Source: a bacterium (lineage in GTDB: Bacteria; AUK180). Taken from it: a stretch of 64,000 nucleotides of DNA. Below the pieces are notes generated by a model, which was not told the origin of the DNA, made no database searches, and was given only the letters and a program-made list of their open reading frames with translations. The stretch is taken from assembly GCA_023133295.1 (NCBI GenBank), contig JAGLWT010000090.1, positions 6,402 through 70,401 of the forward strand, given 5' to 3'. Positions 1 to 64,000 of the stretch are shown in pieces. The stretch's first letter is position 1; the number at the start of each line of letters is the position of its first letter. The position numbers and the translations under genes were made by a program.

Positions 1-34
1 AGAAAAGTTGCGGTTATACGCTAATATTTCTCAT

Positions 35-57
35 GCGGGGGGGCTTCGGCTCCCCGC
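35..57. terminator. GC-rich stem-loop (TTCG loop), probable terminator
   Basis: GCGGGGGGGC-TTCG-GCTCCCCGC; lies downstream of dinB (- strand) and of an unseen gene ending at the window edge. Confidence 0.5.
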
Positions 58-404
58 TAGTGTACTGTTTCATAAATCATTCACAAGTGTGAAGTGTGAA
101 GTGTAAAGTGTGATGTGGAGAGAAGAAAGGAGATTCGGGTATCCTCCCTCTGCACTACTCATTATTCACTATTTTTCGTCATTGTCGGACTTGATTCGAC
201 AATCCATCTTTCTCCCTATTTGTCATCCTGAGCTTTTCCGCGAAGGATCCATCCCTCCTACTAACCTTTAAAGCTTTGACACTTCTCAGTAATTGTCAAC
301 TGTCAATTGTCCATTGTCAATTATATTTTGTGCCTTGTGCTCTTGTCACTTGTGCACTTGTGCCCTTATCATCATTGTTACCGTCTTTATGAATCAGAGC
401 ACTA
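58..404. mobile_element. MITE-like composite bounded by TAGTG(T/C)(A/T)CTG(A/T)TTCATAAA inverted ends and filled with REP and heptamer modules
   Basis: tagtgtactgtttcataaat (58-77) vs tttatgaatcagagcacta (386-404); same end family as the 4704-4976 element; the right end supplies the dinB TAG stop. Confidence 0.5.
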
Positions 405-1544
405 AAATATAACTTTGTTCCGCTCGTATTTTTCATTCAATTTATCAACAGCATTGTAGAGTTTCATGAGCTTTTCCTTTTCTTTATGGTCCCAGAGGTC
501 AAATTGAATCCCTTCGCTTCCTTCTATGATATTGGATAATGTTATACCCAGCAATCTGAACTTCCCTAAATAATCTGAGTATTTGCCGAAGATCTCGATT
601 GCTGCTCTGTGAATGGTATTCGTGAAATTAGTGTACTCGTTCAATGTGTGCGCCGTGGTGAAGGTGGAGAAATCGGAATAACGGACCTTGAGTGTAACGG
701 TCTTGCCGAATAAATTTTTCTTTCTGGCACGCCTTCCCACTTCCGTGGCGAGCGTTCTTAATTCCCTGACGGCAAGCTCGTAGGGAAGGTCTTTTATAAA
801 TGTCCGGGAATTTCCTATGGACCTCGGTATGGGATTCTCTATGAAGGAGATGGAGTCGGAGTATTCTCCCGCGGCTATGCTGTACAGCCAAAGGCCCGCT
901 TTGCCGAATATCTGTTCCAAAAAATCCTTTTCGTAAAGCATCACCTGTCCCACGGTATAAATGCCCAACTTTTTCAGCTTTGCCGTCATCTTCGGGCCAA
1001 CGCCATTCAGGTTCTTTACTTCAAGGGTGCGGAGAAATTCTTCCTCACTGCCTTTTGTAACAACATACAGCCCGTCCGGTTTGGCTAACTTGGAGCCGCA
1101 TTTCGCGATATAGCGGGATGAACCTATCCCGATGCTTACAGGTATGCCTAATTCCTTTTGTGTGCGCTCCCGTATCAATACGGCTATCTTATGGGCATCC
1201 CCCCAGAGCAGCTGTACGCGGGAAACATCCAGATAGGCCTCATCTATGGAGACTACTTGTATATCGGGAGTGAAATCTTTCAATATGGAGAAGAAGCGCT
1301 TTGAGTATTCCGAGTATCTTCCAAATACCGGCTTGACCAGTATCAGATCAGGACAGAGGGATAATGCCTTTGCCGTCGGCATACCGGAGTGTATGCCCAA
1401 TTTCCGCGCCTCATAGGAGCCGCTGGCTATAACGCCTCTGCCGGAGGCGCTGCCGCCCACGGCGACGGGCTTCCCGCACAAACACGGGTCCTCCAATCTC
1501 TCTACGCTCACAAAGAAGGAATCAAGATCACAATGCAATATCAT
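402..1544 (-). CDS. dinB: DNA polymerase IV (Y-family)
   Basis: ILHCDLDSFFVSVE, SYEARKLGI, SIDEAYLD, AKPDG motifs; 380 aa. Confidence 0.95.
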   Translation of the reverse strand: MILHCDLDSFFVSVERLEDPCLCGKPVAVGGSASGRGVIASGSYEARKLGIHSGMPTAKALSLCPDLILVKPVFGRYSEYSKRFFSILKDFTPDIQVVSIDEAYLDVSRVQLLWGDAHKIAVLIRERTQKELGIPVSIGIGSSRYIAKCGSKLAKPDGLYVVTKGSEEEFLRTLEVKNLNGVGPKMTAKLKKLGIYTVGQVMLYEKDFLEQIFGKAGLWLYSIAAGEYSDSISFIENPIPRSIGNSRTFIKDLPYELAVRELRTLATEVGRRARKKNLFGKTVTLKVRYSDFSTFTTAHTLNEYTNFTNTIHRAAIEIFGKYSDYLGKFRLLGITLSNIIEGSEGIQFDLWDHKEKEKLMKLYNAVDKLNEKYERNKVIF

Positions 1545-1552
1545 ATTATCTT

Positions 1553-1581
1553 ATTGTACTAAAAATCTTTTTAGTAGTCAA
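1553..1581 (-). promoter_or_regulatory. sigma70 promoter of dinB with an overlapping palindromic operator
   Basis: TTGACT-17 bp-TACAAT on the - strand, 8 nt before ATG; perfect inverted repeat TACTAAAAA-TC-TTTTTAGTA at 1557-1576. Confidence 0.7.
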
Positions 1582-1622
1582 CCTTCCCGCTGCCCCATGA
1601 GACTCTGGGGCCAGCGGGAAGG
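1582..1622. other. strong GC-rich hairpin upstream of the dinB promoter (terminator/insulator)
   Basis: CCTTCCCGCTG...CAGCGGGAAGG with inner CCCCA/TGGGG stem. Confidence 0.5.
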
Positions 1623-1623
1623 G

Positions 1624-2193
1624 GTACGAAGTACGAGGTGATAAAAGCAGTACGAGGTGCGATGTACGAAGTGGAAAAAGAAACACACCCGTAACCGGAA
1701 AAACATTATTTCGTTCATCACATTAATTTACCTGTTACAATCATATCACGCCGCACCCCAACCAAGATAGGGGACACGCTTCGCAGTGCACCAGTGGACC
1801 CAGGGACAAGTGCACCAGTGGGTAATGGAAATTGCAGCACATTTGTAGGGACAGGGCTTGACCTGTCCTCTGTCATGTTGAGCACCGCGAAACATCCATC
1901 TTCTTTTCCACTTACAATCCTATCACCTTATTAACTTGTGCCTTGTGCACTTGTTACTTGTGCTCTGCGAAGCATAACCTTGAACCTTTGAACTTTTGAA
2001 CAATCTTCTCCAACCCACACATCTTTGAATCTCATTCCCTTTTTCTCTCCTAATTATTCATTGTTCATTTCTTAATTGTTCACTATTTTGCGTCATTCCC
2101 GTGCAGTTTACCCCGATTCCATCGGGGATCGGGAATCCATCTTCTCTGTTTTCTATTCCTTAATTGTCAACTGTCAATTGTCCATTGTCAATT
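1624..2193. repeat. mosaic intergenic repeat array (7-8 bp tandem repeats, GTAG REP, CGTC REPs, partial 155-bp element)
   Basis: gtacgag x4; cccagtg-type octamers; GTAGGGACAGGGCTTGACCTGTCCT 1845-1869; ttgtgc heptamers; aattgtc x4. Confidence 0.8.
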
Positions 2194-2260
2194 CTATTCA
2201 ACGTTACATATTCTTGGATTCTTGTGTAGCTTATGGTATAATTTCACACACGGAGGCAAA

Positions 2261-2989
2261 TTGGAGAAAGTAAAATCTAAAGACAAAGTATTTTTACTAA
2301 AAAATGTAATGATATGGCTGCTTGGAATCTCATTTGCCTTTATTGAAGCGGCGGTTGTTATTTATATACGATTTAACATTCATCCAAAGGGATTTTCTTT
2401 TCCCTTGGATACCTTTCTGCCATATTCTCTTTTTCGTGTTGAGTATTGTAGAGAAATCGCCACGATGCTGCTTCTTTTTTCTATTTCATATCTGATAGCA
2501 AAAACAAAAAAGCAGTGGTTTTCATATTTCTTTATCTTATTTGGTATATGGGACATATTTTATTATGTTTTTTTGAAAATATTTTTAAATTGGCCTGAAA
2601 CTTTGGGAACCTGGGACCTGCTATTTCTGATTCCGGTCAATTGGATAGGGCCCGTATGGGCACCCATTCTGGTCAGCATGATCTTTATTTCGCTGGGATA
2701 TCTCTTGATCAAGCTTCCTAATAAGTTAAATCTGAAATTCTTCATAGCATTTTTTGTCGGCTGCCTTTTCATCTATGTTTCTTTTACATTGGATTTCACA
2801 AAGTATTTAATCCAGAATAGGTTTTTTGAAAATTCCACTTTCACTTATGCACTTGAGCTTTCAGCGAATTATGTTCCTGCAAAATTTCCAATTGTTTACT
2901 TCTTGATCGGAATTGTTTGTCTTATGATCTCCCCGATATCCCTTATTTCGGGTGATGTAAAAAGGATTGTTCAAAAGTTGAAAGGTTGA
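2261..2989 (+). CDS. conserved hypothetical multi-pass membrane protein
   Basis: hydrophobic ORF with EAAVVIY, REIATM, WDIFYY, WDLLFLIPVNWIGPVWAP; GGAGG RBS before TTG 2261. Confidence 0.75.
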   Translation: MEKVKSKDKVFLLKNVMIWLLGISFAFIEAAVVIYIRFNIHPKGFSFPLDTFLPYSLFRVEYCREIATMLLLFSISYLIAKTKKQWFSYFFILFGIWDIFYYVFLKIFLNWPETLGTWDLLFLIPVNWIGPVWAPILVSMIFISLGYLLIKLPNKLNLKFFIAFFVGCLFIYVSFTLDFTKYLIQNRFFENSTFTYALELSANYVPAKFPIVYFLIGIVCLMISPISLISGDVKRIVQKLKG

Positions 2990-3007
2990 AGGTTCTAAAT
3001 GCAACAA

Positions 3008-3162
3008 GAAACACATCCGTAACCGGAAAAACAATATTTCGTTTAAACCACTAATTTTTCTGTTACAATCATATCGCGCCGCACCCCAAACAAGATATGG
3101 GACATGTCGTACGCCGCAGGCGTTCGTCTGTCCCGATGTAAAAGTTCCAAGCGGAGAGTTGA
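3008..3162 (+). repeat. ~155 bp dispersed repeat (inverted copy 4996-5151, partial copy 1680-1777)
   Basis: shared GGGACATGTCGTAC..GCAGG.GTTCGTCTGTCCCGATGTAAAAGTTCCAAGC core. Confidence 0.8.
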
Positions 3163-3242
3163 AAATTGTGAAACAATTGTACACTCTTCGCCCCGTTAGA
3201 ATAAAGCGCAAGTATTATTCACAATTCCCTTCTCAGCACCAG

Positions 3243-4550
3243 TTATTTGCTTTTTTGAATTTGTTCGATCTCTTCATCAGAAAGATCGGTCATAAAACGG
3301 CATAATTCGGGATCGAATTGAGTGCCCGCGTACTTCTTCAATTCCTTTTTGGCATCAGCTATGGATTTGGGCTCTTTATAAGGCCTGAAGTTTATCATTA
3401 CATCGAATGCGTCAATTACCGCCAGTATTCTCGCGTAATACGGGATCTCTTTACCTTTTAAACCTTCCGGATATCCCGCTCCGTCCCATCTTTCATGATG
3501 GTATTTTATCGCACTGATAACATTTTTATAATCGCTGAACGGCTTCATTATCTCAGCGCCTTTAGCGGCGTGCACTTTTACTTCTTCATATTCTTCAGGC
3601 GTCAACTTTCCCGGCTTGTTCAGAAGTTCGTCAGAAATGGAGATCTTGCCTATGTCGTGGAGGGCGGCGGCAAGCTCTATTTCCCGCAGCTCCGCATTAT
3701 TTAATTTCAGCTTTTCTCCGATCACTTGCGAGTATAATACTAATCGCCCGCAATGGCCGGCGGTGCATTTATCCCTGTCTTCAATAAGATTGGAAAAGGT
3801 TACGATCAGGTCTTTGTAGAATGTTTCGATCTTGGCGTTCAATGTTGAATTTTCTATTATCGACCCGATCTGATGCGAAACGAATTCAAGGATCACTATT
3901 TCATTCTCGGTCATAAAATATTTATTATGCGGCTGGACCGCCACGGTTATGACCCCGTATGTCTTTGTCTTTCCGTAAACAGGCGCGACCGCGTATTGAG
4001 TGGAATACACTCTCTGCTCATCCTTCATTCTGACATTGAATTTCTTTTCCTTAAAGCGGTCTGTTATGAAAAACGATTTTCGTTCTGAAAAACAACGCGC
4101 GACATGATTTCTCATTTTTTCGCCTTCGGTCTCAGAGGGATGGATATGAAGGCTCTTCGTATAACTTACTGGAAGTCCCAGTGACCGTACACATTCGATC
4201 TTTTCAGTCTGATCATCATAAAGCATAAGCCCCGCGCGATCGTATCCGAATACCGATCTCAGCCCTTTTATTATCTTGTCAAATAACTTATCTTCATTGC
4301 GCTCATTGATCAATTCTCCCAAAAGATTGAGGAATTTCTCCGCGGTTTCCTGCTCGAGAATAACGGGGGTCTTTTTGTTTTCCGATTTATAATTATCCAG
4401 GAGCTGCTCCAGTTTTTCATTCTTCTGCTCCGCATAATACAATCTGTCCAGCAGATATTGAAATGCTTCGGGATATTTGGCCGCTTCTTTTTTGGTTTTC
4501 TCAAGCCATTGCAAGTTGTTCTTGTCCATGACTCTGATTGTATCACGCAA
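3243..4550 (-). CDS. GAF + HD-GYP c-di-GMP phosphodiesterase
   Basis: TAGHCGR, LHDIGK, HHERWDGAGYPEGL, GTQFDP motifs; central GAF domain; alternative start ATG 4529. Confidence 0.9.
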   Translation of the reverse strand: MRDTIRVMDKNNLQWLEKTKKEAAKYPEAFQYLLDRLYYAEQKNEKLEQLLDNYKSENKKTPVILEQETAEKFLNLLGELINERNEDKLFDKIIKGLRSVFGYDRAGLMLYDDQTEKIECVRSLGLPVSYTKSLHIHPSETEGEKMRNHVARCFSERKSFFITDRFKEKKFNVRMKDEQRVYSTQYAVAPVYGKTKTYGVITVAVQPHNKYFMTENEIVILEFVSHQIGSIIENSTLNAKIETFYKDLIVTFSNLIEDRDKCTAGHCGRLVLYSQVIGEKLKLNNAELREIELAAALHDIGKISISDELLNKPGKLTPEEYEEVKVHAAKGAEIMKPFSDYKNVISAIKYHHERWDGAGYPEGLKGKEIPYYARILAVIDAFDVMINFRPYKEPKSIADAKKELKKYAGTQFDPELCRFMTDLSDEEIEQIQKSK

Positions 4551-4703
4551 ATATAATATTTACAACTCCATCAAAAGAAATGAACAACTGCAGAATACTC
4601 GTAGGGACAGGGCTTGACCTGTCCTCCGTCATCTTGAGTGTAACGGAAAATCCATCTGGTTGTGAATATCGGTTGCATGTGATTCTAACGGGGCAAAGAG
4701 TTT

Positions 4704-4976
4704 AGTGTTCTGATTCATAGATACGATGACAATGGAATGCTTAGATTTGAGTCAATTCCAACGAACAATGAGTGCGGTGTACCCTTTGTGGTACATAAGC
4801 GAAGAGAAAGGAATAAATTGACCAAAGATGAGATTCCCTTCGGGCTGAAGCTCTTTTTATATCTTCTGCGTTGCTCGTCGCTTACATACCGCTGTGGGTA
4901 TGCAGCGTTCCTCGCGCCTTGAATACGGAACAAAATAGCGTCAGCCATTATTATCGTATTTATGAATCAGAACACT
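4704..4976. mobile_element. MITE with ~32 bp imperfect terminal inverted repeats
   Basis: agtgttctgattcatagatacgatgacaatgg / ccattattatcgtatttatgaatcagaacact; internal CTGCGTTGCTCGTCG..CTCGCGCCTTG structured core; no real ORF. Confidence 0.75.
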
Positions 4977-4995
4977 CGTATCGCTTCGCTTCCTG

Positions 4996-5151
4996 TCAAC
5001 TCTTTGCTTGGAACTTTTACATCGGGACAGACGAACTCCTGCGGAGTACGACATGTCCCATATCTTAATTCGCTCCGGCGTTCTATTCCTTTTATCGCGT
5101 GATTTTAATGGAAGTAACGAAATATTGATTTTTCGTTTACGGATGCGTTTC
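4996..5151 (-). repeat. inverted copy of the 3008-3162 repeat
   Basis: reverse-complement match to 3008-3162. Confidence 0.8.
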
Positions 5152-5300
5152 TTTTTCCCTTCCCTACTTGTCCCTGGGACACTGGGTTACTGGGCTACTT
5201 ACTAATAATTGTCAAGTGTCAATTGTCCATTGTCAATTCTATTAAACGTTACAAGTTTTTGATTTCCAATCGGCTTATGGTATAATACCAAAGTAGGAAG

Positions 5301-6257
5301 GTGAGTAGAGTGAAAGAAAAAGCAAGAAGTAAGAACAAGGTCTCCTTATTGTCATTAATTCTGATATTTGCGGTAATATTTCTTGGCAGCAGCGGCTGTT
5401 CTCTGAAGAAATTCGTCATAAGAAAAGTGGCTAATGCCCTCACAGGTGAAGGAAGTACTGTTTTTACAGGGGACAATGATCCGCAGCTTGTCGCTGACGC
5501 GCTTCCATTCGCATTGAAATTGTATGAGTCGCTACTTGAAGCGGACGGTGAAAATACCGCACTTCTGAAAACTACGGGAATGGCGTTCAGCATGTACGCA
5601 TATGCGTTCGTTCAACAGCCCGCCAATTACCTTCCTTCAACCGAATTCGACCTCAAACGAGCGGAAAGGGCGCGGGCGAAACAGCTCTTTCTCCGTGCAT
5701 ACGGATACCTTCTGACGGCCTGTAATTACAAGTTCCCCGGATTCAAGGAAGCATTTGAAGCCGGAAAGATCTCACAATATACAAAGGATTTCAAGAAGGA
5801 AGATATTTCTCTTTTATATTGGACATCAATGTCGCTAATGGGAGCATATTCCTTAGAAAAATTCGACATGGATATCGCAATGCTCACTCCTTCTGCTGTC
5901 GGCTTGTTAAAAGAATGCCTCCTGCTTGATGAAGCTTACGGTGACGGGCTCCTTCATGAGTTTTTCATCACATATTACGGCAGTATGCCCCCTTCTATGG
6001 GAGGGAGTGAGGAAAAGGCCCGGGAGCATTACAAACGGGCGATGGAGCTGTCACACGGCGAAAAATGTGGCCCGTATGTTGCATTTGCTACTTCGGTATC
6101 TGTGAAGAATCAGGACCGGGATGAATTTAACCGGCTTCTGGATTCCGCATTGAAGATCGATCCCGAGGCGGACCCTTCAAATCGTTTGCAGACATTGATC
6201 ACTCAGAAGCATGCAAGGTGGCTGAAAGCGCATTCCGACGACATGTTTCTGGAATAG
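5301..6257 (+). CDS. tatT: TRAP transporter TatT component lipoprotein (TPAT system)
   Basis: lipobox LGSSGC; FTGDNDPQLVADALPFALKLYESLL; GGSEEKAREHY; lies upstream of dctP and dctQM. Confidence 0.85.
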   Translation: MSRVKEKARSKNKVSLLSLILIFAVIFLGSSGCSLKKFVIRKVANALTGEGSTVFTGDNDPQLVADALPFALKLYESLLEADGENTALLKTTGMAFSMYAYAFVQQPANYLPSTEFDLKRAERARAKQLFLRAYGYLLTACNYKFPGFKEAFEAGKISQYTKDFKKEDISLLYWTSMSLMGAYSLEKFDMDIAMLTPSAVGLLKECLLLDEAYGDGLLHEFFITYYGSMPPSMGGSEEKAREHYKRAMELSHGEKCGPYVAFATSVSVKNQDRDEFNRLLDSALKIDPEADPSNRLQTLITQKHARWLKAHSDDMFLE

Positions 6258-6266
6258 GAGTATTGT

Positions 6267-7271
6267 ATGAAGAAAACACTGACAGTTATTTTACTCATAT
6301 CAGCGATATTTATTTACGGCGAGAGAATTATCAAGCTTGGTACACTCGCTCCCTCTAACTCTCCCTGGGATGTCGCCCTGAACAAATTGTCGGCTGAATG
6401 GGAGAAAATATCGGATGGAGAGATCAAGCTGAGGACTTATACAGGCGGTGTTGCCGGTGATGAAAGGGATATGCTCAGAAAGCTGCGGCTCAATCAACTT
6501 CAGGCCGTCGGTGTCACGGGAATGGGGTTAAGAGTCCTCTTTCCTGATATAATGGCCCTTCAACTCCCCATGGTGATCAGGGATACACAAGAGCTTCTCT
6601 ATGTCTTTGAAAAAATGGCACCGTTCTATGAAGAGAACCTTGAGAAAAGGGGATACAAGGTCATTATATGGTCGGTCGTCGGCTGGGCTCATTTCTTTAC
6701 TCAGAAGCCCGTCGTATATCCCGAAGACCTCAAGAAACAGAAATTATGGGTCTGGCAGGGCGAAGCCCGCGAGATTCAGATCTGGAAAGAATTAGGCTTC
6801 CATGTGGTGCCTCTTCCCTCGACCGAATTAATGACAGCTCTGCAAAGCGGAATGGTGGAGGGTTTTACCACCAATGTTATTCAAGCCGCGGCGTCCCAAT
6901 GGTTCGGCCTTGTAAATAATATGTGCGGAATGAACTGGGCGCCTTTTGTAGGTGCTATCATTATTTCTAAGCGGGAGTGGGATAGATTTCCGGATGAGCT
7001 AAAGCCGAAACTTTTAAAAGCGGTTGAAGATGTCAAGGCGATGCTGGAGGAGGATATCCTTGCCGCGAATGATAAATCCATTGAAGTCATGACCAAACAC
7101 GGCCTTCAGATCTCCGAAGTCCCGGAAGACGCGATAAGGGCGTGGGAGAAGGAAGTGAAGCGCGGTGTCGAAGAACATCTGGTGGGAAATACGGTCAGCA
7201 AAGAGGCCTACGATATGGTTCAGGGCTGTGTAACGGAATACAGAGAGAAAAAGAAAAAAGAAACTGAATGA
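6267..7271 (+). CDS. dctP: TRAP substrate-binding protein DctP (TatP-type)
   Basis: IKLGTLAPSNSPW, GGVAGDERDMLRKLR, TALQSGMV. Confidence 0.9.
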   Translation: MKKTLTVILLISAIFIYGERIIKLGTLAPSNSPWDVALNKLSAEWEKISDGEIKLRTYTGGVAGDERDMLRKLRLNQLQAVGVTGMGLRVLFPDIMALQLPMVIRDTQELLYVFEKMAPFYEENLEKRGYKVIIWSVVGWAHFFTQKPVVYPEDLKKQKLWVWQGEAREIQIWKELGFHVVPLPSTELMTALQSGMVEGFTTNVIQAAASQWFGLVNNMCGMNWAPFVGAIIISKREWDRFPDELKPKLLKAVEDVKAMLEEDILAANDKSIEVMTKHGLQISEVPEDAIRAWEKEVKRGVEEHLVGNTVSKEAYDMVQGCVTEYREKKKKETE

Positions 7272-9166
7272 AGATAAGCATCGACAGGATTTTCAAAGGA
7301 AGCCAGAATATTTCCACATACATCATCTTATTTCTGATATCCGCGCTTCCATTCACGGAATTATTACTCAGATTTTTCTTTAAAACAGGAATCTGCGCAT
7401 CGGCGCTCTATATACAGCATCTTGTGATCTGGATAGCATTTGTGGGTGGTGTGATCGCTGCTCGGAACAATAAACATCTCTCGCTGTCCGCCGGTGTCAA
7501 CCTTCTTAAAGACCCGTATAAACAAATTATCGAAAGTATCACTATGCTGATTACTATTACTGTTCTTACGCTGCTGACATTTTCCTCGGCATCATTTATT
7601 TTTCTGGGGTTTGAGAAGGCGCAGAAGATCGGATTTCTTCCCATACGCCTAATCCTGCTCATTATCCCGATCTCCTATGTGATGATGAGCTATTACTTCA
7701 TCAAGAACCTCAGAGGCAAATGGCTTCCCCGAATAGTGATCTTACTCGGCGTGCTTCTAGGATTGATACTCTCATATTCGTCCATTTTGAAGCTCATTTC
7801 TTATATTATATCTGCCGGCGGCAATTGGGAAGCTTCAGGGAAGGTCCTTGATCTCATTTATACCTTTGACGACCTCCTGCTTCCGCTATTTAAAGCCCTC
7901 GCGGTCCCGGTGATCATTGTTATTATTGTCTCGGCATTTATGGGCACTCCGATCTTTATCGTGCTTGCCGGTATCACATATTCATTTTTTACCTTATCAT
8001 CCGGTGCGATGGAAATGATCCCGAATGAGGCATATACAATGCTTACCGGTCCCGCTATCCCAGCTATCCCCCTGTTCACTCTTGCGGGGATCACACTTTC
8101 ACAAAGCAATGCCGGTGAGCGTCTCGTCAGATTCTTCAAGGCTGTATTCGGCTGGATGACCGGCGGATTGGCTGTCGTGACCATCATCATCTGTGCGTTT
8201 TTCACCACCTTTACCGGCGCGTCGGGTGTTACGATACTTGCGCTTGGAGGGTTATTGTCATTCATCCTGATAAATGATAACTTCAAACGCCCGTTCACCA
8301 TCGGATTGCTGACATCATCGGGCAGTATCGGACTTCTTTTTCCTCCGAGCCTTCCTATTATCATGTATGGCGTCTCAGCAAGGGTCAGCATCAAGGAGAT
8401 GTTCATCGGCGGTATTATCCCCGGCCTGCTCATGGTGACATCGCTTATCGTAATGAGTATGATATATGCCAAGAAGCAAAAGGTTAAACGGACCAAATTT
8501 GAATTGAAGGAAGTTTTCCTGTCTTTCAAAGAAGCCATCTGGGAGATACTTCTTCCTGTCTTTGTGCTGGTCTTTTATTTTTCAGGACTTACCACGCTTA
8601 CTGAAACCGCATCATTGGCTGTGATCTATATTATGATAATCGAGCTCTTTGTAAAAAAGGATATAAAGATAAGCGATCTGAAAACAGTATTTGTAAAGAC
8701 CATCGGGATGATCGGCGGAATACTTGTCATCCTTGCTGTGGCAAAAGGGCTTTCATATTATATCGTCGATGCTCACATACCCACAAAACTGTCCGCATTG
8801 CTCACCACCCACATACATTCCAAATATGTATTTCTTCTTTTATTGAATATCGCGCTCTTGATAACCGGATGTCTCATGGATATATTCTCGGCGATCATCG
8901 TTGTTGTGCCGCTCATCATTCCAATGGCGCAGGCATACGGTATCGATCCCATACATCTCGGTGTGATCTTCCTGGCGAATCTTGAACTGGGATATCTGAC
9001 CCCTCCGGTGGGGATCAATTTGTTCTTGTCCTCCTATTCCTTTAACGAACCGCTGGTGAAGGTTTACCGGTATGTTCTTCCATTCCTCTTGCTCCTCATC
9101 ATCAATGTCTTATTGATAACATATCTGCCTTGGCTCTCCACCTTCCTGAATTCGTTGCTGAGCTAG
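7268..9166 (+). CDS. dctM: TRAP transporter fused small/large permease DctQM
   Basis: 632 aa; N-terminal DctQ-like part; FTTFTGASGVTILALGG, GSIGLLFPPSLP, LGYLTPPVGINLF. Confidence 0.9.
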   Translation: MKISIDRIFKGSQNISTYIILFLISALPFTELLLRFFFKTGICASALYIQHLVIWIAFVGGVIAARNNKHLSLSAGVNLLKDPYKQIIESITMLITITVLTLLTFSSASFIFLGFEKAQKIGFLPIRLILLIIPISYVMMSYYFIKNLRGKWLPRIVILLGVLLGLILSYSSILKLISYIISAGGNWEASGKVLDLIYTFDDLLLPLFKALAVPVIIVIIVSAFMGTPIFIVLAGITYSFFTLSSGAMEMIPNEAYTMLTGPAIPAIPLFTLAGITLSQSNAGERLVRFFKAVFGWMTGGLAVVTIIICAFFTTFTGASGVTILALGGLLSFILINDNFKRPFTIGLLTSSGSIGLLFPPSLPIIMYGVSARVSIKEMFIGGIIPGLLMVTSLIVMSMIYAKKQKVKRTKFELKEVFLSFKEAIWEILLPVFVLVFYFSGLTTLTETASLAVIYIMIIELFVKKDIKISDLKTVFVKTIGMIGGILVILAVAKGLSYYIVDAHIPTKLSALLTTHIHSKYVFLLLLNIALLITGCLMDIFSAIIVVVPLIIPMAQAYGIDPIHLGVIFLANLELGYLTPPVGINLFLSSYSFNEPLVKVYRYVLPFLLLLIINVLLITYLPWLSTFLNSLLS

Positions 9167-9660
9167 CGAAGCGTGGGACGCTTCGCAGTGCACAAGGCAC
9201 AAGGGACAAGTGCACAAGTGGGTAAAGAATGAGAATGAAACAGTTAGATAAATTATAGGGACAGGGCTTGACCTGTCCTCCGTCATTCCCGTGAAAGCAG
9301 GGAATCCATCTGGTATTTGCTTCTTGTGTTTTCCCCATTATTCATTATTCACTATTCACTGTTCACTATATTCAAACCTATCACCTTATCATCTTATCAA
9401 CTATTTCTCCACTTCGCACCTCACACTTCCAACCTCGTACTCAGTCTGCGCAGCAGGCTGTTGGGTCCACTGGGTCACTGCGAAGCGTGTCACTTGTGCA
9501 CTTGTCGCTTGTGCTCTGCGCAGCATACCCACTTTACACTTCACACTTCACACCTCACACTTTCTTCTGCACTTGTCCCTGGGTCCACTTGTGCCTGGGT
9601 CCACTGCGCAGCGTGTCCATTGTCAATTTTATTCTGTCATTATCGGAGGATGCTTTGCGG
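9164..9660. repeat. mosaic intergenic repeat array with GCGAAGC junctions
   Basis: gcacaag, ttcacta, cacttca and cccagtg tandem repeats; GTAG-CGTC REP pair at 9255-9318. Confidence 0.8.
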
Positions 9661-9733
9661 CAATCTCTCTTTTCACACAACCCCTTGAACAATAATCTTG
9701 ATTATTGTACAATAGAGTGAAGGAGTCACACCC

Positions 9734-10129
9734 ATGGAAACTTTCGAGAAATATGTCATCATCGTTGGTGTAGTAGCTGTTTTTGCAATTGCCTATCTCA
9801 TCCTCTACTGGCTGTTCCTAAAGAAGCAGGAATTCTGGGTGAAGATCGTCGCCATCATCGTATGTTCCCCCATCGTATCGTTTCTTACGAAGTTCATTAC
9901 ATTCCCTTCCCAGAAGACCGGACTGGTGCAGAAAGGCATCCCGTTCCATTATTATACGCCTGCCCAGGAGTCAGTCGGCACATTCATAAAAAGCATAATA
10001 AAATCCGCTGAAGTTAATTCTTCCGGAATGGACTGGGAAAGATTTTTCTGGAATACTGTATTTTATGCCGGAGTATTTTTGATTATCACCATGTTTGTCA
10101 AGAGCAAACAGAAAAAAAAGAAAGACTAG
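9734..10129 (+). CDS. hypothetical membrane protein
   Basis: AAGGAG RBS; 3 hydrophobic segments; promoter-like TTGAAC...TACAAT upstream. Confidence 0.75.
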   Translation: METFEKYVIIVGVVAVFAIAYLILYWLFLKKQEFWVKIVAIIVCSPIVSFLTKFITFPSQKTGLVQKGIPFHYYTPAQESVGTFIKSIIKSAEVNSSGMDWERFFWNTVFYAGVFLIITMFVKSKQKKKKD

Positions 10130-10690
10130 GTATCTGTTCTTTGAATTAAATTCTTTTCCCGTGTCAGCGGACTCCGCTCCGCGACCTTCTCCCTTGGCAT
10201 CTCTGCGGCCTTTTCACTTTTCCTTGCGAAGCCCGCTTCGCTACTTGTTCCTTGTGCCTTGTTCCACTAGAGGAGTAGGGGACGGTGGTCCCATTTGTTG
10301 CAAAATTGCGAAGCGTGTTCAAAAGTTCAAGGTTATGCTTCGCAGAGCACAAGTGACAAGTGCACAAGGCACAAGTGGAGAGTTGAATAAAAGAAAGAAA
10401 TTGCCATCTGATTTCTTCACATCGTACTTCGCACCTCGTACTCAGTCTGCGCAGCAGGCTGTTGGGTCCACTGGTGCACTTACTCTTTTGTTCTGATGTA
10501 AACAATGTCAACCACCGTCCCCATATTTCTACATCGTACGTTAAACGCCATACATGCTGCGCCTGCTCAGCTTCCGCGTTCCTGCAACATACCTTGTTCC
10601 CGGGTCTCGGCGTGCTGGAAGGCTCCGTTCCGCTTCCCATACTTGATTTCATATTAAGTTAAACATATAATAATCCAAAAGGAGGATTCA

Positions 10691-11059
10691 ATGGAATGTC
10701 CGAATTGCGGAAATAAATTATTTGGTTTCTGGAAATTCTTTTTTATAGATGCTTCGAAAAAGATCAAGTGTAGGAACTGTCTCACGGTGTTAGAGCCGGA
10801 CGAAATGTCACAACGTATCCTTGATTTTTTCTCGACAAAATTCTGGTTTTTAGTTTTCATAATAGTGATATTTGTTAATGATCATATTCTCAAGTCAGAT
10901 ATTCCCTGGGACCTGATCGGGGTTTTAGCCATTTATTTCACTACAAATCTTATCCTATCGATTTACTTATGGAGGAACGGAGGGTACAATATCTCTCTTG
11001 TCATAACAGATAAAAGAAAGTTCAAGACCGCGAAAAACTTGCTAGATAAGATGGAATAG
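10691..11059 (+). CDS. hypothetical Zn-ribbon (CxxC...CxxC) membrane protein
   Basis: MECPNCG...KCRNC then two TM segments; GGAGG RBS. Confidence 0.75.
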   Translation: MECPNCGNKLFGFWKFFFIDASKKIKCRNCLTVLEPDEMSQRILDFFSTKFWFLVFIIVIFVNDHILKSDIPWDLIGVLAIYFTTNLILSIYLWRNGGYNISLVITDKRKFKTAKNLLDKME

Positions 11060-11220
11060 GGATTATGGGGACGGTGGTCCCGAAACTGATAGTTACGGGA
11101 TAAATTGCACAAGTAGAAAAATTATTTGAGTAAAGAGATATTCCCCTATTGGATGGTACGGTTGCACGATTTGTCAATTGACAAATCATGCAACTGAGAT
11201 TTGGAGTGATAATAAAGCGC

Positions 11221-11788
11221 TTGGTCTTTTGAATTGAACTTGGAACAGTATTTTGTTATTCTGAATTCATCCAGAGAACAGGTCAAGCCCTGTCCCTACA
11301 GGATAATTTGTCTCATAATTATTCATTTCGCTATCCACCTAATGTTCCATTGGAGTTCTTGATACTAAAAATAAACTCAAAATGCAACATAATATACCTC
11401 CGTCCCCAATTTTGTTGACAAAATATCGGGCGAAGGGGACAGGAAATACGAGAGGGAGGGGATTAAGAAATTCCAGAAGGGGATTTTTCCGGAATTCAGA
11501 ACAGCGATATTCAATCTTCAACTTTTTAATGATCTTTCCCATTTTCACCTTGCAACTCATACTTCCAACCTCGTACTCAGTCTGCGTGGCAGACTGTTGT
11601 TCCACTGGGACACTGGGCCCTGGGTCCACTGGTGCACTTACTATTTTGTTCTGATGTCAACAATGTCAACCACCGTCCCCATGTTGGATTTCCCAACGGG
11701 GCAAGGGATAGGGAGGGGAGGAGAGGAAAAAGAGAGAGAAAGTGGAGAGAAAAATACGGAGAGGGATACAGAGCAGAAATTGAGAGAT
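11221..11788 (+). repeat. long composite direct repeat, copy 1 (copy 2 at 14378-15039)
   Basis: 11221-11565 matches 14378-14733 and 11652-11788 matches 14904-15039, near-identical. Confidence 0.9.
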
Positions 11789-11830
11789 TATAGAAATGAG
11801 TGGTTGCAAAAGTTGCAAAATGTAAACCGA

Positions 11831-12544
11831 TTACTCGGGTTCTTGTGACATTTCCTCAAGGCAGGTTTCGCAGAACTCAATATCACGGTTTTCCGCTTCC
11901 GAACAAGTAAGTCTCAATCTCATACCGCACCGAAGGCATTTTGCCGGCCTGCATCCGGGGCATCTCTTTGGTGGATCCCATCCTTTTTCTTCAAATAATA
12001 ACTGTGATTCAACTGTCCAGATAAATTCCTTTTCGCAATCACTGCATGTAAGTGTGATCTCCTCCATGATGTCCTCAGATACAGGCTCTTTAAGATCAAG
12101 CTCGGCCAGAACCTCTTTTTGCCATGCTAAAAAATGGGAACTTTTTCTGGAGAAGATGACCTTCAACGGCTTTGAGAACATGCGGGTCTTCTGAAATATG
12201 AAATTGGGGTTCCACATAACATTAGGGATCTCTCCACATTTGGGATGGTAACAGTCTATTGAGCCACCCGGACACTCTTTCCTGAAGCATATCTCTCCTT
12301 TGAACTCCCCTTGCATGTCAAAAACGAACACCAGCCAGTGATTTGAAATATTTGTCAGCCGTCTCGCCGCTCTTGAGATGATATGAAAATCTGCAAAATC
12401 GCTTATGACAACGGCAAGTTCCAGGCCATAAGGATCTTCAGAATCCATAGCTATTTCTCTAACGATAGCGATTTCTTCAAGTCCCCCTGCATGACTTGTT
12501 TCCTCAACGAATTGTTCAGCCATTTTCTTGAGTTTCTGTTTCAT
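11831..12544 (-). CDS. protein with C-terminal probable zinc-ribbon (zf-trcl-like) domain
   Basis: LTCSDCEKEFIWTVESQLLFEEKGWDPPKRCPGCR; GGAAGG RBS before ATG 12544. Confidence 0.75.
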   Translation of the reverse strand: MKQKLKKMAEQFVEETSHAGGLEEIAIVREIAMDSEDPYGLELAVVISDFADFHIISRAARRLTNISNHWLVFVFDMQGEFKGEICFRKECPGGSIDCYHPKCGEIPNVMWNPNFIFQKTRMFSKPLKVIFSRKSSHFLAWQKEVLAELDLKEPVSEDIMEEITLTCSDCEKEFIWTVESQLLFEEKGWDPPKRCPGCRPAKCLRCGMRLRLTCSEAENRDIEFCETCLEEMSQEPE

Positions 12545-12619
12545 TGCACCTTCCTCAAGTAAATAATATAGTATTTGAGTCAAAATTACAAACATGTTTA
12601 ATTCCATTAATAAGAGATA

Positions 12620-12700
12620 ATGCCACTTAAATGCACAAATAATGTAAAGAAATGCCACTAATATACGGGAATATTATTGAAATATGCCACTAATACGCAC
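12620..12700. promoter_or_regulatory. three ATGCCACT direct repeats at exact 32-bp spacing
   Basis: copies at 12620, 12652, 12684 upstream of the - strand zinc-ribbon gene. Confidence 0.5.
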
Positions 12701-12862
12701 GAAAGTGTTGATTTATCTTCATGGGGTTAATTGAAAGGATAGATACTATCTGACTTTACAAAGTATCTGACTTTACAAAGAAAGATGAGAAGGGGAGAAA
12801 TAATATTAATACTTGTCAGTGAAAATAATACTTGACAATACAAATATTTTCTGTAGGAATTT

Positions 12863-13099
12863 GGGGACGATCGTTGCATTTGTCGCAAGTTGAGATAGTA
12901 ATTCCGATAAATGGATATTTATAGGGCAGAAAGGGGAGAGCAGATCGTATCAATCCGCTAAGAAAACCGGATTTGATTTCAGTTCATTGTGTGGTATAAT
13001 AAATCAAATGAAAAAGGGAGATATTGGGAAATGAAAGATGAAAATGCAGCAAATGCCATTTATCTCGCACCTTCCAAATGGTACTGGACGACCGCCCCC
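12863..13099 (+). mobile_element. GGGGACG..-ended non-autonomous element carrying an extended -10 promoter (second copy 28069-28276)
   Basis: ends ggggacgatcgttgca / gacgaccgcccc; ~130 bp interior nearly identical to 28127-28262 incl. TTGATT..TGGTATAAT. Confidence 0.7.
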
Positions 13100-13134
13100 G
13101 CGAGTACTTACAATTTTAATGGAGGAACTTTAAA

Positions 13135-14241
13135 ATGAATCCATTTATTCCTGAAAGCTTACCTATTGTGGGGATTGATTGGGAGAGTCTTGTAAGAAAG
13201 ATTGGATCTGCCAATGCTGAGATTGCGAGATATGACGGTCTCTTACAAAGCTTACCCAATCCAAATGTTCTGCTATCACCGTTGACTACTAATGAAGCAG
13301 TATTATCTTCAAAGATCGAGGGCACTCAAGCCTCCCTGGAGGAGGTATTTGAAGCTGATGCAGGAATAGGAAAACAGTCTTCGTCTAATGTACAAGATGA
13401 TATCAAAGAAATAATCAATTACAGAAGTGTTCTTTTATCCGCCGAGAAGGAATTGAAATCAAAACCAATAAGTCTTCATCTGATAAAAGGTCTTCATGAA
13501 GTATTATTAGATAGTGTAAGGGGAAAAGATAAAACTCCCGGTAAATTTCGAACCGATCAGAACTGGATCGGAAAACTCGGAACATCAATGGCAGGAGCAA
13601 GATATATTCCACCTAACCCAATGATTCTACAGGAACACTTAGAGAATTGGGTGAAATTTATTCAAATGAAAAATTACCCGGATGCTATTGTCCAATTGGC
13701 AATAATACATGCCCAATTTGAAATCATTCATCCATTTAAGGATGGTAATGGCAGGATCGGCAGATTACTGATTCCCTTGTTTTTGTACCACAAAAAATGT
13801 TTGATCAGACCCATGTTCTATCTCAGTGAATATCTTGAGAGCCACAGAGAGGAGTATTACGACAGATTGCTCGCAATTACAGAAGAAGGTGATTGGTTTG
13901 GATGGATAGAATATTTTTTAAATGCGATAATCGTTCAAGCCAAAAAAAATATTGGCAAAGCAAAAAAGATACAAAACTTGTACGAGCATTTGAAGAGCAG
14001 TTTTATTAATTCCACACATTCGCAATACGCCATTCCTGCACTGGATGCGTTTTTCCATTCTCCGATTTTAAGCAGTACTGCGTTTGCTGCTTCGTCAGGA
14101 ATAAAAACAAGAGCAACATCAAATCATATTCTCGAAAAATTATCATCACAAAAACTACTATATTTAATTAGGGAAGCAAAAGGGAGTAAACCAGCAGTAT
14201 ACGCTCTATCAGAATTGATAATTATTGCTGATGAGAAGTAA
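13135..14241 (+). CDS. Fic family protein (DUF4172-like N-terminus)
   Basis: EAVLSSKIEGT; catalytic HPFKDGNGRIGR. Confidence 0.92.
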   Translation: MNPFIPESLPIVGIDWESLVRKIGSANAEIARYDGLLQSLPNPNVLLSPLTTNEAVLSSKIEGTQASLEEVFEADAGIGKQSSSNVQDDIKEIINYRSVLLSAEKELKSKPISLHLIKGLHEVLLDSVRGKDKTPGKFRTDQNWIGKLGTSMAGARYIPPNPMILQEHLENWVKFIQMKNYPDAIVQLAIIHAQFEIIHPFKDGNGRIGRLLIPLFLYHKKCLIRPMFYLSEYLESHREEYYDRLLAITEEGDWFGWIEYFLNAIIVQAKKNIGKAKKIQNLYEHLKSSFINSTHSQYAIPALDAFFHSPILSSTAFAASSGIKTRATSNHILEKLSSQKLLYLIREAKGSKPAVYALSELIIIADEK

Positions 14242-14377
14242 GAATTTGTGGAAAGTAGAATTCACGCAACTCGGGTTGCGTAAAGTGGATCGAGTATGGC
14301 TTTACACAAAAAGCTTTGCGGCAAGAAGAGTTTACACAAATACATGAGTAACGGGTAACGGGATAATATAAGGTACC

Positions 14378-15039
14378 TGGTCTTTATTTTTTATTTGAAT
14401 TGAACTTGGAACAGTATTTTGTTACTCTGAATTCATCCAGAGGACAGGTCAAGCCCTATCTCTACAGGATAATTTGTCTCATAATTATTCATTTCTCTAT
14501 CCACTTAATGTTACGAACATACCCATTGGAGTTCTTGATACTAAAAATAAACTCAAAATGCAACATAATATACCTCCGTCCCCAATTTGGTTGACAAAAT
14601 ATCAGGCGAAGGGGACGGGAAATACGAGAGGGAGGGGATTAAGAAATTCCAGAAGGGGATTTTTCCGGAATTCAAAACAGCGATATTTAACTTTTTAACC
14701 GCTTTCCCATTTTCACACTGAAACTCATACTTCTGTTTCGCTCGTGCCAACAAGAAGCAAATGCATTGTTCACCATTCACTATTTCTCGTCATTCCCAGG
14801 CGCATGACCTTGGGAACCCCGATTACATCGGGGAGCAGGGAATCTATCTTTCTCCACATTTACTTTTCATTATCCATTGGTTGAAGCCTCCTCACCTAAT
14901 TAATGATGTCAACAATGTCAACCACCGTCCCCATGTTGGATTTTCCAACGGGGCAAGGGATAGGGAGGGGAGGAGAGGAAAAAGAGAGAGAAAGTGGAGA
15001 GAAAAATACGGATAGGGATACAGAGCAGAAATTGAGAGA
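14378..15039 (+). repeat. long composite direct repeat, copy 2
   Basis: matches 11221-11788 with a different central module. Confidence 0.9.
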
Positions 15040-15204
15040 TCGGAGCGAAAATCGGGAAATCGGGGACGGTCCAGACACAAGACACTAGATAGAAATGAAG
15101 AATGTTTGCGGTTGAACCGTTGAACGGTTGATCTAGCATCTTGAAAATGTTGATCACTCAGGTTATAATATATCTAAGTCTATCTATATAGAAGGAGGGA
15201 TGAT

Positions 15205-15906
15205 ATGCTAATAATAAAAGGACTCATTGGCGGATTGTTTCAGGTCGTTATGTTCGGTGCTTTACTTCTCATCCCGGCGGGATTAGTGCCTGGCGGAACC
15301 TGGGTATGGAAAAAGGCGATCTACTTTCTTATCGGTTACGGGATCCTGATAGAAGCCCTCATTGTCTGGCTCTGCATCGTTGCACCGGGCGGAATGGAAG
15401 CAAGGTTTAAAAAAGCGCCTAAGGACGAGAGGAGGCCCAGGGAAGACAAGCTTTTAAAACTGCTGGTCATATTATTTATATTTGCTTACTTCATGATCAT
15501 ACCTCTGGATGTCTTTCAATTTCAGATATTCCCTATGCCCGGATCTATCTGGAGTATTATCGGGATCGCATTAGCGGTATTCGGAATACTTTTCAATGGC
15601 GGAGCGCTCTATAGCAATGCCTTTATCACCTCATCGATACAGGATCAGACGGATGAAGGGCAGAAGGTCGCGGATACGGGAGTATACGTTATTGTACGGC
15701 ACCCTTACTATGCATCGCTGTTTTCGCTTTTGATAGGGATATCCTTATGGCTGGAGAGCTGGATGGGGGTGATCGCACTGCTCCCTCTTCTCATCGTACT
15801 GATAATCAGGATCGGGGTAGAGGAAAGAACTCTGAAAAAGACCCTCCCCGGCTATGCTGAGTATACGAAAAAAGTAAAATACAGGTTGATGCCGTTTATC
15901 TGGTAG
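15205..15906 (+). CDS. isoprenylcysteine carboxylmethyltransferase-family membrane protein
   Basis: DTGVYVIVRHPYY, RIGVEERTL, GYAEYTKKVKYRLMPFIW. Confidence 0.88.
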   Translation: MLIIKGLIGGLFQVVMFGALLLIPAGLVPGGTWVWKKAIYFLIGYGILIEALIVWLCIVAPGGMEARFKKAPKDERRPREDKLLKLLVILFIFAYFMIIPLDVFQFQIFPMPGSIWSIIGIALAVFGILFNGGALYSNAFITSSIQDQTDEGQKVADTGVYVIVRHPYYASLFSLLIGISLWLESWMGVIALLPLLIVLIIRIGVEERTLKKTLPGYAEYTKKVKYRLMPFIW

Positions 15907-16202
15907 CGAAGTGATGCTTCGCAGTGTGAAGTGTGAAGTCTGAAGTGCCAAGTGGGATTATCCAATTGACAATGGACAATTGACAGTTGACAATTACTCT
16001 TAATACCATCTCCAATTATTCATTGTATCTGTCATCCTGAGCTTTTCGGCGAAGGATCCATCTGGTATTTACTCCTTGCATTTTCCCCACTTGTGCTCTT
16101 GTCACTTGTGCACTTGTGCTCTGCGAAGCGTGTCCCTTGTCCCTTCTTTTTGGCTTCTCGCTTCGCTTATGGTATAATTTCACAAATGAGGGCTGTTTAG
16201 AA

Positions 16203-17561
16203 ATGGAGAAAAAAGTAAAAAGTAAAAACCGAGTACCTTTTATTTTGATTAATAAAAAACATGATAAGAAGATAAATCGGGTGATATGGTGGATAGTTGG
16301 AGTGGTGGCTTCGTTGCTTGCAGTAATTGTCGTTGTAGGAGAGATCTCTGACCGGATAGGGATATCTTCACTTCGATCACATATTGAAGAGTCAAACAAA
16401 ATGCTTGAGGCTTTTGAAGCAAGCATGGACGGCAACAGTCAGGGACAATATGAAAATGAGTTGAATGAGAATGCCTGGGATTATTATTCTGATGGCTCAC
16501 TCGAACATTTCAGCTCCAGCAGAAGTATCATCATCTATGAATATGAGAATCCAGAACTTTCTGATGATGTGATCGCAGAGTTGGGAAAATATACAGGACT
16601 TGAGAAAATTATTCTCAATGGTGCGAGATGTAGATATTGTGAAATACCTTGGGATTACAGAGACCCTGATTCAAAGCTTCCGAATTTATCCCAGTTAAAG
16701 AGTGTTGCAAAATATTTAAATGTTCTTGCCAAGTATTACTTGGAAAATGGAGAAAACCCTAAGGCATTGGAAGTTTTACATGCCGGATTCATTATGTCAT
16801 CGGATCTCTCAAAAGGCATTCCCGCTCTCGTAGCAGAAATGATTAAAACCGCATGTGATACTATCCTGCTTAATGCTGTTGAATATGGTTTAAGCAAAGA
16901 CTATTTTAATAGTCAGGAACTTGCGGAAATTTCTGCTATGCTGATCATTGAACCAGAAAAAGACATTGCGGATATGGTTTACTGGGATATTCTTCAAATG
17001 CTATATCTTTTTGCAGGTAATACCAATATTGGATCTGACGCTGATCCCGTTGACACTTCAAATACTTCTCCAGGCTATTTCACAAAGCGTGTCATACATT
17101 TGAAATCGTGGTTTTCACTCTATTTAGGTATGGCGAAAACATATGATCTTATGGCTGAACTGAATGAGAAGGTGAAGGGGCGTAAGTGGAACGAAATCTA
17201 TAAAGAGACTGATGAATACCAAAGCAAAATCGAGAAAACATCTCTTTGGGGATATCTTATGCCTGTTTTTGATTTTGTATATTTTAAATACCTTGCCACT
17301 GAGCAGAGGATGAAGCTTGTAAAAGTCGCTGCGTTATTGGCGAAGTATGAAAAAGACAATGATGAATATCCAGATAGTCTTGAAGAATTGGGATTGGATG
17401 AGAATCTGCTTAAAGATAAACTATCAGGTTCGAAATTGATATATAAGATCAAGGAGGATAACTCTGTTATGATTGGGGTTGATATACACAAGATAAATAT
17501 CCCACAGAGAAATCCATATAAAAAATATGTTGATTACTTTGAGCCAATAGTCTTAGATTAA
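16203..17561 (+). CDS. hypothetical membrane-anchored protein
   Basis: one N-terminal TM, helical body, C-terminal YPDSLEEL motif; ATG 16203 follows TGGTATAAT and GAGGG. Confidence 0.75.
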   Translation: MEKKVKSKNRVPFILINKKHDKKINRVIWWIVGVVASLLAVIVVVGEISDRIGISSLRSHIEESNKMLEAFEASMDGNSQGQYENELNENAWDYYSDGSLEHFSSSRSIIIYEYENPELSDDVIAELGKYTGLEKIILNGARCRYCEIPWDYRDPDSKLPNLSQLKSVAKYLNVLAKYYLENGENPKALEVLHAGFIMSSDLSKGIPALVAEMIKTACDTILLNAVEYGLSKDYFNSQELAEISAMLIIEPEKDIADMVYWDILQMLYLFAGNTNIGSDADPVDTSNTSPGYFTKRVIHLKSWFSLYLGMAKTYDLMAELNEKVKGRKWNEIYKETDEYQSKIEKTSLWGYLMPVFDFVYFKYLATEQRMKLVKVAALLAKYEKDNDEYPDSLEELGLDENLLKDKLSGSKLIYKIKEDNSVMIGVDIHKINIPQRNPYKKYVDYFEPIVLD

Positions 17562-17596
17562 ATATGGTACTTGGTCTTTATTATTTATTTGAATTA

Positions 17597-17665
17597 GCGA
17601 ACTCTGATTTAGCAACAAAATCAATTATATAAATTTGCATTGGTATAACAAAAGTATTACAATTA
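17597..17665 (+). promoter_or_regulatory. repeated sigma70 promoter module, copy 1
   Basis: TTGCAT(17635)-17 bp-TACAAT(17658); identical core at 19416 and 28816. Confidence 0.8.
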
Positions 17666-17705
17666 TACATAGATTTGAAAGTTAGGAGCACAGAACTACT
17701 GAATT

Positions 17706-19205
17706 ATGTTACCATTCAGCATCGAAGAGCTTATTGAAGGAAAAATAATAGAATCCGAAAGGATTGAATTTAAAAAAGGTTGGAATCCAGAACCCATTAT
17801 TCACACAATTACCGCTTTTGCAAATGACCTTCATAACTGGGGCGGCGGATATATTATTATCGGGATTGAAGAAATCGAAGGAAAAATAGTCGATATTCCC
17901 GGATTATCAGATCAAAGAATTGAGAAGATCCAGAAAGAGTTGAATGGTGTATGCAGAAAGATCATTCCGAATTACTTCCCGAAGGTATTTCCCGAAACCT
18001 ATAAAGGTCAAGGGATTTTGGTCATATATGTTCCCGCCGGAGAAGCCCGGCCCTATAAGTGTGCGGAAACTCTCGGCAAGAAGGGAGTTCAATATCATTA
18101 CTACACACGATTTGGAAATAATACGATCAAAGCAAATCACGAGCAGGAAAAAGAGTTGTTTTCTCTATCAGAGGATATTCCTTTTGATGACAGGATTAAT
18201 ATTCATGCTGAAATTGAGGATATCGACCATAAACTTGTTATAGAATTTCTCTCACGGATTAATAGCAATTTAATTTCAGAAGGCCCTGAAACATATAATC
18301 CTCTTGAATTATGCAAGAGTTTGAATATTGTCCGCGAACAGAATGGACAATGTATGCCTCTCAACATTGCATTGATGATGTTTTCCCCCGATCCTGAGAA
18401 GTTTTTTCCTTATTCTAGAATCGAAGTAAATCATTTCAAAGATGCGGAGGGTACACAATTTACAGAGAAGAACTTTAAGGGTCCGATAAATAAGCAGCTG
18501 TCCAATGCTCTTGATTACATTAATACAAACTTTATTAATGAAAATGTCAAAAAAGTGGATGAGCAGGCAGAATCCCTGAGATTTCATAACTACCCATTCA
18601 AAGCGATAGAGGAAACCCTTGCTAATGCGATATATCATCGGGACTACTCAGTTCGGGAAACAGTAGAAGTGAATATCAGGCCGGACAGGATCGAAGTATT
18701 GTCGCGACCAGGTCCATTGCCTCCATTGATACAAAAAGATTTTGAGAAGGAGAAGGTTATTCCGAGAAGCTATCGAAATCGAAGGATTGGGGATTTTTTA
18801 AAGGAACTACATCTTACCGAAGGAAAGTGTACCGGTATTCCCACTATTTGGAAGGAAATGGAGAGAAATGGATCACCAAAACCAGTTTTTAAAACAGATG
18901 AGTACAGAGCTGCATTTTTTGTTACCCTTCCGATTCATCCTTTGGTAATTAAAGAGGGAATTCCGGACTCCCCCCAAGTTACCCCCCAAGTTACCCCCCA
19001 AGATGAAAATGGAATTCATTTGACAAAGCTTGAGACAAAAATACTGGATTTAATCAAGAGTAATAACAGAATATCAAGAAAACAAATAGCTGTTGAATTG
19101 GGGATATCTCCAGACACGGTTAAAGAATATATCCGCCGATTGAGGGACAAAAAGGTAATTGATAGAGAAGGAAAAACAAGATCCGGCAAGTGGATTATTC
19201 TATGA
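17706..19205 (+). CDS. AlbA_2 (Schlafen-like) + HATPase_c_4 + wHTH protein
   Basis: ESERIEFK, TITAFAND, GGGYIIIG, LANAIYHRDY, YRNRRIG, TPQV repeats, C-terminal HTH. Confidence 0.88.
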   Translation: MLPFSIEELIEGKIIESERIEFKKGWNPEPIIHTITAFANDLHNWGGGYIIIGIEEIEGKIVDIPGLSDQRIEKIQKELNGVCRKIIPNYFPKVFPETYKGQGILVIYVPAGEARPYKCAETLGKKGVQYHYYTRFGNNTIKANHEQEKELFSLSEDIPFDDRINIHAEIEDIDHKLVIEFLSRINSNLISEGPETYNPLELCKSLNIVREQNGQCMPLNIALMMFSPDPEKFFPYSRIEVNHFKDAEGTQFTEKNFKGPINKQLSNALDYINTNFINENVKKVDEQAESLRFHNYPFKAIEETLANAIYHRDYSVRETVEVNIRPDRIEVLSRPGPLPPLIQKDFEKEKVIPRSYRNRRIGDFLKELHLTEGKCTGIPTIWKEMERNGSPKPVFKTDEYRAAFFVTLPIHPLVIKEGIPDSPQVTPQVTPQDENGIHLTKLETKILDLIKSNNRISRKQIAVELGISPDTVKEYIRRLRDKKVIDREGKTRSGKWIIL

Positions 19206-19377
19206 GTATAGCAAATATCAATTTTGTCCCAAGCTTGTCCCAAGTTTGTCCCAAGTTAACATGTGGTGTGTTGGAATCCCCCCAAGTTGACGAAGTAGGA
19301 TTAGGTCAGAAAAACCTTATATTTTCTTTTCCACTTGACACTTCGGACTTCACACTTCACACTGCGAAGCATACCTT

Positions 19378-19490
19378 GCGAACTCTGATTCTGCAACAAA
19401 ATCAATTATAGAAATTTGCATTGGTATAACAAAAGTATTACAATAAATTAAAGGTTTCGATTACTATTTATAGGAGCTTTGTTTTGGGGA
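19378..19490 (+). promoter_or_regulatory. repeated promoter/RBS module, copy 2
   Basis: TTGCAT(19416)-17-TACAAT(19439) plus TAGGAGCTTTGTTTTGGGGA shared with 28780-28890. Confidence 0.8.
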
Positions 19491-19551
19491 TCATTGTGAC
19501 AAGGAGAAAAGATGTCTATCAAAATGGCGTGGAAAACAGGTACTATCCGAA

Positions 19552-21018
19552 ATGAATAAACAAGAATTGATCAAAATGCTTGAAGATATAGAATGGGAGG
19601 ACTTCGAGGCCAAAGAAGCTAAAACTGCAGTTCCTAAGAATTCTTGGGAAACAGTAAGCGCTTTTTCAAATACTGCTGGTGGCTGGCTTGTCTTTGGTAT
19701 CAAGAAATCCGGGAAAAAGTATTTCATTACAGGCATTGATAATATCGAAAAGATTGAGCAGGATTTTTTAACAACCCTCCGTGGTGAGAAATTCAATAAA
19801 AAAATGTCTGTGACCAGTAAAAAATACGAAATAGAAGGAAAAAACATCCTTGCATTCTACATTTCTTCGGCTTCTTCAAAAGACAAACCAATCTATTATA
19901 ATTCTCGAAAAAATACTTTTATCAGAACTGGAAGTGGTGATCAGCGTGCAACTCCTGAAGAAATAGATGCAATGTATAGAGATTCTTCCTATGATCAGAA
20001 AGACAAGGAAATAACTAAGTTTACATTGAAGGATCTAGATATCGAAACAATGGATAACTACAGAACATATCTCAATAATATTGAACCGGATCACCGATAT
20101 AACAAGTATTCAACTGAGAAACTCCTTTCAAAGCTGTGCGCTCTCAAGGATGGGAAAGTCACAATAGGAGGACTTCTCGTTTTTGGACAGGAAGATAGTA
20201 TTGCAGATATAATAACAGATTTCAGGATAGATTATTTGGAAATAATGGGGACATCTTATTCTGATGCAGAAGATAGGTACTCCTATCGTCTTCCAGAGGA
20301 GAAGAACCTTTTTACTTACTACTTCAGTATAATGGAACGATTAATCAGGAAAATCGACATCCCTTTCAAATTGAAAGGTGCTTTTAGAGATGAAAATCCT
20401 CCTCAGAAGATCGCTGTCAGAGAGGCACTGGTAAATCTTCTGATGCATTCTGATTATTTCAGCCCCGCTAAACCGAGAATAAGATCCTTTATTGACAGAA
20501 TAGAATTTTTCAATCCGGGTTCCCTTCCCAAACCCATTGAGCAGATAATACAGGAAGACTTTTCTCTTCCAAGAAATCCTACGATTGCAAAGATATTTCG
20601 AGTAATTCACCTTTCTGAGAATATCGGTTCCGGATTTCACAAAATGCTTGAAGGTTGGAAATCATATTATAAACAGACTCCTGTGATTTCAAGTGATATA
20701 GATATGTATAAAATTACCTTTCCTTTTACTACTGAAAAAGGTGGTCAAAAAGGTGGTCAAAAAGGTGGCCAGAAAGGGTGGCCAGAAAGGGTGGCCAGAA
20801 AAGGTGGCCAGAAAATAACAGAAAAGCAGTTAATTGTTCTCACAATTATTGGAAATAATCCATCAATATCGCGAAAAGAAATTGCTAAAAAACTAGGTAT
20901 AAATGTATCTGCAGCCAGGAAACACATTGATGCATTACGAAGAAAGAGATTGCTCAAAAGGGTAGGTCCCGACAAAGGCGGACACTGGGAAGTATTAGAA
21001 GAGGCAACAGAGGAATAG
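19552..21018 (+). CDS. AlbA_2 + HATPase_c_4 + wHTH protein
   Basis: EWEDFEAK, ETVSAFSNTAGG, REALVNLLMHSDY, RNPTIA, KGGQ repeats, RVGPDKGGHWEV. Confidence 0.88.
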   Translation: MNKQELIKMLEDIEWEDFEAKEAKTAVPKNSWETVSAFSNTAGGWLVFGIKKSGKKYFITGIDNIEKIEQDFLTTLRGEKFNKKMSVTSKKYEIEGKNILAFYISSASSKDKPIYYNSRKNTFIRTGSGDQRATPEEIDAMYRDSSYDQKDKEITKFTLKDLDIETMDNYRTYLNNIEPDHRYNKYSTEKLLSKLCALKDGKVTIGGLLVFGQEDSIADIITDFRIDYLEIMGTSYSDAEDRYSYRLPEEKNLFTYYFSIMERLIRKIDIPFKLKGAFRDENPPQKIAVREALVNLLMHSDYFSPAKPRIRSFIDRIEFFNPGSLPKPIEQIIQEDFSLPRNPTIAKIFRVIHLSENIGSGFHKMLEGWKSYYKQTPVISSDIDMYKITFPFTTEKGGQKGGQKGGQKGWPERVARKGGQKITEKQLIVLTIIGNNPSISRKEIAKKLGINVSAARKHIDALRRKRLLKRVGPDKGGHWEVLEEATEE

Positions 21019-21021
21019 TAT

Positions 21022-21387
21022 ATGGTGACTTACCCAAAGAGAAATTCTAATAATCATATTTTGCCTACGGATAAAACTACGGGTAAAACTACGGATAAAA
21101 CTACGGGTAAATTTACCAAGAAAGGTTCCCAGAAAACTACCCAAGAAACTACCCAAGAAATTCCCCAGAAAATTAAAAATGAGGGATTAAATGAGGGATT
21201 AAAAACACTTCTAGAGTGCATCCGTGTAAACCCTGGTATTCAGGCCAAAGATATTTCTAAGTTATTGAACAATAGGCCAATTAAGACAATTGAAAGGCAG
21301 ATAAGTGATCTTAAGAATAGGCAATTAATCGAAAGAAAAGGAAGTCGAAAAACAGGTGGATACTATATAACGGACTTGGCGGATTAA
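21022..21387 (+). CDS. small wHTH protein preceded by several different tetrapeptide repeats
   Basis: TTDK/TTGK, TTQE, NEGL repeats then KTIERQISDLK..LIERKGSRKTGGY. Confidence 0.65.
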   Translation: MVTYPKRNSNNHILPTDKTTGKTTDKTTGKFTKKGSQKTTQETTQEIPQKIKNEGLNEGLKTLLECIRVNPGIQAKDISKLLNNRPIKTIERQISDLKNRQLIERKGSRKTGGYYITDLAD

Positions 21388-21470
21388 ATGGCGGATTAAA
21401 TGGCGGATAATAAAAAATGAATAGAGCAAGAACCCTCTCCATATTTCAGGTGAAAAGTGAAAGGTGAAAA

Positions 21471-21860
21471 GTGAAAAGGGGAACCGGACAGTCATATTCT
21501 ACATTAAAGGCTTGGGTGCTTGCCGATAAACTAGCTCACAAGATATATGATATAAGTTTTCAATTTCCACAGGAAGAAATATATGGACTTACATCACAAA
21601 TAACGCGTGCCGCATTATCCGTTCCGACAAATATTGTTGAGGGATATACCAGGATAAGCAGACCTGAGTTAAAACATTTTTGCAGTATTACGTTAGGTTC
21701 TCTTGGCGAAACAGGTTATTTACTTGACTTCTCATTAAAAAGAAAATACATATCTCAAACGGATTATACTGAGGTAAAAAATCTGCATCAGGAAACAGGA
21801 GCGTTACTCTGGAAATTCTACCATTCTCTTGAATCCAAAATCAGGAAGGAGAAAAAATGA
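21471..21860 (+). CDS. four-helix-bundle protein (23S rRNA IVP / bAvd-like family)
   Basis: FPQEEIYGLTSQITRAALSVPTNIVEG, GSLGETGY; flanked by heptamer repeats. Confidence 0.9.
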   Translation: MKRGTGQSYSTLKAWVLADKLAHKIYDISFQFPQEEIYGLTSQITRAALSVPTNIVEGYTRISRPELKHFCSITLGSLGETGYLLDFSLKRKYISQTDYTEVKNLHQETGALLWKFYHSLESKIRKEKK

Positions 21861-22062
21861 GTGCATTATTTCATCTCCCTTTTTCCATCTCCCTTTTCAG
21901 CAAAGCCTGCTTTGCTACCTTTTCCCATTTCCCTTATCAGCGAACTTGTTCGCAACCTTATCACTTATCAGCAAAGCTTGCTTTGCGACCGTTTCCCATT
22001 TCAGCGCAGCGACCTTTTCACGTTCCGCGTTGCATACATGGAACTACTAAGGAGTTAATGTA

Positions 22063-25000
22063 ATGAGTCTGCACACATATGTAAACAAGATTAAAAAGCT
22101 GTATAAAAGCGGAATCTCCACCGAACACAGCTATCGTGGTGATCTTCAGGTTCTATTGACCGATATGGTGCCGGGTATTATTGTTACCAATGAACCCAAA
22201 AGGCAGGAGTGCGGCGCACCGGATTATATCATCCAGAGAAAGCAGGTGCCACTCGGTTATATTGAGGCAAAGGACATTGGAATAGACCTCAACAAGATAG
22301 AGAAGTCCGAACAGCTCAAACGATACCTTAAATCTCTTGACAATCTCATTTTGACTGACTATCTGGATTTCCGGTTTTTCCGCTATGGTGAAAAGGTGGG
22401 AGAGATCCATCTAGGCGAAGTCGTTGACGGTAAGATATCGGTTTTCTACAACAATTTTGCATCTTTTGAAACCCATATCAAGGACTTCTGCAATTTTCAG
22501 GGACAGACGATAAAGTCATCCTCCAAGCTGGCTAAGATAATGGCGCACAAGGCAAAATTAATGGAAGAGATCCTCCACAATGTTGTTACTGAAGAAGGTG
22601 ACAACTCATTAAAGGATCAATTAAAGGCGTTCAGAAGAATTCTTATCCATGATCTGAAAGAAGAAAGCTTTGCTGACATATACGCTCAGACGATAGCGTA
22701 TGGAATGTTCGCCGCCCGTCTTCATGATACCACGCTGGAGGATTTTTCCAGACAGGAGGCAAGAGACCTCATCCCCAAGTCAAATCCATTTCTCAGAAAT
22801 CTCTTTGACTACATATCGGGAGCCAATCTTGATGACCGAATCGTCTGGATAGTGGATGAGCTGGCTAATATCTTTCAGGCGACCGACCTCAAAGAACTTC
22901 TGAAAGATTTCGGAAAGCAGACAGGGCAGTATGATCCGTTTCTGCATTTCTATGAGACCTTCCTTGCTGAATACAATCCGAAGCTCAGAAAATCCAGAGG
23001 AGTTTACTACACTCCTGAACCAGTAGTCGATTTCATAGTCCGTGCAGTTGATGATATTTTGGTCAGTGAGTTTGGTATTAAAAAAGGCCTTGCTGATACC
23101 TCCAAGGTTACGATCAAATATGATTCGGATGTTACCGACAAGAGAACAAAATCAAAAAAAATGCAGATTGAAAAAGAAGTCCACAAGGTCCAGATACTTG
23201 ACCCCGCCGCGGGAACGGGTACATTTCTGGCGAATGTGGTAAAGCATATCTACAAGAAATTTGAGGGACAGGAGGGCATCTGGTCTAATTATGTGGAGGA
23301 GCATCTTATACCTCGTCTCAACGGCTTTGAGATACTCATGGCTCCATATGCGATGTGCCATCTGAAGCTTGAAATGCTTTTGACAGAAACTGGATACAAG
23401 CCAAGTACAAAAGGGAGTGAAAAGCGTCTCAGGGTATTTCTCACGAACAGCTTGGAGAAAGCCCATCCAGATACAGGGACACTCTTTGCGTCCTGGCTTT
23501 CAAAGGAATCTGAAGACGCAAATTTTGTGAAACAGAACACTCCCGTCATGGTAATTCTCGGCAATCCACCATACAGCGGGGAAAGTTCCAACAAAGGCCA
23601 ATGGATCATGGATCTGATGGAGGATTATAAGAAAGAACCAGGTGGACAAGAGAAATTGAAAGAAAAGAATTCCAAATGGATCAATGATGACTATGTTAAG
23701 TTCTTAAGATATGGACAGCACTTCATCGAGAAGAATGGAAGTGGGATCCTTGCCTTCATTAATCCACATGGTTTTTTAGATAATCCGACATTCAGAGGAA
23801 TGCGGTGGCATCTACTTAAAACCTATGACAAGATTTATTCATTAAACCTACATGGCAACGCCAAGAAGAAGGAGAAATGTCCTGATGGCTCATATGATGA
23901 GAATGTCTTTGATATTCAACAAGGAGTCTCAATAAATCTGTTCGTTAAAACTGGAAAGAAGAAATCTAGTGATTTAGCTGAAGTATATTATTCAGACCTT
24001 TATGGTTTAAGAGATTACAAGTATAATTTTCTAATTGAGAATTCAAAGAATTCAGTTGATTATAAGAAACTACTGAACAAACCAAAAATGTATTTTATGG
24101 TACCAAGAGATTATGAAACGCAAGAATCTTATACTAAGGGTTTCTTAATTAACGAATTGTTTGTCAATAACAATGTAGGGATTGTTACTTCCAGAGACTC
24201 ATTTATTATATCGGAAGATGAGAAGACATTGGTAAAAAGAATAAAGGATTTTATTAATCTCGATCGTAATGAGATTTTACAGAAATATAAAATCAGTGAA
24301 AATAAAAGATGGAAAATTAATGAAGTGAAATCAATGATAAATGATATAGACATGAATAACATTGTAAATATTATGTACAGGCCATTTGATATTAAAAAGA
24401 TTTACTACAATGATTACTTTGTTGAAAGGACAAGAAGAGATATTATGTACCATATGGTTGCTGGAGAAAATCTGGGAGTCGTTTATAAATTGGGAAACTC
24501 AGAAGAAAAATCTGCTTCAGCGATGGTATCAAGAAATATTATAGATTTCAGAAGTTGGTCAAGACCAGGTATGCAAGGAGGCGATTCCATTGCTCCACTC
24601 TATCTTTATCATGAAAATCCTGAACAACTAACTATTTCGGGAGAATATGGAAGAAAACCCAATCTTGATATGGATATTATTCAGAAGATCGCTAATGGAT
24701 TGAAATTAACATTCACTAATGAGAAAGAGGATACAGTGGGGACATTTGCCCCAATCGATATCCTCGACTATATCTACGCTATGCTTCACAGCCCATCGTA
24801 CAGAGAGAAGTACAAGGAATTTCTCAAGATCGATTTCCCCAGAGTTCCTTATCCTAAGGATAAAAAAACATTCTGGAAGCTGGGTGAGAAGGGAGGTGAG
24901 CTCCGGCAGATACACCTTCTGGAATCCCCAAAAGTGGAGCAGTACATCACCAAATATCCAGTTGGCGGAGATAACATAATCACTCGAAAGCTCACCACGA

Positions 25001-25260
25001 AAAGCCCCGGATTTGAGTTTACGGATGAGAAAAAAGGCATCGGTCGTGTCTGGGTCAATGATGAACAGTATTTTGATGATGTCCCGCTCATTGCTTGGGA
25101 GTTTTACATCGGAGGATACCAACCTGCCCAGAAGTGGTTGAAGGACAGAAGAGGTCGCGCATTGACCTCAGACGACATCTTCCACTACCAAAAAATCATT
25201 GTTGCTCTCACCCAAACCCATAGGATTATGGGGGAGATAGATAAAATTGATAGAATTTAG
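22063..25260 (+). CDS. type IIG / type ISP-like restriction-modification enzyme (PD-(D/E)xK nuclease + N6-adenine MTase + LlaBIII-like C-terminal TRD)
   Basis: PDY..IEAK; GVYYTP; ILDPAAGTGTF; GNPPY; IDFPRVP; IGGYQPAQKWLKDR. Confidence 0.92.
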   Translation: MSLHTYVNKIKKLYKSGISTEHSYRGDLQVLLTDMVPGIIVTNEPKRQECGAPDYIIQRKQVPLGYIEAKDIGIDLNKIEKSEQLKRYLKSLDNLILTDYLDFRFFRYGEKVGEIHLGEVVDGKISVFYNNFASFETHIKDFCNFQGQTIKSSSKLAKIMAHKAKLMEEILHNVVTEEGDNSLKDQLKAFRRILIHDLKEESFADIYAQTIAYGMFAARLHDTTLEDFSRQEARDLIPKSNPFLRNLFDYISGANLDDRIVWIVDELANIFQATDLKELLKDFGKQTGQYDPFLHFYETFLAEYNPKLRKSRGVYYTPEPVVDFIVRAVDDILVSEFGIKKGLADTSKVTIKYDSDVTDKRTKSKKMQIEKEVHKVQILDPAAGTGTFLANVVKHIYKKFEGQEGIWSNYVEEHLIPRLNGFEILMAPYAMCHLKLEMLLTETGYKPSTKGSEKRLRVFLTNSLEKAHPDTGTLFASWLSKESEDANFVKQNTPVMVILGNPPYSGESSNKGQWIMDLMEDYKKEPGGQEKLKEKNSKWINDDYVKFLRYGQHFIEKNGSGILAFINPHGFLDNPTFRGMRWHLLKTYDKIYSLNLHGNAKKKEKCPDGSYDENVFDIQQGVSINLFVKTGKKKSSDLAEVYYSDLYGLRDYKYNFLIENSKNSVDYKKLLNKPKMYFMVPRDYETQESYTKGFLINELFVNNNVGIVTSRDSFIISEDEKTLVKRIKDFINLDRNEILQKYKISENKRWKINEVKSMINDIDMNNIVNIMYRPFDIKKIYYNDYFVERTRRDIMYHMVAGENLGVVYKLGNSEEKSASAMVSRNIIDFRSWSRPGMQGGDSIAPLYLYHENPEQLTISGEYGRKPNLDMDIIQKIANGLKLTFTNEKEDTVGTFAPIDILDYIYAMLHSPSYREKYKEFLKIDFPRVPYPKDKKTFWKLGEKGGELRQIHLLESPKVEQYITKYPVGGDNIITRKLTTKSPGFEFTDEKKGIGRVWVNDEQYFDDVPLIAWEFYIGGYQPAQKWLKDRRGRALTSDDIFHYQKIIVALTQTHRIMGEIDKIDRI

Positions 25261-25271
25261 GATATTTACAT

Positions 25272-26420
25272 ATGGATGATGATATAAAAGCATTGATTGA
25301 AATTCTCAAACATGAAGGGAGAGGTGACCTAGCGGAATTGCTCATTGAGTCATCTAGTAATGTTGATATGTCAGGTTCTTACGGCAACTACATGTATTCA
25401 GTCCTCAGTAAATTTGAGATATTCTCACCATACAAAAGATATAAAAAATTAAGGGCATTAAACGACAATGACAAAGAGTTTATTCTGAAATGCCTACTTG
25501 AAATTTACCCTCACAAGGAGCGAGAACCTGAAATAGTTGATATTATCTTCTATTTGAGCAAAGAACATACAGTTAAGGAGCATTCAGCAGGAGAAATAGT
25601 GGAAGTCGATCGCTTCATCATAGCTTTTCGAGAATATGTAAATACATTAATTAATATGGAGTATTTTGTCGGTGTTGGTTGGGTCGATATCGATGGTGAT
25701 CCCTATTTTGATACTTCAGAATTACACTCAGATATGACGATTGAACTTGGCATTGAGTCATTTGAAGATCTAAATTCAGTTGGTGTTCTATTTGACCTAA
25801 TCGAGTTCTACTATGGTGTCTTGAAGAAAGAATATAAGGATGGCGAAAAATCCCCCAGATATAAATATACAGTAAAAGTAAATAAACTTCTTAAAAAATT
25901 CAACCTTAAAGATATCATTAGTGAGGGAAAAATGAGTAGAAATGATAAAGAACTTCTTCAATGTTCTCTCAAAAAAAGCAAAGTGATTAATAATCCGAAA
26001 ATATCTAAGTGTTATGATCTGTTTATATGCCACGCATCAGAAGATAAAGAGACAATTGTGAAAGAACTCACTTCGGAATTAGAAAAACACGGGATTAAAT
26101 TCTGGATTGATGCTCTTAATATAAAATGGGGCGATGGAATAGTGAGTTATATTAATGATGGATTAGGAAAATCAAATTATGTTCTTGCAATTATTTCAAA
26201 GGCCTTTGTTGACAAGAACTGGCCAGAGAAGGAGTTAAATGCCGCTCTACATCTTGAAATTAGTTCTGGAAAAACGAAAGTATTGCCCTTGTTAGTAGGT
26301 GATATAGATATTAAGGCTAAGTATCCATTATTAGCTGAAAAATATTATAAGAAATGGGAAGATGGTCTTGAGATTATTATTAATGCTTTATTGATCAGAT
26401 TAGCAAAAGAGGAGGATTAA
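25272..26420 (+). CDS. TIR domain protein (C-terminal TIR, unknown N-terminal sensor)
   Basis: YDLFICHASEDK...FWID...WPEKELNAAL. Confidence 0.85.
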   Translation: MDDDIKALIEILKHEGRGDLAELLIESSSNVDMSGSYGNYMYSVLSKFEIFSPYKRYKKLRALNDNDKEFILKCLLEIYPHKEREPEIVDIIFYLSKEHTVKEHSAGEIVEVDRFIIAFREYVNTLINMEYFVGVGWVDIDGDPYFDTSELHSDMTIELGIESFEDLNSVGVLFDLIEFYYGVLKKEYKDGEKSPRYKYTVKVNKLLKKFNLKDIISEGKMSRNDKELLQCSLKKSKVINNPKISKCYDLFICHASEDKETIVKELTSELEKHGIKFWIDALNIKWGDGIVSYINDGLGKSNYVLAIISKAFVDKNWPEKELNAALHLEISSGKTKVLPLLVGDIDIKAKYPLLAEKYYKKWEDGLEIIINALLIRLAKEED

Positions 26421-26421
26421 T

Positions 26422-26940
26422 GTGAGTAAAAGTTATGACTACTTTGACATTTCTGAAGTTGATAAGGAAACGTGGGAAAAAATTTGCCCGAAAGGGACAT
26501 ATAGAATCTTAACAACAGCTGAGCTTCTTACGCAAAAGATATTACCAGAAGATCTAGTAAAAAAATTCAACAACGTTCTTGTGGTTGCTTCGGATATTCT
26601 TGAGATTAATACAACTTTCTACATGGTTAATGGAAATAGAGTGGATCAGAATGCCGGTCAAATCGATCAACAACCATTTGGCTTTGCCTTTGTAGATGAT
26701 CTTCCAAGCTTTAGTGGAATTCTGGTTCAACATGGTAATTGGAATGATAGAAGTACACCACCGCCTAATGATTTCTGGGAAAAGATAGCTCTTAGTGGAT
26801 TGTATGTTTCATTGCCGCTTAGTGAAATGCCAATATCCCTATCAGGATCTCTTTCTGATTTAGGCATTGAAAGTCAATATGATGCTTTTAGGGACTTATA
26901 TAGTAGATATCACAATGATATTAAATCAGATAATTCATAA
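26422..26940 (+). CDS. hypothetical protein coupled to the TIR gene
   Basis: GTG start 2 nt after the TIR stop, GAGGAGG RBS; 172 aa. Confidence 0.65.
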   Translation: MSKSYDYFDISEVDKETWEKICPKGTYRILTTAELLTQKILPEDLVKKFNNVLVVASDILEINTTFYMVNGNRVDQNAGQIDQQPFGFAFVDDLPSFSGILVQHGNWNDRSTPPPNDFWEKIALSGLYVSLPLSEMPISLSGSLSDLGIESQYDAFRDLYSRYHNDIKSDNS

Positions 26941-27029
26941 AAAGAGGATTTTCGGGAACGGTTGTTGTGTTTGCTGCAAAATAGATGCTGCTTAGGGACA
27001 GTGATAGGTTGAAATGAGACAAAAAAAAA

Positions 27030-27101
27030 CAAAAAATCATCGTTGCCTTCACCGAGACCCATCGGATAATGGGGGGGATTGATGAGATTAATATATTGTA
27101 G
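27030..27101 (+). repeat. copy of the MTase 3' tail
   Basis: encodes QKIIVAFTETHRIMGGIDEINIL* vs QKIIVALTQTHRIMGEIDKIDRI* of 22063-25260. Confidence 0.85.
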
Positions 27102-27118
27102 GATTACAGAGGTAAAAA

Positions 27119-27970
27119 ATGAATGAAAAAGATAAGAAGCTTACATTCTCAGAGAGAACCGGGAATAAACCAATAAATAAAGCCCTACAAATAGATTCTA
27201 TGAATGATGATTTACGAATGGCTTTGTGGAACATATTCTATATATTTTTCTTTGATGGGAATAAATCACGCAGCATTAGTTCCAAATATAAGATGTTCTT
27301 TTCAGTGTTATGGATTAACTATTTCAAATTGCCATATGATCAATTTCCTGTAAAGGTAAATGAAATGAGGGATTTCATTAAATCACATATTCTCACGCAA
27401 TGGAAATGGTATGAGGTCTATGATTTTATTGAGAGAATCCCCAAAGTAAAAGATATTCCAGTTAATCCAAATGAATTTAAAGACACATGCAACAAAATAT
27501 TGAATAGGGAACATTCAGCCTATAGGTTTATTGACGAACATTTAACTCCGATAGTTGAAAACTGTGAAATTGAAGAAATAGAAAAGGCTTTGAAATCCTC
27601 ATTTTCTTCGGTTCAAACACATGTGAGAAGAGCCTTAGAGCTTCTGTCAGACAAGAACAATCCTGATTATCGAAACTCGATAAAAGAATCTATAAGTGCA
27701 GTGGAAGCACTTTGTAGAATAATTGCTGAAGATAATAGCGCTACGTTGTCCGATGCGATCAAAACAATGAAAAAGAAGAAGAAAATGCATTCTCAATTTG
27801 AGCAGGCAATTCTAAATCTTTATAATTACTCAAGCGATAATGCAGGGATAAGACATTCACTAACTGAATCCACAGAAGAGGTAACTTTGGTGGAAGCCCG
27901 TTTTGTTTTAGTAACTGTTTCAGCGTTTATCAATTATATTACTTGGATTTTCAAGAATGAAATTGGATGA
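27119..27970 (+). CDS. AbiJ-N-terminal-like (NTD4) / HEPN-like putative defence protein
   Basis: FSERTG..LQIDSMNDDLRMALWN; WYEVYDFIE; NPDYRNSIKESISAVE; GIRH motif. Confidence 0.7.
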   Translation: MNEKDKKLTFSERTGNKPINKALQIDSMNDDLRMALWNIFYIFFFDGNKSRSISSKYKMFFSVLWINYFKLPYDQFPVKVNEMRDFIKSHILTQWKWYEVYDFIERIPKVKDIPVNPNEFKDTCNKILNREHSAYRFIDEHLTPIVENCEIEEIEKALKSSFSSVQTHVRRALELLSDKNNPDYRNSIKESISAVEALCRIIAEDNSATLSDAIKTMKKKKKMHSQFEQAILNLYNYSSDNAGIRHSLTESTEEVTLVEARFVLVTVSAFINYITWIFKNEIG

Positions 27971-28068
27971 GCTTCACAAATATAATGCAATTTGATAATA
28001 CTAACAAGCAGATAGTATACCTTAAGGAGAAGAGATGGATTCTAGGTATTTAGAGCATCAGGGAATTC

Positions 28069-28276
28069 GGGGACGGTAGTTGCGAAAGTTGCAAAATTAC
28101 TGGCATTCTTTAAATAAATAATTGTGTATAGGGCTGAAAGGGGAGAGCAGGTTGTATCAATCCGCTAAGAATACCGGATTTGATTTCAGTTTATTGTGTG
28201 GTATAATAAGCCAAATGAAGAAGGGAGATATTGGAAAATGAAAAATGAAAATGCAACAAATGCAACAACCGTCCCC
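28069..28276 (+). mobile_element. GGGGACGGT-ended non-autonomous element with internal promoter
   Basis: inverted ends ggggacggtagttgc / gcaacaaccgtcccc; interior matches 12920-13055. Confidence 0.75.
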
Positions 28277-28305
28277 GGAATTCTCCAAGTGAGGGCTGTT
28301 TAGAA

Positions 28306-28737
28306 GTGGAGAAAAAAGTATCTTTCCTTGTTAAGAAAATATTTAGGATCGTAATTTTGATTATTTCACCGCTAATCCCTTGGTTCTATATAAAAATGAT
28401 TTTTTATTTCGAAGGCTCTCCATGGGGCCCGCTTTGCCTTCTCCATCTGTTTTATGATTATACCAAACCGTTTGTTTGGGAGCGAATCTTCTTCGGCACT
28501 GTTGGATTATTGCTTGGTTTAGTATTTGGAATCAATGCTTGTAAGGTGCTTGTGGATTTTAAGAATAAGGAAAAACTCTACTTCAAAGCTCTCAGATTGT
28601 TCTTTATCATATTAGGGTTAGTATATCTAGCGATTCTTGTTTTCTCAATGGTTGATATGACAGTTATTCCAATATGGTATTCTGAGAAATCATATCTTTT
28701 TAGAGTAGCCTTCTTTTTTTCAGAATATACTATGTGA
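28306..28737 (+). CDS. hypothetical membrane protein
   Basis: 3 TM segments; start context GAGGGCTGTTTAGAAGTGGAGAAAAAAGTA shared with the 16203 gene. Confidence 0.7.
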   Translation: MEKKVSFLVKKIFRIVILIISPLIPWFYIKMIFYFEGSPWGPLCLLHLFYDYTKPFVWERIFFGTVGLLLGLVFGINACKVLVDFKNKEKLYFKALRLFFIILGLVYLAILVFSMVDMTVIPIWYSEKSYLFRVAFFFSEYTM

Positions 28738-28779
28738 AAAATCCTGACAAGCAAGGTAGTTTGTCTTCACTATTAAATT

Positions 28780-28890
28780 GAACTTTGATTTTGCAACAAA
28801 ATCAATCAAAGAAATTTGCATTGGTATAACAAAAGTATTACAATAAATTAGAGCTTTCGAGTACGATTTATAGGAGCTTTGTTTTGGGGA
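28780..28890 (+). promoter_or_regulatory. repeated promoter/RBS module, copy 3
   Basis: TTGCAT(28816)-17-TACAAT(28839); AGGAG 7 nt before TTG 28884. Confidence 0.8.
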
Positions 28891-29693
28891 TGGATAATGT
28901 CAGTTATAATGATCTGCTTTTAGCATATTATGATATTATGGATATCCTTACTGAAGAGTATGTAGAAATTGATTCATTTAATACCGATAACGAAATTCAA
29001 ATCCATGCTAGAGTATTTGTAAAGAGCATAATTACAAAACTCCTGACTATTTCAAAGCTTCAGCCGAGCGTAGCAACTATCGATGGAAAGGGGCTATGGG
29101 ATTATTTTTCTCTTGGTATTTTGGCGCGAGCCGTTGTTGAGGAGTATTATCTTTTCTGGTATTTGTTTTTAGATTCTAAAGACGAAGAGAAATTAGCATT
29201 TCGATTCAGATATTATAGATTTCGAGGAGAAAGTAAGAGGTTAGAACTTTTTAAGTTGAATCCTAATCTATCTGGAAGGATACAAGAGAAGGACTTGGCA
29301 TTACAACAAGAAGAAAGGGAATTGAAGCAATCAAAATATTACAAGGAAACAAATAAAGAATTTAGTATAAGTGCTATCAGGAAAGCGTATCTTAGAAATC
29401 CAGTTTTCGAAAAATCCCTTAAGAAAAGGTTTGAGAACAATATGGAAATGTCACATATGCTTCTTTCTCAGTACAGTCATAACACGGGTTTAGCGTATTC
29501 GCAGATGAAGAATTTCAAGAATGAGGATAATGATCATAATAGGAAGATGTTTGCTGCGATAATGGTACACGTAATTGAATTTCTGCCGCCATTTTCTATG
29601 TATATTATAGAGTTGTTTCCCGAAATAAAAAAATACACTAAAAAGCTTGAAAAATTCTTTGAAAAACATTCAAAGCAAATGGGTGCTGAGTGA
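28884..29693 (+). CDS. hypothetical helical protein, DUF5677/HEPN-like
   Basis: ILARAVVE and LSQYSH motifs reminiscent of DUF5677; weak call. Confidence 0.55.
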   Translation: MGMDNVSYNDLLLAYYDIMDILTEEYVEIDSFNTDNEIQIHARVFVKSIITKLLTISKLQPSVATIDGKGLWDYFSLGILARAVVEEYYLFWYLFLDSKDEEKLAFRFRYYRFRGESKRLELFKLNPNLSGRIQEKDLALQQEERELKQSKYYKETNKEFSISAIRKAYLRNPVFEKSLKKRFENNMEMSHMLLSQYSHNTGLAYSQMKNFKNEDNDHNRKMFAAIMVHVIEFLPPFSMYIIELFPEIKKYTKKLEKFFEKHSKQMGAE

Positions 29694-29748
29694 TGATATG
29701 CACTTCAAAATTTCTCGTTAATTACTTGAAATATTCTGAGGAGAAGAA

Positions 29749-29901
29749 ATGTCAATCCATTCGTATATTAATGAAGTAAAAGGCAAAGGTACAATACTCA
29801 ATATCCTACACGACGACATCTTCCACTACCAAAAAATCATCGTTGCCCTCACCGAAACCCACCGGATTATGGGGGAGATAAAAGGGATTATTATTTTATA
29901 A
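29749..29901 (+). pseudogene. internally deleted 50-aa miniature of the type IIG/ISP MTase
   Basis: GAGGAG RBS; MSIHSYINEVK (cf. MSLHTYVNKIK) fused in frame to DDIFHYQKIIVALTETHRIMGEI. Confidence 0.8.
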
Positions 29902-29918
29902 ATTATGGAGGAGTGTAG

Positions 29919-31364
29919 ATGAAGAGATTTGCAATTTTACTTGGGTCTGAAGAATATAAAGATTTCTTGATGACGAAGTATTGTCATAATGATGTGAATA
30001 ACCTTAAAGAAACTCTGATAACTTGTTGTGACTATTTAGAACAAGACGTTTATAGCAGACTTCTTACTCCTGAAGATGAAATTCATCCCCTTGAAATTCT
30101 AAAAGAAGTTGAGAAGCTGCTTGAAAAATCTCAAGAGGGTGATTCAATTCTGTTTTACTATTCTGGTCATGGAGCATTAATTGAAAATGAGGGATATCTA
30201 ATTTTGTCGACTACTAGTCTCACAAATATACAACAAACTTCTATTCCAATACGGGATATAAACGAAGTTCTAAAGAAGGATGGCAGGTTGTGCGTTAGAA
30301 TATTTGATGCATGTCATTCAGGAATCGACATTAGGGATAGCACACTCAATCCAACAGGTTTTATCAGGGAAATACTATCATCAACAAATGAAGGATGGGC
30401 AACACTAGCTGCTTGCAAGGAAAATGAAGGAAGCTATCCAGATGATTCTATTGAAAGTGGAGTGTTTTCTTACTACCTGTGCGAAGCAATAAGAGAGTAT
30501 AAGAATGGAGATGAAATATATCCCGAGGAATTGAAGATCAAAATTTGTAGAGGTGTAGAAAAGTGGCTAGAGGATAAACCTTATATTCAAACTCCGACTC
30601 TAAATTCTTCGATCTCAGGAAACGTTCCAATTGCAGTACGAAAGGTAATAGTAGAGGATACACAAGAAAATGGTTCTGAAATAGAAGATCCACAGAATGA
30701 TGAATTAATTAGTTCAACCTTAGAAGTATTACATGAATATGCGAAGCGTGGAATCACTGCAAATAAGGAGAATTATGAACAACAAATCAATCTAATGAAA
30801 AGCATTTTCAATGACACTAAAAAAGAGAATGCATTATTAACTGACGCTGAAGTAATTGTATCAGATAGTGAGTCCATTCCAGCGTATCTGAAAAGACTCA
30901 TTGTGCGAAAATTTGATGACCTTGGGTTGAAATCATCATTTGATATTCGTATAGTTCGAATATACGAGGAGGAGAATCCGATATTTAAGAGGATTATGGG
31001 TGGATTATCTACACGAAAAATAGAAGAGATTAAGTATATCATCAAACAGCCATATGACTATCCAGATAGCTTTATACAAGTAAAGGTGAAGCAACAAGGC
31101 TTCATTCCAAGTGGCTTGATTTTCTGCTTCATTATACCCCTGCAAATGAAAATATGGATAATTGCAGGATATTCTATGGGAGATAGAGATATCTGGAGTG
31201 ACAGAAGTAATGAAATTATTTCTGCTAATAAATTGGATTATAAATGTAGTGATAGAGAAACAGTTAAAGCTTTGGCTGATTTGCTAATTAGGAAATTCAA
31301 GGACAAGTATCTTCAGAAGTGTAAGCAAAGGGAGAAGTATTTAGAAAATAAGGAGGATAAATAG
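29919..31364 (+). CDS. caspase-like (peptidase C14) protein with unknown C-terminal domain
   Basis: FYYSGHG and FDACHSG catalytic His/Cys motifs. Confidence 0.9.
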   Translation: MKRFAILLGSEEYKDFLMTKYCHNDVNNLKETLITCCDYLEQDVYSRLLTPEDEIHPLEILKEVEKLLEKSQEGDSILFYYSGHGALIENEGYLILSTTSLTNIQQTSIPIRDINEVLKKDGRLCVRIFDACHSGIDIRDSTLNPTGFIREILSSTNEGWATLAACKENEGSYPDDSIESGVFSYYLCEAIREYKNGDEIYPEELKIKICRGVEKWLEDKPYIQTPTLNSSISGNVPIAVRKVIVEDTQENGSEIEDPQNDELISSTLEVLHEYAKRGITANKENYEQQINLMKSIFNDTKKENALLTDAEVIVSDSESIPAYLKRLIVRKFDDLGLKSSFDIRIVRIYEEENPIFKRIMGGLSTRKIEEIKYIIKQPYDYPDSFIQVKVKQQGFIPSGLIFCFIIPLQMKIWIIAGYSMGDRDIWSDRSNEIISANKLDYKCSDRETVKALADLLIRKFKDKYLQKCKQREKYLENKEDK

Positions 31365-31500
31365 ATTGGAAGCAGGATATTGAATATGGGAATTTTGAAA
31401 ATGAAAATCAAATCATACCAAAAAATCATTGTATATTGGAAAGAAAAAGATATAGTGGAGATAGATGTAATTGATGTTTTATGATTATATGGAGGATTAA

Positions 31501-32100
31501 ATGAGTAATGCTGAATTTTATCATTATATTCATCATGGTTCTGAGGAAAGAAATCTGGAATATAAGTGTTCAATGAATTGGGATTCGGAGGAAATAAAAA
31601 GTAAAATCACAAAAACATGTATAGCGATGAGTAATCTTCCAGATGGCGGGGTCATTGTATTGGGAGTCAAGGAAATTGAAAAAGATGTATTTTATCCAGA
31701 AGGAATGTTAGAACAAGATTACAATTCATTTAATCAAGATAATGTGCAGCATTGGGTAAATAATCATGCAGATCCTTATGTGTTACTCACAGTAAAAAAA
31801 ATAGAGGTAGAAAATCTTAAGTATATTGTTATCCAGATCAAAGAATTTGATTTGTATCCGGTAATATGCAAGAAAGATAGTGTTACAATTAATGAAGGTG
31901 AAATTTACTGTAGACCAAAACGAAAGAATGAATCTGTTAAAATACCAAGTCAAAATGAAATGCGTGAAATACTTGAATTAGGTGTTAAGAATGCTGTAAG
32001 AAAAAACTTGTATCAATGTCATAATCTCATAAAAGAAGTGAATAAGGAATTGGATACACAAGATAATAGTAATTTTGAGAAGGAAATTGAGGATTTATAA
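31501..32100 (+). CDS. AlbA_2 (Schlafen-like) domain protein
   Basis: EERNLEYK, IAMSNLPDGGVIVLGVKE. Confidence 0.82.
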   Translation: MSNAEFYHYIHHGSEERNLEYKCSMNWDSEEIKSKITKTCIAMSNLPDGGVIVLGVKEIEKDVFYPEGMLEQDYNSFNQDNVQHWVNNHADPYVLLTVKKIEVENLKYIVIQIKEFDLYPVICKKDSVTINEGEIYCRPKRKNESVKIPSQNEMREILELGVKNAVRKNLYQCHNLIKEVNKELDTQDNSNFEKEIEDL

Positions 32101-32101
32101 A

Positions 32102-32815
32102 ATGGTAGATAACAACAAGCTTGTTAATGTAATTAAAGGTAATCCATACTGGAGAGTAATAATTCGTCCTCTGAAATATAATGCAGATCTTTTAAGTTTT
32201 AATAGGGCGAAAAAGATTATTATTGATTCTGCTATTAATCTTCGAGGGTGGCAATACCCCGCCTTTCACGAACATGAGATAATCAACAAAGAGAATTATA
32301 TAGAAGGAAAGATTAATTGGAGCTCTTTTAATGAATATTGGAGGTTTTATCAAAGTGGTCAATTTATACACTTATTTAATTTACAGGAGAATCTAAGACT
32401 TAAAAATGAAGGGAAGGTGCCCTCATTTTTGAGTCCCACTCCAAAAGAAGAACCTTTGTCTTATATAAGCATAATCTCTACAATATATCTATTCGTGGAG
32501 ATATTTGAGTTCGCAATCAGAATAACTGAAGAGGATATTTATAATTCTGGAGTATATATGAGTGTACAATTGAATAAATGTGATAAAATGAGATTGTTTT
32601 CATATGAGTCCTCGAGGATATTCTTCAAATCGTATATGTGTGAATCAGAAAAGATAAATATCGAAATTTCTTTAGGTAAAAATATAATATTAACAGAAGG
32701 CAGAGAAATATGCCTTGAAAAAGTACAGAGATTTTTTGAATATTTTCAATGGGGTAATTTCCCAGAGGACTTAATTAGAGAAGAACAGAAAAAATTATTG
32801 GAGAGGAGAATCTAA
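32102..32815 (+). CDS. hypothetical protein, partner of the AlbA_2 gene
   Basis: ATG 2 nt after the upstream stop; LRGWQYP, EYWRFYQSGQFIH. Confidence 0.7.
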   Translation: MVDNNKLVNVIKGNPYWRVIIRPLKYNADLLSFNRAKKIIIDSAINLRGWQYPAFHEHEIINKENYIEGKINWSSFNEYWRFYQSGQFIHLFNLQENLRLKNEGKVPSFLSPTPKEEPLSYISIISTIYLFVEIFEFAIRITEEDIYNSGVYMSVQLNKCDKMRLFSYESSRIFFKSYMCESEKINIEISLGKNIILTEGREICLEKVQRFFEYFQWGNFPEDLIREEQKKLLERRI

Positions 32816-32820
32816 ACATT

Positions 32821-33166
32821 ATACACGATATATATTACTCAAATTTTGTTGTTGGAATAGAAAAAATAAACAAGAAGGGAAAGAAGAGAATAAAGGCATT
32901 CAGTGTATGGGATTCAGATTTACCTAGAAAAAATATTTTATTTATTAAAGGAATTGATCCTGAGTATTTCAAATACATTGCTGAACACAATATGGCCAAT
33001 TTAGATAATGAAAAAAGAAATTATGCAGCAACAAATATGCGCATTTCTTATATGCACGGCCTTGAAACACTCTTTTCCTTATTGTTTGCATCTTTACAGT
33101 CTCCTGATTGTATTCACGGATGGTTGATGAAATACAATTTAGGAGATTTGAGAGAATTAATCCTCA
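32821..33166 (+). pseudogene. truncated hypothetical gene cut by a GGGACGGT element end
   Basis: open frame FSVWDSDL..GIDPEYF..HGLETLFSLLFA runs into repeat DNA (gggaattcagggaattcagggacggtcg) at ~33167. Confidence 0.5.
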
Positions 33167-33425
33167 CGGGAATTCAGGGAATTCAGGGACGGTCGTTGCA
33201 TTTGTTGCAAAAGACACGCTTCGCAGTTGCCCAGTGGACCCAGTATCCTAAAGGAAAATCGTTCTGATAAATAGTTCCGAATCACATCTTCAATACAAAC
33301 ATATCACAATAGTTATAATGAAAGCCACAGAATTAACCTTACTATCAAAATAGATATTCGAATATAAGCATACATAGTGTTCTGGCATTATACTTGATAA
33401 TAAGAGTAATAGATAGGAGGTGAAT

Positions 33426-33902
33426 ATGGCTGTAAAAGTATTCATTAGTTATTCTTCAAAGGATGGAAGGCGAGTGAAACCGATAAAAGATGTATTGGAA
33501 AAGTATCCTGGACTGAAGATATTTTTTGCTGATGATTCATTTTTTCCGGGCGATAATATTCCTGAACGAATAAAAGCAGAGATTGAGAAATGTGATTATC
33601 TCTTCCTATTTCACAGTAAAAATTCATTGAAATCGCAATGGGTTCAAAACGAGATTGGAATAGCGTATGGGAAAAGCAAGACGGTAGTACCAATTCTACT
33701 GGACAAAGCTAAACCAGAAGGAGTAATAAAAACTGTAACAAATTACTTGGATCTAACAGATAAGAAGAAATTTGATATTGCAGTGAATGAACTACTTGAA
33801 GTTGTTAGAAAGAAAGAGAATGAGAAGAATTTGTCCACTGGCCTTTTAATAATTAGTGTGATAATAATAATTGGACTGATTATCTGGGGGAACTCCAAAT
33901 AG
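33426..33902 (+). CDS. TIR domain protein with C-terminal TM helix
   Basis: KVFISYSSKD, SQWVQNEIG; hydrophobic C-terminus; AGGAGG RBS. Confidence 0.88.
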   Translation: MAVKVFISYSSKDGRRVKPIKDVLEKYPGLKIFFADDSFFPGDNIPERIKAEIEKCDYLFLFHSKNSLKSQWVQNEIGIAYGKSKTVVPILLDKAKPEGVIKTVTNYLDLTDKKKFDIAVNELLEVVRKKENEKNLSTGLLIISVIIIIGLIIWGNSK

Positions 33903-34185
33903 TATCCCTGAGCTATGAGAATCATAGGATCGAAAAAATCTTCGCTTCTAAGAAATATCGCAAATATTCATCAATCTGTAATTCCTTTCGATTCCATATG
34001 CGAGCATATCCGAAGTTGTCTCCTGGCATGCGAAATGCACATAGAATCTTTGCTCTTTTTGCGTTGAATTTTTTGATTTAAAAGTGTTTATTGAGTGTTA
34101 AATTTGATTATTTGGATCATTTTCTCATAGAACATAATTATATGGTTGAATGTGAGAAGTATTTTTTCACGAAAGGAGTTGTATT

Positions 34186-34338
34186 ATGCCGAAAACAGGT
34201 GAAAAACCAGGGATAGGTAGGTATAGATGTACCAAATGCGGACAAACAGTAGTCCTGGATGATAGGAGTGATACATTACCTCCTTGTCCAAAATGTGCGA
34301 ACACAAACTTTCGAAGATTAATTATGAGGAAAAGATGA
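34186..34338 (+). CDS. small zinc-ribbon (YjzC-like) protein, absent from the ORF track
   Basis: AAAGGAG RBS; MPKTGEKPGIGRYRCTKCG..TLPPCPKC; stop overlaps next ATG (ATGA). Confidence 0.8.
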   Translation: MPKTGEKPGIGRYRCTKCGQTVVLDDRSDTLPPCPKCANTNFRRLIMRKR

Positions 34339-34754
34339 GTCATAAAACTATCACAATTAATTTTGACGGTTACTGGAGAGATGTGAACAAAAACAGCATT
34401 CCAAATAAATCAGGAATTTATTGTGTCTATGAGTGTACCCATAATAGAGATAAAGAAAATATAACTATTCATAAATTAATCTACATAGGCGAAGCTGGGA
34501 AAGTTAGGGACAGGATTTTAGGTCATGAGAAAAGAGAGAAATGGTTACAATATGTTGGCAAAGGAAATGTATTATGCTTCAGTTTTGGGGATATTGACAA
34601 TGAAGCAGATAGGGAGCGAGCTGAGGCTGCTGTGATAAATAAGGAAAAACCGCCTGTAAATGAAGAATATAAGAATAATTTTCCCTTTGATTCGACTACT
34701 ATAAAATTAACAGGGGAGATTACGTTACTGCATAATAATTATACAGTAGAATAG
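34335..34754 (+). CDS. GIY-YIG nuclease family protein
   Basis: SGIYCVY...LIYIGEA..VRDRI..H, AEAA, PPVN. Confidence 0.85.
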   Translation: MSHKTITINFDGYWRDVNKNSIPNKSGIYCVYECTHNRDKENITIHKLIYIGEAGKVRDRILGHEKREKWLQYVGKGNVLCFSFGDIDNEADRERAEAAVINKEKPPVNEEYKNNFPFDSTTIKLTGEITLLHNNYTVE

Positions 34755-34810
34755 AGCGATGGAATAGAGTTAAATAATAAAATGCATACAAGAATGATGG
34801 GGAGATGATA

Positions 34811-35167
34811 ATGTCTGAATGGGTATTTGATAAAAATGGACAACCTATTATAATTCATGATGATGATTGCTTTAGAGATAGTAACGGGCAAGTAATTGCG
34901 TGGATCTCTCGCAACAATGTTTACGACTTGAATGGCATGCATGTTGGCTGGTTTGAGGATGGAATTCTTCTAGACTCTCAAAACCAAGTTTTAGGATTCT
35001 TATATAATGCGAGCGGGCATCTTCCTTCACGACCTGGGCTTACCGGAACGCCTGGTACACCTGGTTTTGCCGGTAGACCTGGTCGCCCAGGATTTGGAGG
35101 TACACCTGGCCGTCCAGGTCGCGGTGGTTGGTCAAATCAAAATCTATCAACATACTTCAAGGATTGA
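34811..35167 (+). CDS. small protein resembling the 4-fold beta-flower family, with Pro/Gly-rich tail
   Basis: repeated D.NG..I.W units then RPG/TPG repeats. Confidence 0.6.
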   Translation: MSEWVFDKNGQPIIIHDDDCFRDSNGQVIAWISRNNVYDLNGMHVGWFEDGILLDSQNQVLGFLYNASGHLPSRPGLTGTPGTPGFAGRPGRPGFGGTPGRPGRGGWSNQNLSTYFKD

Positions 35168-35435
35168 TTAGGGGATTGTGTGGCCGGTCGTTGCGAAAAT
35201 AGGGGACGGTCGTTGCATTTGTTGCAAAAGACACACTTCGCAGTGTCCTAGGAGCCCAGGAGTAAGACAACTTGTCACTGGATATGGGATCATATACGAT
35301 AATGACAGAGTATAACGGGATTCCCGACTTGGTCTAGAAAACTTAACTTTCCCAAAAATGTAAAAGTAGGATTACACGAAATAGATGATTTTCAGTCTTT
35401 GTAGAAGGGGACTTTTCGCTTTGGGATTTAGTACA

Positions 35436-36227
35436 TCAGTACTTCTTCCGAGTAAAGAAGTTTCGTAGATGATGAAACAAAGTTTTGAAGAAAGAAAGGA
35501 ACTTTATTCCAAACGACAAAATAGGATAAAATATATTCTTATGTAGGAACCTGGCTAATACCTGTTTAAATTTATTGATCTTGATGTTCAGTCTAATACA
35601 GGTAATTGCAGGAAGGTTACCAATCCTATCCATTTTATGTAAATCCGGTATTTTATTATCGCAACATATCGTTTTGAGTCTCGACATTAACTGCATTAGA
35701 TCTGACTTAATAACAGTAGAAAATACATAGTGATCGGAGTAGAAGTGTGCATTAAATTTATAAGCACTTAACATACAAAATAGAGGTTTCTTGTGAAAAT
35801 TGGAAATCCCTGCTATGTTACTATCTATGGTGAATTCCATATCTTCAACTGCTTTACCTATGTATAGTGGAAAACCAGTTTTTACATGAGGTGAATATGT
35901 TAAATATAATCCCTTAGATGATTTATGAGGATTGAGTATTATTTTCTTAATAACTACAGGAAAATCAGAGTTAGTAAACATTGCAAGTTTGAGCGTGAAG
36001 TACATTTGACCATATTGAGCATCGTGATAAAATGAAGCCTCAGTTATATTAGCTGCAATTTTAATATTATACTGGTGCGTGCTCAAATATATTGAGAATA
36101 GAGAAACAAGTATTGCACTAAACGCAAGAAGCCTATCAAGAAAAGAGAATACCCAATAACTTGGAAAAAGTGAAAATACTATTATTGCAATTATTATTAG
36201 GAAAATTATATAGTAAAGCTTCTTCAT
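35436..36227 (-). CDS. hypothetical membrane-anchored protein
   Basis: 263 aa ORF with N-terminal TM segments; TTGACA..TATAAT directly upstream. Confidence 0.65.
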   Translation of the reverse strand: MKKLYYIIFLIIIAIIVFSLFPSYWVFSFLDRLLAFSAILVSLFSIYLSTHQYNIKIAANITEASFYHDAQYGQMYFTLKLAMFTNSDFPVVIKKIILNPHKSSKGLYLTYSPHVKTGFPLYIGKAVEDMEFTIDSNIAGISNFHKKPLFCMLSAYKFNAHFYSDHYVFSTVIKSDLMQLMSRLKTICCDNKIPDLHKMDRIGNLPAITCIRLNIKINKFKQVLARFLHKNIFYPILSFGIKFLSFFKTLFHHLRNFFTRKKY

Positions 36228-36445
36228 GAGGAATTATACATTGTCTATTTAATCTTGTCAAGCAGCAGCAGTTGTTGAAGGCCCGCCGGGGACGGTCGTT
36301 GTATTTGTTGCAAGATTGATGGGATATTGTATAATAAAGGGGAAAGGGTTGAAATTTGAGAAAAAATAAAAAAGTGCTATAGTGAATTATGGATGGTAAA
36401 AATGGAGTTTAATCTATTAATTCAAAACTAATAAGCTTTATCAGA

Positions 36446-36853
36446 ATGGTAGGTTTAGTTCTTCTAATCTTAAGTATTTACCTTGGAATATATTCTTTTC
36501 AATTTCTTTTCAAAACTACTGGTTTCCCTATTCTTGATGAAATATGGTATCCAAAAGATATGATAATAATTTTCTGTCTTTATTTTCTTACATTGATTAT
36601 TGGTAGCATTGGATTAATTCTTCTAAAAAAGTGGGGAAGAATAACATTAATTATAACAAGTATATTTAGTTTTGTTGTTTTATTTTTTATGGAAATTGAC
36701 AATATTTCATATTTCGAGTTTGATAAGTCTGATGTAAAGGTAATAATATATTTATTAATTTTTCTATTTCTAATAATATTCCTACTTAATAAAGATGTCA
36801 TACGAACAATAGATTATTGGAAAAAAACAAATGCTGACTTGAAGAAAAAATAA
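36446..36853 (+). CDS. hypothetical membrane protein
   Basis: 4 TM segments, very AT-rich. Confidence 0.6.
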   Translation: MVGLVLLILSIYLGIYSFQFLFKTTGFPILDEIWYPKDMIIIFCLYFLTLIIGSIGLILLKKWGRITLIITSIFSFVVLFFMEIDNISYFEFDKSDVKVIIYLLIFLFLIIFLLNKDVIRTIDYWKKTNADLKKK

Positions 36854-37128
36854 ATAAGGGGATGCTGGCATGAAAGAAATTTTGAGTTTTGAGTGTTTAC
36901 TTTTGAGTTGTAAAAATACATAAATAAACAAGAAAAAGGAAAGCGTAAATACTGGATTCCTGATCAGGTCAGGAATGACGCTTTTTCACTTTGCGGTCTC
37001 GGAAATTCGGGGCCCGTGGTTGCGAAAGTTGCAAAAGCTACGCTACGCAGTGGCCCAGTGGACCCAGTGTCCCTGAGTCCCAGAGCGATATAAAATTGCA
37101 TGTCTTCTAATAAATGGTATAATTATTT

Positions 37129-37785
37129 GTGAAGAAAGAAAACGACGATCTTAAGATTCCGAGAAAACCATCAGTAGAAAATCTCTCACCCCATGATCTT
37201 GATACACTTGGAAGAGAAGAGAATATGATTACCTTTATTGAAAGACACTTAGAGTTAGGGAAAAGCAAAGAAACCATCAGAAGTAAATATCTTGAAATCC
37301 ACAAAACAGATAAGGAATGTATTGATTTTGATGAAGCATACGAGCTTGTAATAGATACACAAGATATATTCAAAGCAGATTTCCGGACGCATATCTGGGG
37401 ATTCTTCGGGATCTTTATTTCTGCAATAATCGCCGGGATGATCATCGGGACAACATGGTTTTTTCTTCAACCTTTGGGTGTTCTTGCTATATTCCTAACA
37501 GGATTTATCTCCACCAAGATTAATAGAATGATCGTTTGGGATCACGAAAGTACATTGCTCATGATCTTCTCAGTGTTTTCTGTCTTGCTGGCGGTATTCC
37601 TAAGTGGATACTTTTATTTTGTATTATCCACTCTTAATTCTACCGAAATAACATTTACTCCTTCATTTCCCAGATTCATCGTTCAAACTTTTCCAATGTT
37701 CATTAGTAATATTTGGGGAGTCATGAATATCTCTCATATTTTTGCAGGATTAATTTCTACGGCTTGGGTGAAGCTTTTTTTCTAA
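37129..37785 (+). CDS. hypothetical membrane protein
   Basis: soluble N-terminus then 3-4 TM; TTGCAT..TGGTATAAT just upstream. Confidence 0.7.
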   Translation: MKKENDDLKIPRKPSVENLSPHDLDTLGREENMITFIERHLELGKSKETIRSKYLEIHKTDKECIDFDEAYELVIDTQDIFKADFRTHIWGFFGIFISAIIAGMIIGTTWFFLQPLGVLAIFLTGFISTKINRMIVWDHESTLLMIFSVFSVLLAVFLSGYFYFVLSTLNSTEITFTPSFPRFIVQTFPMFISNIWGVMNISHIFAGLISTAWVKLFF

Positions 37786-37799
37786 TAGTGTACCTGGTC

Positions 37800-37992
37800 T
37801 TTATTTTTTATTTGAATTGAACTTGCGAACTTCTGGGGGGATGGATCCTTCGCGGAGAAGCTCAGGATGACAGAATGCAATGAACAATTAAGAAATGAAC
37901 AATGAATAGTGGGGAAAACACAAGAAGCAAATACCAGATGGATCCTTCGCGGCGCAGCTCAGGATGACAAATAGCGAGAAAGATGGATTATC
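37800..37992 (+). repeat. ~190 bp direct repeat (copy at 39590-39777) containing two CGTC-type palindromes
   Basis: GGATCCTTCGCGG..GCTCAGGATGAC twice; near-identical copies flank the ATPase gene. Confidence 0.9.
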
Positions 37993-38308
37993 GGGTCCCC
38001 GATGTAATCGGGGTTTCCAAGGTCACAAGCCTGATAACGATAATGACAGAGGACGGGTCAAGCCCTATCCCTACGAATATTTCTGATTATTTCTTTGTCT
38101 TGTGCGCTTGTCGCTTGTGCACTTGTGCTCTGCGAAGCATAACCTTGAACTTTTGAACGATCTTGAATGAAATGAAAGATATATGTAGGTCTGGGGCAAA
38201 CCGAAAACAAATAGAGCAGTCCCTTGAAAAATCTAATTTATTATGTTACGCTAATATGCGTAACGCAGAGATGCGTAACACTGAAATGCGGAATCTGAAG
38301 GAGGAAAT

Positions 38309-39442
38309 ATGGATAATCCCTTTTCATACGGAGGTGTCGTAACCGGTTCAAGTTTTACCAATAGGAAAAAAGAACTTCATGAGATCACAAATGATGTAAT
38401 GGCGGGGCAAAACATCTTTATCTACTCCCCGAGGCGTTATGGGAAAACCTCTCTTGTCAAGAATGTATTAAATAATATTCCGGATAAGAAAATGGTAAAG
38501 ATATATGTCGACTTTCTTCAGGTGTATTCCAGAAAAAGGTTTGTTGAAATATATTCCAGGGAAATCGGGAAGAAAATGAAGACTTCATTTGAAGGGGTGA
38601 TAAACTTTTTCAAAAAACATATTTCGAACGTGATTCCCACAGTAACCCTAAACGATGAAGACAAGCCCGAATTCAAACTGAAATACGAGGAAAGCGGTAA
38701 GATAAACGATCAACTATTATCCGATATGTTAGAATTACCCAGTAAGTTGATCAAAAGCCAGAAAAAAAGGGCGGTGATCGTTTTTGATGAGTTTCAGGAA
38801 ATATCAAAACTCAACGGCGAAGCGTTTGAAAATCAACTGCGATCAGTGATTCAACACCATGAAAATATAAGTTATATCTTCATGGGGAGCAAAATGCATA
38901 TCCTTCTAAATATGTTCAATAGTAAGAACCGGGCTCTCTACAATATCGGTAAAACACTGAACCTGAAAAAGATTGAGCGCCCGGAGATGATAAGCTACAT
39001 TGAAAAACAGTTCACGAAAGCAAAAAAGATAATCTCGGCAGGAGTGCCGGAAGAGATTTGCGTTCTTGCCAAAGATCATCCATATTATATTCAGATGCTC
39101 TGTCATCAGATCTGGTATGAATCTCTAGCCATAGATGAAATTGGGAAACAGACAGTGGATAAAGCGATTGAAGTTCTTCTTGCAAATCAGAATGAGTTTT
39201 TTTCAAAGATGTGGGGAGCTCTGTCGATGCATCAGAAAAAATTTCTTGTTGCGATATCCATGTCAGGCGGAACAGGGGTGTTTTCCGCTGAATACAGAAA
39301 TAAAAATCAACTGTCAGCACCTTCAACTGTAGAGCGAAGCGCTTCAAAGCTTGTCGAGGATGGCGTACTGGAGAAAAACAATGGGAACTACGAATATTCA
39401 GATCCCTTTTTTCAAATATGGGTTAAATTGAATAATAAGTAA
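38309..39442 (+). CDS. AAA+ (archaeal-type ATPase_2) protein with C-terminal wHTH
   Basis: NPFSYG..FTNRKKE; Walker A SPRRYGKTS; Walker B IVFDEFQ; DPFFQIW. Confidence 0.88.
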   Translation: MDNPFSYGGVVTGSSFTNRKKELHEITNDVMAGQNIFIYSPRRYGKTSLVKNVLNNIPDKKMVKIYVDFLQVYSRKRFVEIYSREIGKKMKTSFEGVINFFKKHISNVIPTVTLNDEDKPEFKLKYEESGKINDQLLSDMLELPSKLIKSQKKRAVIVFDEFQEISKLNGEAFENQLRSVIQHHENISYIFMGSKMHILLNMFNSKNRALYNIGKTLNLKKIERPEMISYIEKQFTKAKKIISAGVPEEICVLAKDHPYYIQMLCHQIWYESLAIDEIGKQTVDKAIEVLLANQNEFFSKMWGALSMHQKKFLVAISMSGGTGVFSAEYRNKNQLSAPSTVERSASKLVEDGVLEKNNGNYEYSDPFFQIWVKLNNK

Positions 39443-39589
39443 TTTCGCATGAGTGCGTAACGCAGTGTTGCGTAATATCCGCAGTTGACTGTTGGCCGAG
39501 AGTCCGTTTGCTGTGAGATTTGAAAACATATATTCAAAAGGAATATCGGGGGTGGTGGTTGCACTTGTTGCAAGTTACGATAAGATCAT

Positions 39590-39777
39590 TTATTTTATTT
39601 GAATTTAACTTGCGAACTTCCTGGGATGGATCCTTCGCGGAGAAGCTCAGGATGACGGAATGCAATGAACAATTAAGAAATGAACAATGAATAGTGGGGA
39701 AAACACAAGAAGCAAATACCAGATGGATCCTTCGCGGCGCAGCTCAGGATGACAAATAGCGAGAAAGATGGATTATC
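39590..39777 (+). repeat. second copy of the 37800-37992 repeat
   Basis: direct sequence match. Confidence 0.9.
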
Positions 39778-39850
39778 TGGTCAAGCCCGATAATGACAGA
39801 TGGAGGGATATTCTCCTTCCCAAACCAACCTCCAACCTCTAACCTCTGTC

Positions 39851-40213
39851 CTATTCGGACAAATTGATTAAGAAGTGTTCTATCTTATCCGAGACCTTGC
39901 AGGTCAGCGGCAGGAATTGAAGCCCGATTGTGATATTGCCGTCATGTGAATGCAGCCATCTGACGATGCCCTTCACTGTTACGATCTGCTCATTGTGGAG
40001 GCTCACCTCCAGGCTGATGCCGTAATTGAGCTGAACCGGGATATCATCATAGATCTCAAGAAGCATTCCACTCATCGAAAGATTAAGCGTCTTCCCCATA
40101 CCTTGATATATCCCGTTTCCGTTCTGATCATAAATTTCAACATTAGTCATGTTCAACGACTCGAGGCGTTTGTCTCTTCTTAAAAGTTTAAAATCATCCA
40201 TATAATCTGTCAT
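39851..40213 (-). CDS. PilZ domain protein
   Basis: RRDKR and NLSMSG c-di-GMP-binding motifs; GLQF. Confidence 0.85.
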   Translation of the reverse strand: MTDYMDDFKLLRRDKRLESLNMTNVEIYDQNGNGIYQGMGKTLNLSMSGMLLEIYDDIPVQLNYGISLEVSLHNEQIVTVKGIVRWLHSHDGNITIGLQFLPLTCKVSDKIEHFLINLSE

Positions 40214-40275
40214 ATATCCTCTCCTGTATTAAGTGTACTGTTTCATAAATAAATTGTCAATTCAATGATAAAACA

Positions 40276-41127
40276 CTACACCAGCTTAGTTTCATGAGCC
40301 CTGTAGCTTGATCTGACGAACGGGCCCGAATACACTTCTTCAAATCCTTGCTGTAAAGCTGCATCTTTGAGCGCGTCAAATTCCTCAAAAGAGTAGTATT
40401 TCTTTACGGGAAAGTGCTGCAGAGACGGTTGAAGGTATTGTCCGATCGTTAATATTCTGACCCCTGCCCGTCTTATTTCGCCCATGGTCTTTTTTAATTG
40501 CTCAAAGCTCTCTCCCAGTCCGGTCATGATGCCGGATTTCGTTGTCATACCGCGGGAATGAAAGAACGCCAGGACATTCAAAGAGCGCTCGAGGTCCGCC
40601 TGCGGCCTCACCTGTGAATAGAGTTCTGCTACCGTTTCGACATTGTGATTCAGAATATCCAGAGGGGAGTCAGCGATCATCTGCAATGCGGATTCGTTTC
40701 CCTGCATATCCGGGATCAGGAATTCAAGTCTTATTTCCGGGAACTTGTTCTTCAACTCGACCGCCAAGCGGTGAAAGTGCCCCGCTCCTCCCATCGGCAG
40801 GTCGTCTCTTGTCACCGATGTAATTACCACATATTTAAGTCCCATGATGCCGACAGATTCTACGATCCGCTCTATCTCATCGTGGTCCAGCGGCTCCGGT
40901 GCTCCGCTTTGTATATTGCAGAATCGGCAGTCACGCGTACAGGTGCTGCCCATTATCAGAAAGGTCGCCGTGCCGTTTCCGAAGCATTCGGAGCGGTTTG
41001 GACAATTCGCCGCCTGACAGACGGTATTCAAATCCTTTTCTCTGATCAATTGTGTGGTGGGCAGGGCATTACCCTGGATCTCCCTGTAATGGTCTTTAAG
41101 CCACAGGGGCCACCTCAGATAAGCCAT
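40276..41127 (-). CDS. lipA: lipoyl synthase
   Basis: CQAANCPNRSEC, CTRDCRFC, RSSY. Confidence 0.96.
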   Translation of the reverse strand: MAYLRWPLWLKDHYREIQGNALPTTQLIREKDLNTVCQAANCPNRSECFGNGTATFLIMGSTCTRDCRFCNIQSGAPEPLDHDEIERIVESVGIMGLKYVVITSVTRDDLPMGGAGHFHRLAVELKNKFPEIRLEFLIPDMQGNESALQMIADSPLDILNHNVETVAELYSQVRPQADLERSLNVLAFFHSRGMTTKSGIMTGLGESFEQLKKTMGEIRRAGVRILTIGQYLQPSLQHFPVKKYYSFEEFDALKDAALQQGFEEVYSGPFVRSSYRAHETKLV

Positions 41128-41133
41128 CTTCCG

Positions 41134-43404
41134 TCACTTCACCGTAAGATCCACCAATTGCAGTCCCTTTGGCTGGATCAGTATCAAGAAGTCATCATAT
41201 ATCTCAAGGTTGATAATATCTCCGCCCTCCTGCTTTGCGCGGAAGGTTTCCATATTATAGGTATTCAGAGAGAGCTTCATCACCTTGCGCTCCCCATTGG
41301 CGAGGAAGAGATAGCCGCCGCTTTGTTTCAGGAGATTGAAGGGCGGCCCGATCTGGAAGTCGGAGATGCGTTTCAGCACCTTGCCCCTTTTTATATCGAA
41401 AATATTTAGAATGTTCTTACCCTCTTCCTTTGACAAATATGTAAGGTATTTGTCGGTGTAATTCGTGAGGCTGACCTTGCCTGACTTATATTTGGTATTC
41501 CACATCTTCCGGCTGGTATTATAATTGGCAAGTCCGATATTTCCAAGGCCGAAGATATTTGAGCCGGTCTGTGAAACGAATTTGAAATTCGAATATCTCT
41601 GTTTTGTGATGGGGTCCATGTGGCCTTTTTTGAACACAGCTTCCATGCGGTCAACATCGAAAATGATCATCGTATCCTCACTTCCCACATAAAGCGACGA
41701 ATGCTTCTTGTTCAAAAAGAAGATCTTCTTGGAGGTAAGTCCCTCACTGGAAGTTATCATCTTTGTCTTTCGCCCTTCGAGCGTAAAGATCGATACGCCC
41801 TTTGATGTTCCGATGTATATTTTATTGCGGTACTTCACGCTTGGGGAAATATAATTCAATTCTTCTCCAGACGGAATGATGTTCTTAGAGTCCCTGGTGA
41901 TCAGGTTTACAAGCTCTACCTTGCCACCGGTAAAAAAGATCCACAGATACTTGTCAGCAGGGATGATCTTTGCCGCCATCATCTGATTGTCGTCCGCGAA
42001 TTCAAAGAGCTTCTTCATGGAGAAATCATCAGAATTATATTTGTAGATCGCCAGATTGGAAGCCAGGTAAAAATCCCTGTCGATCTTCGTTCCCATATTA
42101 AAGAGCTCGTCCTTGCCGGATAATTCATCCTTTGATATGAAGGTGTATTTGATACTCTCTTTCAGATCAGCGATCTTCTGCATATAAGGGGACTCGGGAA
42201 ATATTGAAATGAAATCGATCACTTCATCGTAGGCATCTCTTTTCCTTCGTACCTTCACAAGATTTTCAATGTAATAGAAATAGGCGTCGTCCTTTACCTT
42301 ATACTCGCCTTCCATTTTCAATACCTCGGTCAGGATCGGGAGTTTTTCAAGTACCGCGGTATTGTTCAAGGCCTGATAATACTTTGCCAAAGCGGAATTA
42401 TCCTCTTGCATGTTCTCATTGAGAAATTCGTACTGCGCCTTCAAATATTCATCATTGGCGGTCAATTCGCTATTTTGTTTCAAAAGTCCCATGATGCGAT
42501 TAAACGGCGGGGCGGCAAAATTCAGAGTATCTTTGGTAAAGGACAGCAGATCGGATGTATCAAGTTCTCCGTAAATAGTAAAAAGCGTTTCATAGGAGTT
42601 GAGCATCTCCTCTTCCAATCCGAGATATCTCGCTCCGATAAGTTTGAATTTGTGAAACTCCATAGACTTCTTATAATCCTCAAATTCAACCCTCTTTAAG
42701 AATTCCATTCCCTTTTCGATCTCGCCTTTGTCCAGTCCCGACGAGCAGGCGATAAGGCTTTGACCCGCCCGGAGGTAGAACATTGAGCGTATCCTTCCGG
42801 GAGGTGTTTTTGAAACATTTTTCTCGAAATACTCCGCCTTTGAAGAGTGATATGATATGGATTCCACCATATTTGCCGCCATGTCCCATCTCAGGCCTAT
42901 GGCAATCGCGAATATGGCCGCAAGCAAAAAGATGCCGAGCAGGCGGTTTTTAATAAAGCTGGCGAACTTCGAGCGTTGAAGGACAAATGCCAGGAGGAAT
43001 CCCGTAAAGGCGATATAGAACGGTACGATAAAATTACCGGAAAGAAAGATCACCCGCATGGTATGCATGGAGATAAGCCTTTTCAAGCTGATACCGGAGA
43101 AGAGAAAGAAAACAACTTTATCGATCATTATGAAGAGCAGCAGAAATATGAACAGAAGGAACAAACTGGTCAAGAATCTGAGATTGATCTTTGCAGGCGG
43201 CAGGTCAAATTTTTTCTTGTCGACCTTGAAGATGTAATTGATCAGAAAATACTCAAGAAGTATTATCACCAGCAATAACGGCAATCCGCCTAATACAAAG
43301 GAGGAAGTGGAGATCAAAAGAAGCCCTTTTGGGCTAATTGCAAAATATAATACCCACATCAATACCAAAACGACGATCGAGGTTCCTGTGGCAATCAAAA
43401 ACAT
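41134..43404 (-). CDS. hypothetical membrane protein with TPR-like and beta-propeller-like regions
   Basis: N-terminal TM helices, helical middle, C-terminal beta repeats; AAGGGAGG RBS. Confidence 0.7.
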   Translation of the reverse strand: MFLIATGTSIVVLVLMWVLYFAISPKGLLLISTSSFVLGGLPLLLVIILLEYFLINYIFKVDKKKFDLPPAKINLRFLTSLFLLFIFLLLFIMIDKVVFFLFSGISLKRLISMHTMRVIFLSGNFIVPFYIAFTGFLLAFVLQRSKFASFIKNRLLGIFLLAAIFAIAIGLRWDMAANMVESISYHSSKAEYFEKNVSKTPPGRIRSMFYLRAGQSLIACSSGLDKGEIEKGMEFLKRVEFEDYKKSMEFHKFKLIGARYLGLEEEMLNSYETLFTIYGELDTSDLLSFTKDTLNFAAPPFNRIMGLLKQNSELTANDEYLKAQYEFLNENMQEDNSALAKYYQALNNTAVLEKLPILTEVLKMEGEYKVKDDAYFYYIENLVKVRRKRDAYDEVIDFISIFPESPYMQKIADLKESIKYTFISKDELSGKDELFNMGTKIDRDFYLASNLAIYKYNSDDFSMKKLFEFADDNQMMAAKIIPADKYLWIFFTGGKVELVNLITRDSKNIIPSGEELNYISPSVKYRNKIYIGTSKGVSIFTLEGRKTKMITSSEGLTSKKIFFLNKKHSSLYVGSEDTMIIFDVDRMEAVFKKGHMDPITKQRYSNFKFVSQTGSNIFGLGNIGLANYNTSRKMWNTKYKSGKVSLTNYTDKYLTYLSKEEGKNILNIFDIKRGKVLKRISDFQIGPPFNLLKQSGGYLFLANGERKVMKLSLNTYNMETFRAKQEGGDIINLEIYDDFLILIQPKGLQLVDLTVK

Positions 43405-43489
43405 ATGTCCCTCCCTTAAAATTAATTGGATTTGTTTTTAGTACCTATATAGTGAATATGCTCCGTAACCCCCGATATATAGTTCATCC

Positions 43490-43538
43490 GTGGTAGAAAG
43501 TGGTAGGGAATGGTAGGATGTGTGGAATTGGTGGTAGA
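43490..43538 (+). promoter_or_regulatory. MraZ-binding boxes of the dcw promoter
   Basis: GTGGTAGAAA-GTGGTAGGGA-ATGGTAGGAT-GTGTGG ~10-bp repeats upstream of mraZ, followed by TGTATAAT. Confidence 0.75.
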
Positions 43539-43647
43539 TATATTGTATAATGCTACCGGAAATAAGGGACATAAACGTGAATATAAGTACATCTGCATTT
43601 ATTTTAAGTTTTATTGCCGGAAAAGTCAAATTAAGGAGGGTCTGCAA

Positions 43648-44118
43648 ATGAAGTTCAGAGGGAATTATTCCTACTCTATAGATTCCAAAGGAAGGGTCAT
43701 GCTGCCGAATGAGATCAGAAGCGTAATGACCGAGCGTTCAATAGACCGATTTGTCGTCCTTCCCGGATTCTCTGTTGATTACAAGTATCTCTTTATCCTC
43801 CCCAAAGATTTTTCCAATACCATCGAATCGAAACTGGAATCACTTAAATTCTTTGATGTCAAGGCACAGCAGATCTTCACCTTTTTCTTTGGTAACTCTT
43901 TCGAGGTCCAGGCCGACGGACAGGGACGAATCCGCATCCCGTCCGGCCTTGTAGCAAAATTCGGTTTTGCCAAGGAAGTTGTCATCACAGGTGAAGGAGA
44001 TTTTCTGAAGCTCTGGATACCCGAGGATTACAAGCAGATGATGGAAAAGGAGTTTACCGGTGATATGGAGAATATCACGGATATTCTGAATTCTATCAAT
44101 GAGAAGTATGACATATGA
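43648..44118 (+). CDS. mraZ: transcriptional regulator MraZ
   Basis: FRGNYSYSIDSKGRVMLP; DGQGRIRIP; AAGGAGG RBS. Confidence 0.93.
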   Translation: MKFRGNYSYSIDSKGRVMLPNEIRSVMTERSIDRFVVLPGFSVDYKYLFILPKDFSNTIESKLESLKFFDVKAQQIFTFFFGNSFEVQADGQGRIRIPSGLVAKFGFAKEVVITGEGDFLKLWIPEDYKQMMEKEFTGDMENITDILNSINEKYDI

Positions 44119-44975
44119 TGGTAACCCATATCCCGGTCCTAAAGGAAGAGATACTTCAGTTCATCCGGGATCACGCTACCATAAAGAGTTTCTGTGACTG
44201 TACATTGGGCGAAGGCGGTCATACCCGTTTTCTGAAAGATGAACTTGAAGGCTGGACATTTTCCGGATTCGACCGGGATTCACTGATCATCGAGTCCGCT
44301 TTAAAAAGGATCGGAGATGATGTCGATGTGATCAATGATTCCTATGAGAATGTGGATAAGTATCCCGCATCTGATTCCGGTGTATTCCTTCTGGACCTGG
44401 GTATCAGCATGTTCCATTATAAGGACTCAAAGCGCGGATTTACATTTACCAGGCCGGAAGAACCCCTTGATATGAGATACTCGCATATCTCCGGCCCTAC
44501 CGCCGCGGATATATTAAATGAATATACTCCCATTCAACTCGAGACCATGCTGATGGACAATGCGGATATCTATCGTCCGGGATATTTTATCGAGAAGATC
44601 ATGAAAACACGGAAGGAAACACCCTTCTCTACGGTGTCGGACCTGCTTTCACTTTTTCCATCTCATGGGAAGGTCAGGGGTAATCACCCTCTCACCTTAT
44701 TTTTTCAGGCCCTTCGCATTGAGGTCAATCAGGAGTTCAATCACCTGGAGACCTTTTTAAGTAAAATGAATGTATTCCCGCGGTCCGATGCGCTGTTTAT
44801 CTTCATCTCATACCATTCGGGTGAGGACAGAAGGATCAAGCAGAGTTTCCGGGAGATGAGGGACGCCAACAGGCTAAAGATCATAAATAAAAGAGTAGTT
44901 AAGCCCGCGTGGGAGGAAGTGCAGAAAAACAGGGCCTCCCGTTCCGCCAAATTGCGCGCGGGGATCATTATATGA
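44115..44975 (+). CDS. rsmH: 16S rRNA m4C1402 methyltransferase
   Basis: HIPVL, DCTLGEGGH, LDLGIS, PLDMR, FQALRIEVN, RSAKLR. Confidence 0.95.
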   Translation: MMVTHIPVLKEEILQFIRDHATIKSFCDCTLGEGGHTRFLKDELEGWTFSGFDRDSLIIESALKRIGDDVDVINDSYENVDKYPASDSGVFLLDLGISMFHYKDSKRGFTFTRPEEPLDMRYSHISGPTAADILNEYTPIQLETMLMDNADIYRPGYFIEKIMKTRKETPFSTVSDLLSLFPSHGKVRGNHPLTLFFQALRIEVNQEFNHLETFLSKMNVFPRSDALFIFISYHSGEDRRIKQSFREMRDANRLKIINKRVVKPAWEEVQKNRASRSAKLRAGIII

Positions 44976-45241
44976 ACAAAAAAAAGCGATTGTTCTGGGG
45001 GCTCATTCTATTATTTGTCCTCATGTTCACATATATAAATTTTCAGATCAACAGCCGGATCAATTATTACACGATCTCGGTGAAGGAAAAGCAATTGGAG
45101 CAATTAAAAGATTTTCGACGCAAGCTGCTTTTGGAATATTATGTACTCTATGACTATAAATATGTTGAAAAGGCCGCCCGTGAAAAGCTGGGATTTGACT
45201 ACTCCGGGATACATAAGGATGTGAGGCTGGTAGTTGAATAA
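44972..45241 (+). CDS. ftsL: cell division protein FtsL-like
   Basis: TM + coiled coil, VEKAAREKLG; position between rsmH and ftsI. Confidence 0.7.
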   Translation: MNKKKRLFWGLILLFVLMFTYINFQINSRINYYTISVKEKQLEQLKDFRRKLLLEYYVLYDYKYVEKAAREKLGFDYSGIHKDVRLVVE

Positions 45242-47006
45242 ATTAAGATTGAGTATAATCATAGGCCTTATCGTGCTCTTCTGGGGCTATATAATGTTCT
45301 CTTATGTAAGATTAATTGCCAATAAGAGCAAAAAACGAAGCCCGTATACCGAAATACAATTGGCACCCCGCGGAGATATCCTGGATTCCGAAGGCAAGAT
45401 CATCGCGACCTCTGTTGCTCTTTTTTCATCATATTTTTATACAGCGAGATCATCTCAGGAAGAAGTGGAATATATAAGAAGAGCTATTTCAAGGGTTCTC
45501 GTCCAGCGCGGCTTCAAGCGCAGCCTGATAAGGGACTTCAATTACCGCTGCGGAGAATATGCCCGCAAACACCGCACCTTTGAGTTCATGAGCGGCGAGC
45601 TGGACCTTGATATTCATGAAGAAATAATCCGCAGTCTTGCCGACGGTGATGTTGAGATAAAGGATTTGAGGGGAAAGATATACTCAAAGAAGAACTACAG
45701 GAGGTTTTATCCCTTTGGAAAACGATTCGGTCCGATACTGGGATATATTGACCAGAAAGGAAATCCTCCATACGGCCTTGAAAGAGCGTACAATAAAAGT
45801 TTGAAGGGCCGGGAAGGCATATATTTCAAAAATTCCGTTATCTCCGCGGTCGGCGGCAGATGGGGAAAGGTAAAATGGGTTGAGGAGCCGCAGAATGGGG
45901 AAGAAGTCAAGCTGACCATCGATACGGTCCTGCAGGACTTGAGTTACCGATTTCTGGGTGACGCGGTAAAGAAATACGATGCGGTTTCCGGTTGTGCCGT
46001 GGTCATTGAGACCGAAACGGGAAAGATCCGTGCCTTTGTGAACTATCCGAGTTTTGACCCTAATAATTATTCCTCTTATTCCATTTCGCTTTTTCAGAAT
46101 ACCGGAGTTTCATCTTTGCTGGAAGTAGGGTCGGTAATGAAACCCCTGGTTATCGGCTATCTGATGGACTACACCGATGCCTCGGGCAGAAAGTTCCTGA
46201 AGCCATCCGATAAATATTACTGTGAAAAAGGAAAATATAAGATCCCCACGGGGAGAAAGACCAGGGTGATAGAAGATTCTGAGAAATTCAAAACATTGGA
46301 CATCGCGGACATTCTGGCGTATTCATCCAATATCGGCATGGCGAAGATCATGCAGAAGTATGAAGACAAGGGTGACAAGCTCGGCCTTTACAGATATCTG
46401 ATATCGCTTCTGAACCTTAAAAGAAGTATAAAGATCGATATTCCGGGATATCAAAAGGGTGTTTTGAAGCATTATAATAAGTGGACCAGAAATTACTCGA
46501 TGATCTCTTTTGCCATCGGCCATGAGATATCGGCGCCTTTCATTAATTATGTTATGGCATTCAATACCATCCCCGCAAAAGGAAAGCTGCTGCGGCCTCT
46601 TCTCAAGGAGAGTGATCCCGTCGAGGCCTTTGAAAACAGTATATTTTCGGCCGCGACAGCCGAATTCCTTCAGAAAGCGATGGCGCTGGTGGTTGATGAG
46701 GGTACCGGCAAGAATATCAGGAACGCCCGCATAGGATTTGCGGGAAAAACAGGAACAGCAAGAAAGTGGGACAGAAAATCGGCCTCCTATTCCAAGGAGA
46801 AGTACCTGGCCTCTTTCATCGGATATTTCCCGAGAGAGAATCCCAAATATACCATCGGGGTTTTTGTAGACGAGCCAAGGGAATCCATTTACGGCGGATC
46901 GGTCGCCGCGCCGGTATTCAAACAGATCGCGGAACGGCTTTACCATATGGAATTGAATAAGACCACTTATATATTCAAGGAGAAAGACATTGCATCTTCA
47001 AAATAG
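45234..47006 (+). CDS. ftsI: penicillin-binding protein 3
   Basis: RGDILD, GSVMKP, SSNIG, GKTGT. Confidence 0.93.
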   Translation: MNKLRLSIIIGLIVLFWGYIMFSYVRLIANKSKKRSPYTEIQLAPRGDILDSEGKIIATSVALFSSYFYTARSSQEEVEYIRRAISRVLVQRGFKRSLIRDFNYRCGEYARKHRTFEFMSGELDLDIHEEIIRSLADGDVEIKDLRGKIYSKKNYRRFYPFGKRFGPILGYIDQKGNPPYGLERAYNKSLKGREGIYFKNSVISAVGGRWGKVKWVEEPQNGEEVKLTIDTVLQDLSYRFLGDAVKKYDAVSGCAVVIETETGKIRAFVNYPSFDPNNYSSYSISLFQNTGVSSLLEVGSVMKPLVIGYLMDYTDASGRKFLKPSDKYYCEKGKYKIPTGRKTRVIEDSEKFKTLDIADILAYSSNIGMAKIMQKYEDKGDKLGLYRYLISLLNLKRSIKIDIPGYQKGVLKHYNKWTRNYSMISFAIGHEISAPFINYVMAFNTIPAKGKLLRPLLKESDPVEAFENSIFSAATAEFLQKAMALVVDEGTGKNIRNARIGFAGKTGTARKWDRKSASYSKEKYLASFIGYFPRENPKYTIGVFVDEPRESIYGGSVAAPVFKQIAERLYHMELNKTTYIFKEKDIASSK

Positions 47007-48420
47007 AATGAAAAAATACGGACTTGATTTTTCGCCCGCTTCCATTGAAATGGATTCCAGAAAGATCATTCCCGGCTCGGTCTTCGTTGCCGTAAAGGGA
47101 AGGTTCTATGACGGCCATGATTATATTTCTCAAGCCATAGAGAACGGCGCCAAAGCCGTTGCGGGAGAGATGGTGTACCCCGGAAAGCGAAAGGGGGTCA
47201 TATTTGTGAAAACGCCGAAGATATCAGAATATATGAACTCTCTTGCCTACGATCTCTACAGGGCTAATCTTGAAAAGATGGATCTTTTCGGAGTTACGGG
47301 AACAAATGGAAAGACATCGACGGTCTATTTCCTTCACTCCATCTTCAATCATGCCGCGCAGAAATGCTCCCTTACCGGAACCGTCGAGAATCTGATCGGA
47401 AAAGAGCACATTCCCTCGGTCAATACCACTCCGTTCGCTCCGGAACTCTTCAAAATACTCAGCAGATCATTTGATCTCGGATTTCATACCTGCGCCATGG
47501 AAATATCCTCGCATTCCCTGAAGGAAGACCGCATTCACGGCCTTGAGTTCTCGGGAGGCATCTTCACAAATATCACGGCCGATCATATGGATTATCACGA
47601 GAGCATGGATGATTATATCAATTCAAAGATGCTAATACTCTCAAAGATGAGAAATTCCGCTCCGATGATAATAAATATGGATGACCCGCTTCTGGCAAAG
47701 AATGAAATGATAAAGAAGTATGCGAATACGGTGACCTTCGGGCAAAAGGGTGATTTCACAATTAAAGAGACAAGCCTGTCAAGCTCCAATGCCTCGTACA
47801 CATTCATATATCAGACAAAGTCCTATGATGTCGAATTAAAATTAAGCGGCAGCTTTGCGGTCTATAACAGCTTAGGCGCAATCGCATTGGCGGTGGCAAA
47901 GGGGATGTCCGTGAAAACAGCGGTCGAAGGTGCGGAAAAGCTGGAAATGGTCCCCGGCCGTTTTCAGGCGATAAGAATGGGGAACATCACCGTGATCGTG
48001 GATTATGCCCACACTCCGGATGCCTTGGAAAAACTTCTCGCATCCGTGAAACAGCTTCAGCACGAGAGCATCATTACGGTCTTCGGCGCCGGCGGTGACA
48101 GGGATAATTCAAAACGGCCCCTTATGGGAAAGGCGGTTGAGAAGTTTTCCGATCTTTTGATAGTAACCTCTGATAATCCAAGAACGGAGGATCCGGAACA
48201 TATCATTGACGACATACTGAAAGGGATTTCCGATACGGCCGCCTGCAAGAGGATAACAGACAGAAGAGAAGCGATAAGATATGCTGTCAAGAGCGCAAAG
48301 GAAGGAGATATCATCATCATCGCCGGCAAGGGGCATGAAGATTATCAGATACTGGGGAATAAAAAGGTCCATTTTTCCGACCTTGAAGAAGTTAAGAGGA
48401 TATTCAATGAAAATAAATAA
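46990..48420 (+). CDS. murE: UDP-MurNAc-tripeptide synthetase
   Basis: GVTGTNGKTS, VDYAHTPD, DNPR, AGKGHE. Confidence 0.96.
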   Translation: MHLQNRMKKYGLDFSPASIEMDSRKIIPGSVFVAVKGRFYDGHDYISQAIENGAKAVAGEMVYPGKRKGVIFVKTPKISEYMNSLAYDLYRANLEKMDLFGVTGTNGKTSTVYFLHSIFNHAAQKCSLTGTVENLIGKEHIPSVNTTPFAPELFKILSRSFDLGFHTCAMEISSHSLKEDRIHGLEFSGGIFTNITADHMDYHESMDDYINSKMLILSKMRNSAPMIINMDDPLLAKNEMIKKYANTVTFGQKGDFTIKETSLSSSNASYTFIYQTKSYDVELKLSGSFAVYNSLGAIALAVAKGMSVKTAVEGAEKLEMVPGRFQAIRMGNITVIVDYAHTPDALEKLLASVKQLQHESIITVFGAGGDRDNSKRPLMGKAVEKFSDLLIVTSDNPRTEDPEHIIDDILKGISDTAACKRITDRREAIRYAVKSAKEGDIIIIAGKGHEDYQILGNKKVHFSDLEEVKRIFNENK

Positions 48421-49669
48421 AGCATTATCCAAGTTGTGGGATCATTCGGGGATAAAGAAGATAAAGGGCATATCGACCGATAGCCGCACCATCAAGAGCG
48501 GAGAACTTTTCGTTCCCTTGAGCGGCGACAATTTCAATGGCCATAAATTTATTAAAGCGGCCTTGAAAAGAGGCGCGAAGCTATACCTTTATTCCGAGGA
48601 AGAATATAAAGGCCCCAAAGGGATCAAGGTCGAAGATACACTTGAGGCCTATTGCCTTATTGCTCTTGAGTACAGAAAGGCGGTGGATTGTACTGTCGTG
48701 GGGATAACCGGATCCACAGGTAAAACAACTACAAAGAACCTCCTTCACGACATACTGGACAGCGCGGGGAAAAAGGTACACTCGACCTATTCAAATGAAA
48801 ATAATATGATCGGTGTCCCGAAAACCATTCTCGCGATGCCGGAGGATACTCAATATCTGATCCTGGAAATGGGCACCAATCATTTCGGAGAGATAGAGGC
48901 TGAGACAATGGCGTCCAGCCCGGATGTGGGAATGATCGTCAATATCGGCCCGTCGCATCTTGAATTCTTCGGCGACCTTCAGGGAATATACAGGGAAAAG
49001 ACCACTTTATTGAGAGAGGTGCTCAAGAAAGAGGGAAAGGTATTTGTTCCGAACGATCCGATGTTCGAGGAATTTTTCGGACTTGACAATGTTTTTACTG
49101 TTGACGGTGAGATCCGTGGCGGAAAGCTTTTTATGGAACTCCCATTTGAGTTCTCCATGTCCTTGAGTTCAGTGACCGCTTTTTACCATCATAATATTCT
49201 CTTCGCCGCTGCCGCTGCAATAGGTTTCGGCATTGACGGTAAGGATGTGGAAGACGCCATATTATCACATCGCTTCATAAGGATGAGCGAGTTCGAGTGG
49301 AACGGGAAGACGGTAATAGATGATTCGTACAATGCCAATCCCGTATCATATGAAAAAGCGCTGAGATACCTCTTCTCACTAAAGGGAAGAAAAGCCCTTG
49401 TGATCGGGAGAATGCTGGAGATGGGCGATAGTGAAAAGATTTATGAGCAAGAGATATTCTCATTCATAGAGTCCAATACCCCGTCACTTGTAATAGCAAA
49501 GGGCAGCTTCGCGACCGATATACCGAATGACTGGATACGGGCAAAAAAGCAGGCAAAGATACTTGATATCCTCAAGAAGAGATCAGATGAGTATGACATA
49601 GTATTTCTCAAGGGTTCACACGGAACTGAGGTTTACAAGGTGGCAAAGCTTATGGAAAAGGAGATCTAA
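48407..49669 (+). CDS. murF: UDP-MurNAc-pentapeptide synthetase
   Basis: TDSRT, GITGSTGKTTTK, DDSYNANP; start moved to ATG 48407. Confidence 0.93.
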   Translation: MKINKALSKLWDHSGIKKIKGISTDSRTIKSGELFVPLSGDNFNGHKFIKAALKRGAKLYLYSEEEYKGPKGIKVEDTLEAYCLIALEYRKAVDCTVVGITGSTGKTTTKNLLHDILDSAGKKVHSTYSNENNMIGVPKTILAMPEDTQYLILEMGTNHFGEIEAETMASSPDVGMIVNIGPSHLEFFGDLQGIYREKTTLLREVLKKEGKVFVPNDPMFEEFFGLDNVFTVDGEIRGGKLFMELPFEFSMSLSSVTAFYHHNILFAAAAAIGFGIDGKDVEDAILSHRFIRMSEFEWNGKTVIDDSYNANPVSYEKALRYLFSLKGRKALVIGRMLEMGDSEKIYEQEIFSFIESNTPSLVIAKGSFATDIPNDWIRAKKQAKILDILKKRSDEYDIVFLKGSHGTEVYKVAKLMEKEI

Positions 49670-50749
49670 ATGTTCTATTTTCTTTTTGAACTTCTTTATA
49701 ATGAGGAAAGCGCCTTCCGCTTTTTGCGTATCTTCAAATATATTACCATAAGAACCGGCGGTGCATTTGTTACAGCTCTTCTGATCTTCCTGATATTCGG
49801 CAATGGTATGCTCAAATTTCTAAGAAAGAGAAAATTCGGCGACAAGGTCAAGGATTATTTTGAAGGCAAGCGGGATTCAAAGGAAGGTACTCCTACGATG
49901 GGCGGGATATTCATTTATTTCGTGACCATGGTAACGGTACTTCTTTGGGGAAATCTTTCCAACCCGTATATTCTCGTGTTCATTCTCGGGACCACGCTGT
50001 CTTTTGCTGTCGGCTTTCTGGATGATCTGGTCAAATTGAAGAACGGCAACGGTATTTCCGCCAGAGTAAAATTTCTGCTGCTCACGGTCTCCGCCGTCAT
50101 AGTCGCCTTCTGCTTGAATATGATACCCTCATTTGAGACCACGGTCCTTATTCCCATATTCAAAGATGTCCGCATTCAATTAGGGATATATTATTATCTA
50201 TTTATGGTGATAGTTCTCCTGGCGACCTCAAATGCGGTGAACCTTTCCGACGGTATGGACGGCCTTGCGGCCTCATTATCAATGATATCATTTTTTACAT
50301 TGGCGCTGATCGCCTATTTCACCGGTAATGCGATATATTCGGGTTATTTGAACATCCCATTCATCGCAGATATCGGTGAGCTCACCGTTTTTGCCGGTGC
50401 TATTATAGGAGTATGTCTGGGTTTCCTCTGGTATAATTTTTACCCCGCCCAGGTTTTCATGGGGGATTCAGGTTCACTTCAATTGGGCTTCTCCATGGGT
50501 TTGATGAGCGTAATGGTCAAACAGGAGCTTCTCCTGCTGATCTTCGGCGGTATTTTCCTTATGGAGACATTATCGGTAATTATTCAGGTGTCGGGCTTTA
50601 AGCTATTTGGCAAAAGAGCGTTCAAGATGGCGCCCCTGCATCATCATTATGAAAAACGAAATATCCCGGAATCCAAAGTAGTCATAAGATTCGTGATCAT
50701 TTCAATAGTGCTTTCCATAATCGCTCTGGCTACAATAAAGGTAAGGTAA
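49670..50749 (+). CDS. mraY: phospho-MurNAc-pentapeptide transferase
   Basis: GTPTMGG, NAVNLSDGMDGL, FMGDSGS, MAPLHHH. Confidence 0.96.
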   Translation: MFYFLFELLYNEESAFRFLRIFKYITIRTGGAFVTALLIFLIFGNGMLKFLRKRKFGDKVKDYFEGKRDSKEGTPTMGGIFIYFVTMVTVLLWGNLSNPYILVFILGTTLSFAVGFLDDLVKLKNGNGISARVKFLLLTVSAVIVAFCLNMIPSFETTVLIPIFKDVRIQLGIYYYLFMVIVLLATSNAVNLSDGMDGLAASLSMISFFTLALIAYFTGNAIYSGYLNIPFIADIGELTVFAGAIIGVCLGFLWYNFYPAQVFMGDSGSLQLGFSMGLMSVMVKQELLLLIFGGIFLMETLSVIIQVSGFKLFGKRAFKMAPLHHHYEKRNIPESKVVIRFVIISIVLSIIALATIKVR

Positions 50750-52080
50750 TGGAAAAACTGGGCGTATTGGGAATGGGTATCAGCGGTTATGAGGCCGCCG
50801 TTTTAGGCGTGAAGCTGGGCTGCGGTGTATTTCTCTCGGACAATCGAGAGGAAGATGAGCTCAGCAGAGAAAGGATACTCAAGTTGAGGTCATTGGGTGT
50901 GAACACGGAATTCGGTAAGAATACCGCGCAATTCTTTGCCGGCTGTTCCCGTATCGTTCTTTCTCCCGGTATCTCTCCCGAGACACCCATAGTAGGTGAA
51001 TTGACGAAGGATGGACATGAATTCATCTCTGATCTTGACCTGGCGTATGAGAACCTTAAGGCGGAGGGCTGGATCGGGGTCACGGGCACCAATGGCAAGA
51101 CCACAACAGCAGATCTACTCGGAAAGCTGCTCTCAGGAAAATACAAGACATTTACGGGCGGCAATATCGGGACCTCACCCTGCTCCGTATTCGGTGAGGA
51201 ATTCGAGCGTGTAGTTCTGGAGATGTCCAGTTATCAGCTTGATATATCCTCGGAGCTTCAGCTGCGGGGCTCGATCATACTCAATATCACAGAAGATCAT
51301 CTCAACCGTTATAAGACGATGAGCAATTATATCGCATCAAAGAAGAAAATAGCCGATCTGACAGATGGTTATCTGATACTCAACAGAGACGATGAAGCCC
51401 TCTACGATGCCTATAAGGGCCGTGATGGTGCAATATTTGTTTCCGCGGAAGGCAATAAGGATTCTCATGCCTATCTTGATTCCGATGAAATGATATTCAA
51501 TGTCAGCGGTACAAAGATAAGCATATCAACGAATATCTTGAAGATACCGGGAAATCATAATATCTTCAATGCCATGTGCGCTGCCGCATCCGCGATCATG
51601 GAAGGAGTATGCCGGGATGATATCATTTCCGTGCTTGAGCAATATGAAGGGCTGGAGCATCGTATCGAGTATATTAAGACCATAAACGGCATCAGGATAT
51701 TCAATGATTCCAAATCCACCACACCGGATTCCACGCTTGCCGCCGTTTTGAGTTTTCCCCGCGGCAGCATCTTTCTGATAGTGGGCGGTTCCGATGAGAA
51801 GAATTCCGATTTTACCATATTAAGTAATGCCCTGAAGCAAAATTGTAAGGCCACATACGCCGTGGGTGAGACCGCGGATCGTTTCATTGAAACAGTTAAG
51901 GCCGGGGAGATAAAAGGCCCCATGACCATTGAAGATGCATTGATGTCTGCCTTAAGAAGCGGCAAAGAAGGTGATCTGATCCTCTTTTCTCCGGGCGCGC
52001 CTTCCTTCGACAGATTCAGCAATTATGAGCAAAGAGGTAATTATTTTAAAAAGATAGTATATGAGATCCAGGGAAATTAA
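50749..52080 (+). CDS. murD: UDP-MurNAc-L-Ala--D-Glu ligase
   Basis: GVTGTNGKTTT, GGNIG, EMSSYQL, NDSKST, SFDRFSNYEQRG. Confidence 0.95.
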   Translation: MEKLGVLGMGISGYEAAVLGVKLGCGVFLSDNREEDELSRERILKLRSLGVNTEFGKNTAQFFAGCSRIVLSPGISPETPIVGELTKDGHEFISDLDLAYENLKAEGWIGVTGTNGKTTTADLLGKLLSGKYKTFTGGNIGTSPCSVFGEEFERVVLEMSSYQLDISSELQLRGSIILNITEDHLNRYKTMSNYIASKKKIADLTDGYLILNRDDEALYDAYKGRDGAIFVSAEGNKDSHAYLDSDEMIFNVSGTKISISTNILKIPGNHNIFNAMCAAASAIMEGVCRDDIISVLEQYEGLEHRIEYIKTINGIRIFNDSKSTTPDSTLAAVLSFPRGSIFLIVGGSDEKNSDFTILSNALKQNCKATYAVGETADRFIETVKAGEIKGPMTIEDALMSALRSGKEGDLILFSPGAPSFDRFSNYEQRGNYFKKIVYEIQGN

Positions 52081-53149
52081 ATTTATCTTATTCCTTTTCA
52101 CACTTCTGGGGCTCCTCTGCGTATTTTCGTCCTCAGCCGTCTTTTCATTTGAGCAATACGGCTCCAAATACATGATGGTATTCAAGCAGTTTCTTTTTTT
52201 TGCCGCGGGCTGGGTCGTTTTTTACCTGATGCAGAAATTCACGGGTAAAAAAGCAATTGCCGCTTTGACCGTATTCATTACGGTAGTTTCGATGCTCGGC
52301 CTCATCTATGTTCTGATTTCCGGTGTACGCATCAACAATGCCAAAAGGTGGATACAATTCTTCGGATTTACCGTACAGCCTTCCGAGTTCTTCAAGATCT
52401 CCGCATTGCTTCTGATGGCGTTTTCGATCAACAAACAAGGCAAGATCATACTCAGGAATAAAAGAGGTGTCTGGGAATGGGGAAATGTTTTCAGGCTCTC
52501 CATCATCATTGCAGGCTTGGCACTTGTGTTGGTGGCACCCGATATGGGGACTACGGTCACAATAGGCGCGGCGCTTCTTGCGGGATTGGTTTTTTCAAAA
52601 ACAAATTTCAAATACACCGCAGGTATATTATTGATCTGCGCACTTCTTGTCGTAGCCTTTATCTACTTCTCTCCTTACAGGCGAGCCCGTGTTGTTTCGA
52701 TGTTCAAAAGCGGCGGAGGACAGACATTCAATTATCAGCGTTTCCAGTCCCAAAACGCCATTCAAAAGGGTGGAGTTTTCGGCAAAGGCATCGGCCGGGG
52801 CCGAATGAAGGTCTTTTCCCTACCGGAGGCATGGTCGGATTTTATCTTCTCCGTTATAAGCGAAGAGGTCGGATTGATCGGAGGGATACTCCTGATCGGC
52901 CTGTATTTCCTGCTTTTCATGCGAATATATAATATCGGCAATAAAACAAAAGATATACAATTAAAATATTTTACTCTAATGTTTCTTGTTCTACTCTCCA
53001 TGCAGGTTGGTTTTAACATTGGAGTGGCGGTCGGGGTGCTTCCCCCAACCGGCATGGTCCTACCCCTTATTTCATCGGGAGGTTCAGCCCTGATCGCTTT
53101 CATGATGGGTTTCGGTATCTGCGAAGCAGTGAGAAATAGAAATGGATAA
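52061..53149 (+). CDS. ftsW: SEDS peptidoglycan glycosyltransferase FtsW
   Basis: AKRWI, QPSEFFK, PDMGT, LPLISSGGS. Confidence 0.93.
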   Translation: MRSREIKFILFLFTLLGLLCVFSSSAVFSFEQYGSKYMMVFKQFLFFAAGWVVFYLMQKFTGKKAIAALTVFITVVSMLGLIYVLISGVRINNAKRWIQFFGFTVQPSEFFKISALLLMAFSINKQGKIILRNKRGVWEWGNVFRLSIIIAGLALVLVAPDMGTTVTIGAALLAGLVFSKTNFKYTAGILLICALLVVAFIYFSPYRRARVVSMFKSGGGQTFNYQRFQSQNAIQKGGVFGKGIGRGRMKVFSLPEAWSDFIFSVISEEVGLIGGILLIGLYFLLFMRIYNIGNKTKDIQLKYFTLMFLVLLSMQVGFNIGVAVGVLPPTGMVLPLISSGGSALIAFMMGFGICEAVRNRNG

Positions 53150-54191
53150 ATGGATAATATTCGGTACCGGTAAGACCGGCGGACACCTTTTTCCGGCTAT
53201 TACCATAGGTGAGAACCTTGGCTCACGCGGATACAAATGCCTCTTCTTGATACAGGGCACAAAAATGGAAAAAGAGGTATTGAACAAAAGGGGAATGAAA
53301 TATATGGCCATTCATTCCGCCCCTTTCCCCGGTGCCTGCCTAAAGGCCGTCTGGAAATTCATCTATGAGAATATATTGGGCATCTGTCAATGTATTAGCC
53401 TCTTTTTGCAGTACCGTCCCGTATTCTCCCTGGTGACAGGAGGATATACATCATTTCCCGTGGGATCTGCGTCCTTGCTTTCCTTCGTACCGTTATTCAT
53501 TTATGAGGGTAATATAAAGATGGGCAAATCAAATGTACTTCTTTCGCCATTCGCGAGAGCTTCGTTCGGCCCTGACAAAAGCGGTTTCGGTGTCTTCGTT
53601 AAGGTGGGCAACCCCGTCAGAAAGGAGATGTGCACCGCAGGGGCTGAATTTCCCGAAGATACGAATATACTTATCACAGGGGGGTCGCAGGGCTCGTTGA
53701 TAATTTTGAAAACGGTTTTGAAGATGCTTGAAGCGCATGAAAGAGAACTTAAAGAAAAGGGTGTTAGCCTGACCATTGCCACCGGCCACAATAACGCTTT
53801 CTGGATAGAGAAGTTCCGCCGGTTCTCAAATGTCAAGGCGCTGCCCTTCATACATGATATGGCTTCCGCGATCAAGCAGGCGAGCGTGCTGATCTGCCGC
53901 TCGGGCGCGATGACGGTGGAAGAGAACCTCGCGATGGGCAGATATGCGATATATATCCCATTCGCCGGTGCTACCGGTGACCATCAGTATTTCAATGCGC
54001 TTATCGTTAAGGAGAGGGAAGCGGGTGATCTCATTAAGGAGCGGCTTCTGAACGCGAATTCGCTTTTTTCCAAGCTCATGCCTCTCATAGAAGATAAAAA
54101 ACTTTTGCAGCGAGGCGGAGAAAGGGCAGGTGATCTCTATAACGAGAGACACAAGATCAGGGTCGAAGCAGAGATCCTCAGGAGAATATAA
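53142..54191 (+). CDS. murG: lipid II GlcNAc transferase
   Basis: TGGHLFPA, GNPVR, GGSQGS, RSGAMT, DHQYFNA. Confidence 0.93.
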   Translation: MDKWIIFGTGKTGGHLFPAITIGENLGSRGYKCLFLIQGTKMEKEVLNKRGMKYMAIHSAPFPGACLKAVWKFIYENILGICQCISLFLQYRPVFSLVTGGYTSFPVGSASLLSFVPLFIYEGNIKMGKSNVLLSPFARASFGPDKSGFGVFVKVGNPVRKEMCTAGAEFPEDTNILITGGSQGSLIILKTVLKMLEAHERELKEKGVSLTIATGHNNAFWIEKFRRFSNVKALPFIHDMASAIKQASVLICRSGAMTVEENLAMGRYAIYIPFAGATGDHQYFNALIVKEREAGDLIKERLLNANSLFSKLMPLIEDKKLLQRGGERAGDLYNERHKIRVEAEILRRI

Positions 54192-55562
54192 ATGCTTTTA
54201 GGAATTTCAAAGGTTCATTTCATCGGTATAGGCGGCGTCGGCATGAGCGGTATTGCCGAGATCCTGAATAATCTGGGTTTCATTGTCTCGGGTTCGGATA
54301 TTGAGAGGTCGGAGATAACGGACCGGCTTGTTTCACTCGGCATAACGGTGAAATACGGCCATGATGAAAAAAATGTTCCAAATGATATTGATATCGTTGT
54401 TTACACTTCCGCGGTAAGCGAGGACAATGTTGAAATGCTCAAGGCGCGAAAGGAGAATATTCCGGTGATAAAGCGCGCCGAGATACTGGCGGAATTGATG
54501 CGGATCAAGGATGGCATCGCCATCGCCGGCTCTCATGGCAAATCGACCACCACCGCTCTTTGCGGCAAGGTCTTCATAGATTGCGGTATGGACCCGACCG
54601 TTGTTATCGGCGGGCGGTTCGACTATATAAAGGGCAATGCGAAATTAGGCGAAGGGGATTTCTTCATTGCGGAAGCCGATGAATCGGATAAATCCTTCCT
54701 GCTTCTTTCGCCCATAATCAATATTATCACCTCTATTGATAATGATCATCTTGAAAATTACGGCTCCATGGAAAATCTGCTTGCGGGTTTCACGGATTTC
54801 GCGAATAAGGTGCCGTTCTTCGGATTCAATATTCTGAATATGGATGATGAGAACATACAAAAGCTCTTTCCGAAAATAAAGACAAAGATCCACACATACG
54901 GCTTTAAGAATCCCGGTGAATTCCGTGCGGATAATGTGAGTTTTTCCAGAGAGGGTTCGAAATTCTCCGTTTACAGAAATGACACGCATCTGGGGGATTT
55001 TGAGGTACCTTATCCCGGAGAGCATTATATTTCCAATGCTCTCGCGGTTATCGCTCTTTCACACCTTCTCGGCCTGAATATGGAAAATGTAAAAAGTTCA
55101 ATTGATTCTTACGCGGGCCTTGGCAGAAGGATGGAAAAAATGGGTTTCTACGAAGATGCAGTCGTTTATAACGATTACGGCCATCACCCTACGGAGATAA
55201 AATTTACCCTCAATACCTTTTCCAGGATCAAAAAGGGCCGCCTGATAACTTTTTTCCAGCCGCATAGATATACCCGGACAAAGGCCTTGATGGAGGATTT
55301 CGCGAGATCTTTCTATTCGACAGACCTTCTCTATGTCGCCGATATATACCCCGCTTCTGAAAAGCCCATAAAGGGAGTGGATTCAAGGGTCTTGACAGAG
55401 AAGATCAGGGAGTTCGGAAAGAAAGAGGCTCATTACATAAACGGGACGGATCCTGTGGAAGTATTGAAGGATATCAAGCCGGGAAAGGATGATATCATTC
55501 TCTTTTTAGGTGCGGGTGATTATTACAGATACGCAATAAAGATGCTTGATGAAAATAAATAA
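54192..55562 (+). CDS. murC: UDP-MurNAc--L-Ala ligase
   Basis: HFIGIGGVGMSG, GSHGKSTTT, EADESD, DYGHHPTE. Confidence 0.96.
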   Translation: MLLGISKVHFIGIGGVGMSGIAEILNNLGFIVSGSDIERSEITDRLVSLGITVKYGHDEKNVPNDIDIVVYTSAVSEDNVEMLKARKENIPVIKRAEILAELMRIKDGIAIAGSHGKSTTTALCGKVFIDCGMDPTVVIGGRFDYIKGNAKLGEGDFFIAEADESDKSFLLLSPIINIITSIDNDHLENYGSMENLLAGFTDFANKVPFFGFNILNMDDENIQKLFPKIKTKIHTYGFKNPGEFRADNVSFSREGSKFSVYRNDTHLGDFEVPYPGEHYISNALAVIALSHLLGLNMENVKSSIDSYAGLGRRMEKMGFYEDAVVYNDYGHHPTEIKFTLNTFSRIKKGRLITFFQPHRYTRTKALMEDFARSFYSTDLLYVADIYPASEKPIKGVDSRVLTEKIREFGKKEAHYINGTDPVEVLKDIKPGKDDIILFLGAGDYYRYAIKMLDENK

Positions 55563-56379
55563 GAATATGGACCTTACTCTGCTTTCCGGATTGAAGATCG
55601 GCGGATCTGCCGAGAATGTCTATTATCCGGAAAATAAAAAGGAGATGATCGAGCTCATCGCGAAATTCGGCGTTGATGCCGTGATAATCGGCGGCGGTAC
55701 GAATACGCTGTTCTCTTCAGGAGTCCACAAAAAGCCGTTTATAGTGACGGCCGCATTGAATGAAATAAGGTCCTTAGGAAATTCCCTTTACTTAGAGTCA
55801 GGGGTATCGACCGCATATGCGGTCGATACAGCGCTGAGATCCGGGCTTAAGGGCATGGAATGTCTTTGGGGAATTCCCGGAACCATAGGGGGAGCGATCA
55901 GGGGAAATGCTTCCATCGGCAGCGACTCTCTCTTTTCCCATTTGAAAGAACTATCTTTGATAGGGCTCGATGGCGGTGAATATCAAATGGATAAATTTAC
56001 ACCCGAGTACAGAGATTCCGGCATTAAGGATGTCATCTTTTCAGCTGAATTCGAGCTGGAGAATTGGTCCGAATCCGTATCAGCGGCCGTGATAGAGGAT
56101 TTGAAAGAAATCAGAGCCGCCCAGCCGAAGGGCATCTCCTGCGGGTCGGTATTCAAGAACCCCGAAGGTAAGACCGCGGGATATCTGATCGATAAAGCGG
56201 GATTCAAGGGCCGCAGCTGGGGAGGCCTCACGGTGAGCAAAGAGCATGCGAATTGGTTCATTAGAACCGGCGATGCGGTATTTGAGGATTTTGAGAACGG
56301 TGTGAGCGAGATCAGAAAAGAAGTACTCGCTCTTTTTGATATAGAACTGGAATTGGAGATCAAGGTGTATTATGCATAA
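55546..56379 (+). CDS. murB: UDP-N-acetylenolpyruvoylglucosamine reductase
   Basis: GIPGTIGGA, GSVFKNP, KEHANW. Confidence 0.93.
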   Translation: MMKINKNMDLTLLSGLKIGGSAENVYYPENKKEMIELIAKFGVDAVIIGGGTNTLFSSGVHKKPFIVTAALNEIRSLGNSLYLESGVSTAYAVDTALRSGLKGMECLWGIPGTIGGAIRGNASIGSDSLFSHLKELSLIGLDGGEYQMDKFTPEYRDSGIKDVIFSAEFELENWSESVSAAVIEDLKEIRAAQPKGISCGSVFKNPEGKTAGYLIDKAGFKGRSWGGLTVSKEHANWFIRTGDAVFEDFENGVSEIRKEVLALFDIELELEIKVYYA

Positions 56380-57310
56380 GCAAAAGGATGTGCTGGTGGT
56401 GATGGGCGGAGCTTCTTTGGAGAGAGAGGTTTCTCTGAAAAGCGCTTCCAATATTATCAGCAGTTTAAGGCGAAGCGGTTATTTGGTAAATGAATTTATC
56501 CTGCAAAAGGATAATTGGTCCGCATTAGCCGATCTCGCCCCCCGTATCGTTTTCAATATTGTACATGGGACCGGTGGTGAGGACGGCACTCTGACCGCTT
56601 TTCTGGACGCGCGTGGGATACCGTATGTCGGCACAGGCCCCGGCGCGCAGGCGGTAACAATGGCAAAACATATTGTTCAGCCGCTTCTTGAGAGCCGTGG
56701 TTTCAGCATACCTCCGCATCGCAGTTTCATCACCGCGGGTGACTTTGAAAGGAAAGCCGGGGATCTCTTCAGGGACTTCGGCGCTCTGGTCATTAAGGCC
56801 TCCAGTCAGGGTTCGAGCGTGGGTATTTCGATATGTCATGACCTTGACTCTGTATTGAGCAACGGCAAAAAGCTCATAAAGGATTTCGGCACCGTCATAG
56901 TAGAGAAATATATAAAAGGAATAGAGGTCACATGCGGACTTGTGGAGAACGCAGGAGTCTGCCGTTGCTTCACGCTGATGGAGATCAGAGCTAATCGTGA
57001 GTTCTACAATTATGAAGCTAAATACACATCGGGCGGCACGGATTTCATTGTTCCGGCTGAAATATCACCTTCGGCAGCGCAGCGTATCAGCGAAGAGGCG
57101 GTGCGGATATTTGAACTTTTTGAATTGAGGGATTTTGCCCGGGTCGACTGCATCTTAGAGGGTGAAGAGATCCTTTGGCACGATATAAATACCATTCCGG
57201 GCATGACAGATCTTTCCGATCTGCCGCAGGTAGCCAAGTATGACGGTGTGGAATATGATGAATTGGTAAGAGGGATATTAGAAAATGCTGAAAATAGAAA
57301 CAATTTGTAG
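56372..57310 (+). CDS. ddl: D-Ala--D-Ala ligase
   Basis: GGASLEREVS, HGTGGEDG, GSSVG, YNYEAKY, INTIPGMT. Confidence 0.94.
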   Translation: MHKQKDVLVVMGGASLEREVSLKSASNIISSLRRSGYLVNEFILQKDNWSALADLAPRIVFNIVHGTGGEDGTLTAFLDARGIPYVGTGPGAQAVTMAKHIVQPLLESRGFSIPPHRSFITAGDFERKAGDLFRDFGALVIKASSQGSSVGISICHDLDSVLSNGKKLIKDFGTVIVEKYIKGIEVTCGLVENAGVCRCFTLMEIRANREFYNYEAKYTSGGTDFIVPAEISPSAAQRISEEAVRIFELFELRDFARVDCILEGEEILWHDINTIPGMTDLSDLPQVAKYDGVEYDELVRGILENAENRNNL

Positions 57311-57953
57311 GATACTTATTTTTCTCTTGGCCGTAGGGGCATTATTTTCCTGCGGGAGCGCTGGTTTTACCGTAAATGAGATAAAGATACGGGGAGCTAT
57401 CAATTCAAATGTTTCGAGTATGGAGCGTGTTCTTAAAGAAGTGAAAGGAAAAAATCTGATCATTTACCCTCTTGGCGAAATAGTCGGCAAATTGTCAAAG
57501 GACCCCTATGTGGATTTCATTCATTATGAGAAAGTGATCCCGGATATTCTGATAATCAATGTGTATGAGAAAAGGGTTTCGGGCTATTGCGTGAATGACA
57601 AGGAACACTTCTGTATACTGGAGGATGGAACCAGGGTCAGCAGCGGCCCCAAGGGTCCTATCTATTTCACATTCCCCAAAAAGCTCCCAACAGATAATGA
57701 GATAGGAAATATTATTCAAAATCTCTATAGAATGAATATCGAGGCAACGGAGGTGGAGATCGATCCTAATTATTTGAAAATCGTATTATCGGATGGATTT
57801 CTGCTTCTATTGGAAAGGGATATATCGAATATTACAAATGTGAAATATATGCAGTATATAAGAGAAAAGATAGCCGGAAATGAAGGGGATGGTATCGTAG
57901 GGCTCGATATGAGATATCGAGGGCAGTCCATCATGATCTTGGGAGGAAAATAA
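57285..57953 (+). CDS. ftsQ: cell division protein FtsQ/DivIB
   Basis: TM, POTRA-like region, C-terminal LDMRY; position between ddl and ftsA. Confidence 0.75.
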   Translation: MLKIETICRILIFLLAVGALFSCGSAGFTVNEIKIRGAINSNVSSMERVLKEVKGKNLIIYPLGEIVGKLSKDPYVDFIHYEKVIPDILIINVYEKRVSGYCVNDKEHFCILEDGTRVSSGPKGPIYFTFPKKLPTDNEIGNIIQNLYRMNIEATEVEIDPNYLKIVLSDGFLLLLERDISNITNVKYMQYIREKIAGNEGDGIVGLDMRYRGQSIMILGGK

Positions 57954-59194
57954 TGAACTATATTTGCGCAATGGATCTTGGGGGTTATCAATTTAAACTG
58001 GTAATCGCATCAATAAACGATTCAGGAGAAATGGAAATTCTTGGAGCCACCAAGAAGAGGACAGAATCTATTCAAGACGGTAAAGTGGTAAATTTGAAAA
58101 ATGCCACGGACACATTGAAGGCCGCTTTTGAAGAGGTCACAAATCTCAGCGGACTCAAAGAGAAAGAGATCAACCACTTTTTTTGTAATGTTACCGGTTC
58201 TAATATCAAAGGGTATGACGGCACATTGAACAATGTTATCTCTATTGAACATTCGGATAGAAGGATCACTCAGGCCGACATAGATAAGGTGATAAAGAAC
58301 GCCCATGCCGAGGGCTTGTATGAGGATAGCGAGATAATTCATAAAATACCAAGATACTTCGACATTGACAATACATCATTCATTAAGAACCCTTACGGAT
58401 TGGAGGGGCAGAAGCTGAGCGTAAATACATATATCATCGCTACAAGTAAATATCAGATGAACAATCTGAGGAATGTGATAAGGGATGCCTTAGGGGTCAA
58501 GAATCCGGTATTCGTCTTAAATTCCATTGCCTCGTCCGAAGCCATATTAAGCGAAGAGCATAAGAAGATCGGCGTGGTCATTGTGGATATCGGCGGTGAA
58601 AATGTAGATGTCGCGGCTTACACACAGGGCAGTCTGCTCTTTGCCTCATCTTTCCAGGGCGGCGGCAAGGAAATAACGCTTGATCTGGCGAGGGAGTTCT
58701 CCCTGGCAATGGATACCGCGGAGAAACTCAAATCTAATTTTGAAAAGGTCATAACTTCTGGCAAGACCGCCATCACCATAGAGACGATCGGCGGACTTGA
58801 GGCGGAGATCAGGGTTCCTTCCATTAAGAGGGATATTGTGGATAAATTCAATTCGATCTTCGGGAACACTTACAATAAATTGCAGTATTATGTGGAGCAG
58901 GAACGGTTCTCAGCGGGAATAGTACTGACCGGCGGTACCTCGATGACATATGACATCATAAGTACAGCTGCATCACATTTTCATGTACTGACACAATTGG
59001 GACAATTGACACACCCTCTTCCGGGTGTAGAGAATATGGAATACACGGCGGAATATGCGACGGCAATGGGGCTTCTGCTCTGGGGCCGCCGCCGGCTTGT
59101 TGAAAAAGGCGGCAATAAGACAAGGCTGAAAATGAATACAGGAAATCTTCTTGAGCGGATCAAGGGATACTTCAAAAATATAAATGAAGATTAG
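57953..59194 (+). CDS. ftsA: cell division protein FtsA
   Basis: AMDLG, VDIGG, GIVLTGGTS, YATAMGLL, C-terminal amphipathic helix. Confidence 0.92.
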   Translation: MNYICAMDLGGYQFKLVIASINDSGEMEILGATKKRTESIQDGKVVNLKNATDTLKAAFEEVTNLSGLKEKEINHFFCNVTGSNIKGYDGTLNNVISIEHSDRRITQADIDKVIKNAHAEGLYEDSEIIHKIPRYFDIDNTSFIKNPYGLEGQKLSVNTYIIATSKYQMNNLRNVIRDALGVKNPVFVLNSIASSEAILSEEHKKIGVVIVDIGGENVDVAAYTQGSLLFASSFQGGGKEITLDLAREFSLAMDTAEKLKSNFEKVITSGKTAITIETIGGLEAEIRVPSIKRDIVDKFNSIFGNTYNKLQYYVEQERFSAGIVLTGGTSMTYDIISTAASHFHVLTQLGQLTHPLPGVENMEYTAEYATAMGLLLWGRRRLVEKGGNKTRLKMNTGNLLERIKGYFKNINED

Positions 59195-59206
59195 TAGGAG
59201 GAACAT

Positions 59207-60337
59207 ATGAACAGCGGCATTAAAATCAGCGTAGATTGCGGCTTTACAAAGATCTATGTGATCGGTGTCGGAGGTGAAGGCGGAAATGCCATCAATCTCT
59301 TTAAGAAACAGCACCCGGACCAGAGTATCAAGACCATTGCGGTCAATACCGATAATCAGGATCTGGAAAAAAGCCTTGCAGATGAAACACTGCTTCTGGG
59401 TAGAGAAATTACCAATGGTAGAGGAACCGGCGCCAATCCGACCGTGGCTGAAGACATCGCGGAGAAGGAGATCGAACGCATCGAAGAAATGGTGGCGGAT
59501 GCGGATATGGTCATCATTTGTGCCGGCCTTGGCGGCGGCACCGGCTCGGGCGTATCACCCGTGATCGCTAGGGCAGCAAAGAAACGCGGTGTGCTTACAC
59601 TGTCTGTCGTCACCGTTCCCTTCGCATTCGAAGGGGGAATGAAGATCAAGATAGCAAAGGACTATCTCCAGAAATTGAAAGAGCTCTCCGATTCGGTGAT
59701 AGTCATACCGAATTGGAAATTGATCAAGGAAAAAGGCCTTGGAATGAAGAAGGCATTCGAGTGGGGCAATGAGATCTTTTCAACCTCTATACAAGTGATC
59801 TCGGACATCATCAACAGCGCTCAGCTCATGAATGTGGATTTTGAAGATATAAAGACTGTTCTGAAGGACTCCAAGGAGGCCTATATATCAATGGCGAAGA
59901 TCACAAAGAACATGGAATCCACAGGCCGTGCCAAAGGGGAGGTCCTTGTTGAGGAGCTGATGAATTTCCCGCTGATCGATGCGGATACCATAAAGAATAT
60001 CTCAAAGGCGGTACTCTTTATTGAAATGGATGAGAATGAAGACGCTACTATCATGGATGAAGTGCAGGCAAGTATCATGCAATATATCAAACCCAATTCC
60101 CTGATCATTCCCGGGATGGATTTGAAGGAGAGCTTCAACGAAGTCCGCTTGACGCTGATAGCCGGAGATTTTGAAAGAGAAGACAGCGAATACTATTTTT
60201 CAGGCATCACAGATGTCGGGACCACCAAGGGGAATATCTTCCAATTCCACAATAAAAAGGTAGCGAATGATACGAATCCCTCGAATCTCTTTACAAAGGA
60301 CATGCTTCCTCCTTCTATGAGCAGCGATATAGATTAA
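59207..60337 (+). CDS. ftsZ: cell division protein FtsZ (divergent)
   Basis: GVGGEGGNA, AVNTD, GLGGGTGSG, PFAFEG, NVDFED. Confidence 0.93.
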   Translation: MNSGIKISVDCGFTKIYVIGVGGEGGNAINLFKKQHPDQSIKTIAVNTDNQDLEKSLADETLLLGREITNGRGTGANPTVAEDIAEKEIERIEEMVADADMVIICAGLGGGTGSGVSPVIARAAKKRGVLTLSVVTVPFAFEGGMKIKIAKDYLQKLKELSDSVIVIPNWKLIKEKGLGMKKAFEWGNEIFSTSIQVISDIINSAQLMNVDFEDIKTVLKDSKEAYISMAKITKNMESTGRAKGEVLVEELMNFPLIDADTIKNISKAVLFIEMDENEDATIMDEVQASIMQYIKPNSLIIPGMDLKESFNEVRLTLIAGDFEREDSEYYFSGITDVGTTKGNIFQFHNKKVANDTNPSNLFTKDMLPPSMSSDID

Positions 60338-60338
60338 T

Positions 60339-61709
60339 ATGTGGAAAAGGCGCCTGGAACTGACCAAACTCAAGGAAAAAGAGACATTGCTCTTTAGCAA
60401 AAAGGGTAATATGAAAACGAGAGCCGCACTCTTATATCCGGATTCCTACTACTCCGGCATCTCTTATCTCGGGTTTCAACAGGTTTACAGGTACCTTAAT
60501 GAAGAGGGCATAGCCGATACCGACAGGTATTTCTGGGAGAATGAAGATGACATGATCACAATGGACGGCTTCATGAATCTCAGCGATTTTCCTATTCTGC
60601 TTTTCTCTCTGCCCTATGCGAGTTATATGGATGGAGCGGTCAAACTCTTGAAGAAGGCCTCCATCACTTTAAATAAAAATGCGCGTCGAATGAACCCCGT
60701 AATTGTTGCCGGGGGGCCGGGATTGTGGTTAAATCCCTATCCCCTCGGCAACGTCATTGACCTTTTTGTATTCGGCGATATAGAAAATAAACTGGAGCCA
60801 TTCTTTGACGACCCCATTGGTTTTATTAAAAAGATCGATTCAGGCGAATTGAAGATACCCGGGCTTCTGACACGCCTTCCGGAGAAGAGAGAACATCTCT
60901 TAAAGGAGATCACATACACTTCAATAGATTCCCCCCCTCCACATTCCGCGATACTGACGGAGGAATCCTTTTTCGCGAATATGTTCCTGGTGGAATTGGG
61001 CAAGGGCTGCGTGAACAACTGCTCCTTTTGTACCGTCCCGCGCATTTATCATCAGCGCATATTCAGAAAAGTAAGTGATATTATCAAAGCCATCGACTAC
61101 GGTTCGAAATACACAAAAAGAATAGGGTTGATATCTTCAATGGTGTTGGAGCATCCCGGCATTCAAGAAATACTGGAGCATTGCAAAAGCCGTGATCTGG
61201 AGGTTTCCACCTCTTCTCTTTCTGTCATGGGCATAAACGAGCCGTTGGCAAAATTGCTAAATGAAACCGGTAATAAGAGCATAACACTGGCACTTGAATC
61301 GCTATGTGAAAAAGCAAGGATCAAGGCGGGTAAGCCCTTTACAGATGAGCAGTTTCTGGCTAAATTGGAAATGGTTCTCAATTCCGGAATAAAGAAAATA
61401 AAGATCTATCTTATACTCGGCTTGCCGGGCGATAAGGAGGATGCTGAAAAACAGGACAAATTATGGAGTGATATGCTGAAGCTTGCAAAAAGCCGGGGCG
61501 GAAGATTTCACTTCAGCGTAAATCCTCTTATACCGATGCCGTTCACGCCGATGGAAAAACTCAGAATGATGAATAAAAATGAAATAAAAAAGACATACAA
61601 GGCATTCAAAACAAGGTTCAGCGGTGCCGATATTCGTTTTGAATCTGTTAACGATGCCATAAGGGGCCATAGACTGGCCTTCTCCAGGGAGGACCTTCTT
61701 GAAAATTAA
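60339..61709 (+). CDS. radical SAM protein
   Basis: VELGKGCVNNCSFC; IVAGGP; KIYLILGLP; PMPFTP. Confidence 0.88.
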   Translation: MWKRRLELTKLKEKETLLFSKKGNMKTRAALLYPDSYYSGISYLGFQQVYRYLNEEGIADTDRYFWENEDDMITMDGFMNLSDFPILLFSLPYASYMDGAVKLLKKASITLNKNARRMNPVIVAGGPGLWLNPYPLGNVIDLFVFGDIENKLEPFFDDPIGFIKKIDSGELKIPGLLTRLPEKREHLLKEITYTSIDSPPPHSAILTEESFFANMFLVELGKGCVNNCSFCTVPRIYHQRIFRKVSDIIKAIDYGSKYTKRIGLISSMVLEHPGIQEILEHCKSRDLEVSTSSLSVMGINEPLAKLLNETGNKSITLALESLCEKARIKAGKPFTDEQFLAKLEMVLNSGIKKIKIYLILGLPGDKEDAEKQDKLWSDMLKLAKSRGGRFHFSVNPLIPMPFTPMEKLRMMNKNEIKKTYKAFKTRFSGADIRFESVNDAIRGHRLAFSREDLLEN

Positions 61710-62535
61710 GTATTATTTATTAGTATCAATGTTATTGTCACTGCTCATTTTTGCAGATTCGGGTATTTTCATTACGGGCGGAGTTCCCATAGTTACGGCG
61801 GGTATGGGCGGCGAGAACTTCAATCCTTCATACTCCATTTCGATGAAGGGGCTGAAATTCAGCGCGACCTCTGATTTCAACTCAGAGGAAAGACATCAGA
61901 TCGATCTTTCATTATCATTGCAGAATGCCGTGTCGGTATTTACGATCAAATACGAAGACCGCCTGACATCCCGTAAAGTACTTCGATTCCAATGGGCGGT
62001 GCCGCTTTCAGAAACAATGATAGTCGGCCTTGGTGCCAGGAATTACTTCTCCGATAAGAACGCATTTACATTTGATGCCGGCTTTTTAATGGAGAAGGAC
62101 TGGTATGCCTATGGGGTCGCGGTCCTGAATATCGGAGGCCTGGGAGTCTCAAAGAACTTTGCGCAGGATTTTATCAAAGGAATATTTCCATTCATCAATG
62201 ATCCCGCGCTGAATTATTTTGATGCTGATGACAATCGCTTAAAGCAGGGGCTTATGACGCATTTTATGTTCAACAATGAAAAATATTATCTTGGAATGCA
62301 GGTCAATAATTATGTTTCCTCAATTGAAGACCTGAAGGAATTCGGCTGGGGGAATATCAAATGGGGAGTTCTGTACAAGCTTCCTGATGGGAGCTATTTA
62401 GGTTTCGGTCAGAATTCTCATTTCAATTCTGCCGGAGCGGGTTTCGTACTCAAAAAACTTCATGTGGATTATGCCTTTCTCTGGCTGGGAAAGGATTTCA
62501 CATATCATATGATCACTATGTCTGTATCTCTTTAA
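61699..62535 (+). CDS. putative outer-membrane beta-barrel protein
   Basis: signal peptide; alternating aromatic strands FTFDAG, GAGF, VDYAF. Confidence 0.6.
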   Translation: MKIKYYLLVSMLLSLLIFADSGIFITGGVPIVTAGMGGENFNPSYSISMKGLKFSATSDFNSEERHQIDLSLSLQNAVSVFTIKYEDRLTSRKVLRFQWAVPLSETMIVGLGARNYFSDKNAFTFDAGFLMEKDWYAYGVAVLNIGGLGVSKNFAQDFIKGIFPFINDPALNYFDADDNRLKQGLMTHFMFNNEKYYLGMQVNNYVSSIEDLKEFGWGNIKWGVLYKLPDGSYLGFGQNSHFNSAGAGFVLKKLHVDYAFLWLGKDFTYHMITMSVSL

Positions 62536-62538
62536 GAG

Positions 62539-62670
62539 TTAGGGACGGTGGTTGACAGTGTTGACAGTTTGGTGAGCCGTATTCTTCTTTATCTGATTAG
62601 TCGTGGATATACCGGGAATTCAGAAATTTATTAATATTCAACTGTAAACACTGTCAACCACCGTCCCTAA
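62539..62670. mobile_element. 132-bp MITE/REPIN-like element with 31-bp terminal inverted repeats
   Basis: ttagggacggtggttgacagtgttgacagtt / aactgtaaacactgtcaaccaccgtccctaa, 1 mismatch. Confidence 0.85.
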
Positions 62671-62750
62671 GATTAACGGCCTTAAGACCATACCGGTCAA
62701 AGAAGATACGGGTTGCGTCATTCCTATCGGCAGCGAGAAAGGATTTGCAG

Positions 62751-62912
62751 ATGGACGGGAAATCATTGGATATTACTGAAAATAGGTTAGAAAAGTTAAG
62801 AGAATATTTTCCAGATGCATTTACCGAAGGAAAGGTTGATTGGGATAAACTGAAAGCCGCTCTTGGTGATGATATAGAATACAAAGATGAGAGATATCTT
62901 CTATCGGGTTAA
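62751..62912 (+). pseudogene. N-terminal relic of a type III R-M Mod methyltransferase
   Basis: MDGKSLDITENRLEKLREYFPDAFTEGKVDWDKLKAALGDDIEYKDERY then stop; AAAGGA RBS. Confidence 0.75.
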
Positions 62913-62939
62913 TACTTGACTTTTGCAGCTACCGTTCTT

Positions 62940-63611
62940 TTAATTAGAAGATCTACCGTCCTCACTCTTTTCTAAGAAAAGCACTTCGCCTGTCGTTCTG
63001 TCCTTTATCTCAAGCAGCAACTGCTTTCCTCCATCCATATGGAATTCTATGTCCAATTTACTTAAATGAATATCATTCATAGGGAAGGTAGTGCTTTTCA
63101 GCCTTTTCTCCCATATGGTATTCCCTGAACCCTTTCTATAGAGCACGATGAGGAGTTCGTTATTGTTCTCATAGATAAATGTCCTGAAAAAGTGATCATT
63201 ATCCACTTTCCCGACACTCTTGGGCATTCTTCCGGGAATAGCAAAATCGACTCCATGCTTGTCCATAAGAGAAAAAAGGCCCTGGCCGGTGATGAATCCG
63301 ATAAGAAGAACGATCACAGTGATCTTCAACGGCTTTGGGATATGGCTTCTGATCATTGCCCAGAGAATATTCAGCGTCGAGAAATAGAAGAACATATTGA
63401 TCAATTGGTCGGAGAGAACTCCCCTGAGAGAGTATCCTGAATAATAGATACCCAAGATCACGATGCTTACTGCCAAATATACATAAACGAGCTTCCGTAC
63501 AAGAAATCTTCTGTTCAGGAGGAAATAATGGAGATAAAATGACAGTATCGGCATCCAGAACATGAATATCCATTGCAGTAAAAGAATTTTGAATCTAGTA
63601 TTCGGGTCCAT
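62940..63611 (-). CDS. hypothetical membrane protein
   Basis: probable start MDPNTRF just after TGGTACATT; 4 TM plus soluble C-terminus; the ORF-track 5' extension looks non-coding. Confidence 0.6.
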   Translation of the reverse strand: MDPNTRFKILLLQWIFMFWMPILSFYLHYFLLNRRFLVRKLVYVYLAVSIVILGIYYSGYSLRGVLSDQLINMFFYFSTLNILWAMIRSHIPKPLKITVIVLLIGFITGQGLFSLMDKHGVDFAIPGRMPKSVGKVDNDHFFRTFIYENNNELLIVLYRKGSGNTIWEKRLKSTTFPMNDIHLSKLDIEFHMDGGKQLLLEIKDRTTGEVLFLEKSEDGRSSN

Positions 63612-63852
63612 TGATTCAATGTACCATATTAATGATAAAAAAAGCAAGCTTTCTATCGGTGTACTGTGTTTTTGAAACAGTACACTGGCACAGCGTACGC
63701 CCGATTTATCAAGTATTTTCCGGAATTCCCTTTCATTTACAAATTCACTACAGAGAATGCTATACATTTGTATCGACGAAATTCGCATGATTTCATTGAG
63801 AAAATACTTACAATATGATAAAACCAGATGCGGATAATGAGGGATTATATAA

Positions 63853-64000
63853 ATGGACAAGAAATTAAAGGATACAACTGAAGATATATTGAATAAGTTT
63901 AGGGAGATTATTCCTGGGGCATTCAAAAAAAATATTTCAAAAGAGATATTTCAAGGAATTATCCCTTTCGATGTTGAAAGGTTCATAACGGGTATTTTGT
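63853..64000 (+). CDS. partial ORF with Mod-like N-terminus, runs off the window
   Basis: MDKKLKDTTEDILNKFREIIPGAF resembles the 62751 relic; GAGGGG RBS. Confidence 0.4.
   Translation, partial: MDKKLKDTTEDILNKFREIIPGAFKKNISKEIFQGIIPFDVERFITGIL

What the first reader, a model, noticed from the sequence alone, without database searches (positions are those of the whole stretch)
10129..39620. Integron-like cassette array without attC: a same-orientation GGTACCTGGTCTTTATTTTTTATTTGAATTGAACTT site follows many unrelated genes
Seen: copies of this ~35 bp site, all in + orientation, start at 10129 (overlapping a stop), 11220, 14372, 17566 (4 nt after a stop), 28755, 37790 (4 nt after a stop) and ~39585. 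Each follows a different orphan or defence-like + strand gene. At 17566 and 28755 it runs straight into the same promoter module for the next gene, giving a gene-site-promoter-gene unit. Established: integrons build such arrays with attC sites and IntI, and neither is seen here. Inference: this is a recombination or junction site of an undescribed gene-cassette acquisition system whose enzyme is encoded elsewhere, possibly an HUH/RAYT-type transposase.
Basis: partly seen in the sequence, partly recalled or inferred. Interest (0 to 1): 0.85.

Follow-up and report, generated by a model that had tools for sequence, protein, structure and literature searches.

The report
Transposase-end spacers in a defence island
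The repeated site is real, but its first 22 bases are a lone copy of the end-repeat of a small transposon, fused to a promoter-bearing spacer, and such spacers punctuate a fast-changing anti-phage gene island rather than forming a proven integron-like capture system.

Summary
The site (S) exists. Two copies are near-identical (14372, 37789), one is good (17566) and four are partial (28755, 11220, 39585, 10129). All are on the + strand, and S is rare elsewhere: 6 of 8 full copies in the genome lie in this window.

S is composite. Bases 1-22 (GGTACCTGGTCTTTATTTTTTA) match, at 21 of 22, the terminal inverted repeat of a ~1 kb element encoding a RAYT-like HUH/Y1 protein. Complete elements occur in G002:C14, G006:C13 and, as a variant, G000:C145. 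The rest of S is a short-tandem-repeat tract.

A second repeat (D1) flanks other RAYT-like genes and behaves the same way. D1 or S is followed by sigma70-type promoter modules that fill the spacers between unrelated defence genes (Fic, Schlafen/AlbA_2, type ISP, TIR, AbiJ, caspase). D1 or S occupies 13 of 21 spacers in this island and 8 of 18 in a second island, against 23 of 793 elsewhere.

A congeneric genome shares the flanks and three anchor blocks but almost no cargo.

There is no IntI (only XerC/XerD), no attC-like hairpin and no terminator fold. Strain breakpoints mostly fall in small repeats or at D1 edges, not at one S nucleotide.

The parts
9167..39850 (+). Hypervariable, low-GC defence island between the TRAP transporter gene (7268-9166) and the PilZ gene (39851-40213, minus strand). 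Nearly all genes are on the + strand.
   Evidence: GC is 0.32-0.42 inside the island and 0.44-0.46 in the flanks. Pfam and PADLOC hits are Fic, PEMT, Schlafen/AlbA_2 x3, type ISP RM, TIR x2, AbiJ and caspase. In G003 only three blocks are shared.
14372..14416 (+). S, reference copy. It consists of the 22-nt RAYT-flank repeat followed by a TTTGAATTGAACTTG tract.
37789..37836 (+). S copy, 35 of 36 identical to the reference. It begins 4 nt after the stop codon of ORF 37129-37785.
17566..17601 (+). S copy, 34 of 36 identical. It begins 4 nt after the stop codon of ORF 16116-17561 and runs into the D2 promoter module.
   Evidence: Paralogues of the upstream protein align to its last residue, so the stop codon is natural.
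28755..28790 (+). Degenerate S copy, 26 of 36 identical. It runs into the D2 module.
10129..10153 (+). Short S variant: the tip GGTATCTGTTCTTT followed by GAATTAAATTC. It overlaps the stop codon of ORF 9734-10129.
   Evidence: The ortholog in G003 has a perfect GGTACCTGGTCTTT.
11220..11243 (+). Short S variant with a truncated tip and a deleted T-run.
39582..39624 (+). S' variant: only the T-rich and TTGAAT/TTGCGAAC tract, without the GGTACC tip, directly after a D1. It is orthologous to the right-boundary copy in G003.
26945..26983 (+). D1 repeat (GGGGACGGTNGTTGCATTTGTTGCAAAA), one of 12 in the island. The other starts are 10269, 11658(-), 11800, 12856, 28059, 28252(-), 33175, 35195, 36279, 37000 and 39538. 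A truncated copy lies near 15045.
   Evidence: The D1 core flanks RAYT-like genes on C79 and C94 as inverted repeats.
17599..17710 (+). D2 module: a promoter (TTTGCA/TTGCAT, 17-18 nt spacer, TACAAT), a leader and an AGGAG ribosome-binding site. Further copies lie at 19380-19491 and 28780-28891, upstream of unrelated genes.
12907..13056 (+). D5 module downstream of a D1, carrying TTGATT-N16-(TG)TATAAT and pointing at Fic. A second copy at 28114-28263 points at ORF 28306.
25171..25259 (+). 3' end of the type ISP gene. It recurs as gene-end remnants in the spacers at 27012-27080 and 29812-29880.

Best explanation
S is not a recombination site of its own kind. It is a two-part spacer module.

Its first 22 nt are a solo copy of the terminal inverted repeat that bounds a ~1 kb IS-like element encoding a ~310-aa RAYT-like HUH/Y1 protein with a C-terminal helix-turn-helix. 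The remaining ~23 nt belong to a (T/C)TGNGAAC short-tandem-repeat family that occurs at module junctions across this genome.

S and a second, commoner RAYT-flank repeat (D1) form the upstream ends of portable spacer modules. Many of these modules carry an outward sigma70-type promoter and a ribosome-binding site. The modules fill the whole gap from one gene's stop codon to the next gene's start. The island therefore reads as co-oriented units of [end-repeat + promoter] followed by gene(s).

Inferred, not shown:
- The modules derive from the gene-proximal ends of RAYT-like elements.
- They spread by that machinery and/or by local recombination.
- They persist because they give newly acquired defence genes a host promoter.
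- As 40-350-nt direct repeats, they supply the homology at which genes are swapped, inserted and lost between strains.

On this reading S itself is a low-copy, genus-restricted relic in this scaffold, not an attC analogue.
For: S and the element ends:
- S bases 1-22 are identical at 21 of 22 positions to both ends of the G002:C14 element, and at 13 of 14 to the tip of the G000:C145 element. G006:C13 has the same tip on both ends plus a third solo copy.

The enclosed proteins:
- They hit Pfam Y1_Tnp and have NF047646 (RAYT) as their best NCBIfam hit.
- They keep the HxH and Tyr motifs.
- The structural model's best PDB match is 4ER8, the REP-associated tyrosine transposase, at E 1.5e-6 and target TM 0.70.

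D1:
- Its core flanks RAYT-like genes on C79 and C94 in inverted orientation, and it forms ~225-nt inverted doublets.

Promoters in the modules:
- D2, D5 and the C95/C30 type carry promoter-like hexamers.

Enrichment:
- D1 or S lies in 13 of 21 island spacers and in 8 of 18 spacers of a second defence island on C95, against 23 of 793 spacers elsewhere.

Module boundaries coincide with gene boundaries:
- S starts 0-4 nt after stop codons at three places.
- Gene 16116-17561 ends naturally there.
- In G002 the Schlafen gene homologue loses homology at the start codon and has no S, D2 or D1 upstream.

Turnover with the scaffold retained:
- The G003 island shares three anchor blocks in the same order.
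- The C95 island shares only repeated modules with G003, where they recur at least 5 times co-oriented on C9.

No integron machinery or structure:
- No IntI.
- No hairpin or terminator fold in S or in the element ends. Folding z-scores range from -0.56 to +1.14.
Against: - No transcription data exist, so promoter activity of the modules is inferred from hexamers only. Only 8 of 53 D1 copies have a TTGAHA-N16-18-TANNNT match within 140 nt (controls: 23 of 2000).
- A mechanism that makes solo ends is not shown.
- Non-palindromic 22-30-bp terminal repeats are not what solved Y1 or RAYT enzymes are known to recognise. The link between protein and repeat is therefore by position only.
- The tight abutment of the S tip to stop codons, and the unrelated flanks on both sides of a 41-nt identical core (14373-14412 against 37790-37830), are also what a site-specific junction would give.
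- At two of three variable segments in the island the right breakpoint sits at the left edge of a D1.
- All genomes are metagenome bins. Adjacency across repeats longer than the assembler's word size is not independently verified. The unique pieces do have even depth in the probable source run (29.9-38.4).
Confidence: 0.55

Rival explanations
1. S and/or D1 are the sites at which an HUH/Y1 (RAYT-like) enzyme, encoded elsewhere, captures and excises gene cassettes. On this reading the system is an integron analogue based on single-stranded DNA.
For: - Arrays are co-oriented in two islands of G000 and in G003 and G002:C7.
- The repeat is the end of a RAYT-like element.
- The tip abuts stop codons.
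- A 41-nt identical core has unrelated flanks on both sides.
- Some breakpoints sit at D1 edges.
- The orientation of D1 follows GC skew in 42 of 53 copies, as strand-specific single-stranded-DNA transposition would predict.
- Small tandem duplications of the GGTACC tip lie next to two complete elements.
Against: - Most breakpoints between G000 and G003 are not at S.
- Anchor blocks stay collinear, so there is no cassette shuffling.
- Gene-end remnants and a mid-gene breakpoint point to ordinary recombination.
- The sites have no hairpin.
- G003 has S copies but no C145-type gene.
- D1 orientation tracks gene direction equally well (40 of 53), so the skew argument is confounded.
Confidence: 0.15
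2. S and D1 are kept mainly as cis-regulatory sites. They would be operators or insulators bound by one regulator, for instance the helix-turn-helix domain of the RAYT-like proteins. That regulator would co-control defence-island genes.
For: - D1 has two direct GTTGNNA half-sites that co-vary between subfamilies: GCA/GCA, GGCA/GGCA and GACA/GACA.
- D1 lies upstream of promoter-like modules.
- The RAYT-like proteins carry a C-terminal helix-turn-helix that matches the DeoR-type regulator 7BHY at E 0.0035.
- The repeats are strongly enriched in two defence islands.
Against: - The distance from D1 or S to the next start codon varies from about 80 to 520 nt.
- Some copies face no gene, for example 39538/39582, which lie before a convergent gene.
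- The generic GGGACGGT box occurs in both orientations genome-wide (61 against 64).
- No expression data exist.
Confidence: 0.15
3. S is a transcription terminator or 3'-UTR element of the upstream gene.
For: S sits right after stop codons at three places and has a T-rich run.
Against: - No stem precedes the T-run. RNA folds of five copies are no more stable than shuffles (z from -0.56 to +0.89).
- The terminator scan did not flag any S copy.
- The upstream sequences are unrelated.
Confidence: 0.04
4. The array is an artefact of assembling several strains of a metagenome through shared repeats.
For: The window comes from a metagenome bin. Logan contigs of the probable source run break at the repeats.
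Against: - The unique pieces across 9.6-28.1 kb have even depth (29.9-38.4).
- Single contigs bridge gene-S-D2 (16193-17660) and the D1 at 26945 (21379-28095).
- An independently binned congener shows the same architecture and the same anchor order.
Confidence: 0.03

Closest known systems
REP / REPIN sequences and their RAYT (TnpA-REP) genes
   Same: A Y1 HUH gene sits between two inverted copies of a short repeat. The same repeat also occurs as singlets and as short inverted doublets in intergenic DNA (G000:C2 34783/34863, C65 42485/42610). The protein's best fold match is 4ER8. I saw passages of PMC5581495 and the abstract of PMC8266576 for this background.
   Different: - The repeat is not palindromic and has no hairpin.
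- Copy number is about ten per genome, not hundreds.
- The protein is ~310 aa with an added C-terminal helix-turn-helix, whereas the 4ER8 chain has 165 residues.
- Several divergent paralogues exist per genome.
- NF047646 scores are 42-65 bits, below the cut-off of 80.
Integron cassette arrays (IntI, attI, attC)
   Same: Unrelated genes, many of them for defence, lie in one orientation and are separated by a recurrent short site. Content differs between close relatives.
   Different: - There is no IntI.
- The site has no imperfect-palindrome structure.
- The site lies at the promoter-proximal side of the unit, and units bring their own promoters.
- Anchor genes stay collinear between genomes.
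Reused or mobile promoters (abstract of PMC3575422 seen); MITEs with outward promoters such as Correia elements (recalled, not checked)
   Same: Near-identical promoter regions stand before non-homologous genes. D2 is 93% identical between 19380-19491 and 28780-28891, and D5 is 89% identical.
   Different: Here the modules begin with the end-repeat of a RAYT-like element, fill whole spacers, and are concentrated in defence islands.
IS200/IS605 family (TnpA Y1)
   Same: The catalytic fold is the same: IS608, ISDra2 and IS200 TnpA are ranks 2-20 of the fold search. HUH and Tyr motifs are present.
   Different: By recalled family knowledge, IS200/IS605 elements lack terminal inverted repeats and use subterminal hairpins. 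These elements have 22-30-bp terminal inverted repeats and no predicted hairpins.
IS91/ISCR rolling-circle gene capture and Xer-dependent dif modules (both recalled, not checked here)
   Same: Both build arrays of captured genes separated by a recurring end or site, without an integron integrase. XerC and XerD are present in this genome.
   Different: No Rep-type (two-Tyr) transposase or dif-like 11-6-11 palindrome was looked for or seen in S. This is not tested beyond inspecting the S sequence.

Membership tests
Integron | Integron integrase IntI (a tyrosine recombinase with the IntI-specific insertion) | tested here: not met
   PF00589 gives 2 genes in the 96.9%-complete genome. They score as XerD (330 bits, cut-off 329.6) and XerC (324 bits, cut-off 335). 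TIGR02249 (IntI) gives 153 and 125 bits against a cut-off of 265.
Integron | attC: an imperfect inverted repeat that folds as a single-strand hairpin at the 3' end of each cassette | tested here: not met
   S copies fold no better than shuffles as RNA or DNA. No inverted repeat is seen in S.
REP/RAYT system | A Y1 HUH protein with the HUH motif and catalytic Tyr, and the RAYT fold | tested here: met
   H60 and Y119 are nearly invariant and H62 is invariant in 10 sequences. PF01797 scores are over the cut-off. 4ER8 is the best fold match at E 1.5e-6. NF047646 is the best NCBIfam hit but falls below its cut-off.
REP/RAYT system | The gene is flanked by inverted copies of the dispersed repeat | tested here: met
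   G000:C145, G002:C14, G002:C168 and G006:C13 for the GGTACC repeat. G000:C79 and C94 for the D1 core.
REP/RAYT system | The repeat is a palindrome (hairpin) | tested here: not met
   DNA folds of four element ends and two S copies give z from +0.34 to +1.14.
REP/RAYT system | The repeat is highly over-represented in extragenic DNA | tested here: inconclusive
   The D1 core GGGACGGT occurs 212 times against about 47 expected. The GGTACCNNGTCTTT repeat occurs only 13 times in G000.
IS200/IS605 | No terminal inverted repeats; subterminal hairpins at both ends (feature recalled) | tested here: not met
   22-30-bp terminal inverted repeats are present. No hairpins are predicted.
MITE | A short non-coding element bounded by two inverted terminal repeats | tested here: not met
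   S copies are solo. No inverted partner was found in the window at up to 2 mismatches, except a chance-level overlap at 10121. The feature is met for related doublets on C2 and C65 and for D1 doublets such as 28059/28283.
Intrinsic terminator | A GC-rich stem-loop followed by a U-run | tested here: not met
Sigma-54 promoter (considered for D1) | GG-N10-GC at -24/-12 | tested here: inconclusive
   The D1 TTGCA subtype fits GG-N10-GC, and rpoN is present. The family consensus, however, is TTGACA/TTGAMA, and inverted copies flank RAYT-like genes.

The most novel reading that the evidence does not exclude
RAYT-like HUH enzymes and their non-palindromic end-repeats (the GGTACC repeat in S, and D1) run a cassette system for defence islands. 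Each incoming gene would be joined behind an [end-repeat + promoter] adaptor by strand-specific single-stranded-DNA cleavage and joining at the repeat tip. This would give co-oriented, self-expressing arrays and would give domesticated RAYTs a cellular role.
Probability: 0.15. Interest if true: 0.8.

Novelty: new variant of a known kind. Interest (0 to 1): 0.45.

Why it matters
What RAYTs and their repeats do for the cell is an open question. So is how defence islands turn over so fast and still express what they acquire.

In an uncultured cold-seep lineage, the end-repeats of RAYT-like elements, joined to promoter modules, sit in about half of the spacers of two defence islands and in about 3% of spacers elsewhere. 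The scaffold of modules is kept while the genes are replaced.

If these modules act as expression adaptors and recombination handles, that would be a simple integrase-free route to modular defence arsenals. If the HUH enzyme itself makes the junctions, it would be a new cassette system. Both ideas can be tested with long reads and with oligonucleotide cleavage assays.

Tried and rejected
Readings rejected:
- Terminator reading. RNA folds of five S copies were no better than shuffles, and the terminator scan did not flag S.
- Hairpin or REP-like structure. DNA folds of four element ends and two S copies showed none.
- Sigma-54 promoter for D1. I raised this from the GG-N10-GC spacing, and rpoN is present. 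I dropped it because the family consensus is TTGACA-like and inverted copies flank RAYT-like genes.
- Integron. No IntI was found.

Searches that found nothing:
- Rfam at gathering thresholds and the tRNA scan of the window each gave 0 hits.
- No recombinase was found among the island ORFs with Pfam, NCBIfam or PADLOC.
- A metagenome-contig scan for the S 3' half gave 0 hits.
- A phmmer search of the C145 protein against PDB sequences gave 0 hits. A profile search found only the C-terminal helix-turn-helix.
- Protein 37129-37785 has no homologue in the 9 class genomes, so its C-terminus could not be checked.
- A paper search for the 14-nt tip gave 0 papers. A search for defence island, intergenic repeat, cassette and HUH gave nothing relevant.

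Read data:
- The look-up of sequencing runs listed only cold-seep runs kept as Logan contigs.
- I laid four of them on 9300-29299. The contigs break at the repeats. The listed joints have short sides (57 nt or less) inside repeats.
- No excision, circle or empty-site form could be read. This says nothing for or against such forms.

Limits:
- Gene calls in scripts are a crude greedy ORF pick (at least 90 or 120 aa). They include some repeat-derived ORFs.
- Supplementary files of papers were not consulted.

Full report
**Observation**

With up to 3 mismatches, the 36-nt string matches only at 14372 (exact) and 37789 (1 mismatch). None of 100 shuffles gave a match. Gapped alignment to the 14372 copy gives 34 of 36 identical at 17566, 28 at 39575, 26 at 28755, 22 at 11212 and 21 at 10129.

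The weakest copy, 10129, is genuine. Its ortholog in the congeneric genome G003 reads GGTACCTGGTCTTTGAATTAAATTC.

All copies are on the + strand. A profile built from nine copies found 8 hits at E<=0.002 in the 3.1-Mb genome: 6 in the window, one on C20 and one on C99. These 8 are the copies the profile was trained on. A sequence-only covariance model gave 11 hits at E<=0.01 in G000, of which 3 are half-sites. It gave 4 hits in G003, 3 of them full copies and all 3 inside the syntenic island. It gave only half-site-type hits in G002, G006, G005 and G008, and none in G004, G007 and G009.

So S is rare, restricted to the genus and concentrated in this island.

**Setting**

Positions 9167-39850 form a low-GC island (0.32-0.42 against 0.44-0.46 in the flanks). 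It lies between a TRAP transporter gene and a PilZ gene. It carries Fic, a PEMT-like methyltransferase, three Schlafen/AlbA_2 proteins, a type ISP restriction-modification enzyme, two TIR proteins, AbiJ and a caspase-like protease. No tRNA or Rfam family is present.

The nearest named record is an unclassified 'MAG: bacterium' (L001). It is G003, which is about 93% identical to G000 in the flanks. The runs that hold the window are cold-seep metagenomes.

Between the same flanks G003 has 38 kb of different genes. Only three blocks are shared, and they keep the same order: 9678-10196, 15072-15981 and 19360-20788.

**What S is**

A search for the tip GGTACCNNGTCTTT found 13 copies in G000. Two of them, inverted, bound a 996-bp element on C145 that encodes a 312-aa protein hitting Pfam Y1_Tnp. 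Two pairs form 94- and 139-nt inverted doublets.

The S model also hit the ends of homologous elements elsewhere. G002:C14 has ends GGTACCTGGTCTTTACTTTTTAC and a protein 63% identical to the C145 protein. G006:C13 has ends AATAAGGTACCTGGTCTTTAC(T/A)TTTTACGG plus a third solo copy. S bases 1-22 match the G002:C14 end at 21 of 22.

The proteins have NF047646 (REP-associated tyrosine transposase) as their best NCBIfam hit, at 42-65 bits against a cut-off of 80. They keep the HxH and Tyr motifs. A structural model (mean pLDDT 77) has 4ER8, the REP-associated tyrosine transposase, as its best PDB match (E 1.5e-6, target TM 0.70). IS608, ISDra2 and IS200 transposases follow. The C-terminal third is a helix-turn-helix.

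The rest of S (TTTGAATTGAACTTGCGAACTTCC) belongs to a (T/C)TGNGAAC short-tandem-repeat family. GAACTTGYGARC occurs 17 times in the genome, typically at the ends of other small repeats.

The copy at 39585, two copies in G003 and the C20 copy lack the GGTACC tip. They share only the T-rich run and the 3' tract.

**A second, commoner repeat**

D1 (GGGGACGGTNGTTGCATTTGTTGCAAAA) has 12 copies in the island, 10 on + and 2 on -. It has 53 copies genome-wide at E<=0.01, and 21 of these lie in two islands on C154 and C95.

Its core flanks the RAYT-like genes on C79 and C94 as inverted repeats and stands upstream of three more. It also forms inverted doublets about 225 nt apart. GGGACGGT occurs 212 times against about 47 expected.

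The D1 subtype is co-oriented with GC skew in 42 of 53 copies and with the local genes in 40 of 53. The generic box is not (61 against 64).

After a co-oriented gene the box lies a median of 34 nt from the stop codon.

Where both repeats occur, the order is stop codon, D1, then S. This is seen at 39538/39582, in G003 at two places, and on C20, C99 and C30.

**Promoter modules**

S at 17566 and 28755 runs into D2, which contains TTTGCA/TTGCAT, a 17-18 nt spacer, TACAAT, a leader and AGGAG. D2 also precedes 19552 and its G003 ortholog, so it serves unrelated genes.

D1 is followed by alternative modules. One type (D5) ends in TTGATT-N16-(TG)TATAAT and points at Fic and at ORF 28306. Another, on C95, C54, C80 and C30, has TTGAAA/TTGATA-N17-TAAAAT. 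A third has TTGCAT-N16-TACAAT. A strict pattern is met by only 8 of 53 D1 copies (controls 23 of 2000), so this is not universal.

The modules fill whole spacers. S starts 0-4 nt after three stop codons. Paralogues of protein 16116-17561 align to its last residue, so that stop codon is natural. In G002 the homologue of gene 17706 is 90% identical from its start codon onward. It has a different upstream region, and no S or D1 hit (profile scan) on its 4.3-kb contig.

D1 or S lies in 13 of 21 spacers of this island and in 8 of 18 on C95, against 23 of 793 spacers elsewhere.

The C95 island is also defence-like (two AAA_21 ATPases, a KAP NTPase, a HARE-HTH/RAMA protein). It shares with G003 only two repeated modules, which recur at least five times co-oriented on G003:C9.

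**Test of the breakpoint prediction**

Between G000 and G003 the block ends fall as follows:
- 55 nt past the short S (10196).
- At the left edge of a D1, for the left end of block 15072-15981 and for the right end of the island.
- In small repeats (15981, 19360).
- Inside a gene (20788).

At two variable slots outside the island, a gene or gene pair followed by D1 and S in G000 is replaced in G003 by an unrelated opposite-strand gene. On C20 the breaks are outside S. On C99 the break falls in the tandem-repeat tract of S.

Gene-end remnants of the type ISP gene lie in two spacers.

The 41-nt identity between 14373-14412 and 37790-37830, with unrelated flanks on both sides, does show that S is a discrete unit. 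There is still no single crossover nucleotide.

**Structure and enzymes**

S and the element ends fold no better than shuffles, as RNA or as DNA. This argues against attC-like, REP-like and terminator readings.

The genome's only tyrosine recombinases are XerD- and XerC-like. G003 keeps S copies but has no C145-type gene; its best hits are 24-28% identical.

Logan contigs of four runs break at the repeats and give no informative joints. Depth of the unique pieces in the probable source run is even (29.9-38.4), and contigs bridge gene-S-D2 and one D1.

**Reading**

I read S as a relic end-repeat of a RAYT-like element fused to a tandem-repeat tract. It is one of several modules (D1, D2, D5) that form co-oriented [end-repeat + promoter]-gene units in defence islands.

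It is shown that:
- The repeat is homologous to the ends of elements encoding RAYT-like proteins.
- The proteins have the Y1 fold and motifs.
- The repeats are enriched in defence-island spacers.
- Module boundaries coincide with gene boundaries.
- Gene content turns over between congeners.
- Integron features are absent.

It is inferred that:
- The modules act as promoters.
- They derive from the gene-proximal ends of the elements.
- They serve as recombination handles.

The cassette-capture reading stays open at about 0.15, a shared-regulator reading at about 0.15, and terminator or artefact readings are low.

**Comparison and novelty**

This is not an integron.

It resembles REP/RAYT systems in gene, fold and flanking inverted repeats. 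It differs in four ways: the repeats are not palindromic, copy number is low, the protein has an added helix-turn-helix, and there are several paralogues. (I saw passages of PMC5581495 and the abstract of PMC8266576.)

It also resembles promoter reuse (abstract of PMC3575422).

I rate it a new variant of a known kind. No paper in the searched library holds the tip sequence. No paper turned up for defence island, intergenic repeat, cassette and HUH. Supplements were not seen.

Noticed in passing
window 1-16300 and 37790-39855, and genome-wide: Intergenic DNA is a mosaic of small repeats with up to about 127 copies. Many are tandem hepta- or octamers (CTTGTGC, TGTCAAT, GTGAAGT, TTGNGAAC), joined to blocks such as GTCATCCTGAGC...GAAGGATCC and GGGACAGGGCTTGACCTGTCC. 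These repeats insert into each other. For example, a 110-nt block splits S from D2 in G003, with TGCGARCT on both sides.
   Followed up: partly
G000:C95:13.9-39.6 kb (L079, L080): This is a second defence-like island: two AAA_21 ATPases, a KAP NTPase and a HARE-HTH/RAMA protein. Its D1 copies are all on the minus strand, co-oriented with the genes. It has no DNA homology to G003 except two repeated modules, which recur at least 5 times on G003:C9:41.5-55.5 kb.
   Followed up: partly
L059 (G002:C14) about 1219-1250; L052 (G002:C168) about 1474-1490: Directly outside the GGTACC tip of two complete elements lie small tandem copies of the tip: GGTACCATTGCA three times, and AGGTACCGGAT before GGTACCGGG. 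These could be traces of repeated cleavage and joining, or of slippage.
   Followed up: no
window 20788 (inside ORF 19552-21018): Homology to the G003 ortholog (86%) stops inside the Schlafen/AlbA_2 gene. The C-terminal HTH part therefore differs between the two genomes, which is a domain swap.
   Followed up: no
window 25171-25259, 27012-27080, 29812-29880: The last ~90 nt of the type ISP gene recur in two spacers here and twice in the G003 island. They look like remnants of replaced genes.
   Followed up: partly
window 16116-16250: The first ~45 codons of ORF 16116-17561 are encoded by a dispersed repeat and match many loci in three genomes. The true start codon is probably further downstream.
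   Followed up: no
G000:C99:5089-6766 (L065): This is a two-gene insert with GC of 0.31 and 0.23. The second gene encodes a CAAX/Rce1-like protease. The insert is followed by D1 and S, and G003 has an unrelated opposite-strand gene in its place.
   Followed up: partly
window 21022-21860: A small Csa3-like HTH protein (28.6 bits, below the cut-off) is followed by a 23S-rRNA-IVS/bAvd-like four-helix protein, just upstream of the type ISP gene.
   Followed up: no
window 43510-62535: A complete-looking cell-division and cell-wall (dcw) gene cluster lies on the + strand. I confirmed MraZ, a PBP transpeptidase and FtsZ.
   Followed up: partly
G002:C7:7301-9255 (L034): Three co-oriented solo GGTACC repeats lie within 2 kb. 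One is 11 nt after the stop codon of a 404-aa gene and one is about 190 nt upstream of that gene's start. The result is a gene flanked by direct copies of the repeat.
   Followed up: partly

Follow-up and report, generated by a model that had tools for sequence, protein, structure and literature searches.

Leftover ends of a type IIG restriction-modification gene in an integrase-free defence island: probable footprints of repeated gene turnover

Described arrays and hotspots

Integron arrays consist of ordered single-gene cassettes, in which newcomers push the older ones back. Displacement of Rhs C-termini with orphan tips was reportedly described by Jackson et al. 2009, and Nobusato et al. 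2000 are said to have described insertion with long target duplication for restriction-modification (RM) genes. The window presented here (the whole 64-kb stretch of DNA that was analysed) differs from integrons in having neither IntI nor attC-like sites, its repeats being coding remnants. An integron or an integrase-borne island was considered and rejected, as no tyrosine or serine recombinase family was detected in the 58 scanned ORFs of the window and the cargo ends have no common motif.

As in displacement arrays, the window carries an intact gene and, behind it on the same strand, orphan 3′ fragments resembling its end that are each followed by a separate gene. The orphans appear to come from other horizontally acquired functional alleles, as indicated by an excess of synonymous differences and by GC content (0.36 in the island vs 0.44 in its flanks). 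Gene content differs between close relatives and the anchors are conserved, as seen in a same-genus genome (G002) and in contigs of run X3. One close parallel is the T6SS effector-immunity arrays of Vibrio cholerae, in which each new module is inserted after a conserved anchor lying upstream, so that the former 3′ end moves downstream together with its partner gene and orphan arrays arise. No integrase takes part, and besides ordinary homologous replacement the authors proposed homology-facilitated illegitimate recombination (Kirchberger et al., 2017, PMC5361080). Secretion-system or effector DNA serves as the anchor there, with immunity genes matching the lost effector as passengers, whereas in the window the conserved end of an RM gene is the anchor and unrelated defence-type genes that stand alone are the passengers. 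Orphan tips of Rhs/CdiA likewise follow a full-length gene as truncated 3′ fragments with their own downstream gene, and recombination between repeats can reportedly re-couple an orphan (Koskiniemi et al., 2014, PMC3967940). The variable part of those systems is the protein's own C-terminal toxin tip, while in the window it is the conserved end that recurs, and variation lies in a distinct gene.

Concerning long target duplication, integrase-free inserts at RM loci are flanked by direct repeats of >30 bp derived from the target, often one that overlaps a gene 3′ end (Furuta, Abe and Kobayashi, 2010, PMC2853133). The window resembles this in the absence of mobility genes from the insert. Repeats of 69-75 nt do flank its cargo, but they are only 80-93% alike with mainly synonymous differences, and no relative was found that combines an intact gene with an empty slot. 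RM genes are the insert and the empty site is known in the described cases, while in the window the inserts are other defence genes and the target is the end of the RM gene. Finally, in the immigration control region of E. coli, a chromosomal island flanked by conserved genes, defence content turns over through the flanking homology with no mobilising enzyme present locally (PMC12707154). The anchors of such hotspots are the flanking core genes, whereas the window has extra internal anchors, namely gene-end relics and a 112-nt promoter-like repeat.

The type IIG gene, its relics and the genes behind them

The RM gene is located at 22063..25260 (+ strand, like all tails, relics and cargo genes below) and encodes a 1065 aa protein with matches to PF18135, PF02384, PF20473 and PF07669 and to the PADLOC model PDLC03610 REase_MTase_IIG (1186 bits, the model covering residues 3-515 onwards). 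DPAAGTGTF and NPPY, which we take to be methylase motifs I and IV, are seen in its translation as one chain. A PD...EAK nuclease-type motif lies N-terminally at residues ~53-70, with no separate nuclease match in Pfam, and the C-terminal target-recognition domain is PF18135 Type_ISP_C (residues 698-1057, E-value = 2.8e-80). The gene is read as an intact type IIG gene and is predicted to encode a single-chain nuclease-methylase. Type ISP (LlaGI-like) membership, which calls for a helicase-like ATPase motor between nuclease and methylase, was rejected, as no helicase or ATPase family was found in the 1065-aa protein and only the C-terminal domain is in common. The island itself sits between core genes that are collinear in G002, and no integrase or transposase families were found in the 58 ORFs scanned across the 64-kb window.

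A sequence-only reading of this DNA had claimed that the tail of the RM gene is reiterated at 27030-27101, 29812-29901 and, in degenerate form, at 31416-31484, and this was borne out by blastn, a codon pattern, a profile HMM (copies 1-3) and a 17-mer (copy 4). Copy 1 (25171..25260; DDIFHYQKIIVALTQTHRIMGEIDKIDRI and stop) consists of the 29 final codons of the intact gene with their stop codon and is presumably the working end of that gene. With window positions 24961-25300 as query against the whole window, blastn retrieved copy 3 at 29812-29880 (92.8% of 69 nt, E-value = 3e-24), copy 2 at 27030-27104 (80% of 75 nt, E-value = 7e-14) and copy 4 as two collinear matches of 17/17 nt (31416-31432, E-value = 0.005) and 21/25 nt (31451-31475, E-value = 0.06) with a 6-nt indel. 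Likeness to the working tail is thus not graded by distance (copy 3 93%, copy 2 80%), and the copies differ pairwise by 7-20%. The pattern QKIIV....[EQ]T.RIMG matched three times in the window vs 0 in 100 shuffles. A tail HMM of 25 columns, built from 118 tails of other organisms and searched against the 89,188 six-frame peptides of the genome, recovered copies 3, 1 and 2 (E-value = 3e-14, 2e-13 and 1e-8; next match 2.2) and missed copy 4. The latter was accepted because it shares with copy 1 the 17-mer TACCAAAAAATCATTGT, which occurs exactly twice genome-wide, because window positions 31371-31432 match the left portion of an evident tail in the same-genus genome at 83% identity, and because it stands before a gene. 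Beyond this locus, no further copies of the tail were found in the 163 contigs of the genome.

Copy 2 (27030..27101; QKIIVAFTETHRIMGGIDEINIL and stop) is an orphan relic with no in-frame start and an A9 run directly upstream. Relic 3 (29749..29901) is a 50-codon mini-ORF composed of about 10 type IIG head codons (MSIHSYINEV), a short linker and copy 3 (29812..29901), and relic 4 (31386..31484) is a 32-codon mini-ORF with the decayed copy 4 (31416-31484) and a scrambled middle. Among 35,060 non-self ORF starts, that of the intact RM gene matches the relic 3 head best (rank 1), and the head agrees with the family consensus of 65 N-termini; copy 3 is still in frame with the opening codons of a type IIG gene. 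Since this head is present, a whole RM gene would once have stood there and been hollowed out by deletion, and copy 3 would therefore not have been made by tail-anchored insertion.

New genes start 11, 17, 17 and 16 nt after the stops of copies 1-4, in line with the 11-17 nt given earlier. Behind copy 1 lie a TIR-domain protein of 382 aa (25272..26420; PF13676, E-value = 1e-21; PDC-S66, RT-TIR and ThsB models) and a 172 aa protein with no family match (26422..26940). Relic 2 is followed by an AbiJ_NTD4/PDC-S32 protein of 283 aa (27119..27970; PF18863, E-value = 1.5e-27; PDLC04997, E-value = 4e-97), a 143-aa predicted membrane ORF (28306..28737) with a 78% identical paralogue on contig C18, and a 269 aa protein (28884..29693) whose weak DUF5677 match is under the curated cut-off. 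The cargo of relic 3 is a caspase-like protease of 481 aa (29919..31364; PF00656, Peptidase_C14, E-value = 7e-18; PDLC02987) and that of relic 4 an AlbA_2 (Schlafen-type) protein of 199 aa (31501..32100; PF04326, E-value = 1.6e-14) with a 246 aa protein without family match (32075..32815). The TIR, AbiJ-like and caspase-like identities proposed from the sequence thus hold, but the supposed AlbA_2 pair is one AlbA_2 gene and the 246-aa protein. The 112-nt promoter-like repeat (28780..28891, + strand) is also found 5′ of both large AlbA_2 genes (17599-17663 and 19380-19491), with 92.9% identity over 112 nt between copies, and is present in the congener too; it is a second kind of seam.

Divergence, the congener and distribution

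In the 15-codon tail core of three window copies, pS was 0.29-0.50 vs a pN of 0.03-0.06, and the three pairs summed to 12 synonymous vs 4 non-synonymous changes (binomial p 1e-5). This synonymous excess argues that the tails derive from working alleles. Copies 2-4 are orphaned ends of other, once-working alleles of the same RM gene family. Between the window and the congener, pS in relic 3 is 0.22 for the head and 0.77 for the tail core, and 0.19 in the flanking core genes. In the tail core, 8 of ~10.3 synonymous sites are changed (p 5e-5 vs baseline, Fisher p 0.011 vs head), these divergence tests spanning 15-21 codons only. The fourfold synonymous jump within the relic points to a probable recombination breakpoint.

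G002 has an island at the same place, without the RM gene. Within it, only an AlbA_2 gene, relic 3 (87% identity over 125 nt) and relic 4 (83% over 64 nt) match the window. After relic 3 the congener has a Ser/Thr kinase and a DUF4236 gene vs the caspase of the window, and after relic 4 PIN_12, an OLD-type ATPase and a UvrD-type helicase vs AlbA_2. Homology stops at ...RIMG and restarts ≤10 nt from the cargo stop. The relics are among the very few island stretches common to the sister species, with different genes lying between and behind them. In another sample, run X3 gave a 10.6-kb contig with relic 3 near one end and a remainder unlike the window, as well as a 321-nt contig fusing the 112-nt repeat straight to relic 3. 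A tail-to-tail deletion joint was not found in the assembled contigs.

A second type IIG paralogue of the same genome has three orphan tails in three other defence islands, with a different gene after each. Elsewhere, at least 7 of 49 metagenome loci have orphan or extra tails, and in an unbiased set of 401 Bacteroidota genomes 9 carry tail-only relics, at 11 sites. Head-only relics amount to about half of that (6 sites, three of them weak, in 4/401 genomes), and retention is therefore not tail-specific. Tail arrays are rare (1/80 homologue loci; 3 of the 60 Bacteroidota genomes with a tail). Genome G210 shows the order RM gene, GmrSD-like genes, AbiE-like genes, displaced tail. Head-plus-tail relics at L150 and in G371, where a chloride-channel gene and a LysR gene flank the relic, together with the head of relic 3, indicate that plain internal deletion also yields relics. 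The slot directly behind this RM gene family is variable and tightly packed: the next ORF starts -41 to +32 nt from the homologue end in 29/80 loci, and the families found there include DUF1016/YhcG, RelA_SpoT, AbiJ-like, AlbA_2, NYN, PLD and RhuM. The expectation that relatives of the cargo sit directly behind full-length methyltransferases elsewhere was confirmed for the AbiJ-like (L106, L045), TIR (L039) and AlbA_2 (L100) genes, but not for the caspase (0 of 58 downstream ORFs).

Turnover of the island and its alternatives

With a probability of roughly 70%, we regard the repeats as footprints of repeated turnover, by sequential displacement and deletion, of type IIG genes and the defence genes riding with them in an integrase-free chromosomal island. 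Incoming DNA would have the form of an RM gene end plus passenger gene(s), with recombination anchored in the conserved gene end; its far end could be joined illegitimately or in the next relic, and the older gene end with its passenger would be shifted downstream. RM gene bodies would also be lost through internal deletion. Against this reading weigh the unordered likeness of the relics to the working tail, the rarity of arrays, the relics explained by deletion alone, the head-only relics, and the fact that neither a recombination event nor a tail-to-tail joint was seen directly in the assembled contigs. Relics may persist as homology for the next exchange and, as a weaker reason, may preserve the stop codon and the ribosome-binding-site context (11-17 nt) used by the passenger; such a translational role cannot be general, given that relic 2 lacks an in-frame start and relic 4 is scrambled in its middle. 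The data suggest that leftover RM gene ends could act as seams for adding or exchanging defence genes without a dedicated recombinase. The earlier proposal of the tail as a homology anchor for stacked cargo is thus partly supported, by the RM-allele origin, the conserved seams with differing cargo, the divergence jump in relic 3 and the relatives of three cargo families behind full-length homologues, but copy 3 itself is best read as a deletion product.

That three RM genes came independently with their neighbours and rotted, the tails being neutral debris with no role in exchange, is unlikely. Decay of this kind would suit the relic in G371, which has no defence cargo, the head-only relics in 4/401 genomes and the state of relics 2 and 4. 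Nevertheless, each of the three relics consists of the final 24-30 codons, with no other piece of the 3.2-kb gene left, relics 3 and 4 were kept in the congener with all surroundings replaced, and synonymous divergence rises fourfold within relic 3.

We consider it rather improbable that the mini-ORFs have been retained for a function of their own, either as leader ORFs passing ribosomes on to the cargo or as small proteins mimicking the C-terminal helix of the enzyme. In its favour, five of the six orphan tails in the genome sit within ORFs that have an in-frame ATG and end just ahead of the following gene. The reading frame of relic 3 is intact in window and congener alike and is preceded by the Shine-Dalgarno-like GAGGAG, and two paralogue relics have a common 390-nt platform with a TTGACT-N17-TATACT site, homology stopping at the cargo start. 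Against this, the relic 3 head looks neutral (3 synonymous vs 5 non-synonymous changes), the relic 4 peptide is not conserved between the two species, relic 2 cannot be started, and a sigma-70 consensus scan did no better than shuffles (68 found vs 59 expected).

Site-specific cassettes, with the tail containing an attachment site for an integrase encoded elsewhere in the manner of integrons or 3′-end-targeting islands, are very improbable. The arrangement is ordered with the same short sequence before each cargo, and left edges coincide across unrelated loci at DDI/NADI (window, L120) and in the W.F.IGGYQ region (L115, L123, L126, L150, G024); yet the left edges of the window copies differ (residues ~1037, 1043 and 1041; 1009-1019 elsewhere), the many synonymous differences leave no identical core, no integrase, transposase or IntI-type family was found in the scanned ORFs of the window, and the D1 repeat found at cargo 3′ ends, which have no common motif, is dispersed genome-wide with 49 matches. 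An assembly artefact of mis-joined strain variants, named at the outset as what would overturn the claim, can practically be dismissed even though the genome was assembled from a metagenome into 163 contigs and sister samples contain related strains, as contigs of a second assembler, probably from the source run itself, span copies 1+2 (21379-28095) and 3+4 (28821-33215) with 0 differences, the copies differ from each other by 7-20% and the congener has the same two relics.

Beyond the turnover of this island, a bolder version is possible, though we hold it as tentative: type IIG gene ends may be a portable, recombinase-free docking and expression platform, in which defence genes would move from genome to genome as modules of a gene end plus passenger that dock by RecA-type recombination into any resident copy or relic and the mini-ORFs would be selected for feeding ribosomes to the passenger. 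If this is true, unknown defence genes could generally be searched for by way of orphan restriction-gene ends, and docking of this kind would be a main route of defence-island growth.

The restriction-modification gene and its four tails

A single-chain restriction-modification enzyme of 1065 aa is encoded intact at 22063-25260 (hereafter the RM gene). It contains the Type_ISP_C (E-value = 2.8e-80), N6_Mtase, MmeI_Mtase and Eco57I domains and matches the PADLOC type IIG model PDLC03610 with 1186 bits. Blastn located three more copies of its final 24-30 codons downstream, all on the same strand. Counting the gene's own end as copy 1, copy 2 is established at 27030-27104 (80% of 75 nt, E-value = 7e-14), copy 3 at 29812-29880 (92.8% of 69 nt, E-value = 3e-24) and copy 4 at 31416-31484, with a weak match of 17/17 nt plus 21/25 nt. 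The codon pattern of the tail core matched three times in the window and never in 100 shuffles. A tail HMM trained on 118 sequences from other organisms found copies 3, 1 and 2 among the 89,188 peptides of the genome (next match, E-value = 2.2), while copy 4 was not recovered by this protein test. The 17-mer of copy 4 occurs only twice in the 3.1-Mb genome, and the copy corresponds, in decayed form, to a clear tail of the sister species. Beyond these, the genome search returned no further copy.

From the stop of each tail to the start of the next gene there are 11, 17, 17 and 16 nt for copies 1 to 4, respectively. Copy 1 is followed by a TIR protein and then an uncharacterized 172-aa protein, copy 2 by an AbiJ_NTD4/PDC-S32 protein and then a membrane ORF and a weak DUF5677 protein, copy 3 by a caspase-like protease, and copy 4 by an AlbA_2 protein and then an uncharacterized 246-aa protein. 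These data confirm the sequence-only reading in that the end of the RM gene is reiterated and each copy heads a defence-like gene. An assembly artefact is contradicted by contigs of a second assembler, which cover copies 1 and 2 and copies 3 and 4 with no differences, the run in question being probably the source of the genome. The constant spacing of 11-17 nt suggests that the orphan copies (relics) also serve the translation of their passengers, and so does the location of five of the six orphan tails within ORFs that have a start codon; however, relic 2, which has no in-frame start, and the neutral-looking head of relic 3 speak against such a role.

No tail-to-tail deletion joints were seen in the assembled (Logan) contigs. 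Two other joints were recorded, one in run X1 linking 28098 to 25232 across 19 other letters (depth 46.8) and one in run X2 from 26364 to 32210 (side 24); stretches without cover in runs X2 and X3 were not counted as absence. The D1 intergenic repeat (core GGGACGGTCGTTGCATTTGTTGCAAAAGACAC; 26943-26981, 28058-28096, 33174-33234 and 35169-35251, also 35191) was rejected as a cassette boundary because it is dispersed genome-wide (49 blastn hits). It is present in many contigs and on both strands, and the second-assembler contigs break there. Another dispersed repeat of ~100 nt (…CTTCCTGTCAACTCTTTGCTTGGAACTTTTACATCGGGACAGACGAAC…) is located at 5004-5025 and in more than 15 other contigs. A dispersed repeat of this length also accounts for 26 nt of the RM gene (25087-25112) that match over 15 contigs, an overlap due to chance. 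An Rfam search of the window yielded no families, including at the ~100-nt repeat, and a window scan for sigma-70 promoters and terminators performed no better than on shuffles.

Origin of the relics and comparison with a sister species

The tails lie in an island from ~16 to 39.8 kb with a GC content of 0.36, versus 0.44 on either side. Its left neighbours are a TRAP transporter and a PEMT-like gene (15205-15903), and its right neighbours are a PilZ gene (39854-40213), radical-SAM and dcw-cluster genes. No integrase or transposase family was detected among the 58 window ORFs scanned, and at this level of annotation the site is shown to be one without a recombinase. The island also holds genes that no tail precedes, encoding a ThsB-like short TIR protein (33420-33902), an uncharacterized 156-aa protein (34284-34754) and a beta-flower protein whose tail is collagen-like (34805-35167). 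Coding repeats of 13 nt and 12 nt (GGQK and TTGK/TTDK runs) stand in tandem within and after the second AlbA_2 gene, and imperfect ~35-nt repeats are found directly upstream of the RM gene (20736-20811, 21065-21112 and 21885-22008).

Concerning the origin of the relics, the 15-codon core of three window copies differs by 12 synonymous and 4 non-synonymous changes (p = 1e-5), where about a quarter of changes would be synonymous if there were no selection. The copies therefore diverged while they were part of functioning genes, and at the codon level the relics are shown to derive from other working alleles of the RM family. The same excess (12 vs 4) rules out in-place duplicates that went to decay. 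As regards this descent from working alleles, copy 3 lies within a 50-codon ORF (29749-29901) whose first residues, MSIHSYINEV, ranked first of 35,060 non-self ORF starts against the start of the RM gene (score 38, runner-up 30). They also agree with the N-terminal consensus M[TS]I..YI..[IV] of 65 family members. DNA-level alignment of this head with the start of the RM gene gave no match and blastp-short missed it; the relation was seen only by ungapped BLOSUM scoring of all ORF starts together with the family consensus. By this scoring relic 3 is a former whole gene minus ~1000 internal codons, and an origin by internal deletion is shown, at the sequence level, for one relic. Two head-plus-tail relics independent of relic 3 were identified, in metagenome locus L150 and in the Bacteroidota genome G371, the latter flanked by a chloride-channel gene and a LysR gene, with no defence cargo.

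The search of the own phylum covered nine genomes. In a congener, G002, both flanks are collinear and an island occupies the same position, with the RM gene absent. The two islands match in three things only: one large AlbA_2 gene (86%), the mini-ORF of relic 3 (87% of 125 nt, with an identical head-tail junction) and the left portion of relic 4 (83% of 64 nt). Behind relic 3, the congener carries a Ser/Thr kinase and a DUF4236 protein and the window a caspase; behind relic 4, it carries a PIN_12 protein, an OLD-type ATPase and a UvrD-type helicase and the window AlbA_2. Homology ends at …RIMG within the tail and restarts at most ~10 nt from the stop of the final cargo gene. This comparison shows that relics are kept across species while their cargo turns over. 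A 10.6-kb contig from a different sample of the study, which includes cold-seep samples, has relic 3 near one end and otherwise differs from the window.

A promoter-like repeat of 112 nt (TTTGCA-N18-TACAAT) is located at 17599-17663, 19380-19491 and 28780-28891, upstream of both large AlbA_2 genes and the DUF5677-like gene, and the congener has one too. A 321-nt contig of run X3 joins this repeat straight to relic 3. The repeat appears to be a recombination seam of a second type.

Between the two species, two flanking core genes show a synonymous divergence of 0.19 and the head and linker of relic 3 (21 codons) one of 0.22, a value that rises to 0.77 in the tail core of relic 3 (15 codons), where 8 of ~10.3 sites are changed (p = 5e-5 vs the baseline; Fisher p = 0.011 vs the head). 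A jump in divergence inside relic 3 is thus shown by these codon counts. Few codons are involved, and they point to a head that was vertically inherited (21 codons) and to a tail core that, like the cargo behind it, is of other origin in one of the species, with the crossover within the 18 identical bases separating the two. This jump is the most direct backing for tails acting as homology anchors.

Relics of a paralogue and of the wider family

The same genome has a type IIG paralogue on contig C92 (27957-31148), 43% identical to the RM enzyme and with a distinct tail type. Its orphan tails were found at C92:20311-20382, 7.6 kb downstream of the paralogue, at C54:26883-26963 and at C40:51196-51282 (L166-L168). 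Each forms a short ORF that has an ATG and stands immediately ahead of a different gene. All three loci are islands of defence genes, among them Shedu, RelA_SpoT, AAA_15 with PIN_8, SIR2, TIR/SEFIR, OLD-type and reverse-transcriptase genes. A 390-nt platform with a good sigma-70-like site (TTGACT-N17-TATACT) is common to the relics of C92 and C54, whose similarity stops at the following gene's ribosome-binding site. A leader of ~50 nt ending in GGAGG precedes several defence-type genes (AAA_15/AAA_21 ATPases) as a short shared module linker (C54:30434-30487, C92:23722-23770, C40:56107-56158).

The family is widespread, with 583 relatives confirmed in species-representative genomes; the best 80 of them are mostly full-length genes from many phyla. 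What lies directly behind the gene varies and is closely spaced: the next ORF begins at -41 to +32 nt in 29 of these 80 loci, and the families in this slot include DUF1016/YhcG, RelA_SpoT, AbiJ_NTD4 plus DUF7014, AlbA_2 plus HATPase_c_4, NYN, PLD, RhuM and DUF4209. The expectation that the cargo would recur directly behind full-length methyltransferases held for relatives of the AbiJ-like protein (L106, 35% over 279 aa), the TIR protein (L039) and AlbA_2 (L100), but not for the caspase, of which no relative was found among the downstream ORFs of the homologue loci. Reiterated tails are uncommon, since only one of the 80 loci has a second copy.

Among 49 metagenome loci gathered by the codon pattern of the tail core, at least seven have orphan or extra tails (L115, L120, L155, L123, L126, L150 and L152). 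In L115, two relics stand ahead of a DUF1016/YhcG gene and a DUF559 gene, with housekeeping genes around. L120 and L155 have the same three-tail arrangement and are collinear, an apparent difference in copy number being a frameshift effect in a poor contig. There, three tails lie within 520 nt (L120, oriented 293-807) ahead of a lipoprotein-like gene, as a tandem of cargo-less "spacer plus tail" units whose 150-nt spacer contains a strong hairpin (CCCCCCTTCGTACGAAGGGGGG).

An unbiased check was made on an even sample of 401 Bacteroidota genomes, in which queries of 60 aa returned 72 rows from 60 genomes for the tail and 46 rows from 40 genomes for the head. By our own classing, a relic is an open frame of at most 110 aa whose partner end is absent at gene distance. 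Eleven tail-only sites (9 genomes), six head-only sites (4 genomes; three weak, all from one genome) and one head-plus-tail relic were obtained; both gene ends therefore leave relics. Tail arrays occurred in 3 of the 60 genomes with tail rows. G210 presents the full pattern, with the RM gene followed by GmrSD-like genes, DUF6577 and AbiEii genes and a displaced tail. L170 (G254:C166, 3195-3973) has an intact homologue with a displaced tail 140 nt behind it and, after that tail, an IS200-type transposase gene. In the Bacteroidota sample, tail relics are about twice as frequent as head relics, and only tails form arrays. The phenomenon is one of conserved gene ends generally and not a special property of the tail.

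Proposed mechanism and implications

We propose that modules of a gene end plus its passenger would come in via recombination anchored at the conserved end, the incoming module displacing the older end and its passenger. Exchange from array to array could use two relics as arms, or a relic and the 112-nt repeat, and the bodies of RM genes would disappear by deletion. The first step may have been an illegitimate joining or a long target duplication. The original suggestion that tails are homology anchors through which cargo was stacked is partly supported, by the breakpoint in relic 3 and by cargo turnover at the relics, but it does not cover every copy, as at least one relic is the deletion scar of a complete gene. 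The closest described processes include the sequential displacement of T6SS effector-immunity modules (PMC5361080), the orphan tips of Rhs/CdiA (PMC3967940), insertion with long target duplication at RM loci (PMC2853133) and integrase-free replacement at hotspots, of which the E. coli immigration control region is one (PMC12707154). No published account of orphan restriction-gene ends bracketing defence genes was found among the titles and abstracts listed in literature searches.

As a practical handle, any gene that starts directly behind an orphan tail becomes a candidate for a new defence function. Cases in point are the window's 172-aa and 246-aa proteins, those of 217 aa and 339 aa on contigs C92 and C54, and those of 361 aa and 581 aa in metagenome loci L120 and L123. 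To the question of how defence islands gain and swap genes with no mobile-element machinery in sight, this locus offers, for one widespread family of enzymes, an answer that is concrete and can be tested: the conserved end of a restriction gene, and sometimes its start, would stay behind as a seam at which passengers can be added, displaced and exchanged.
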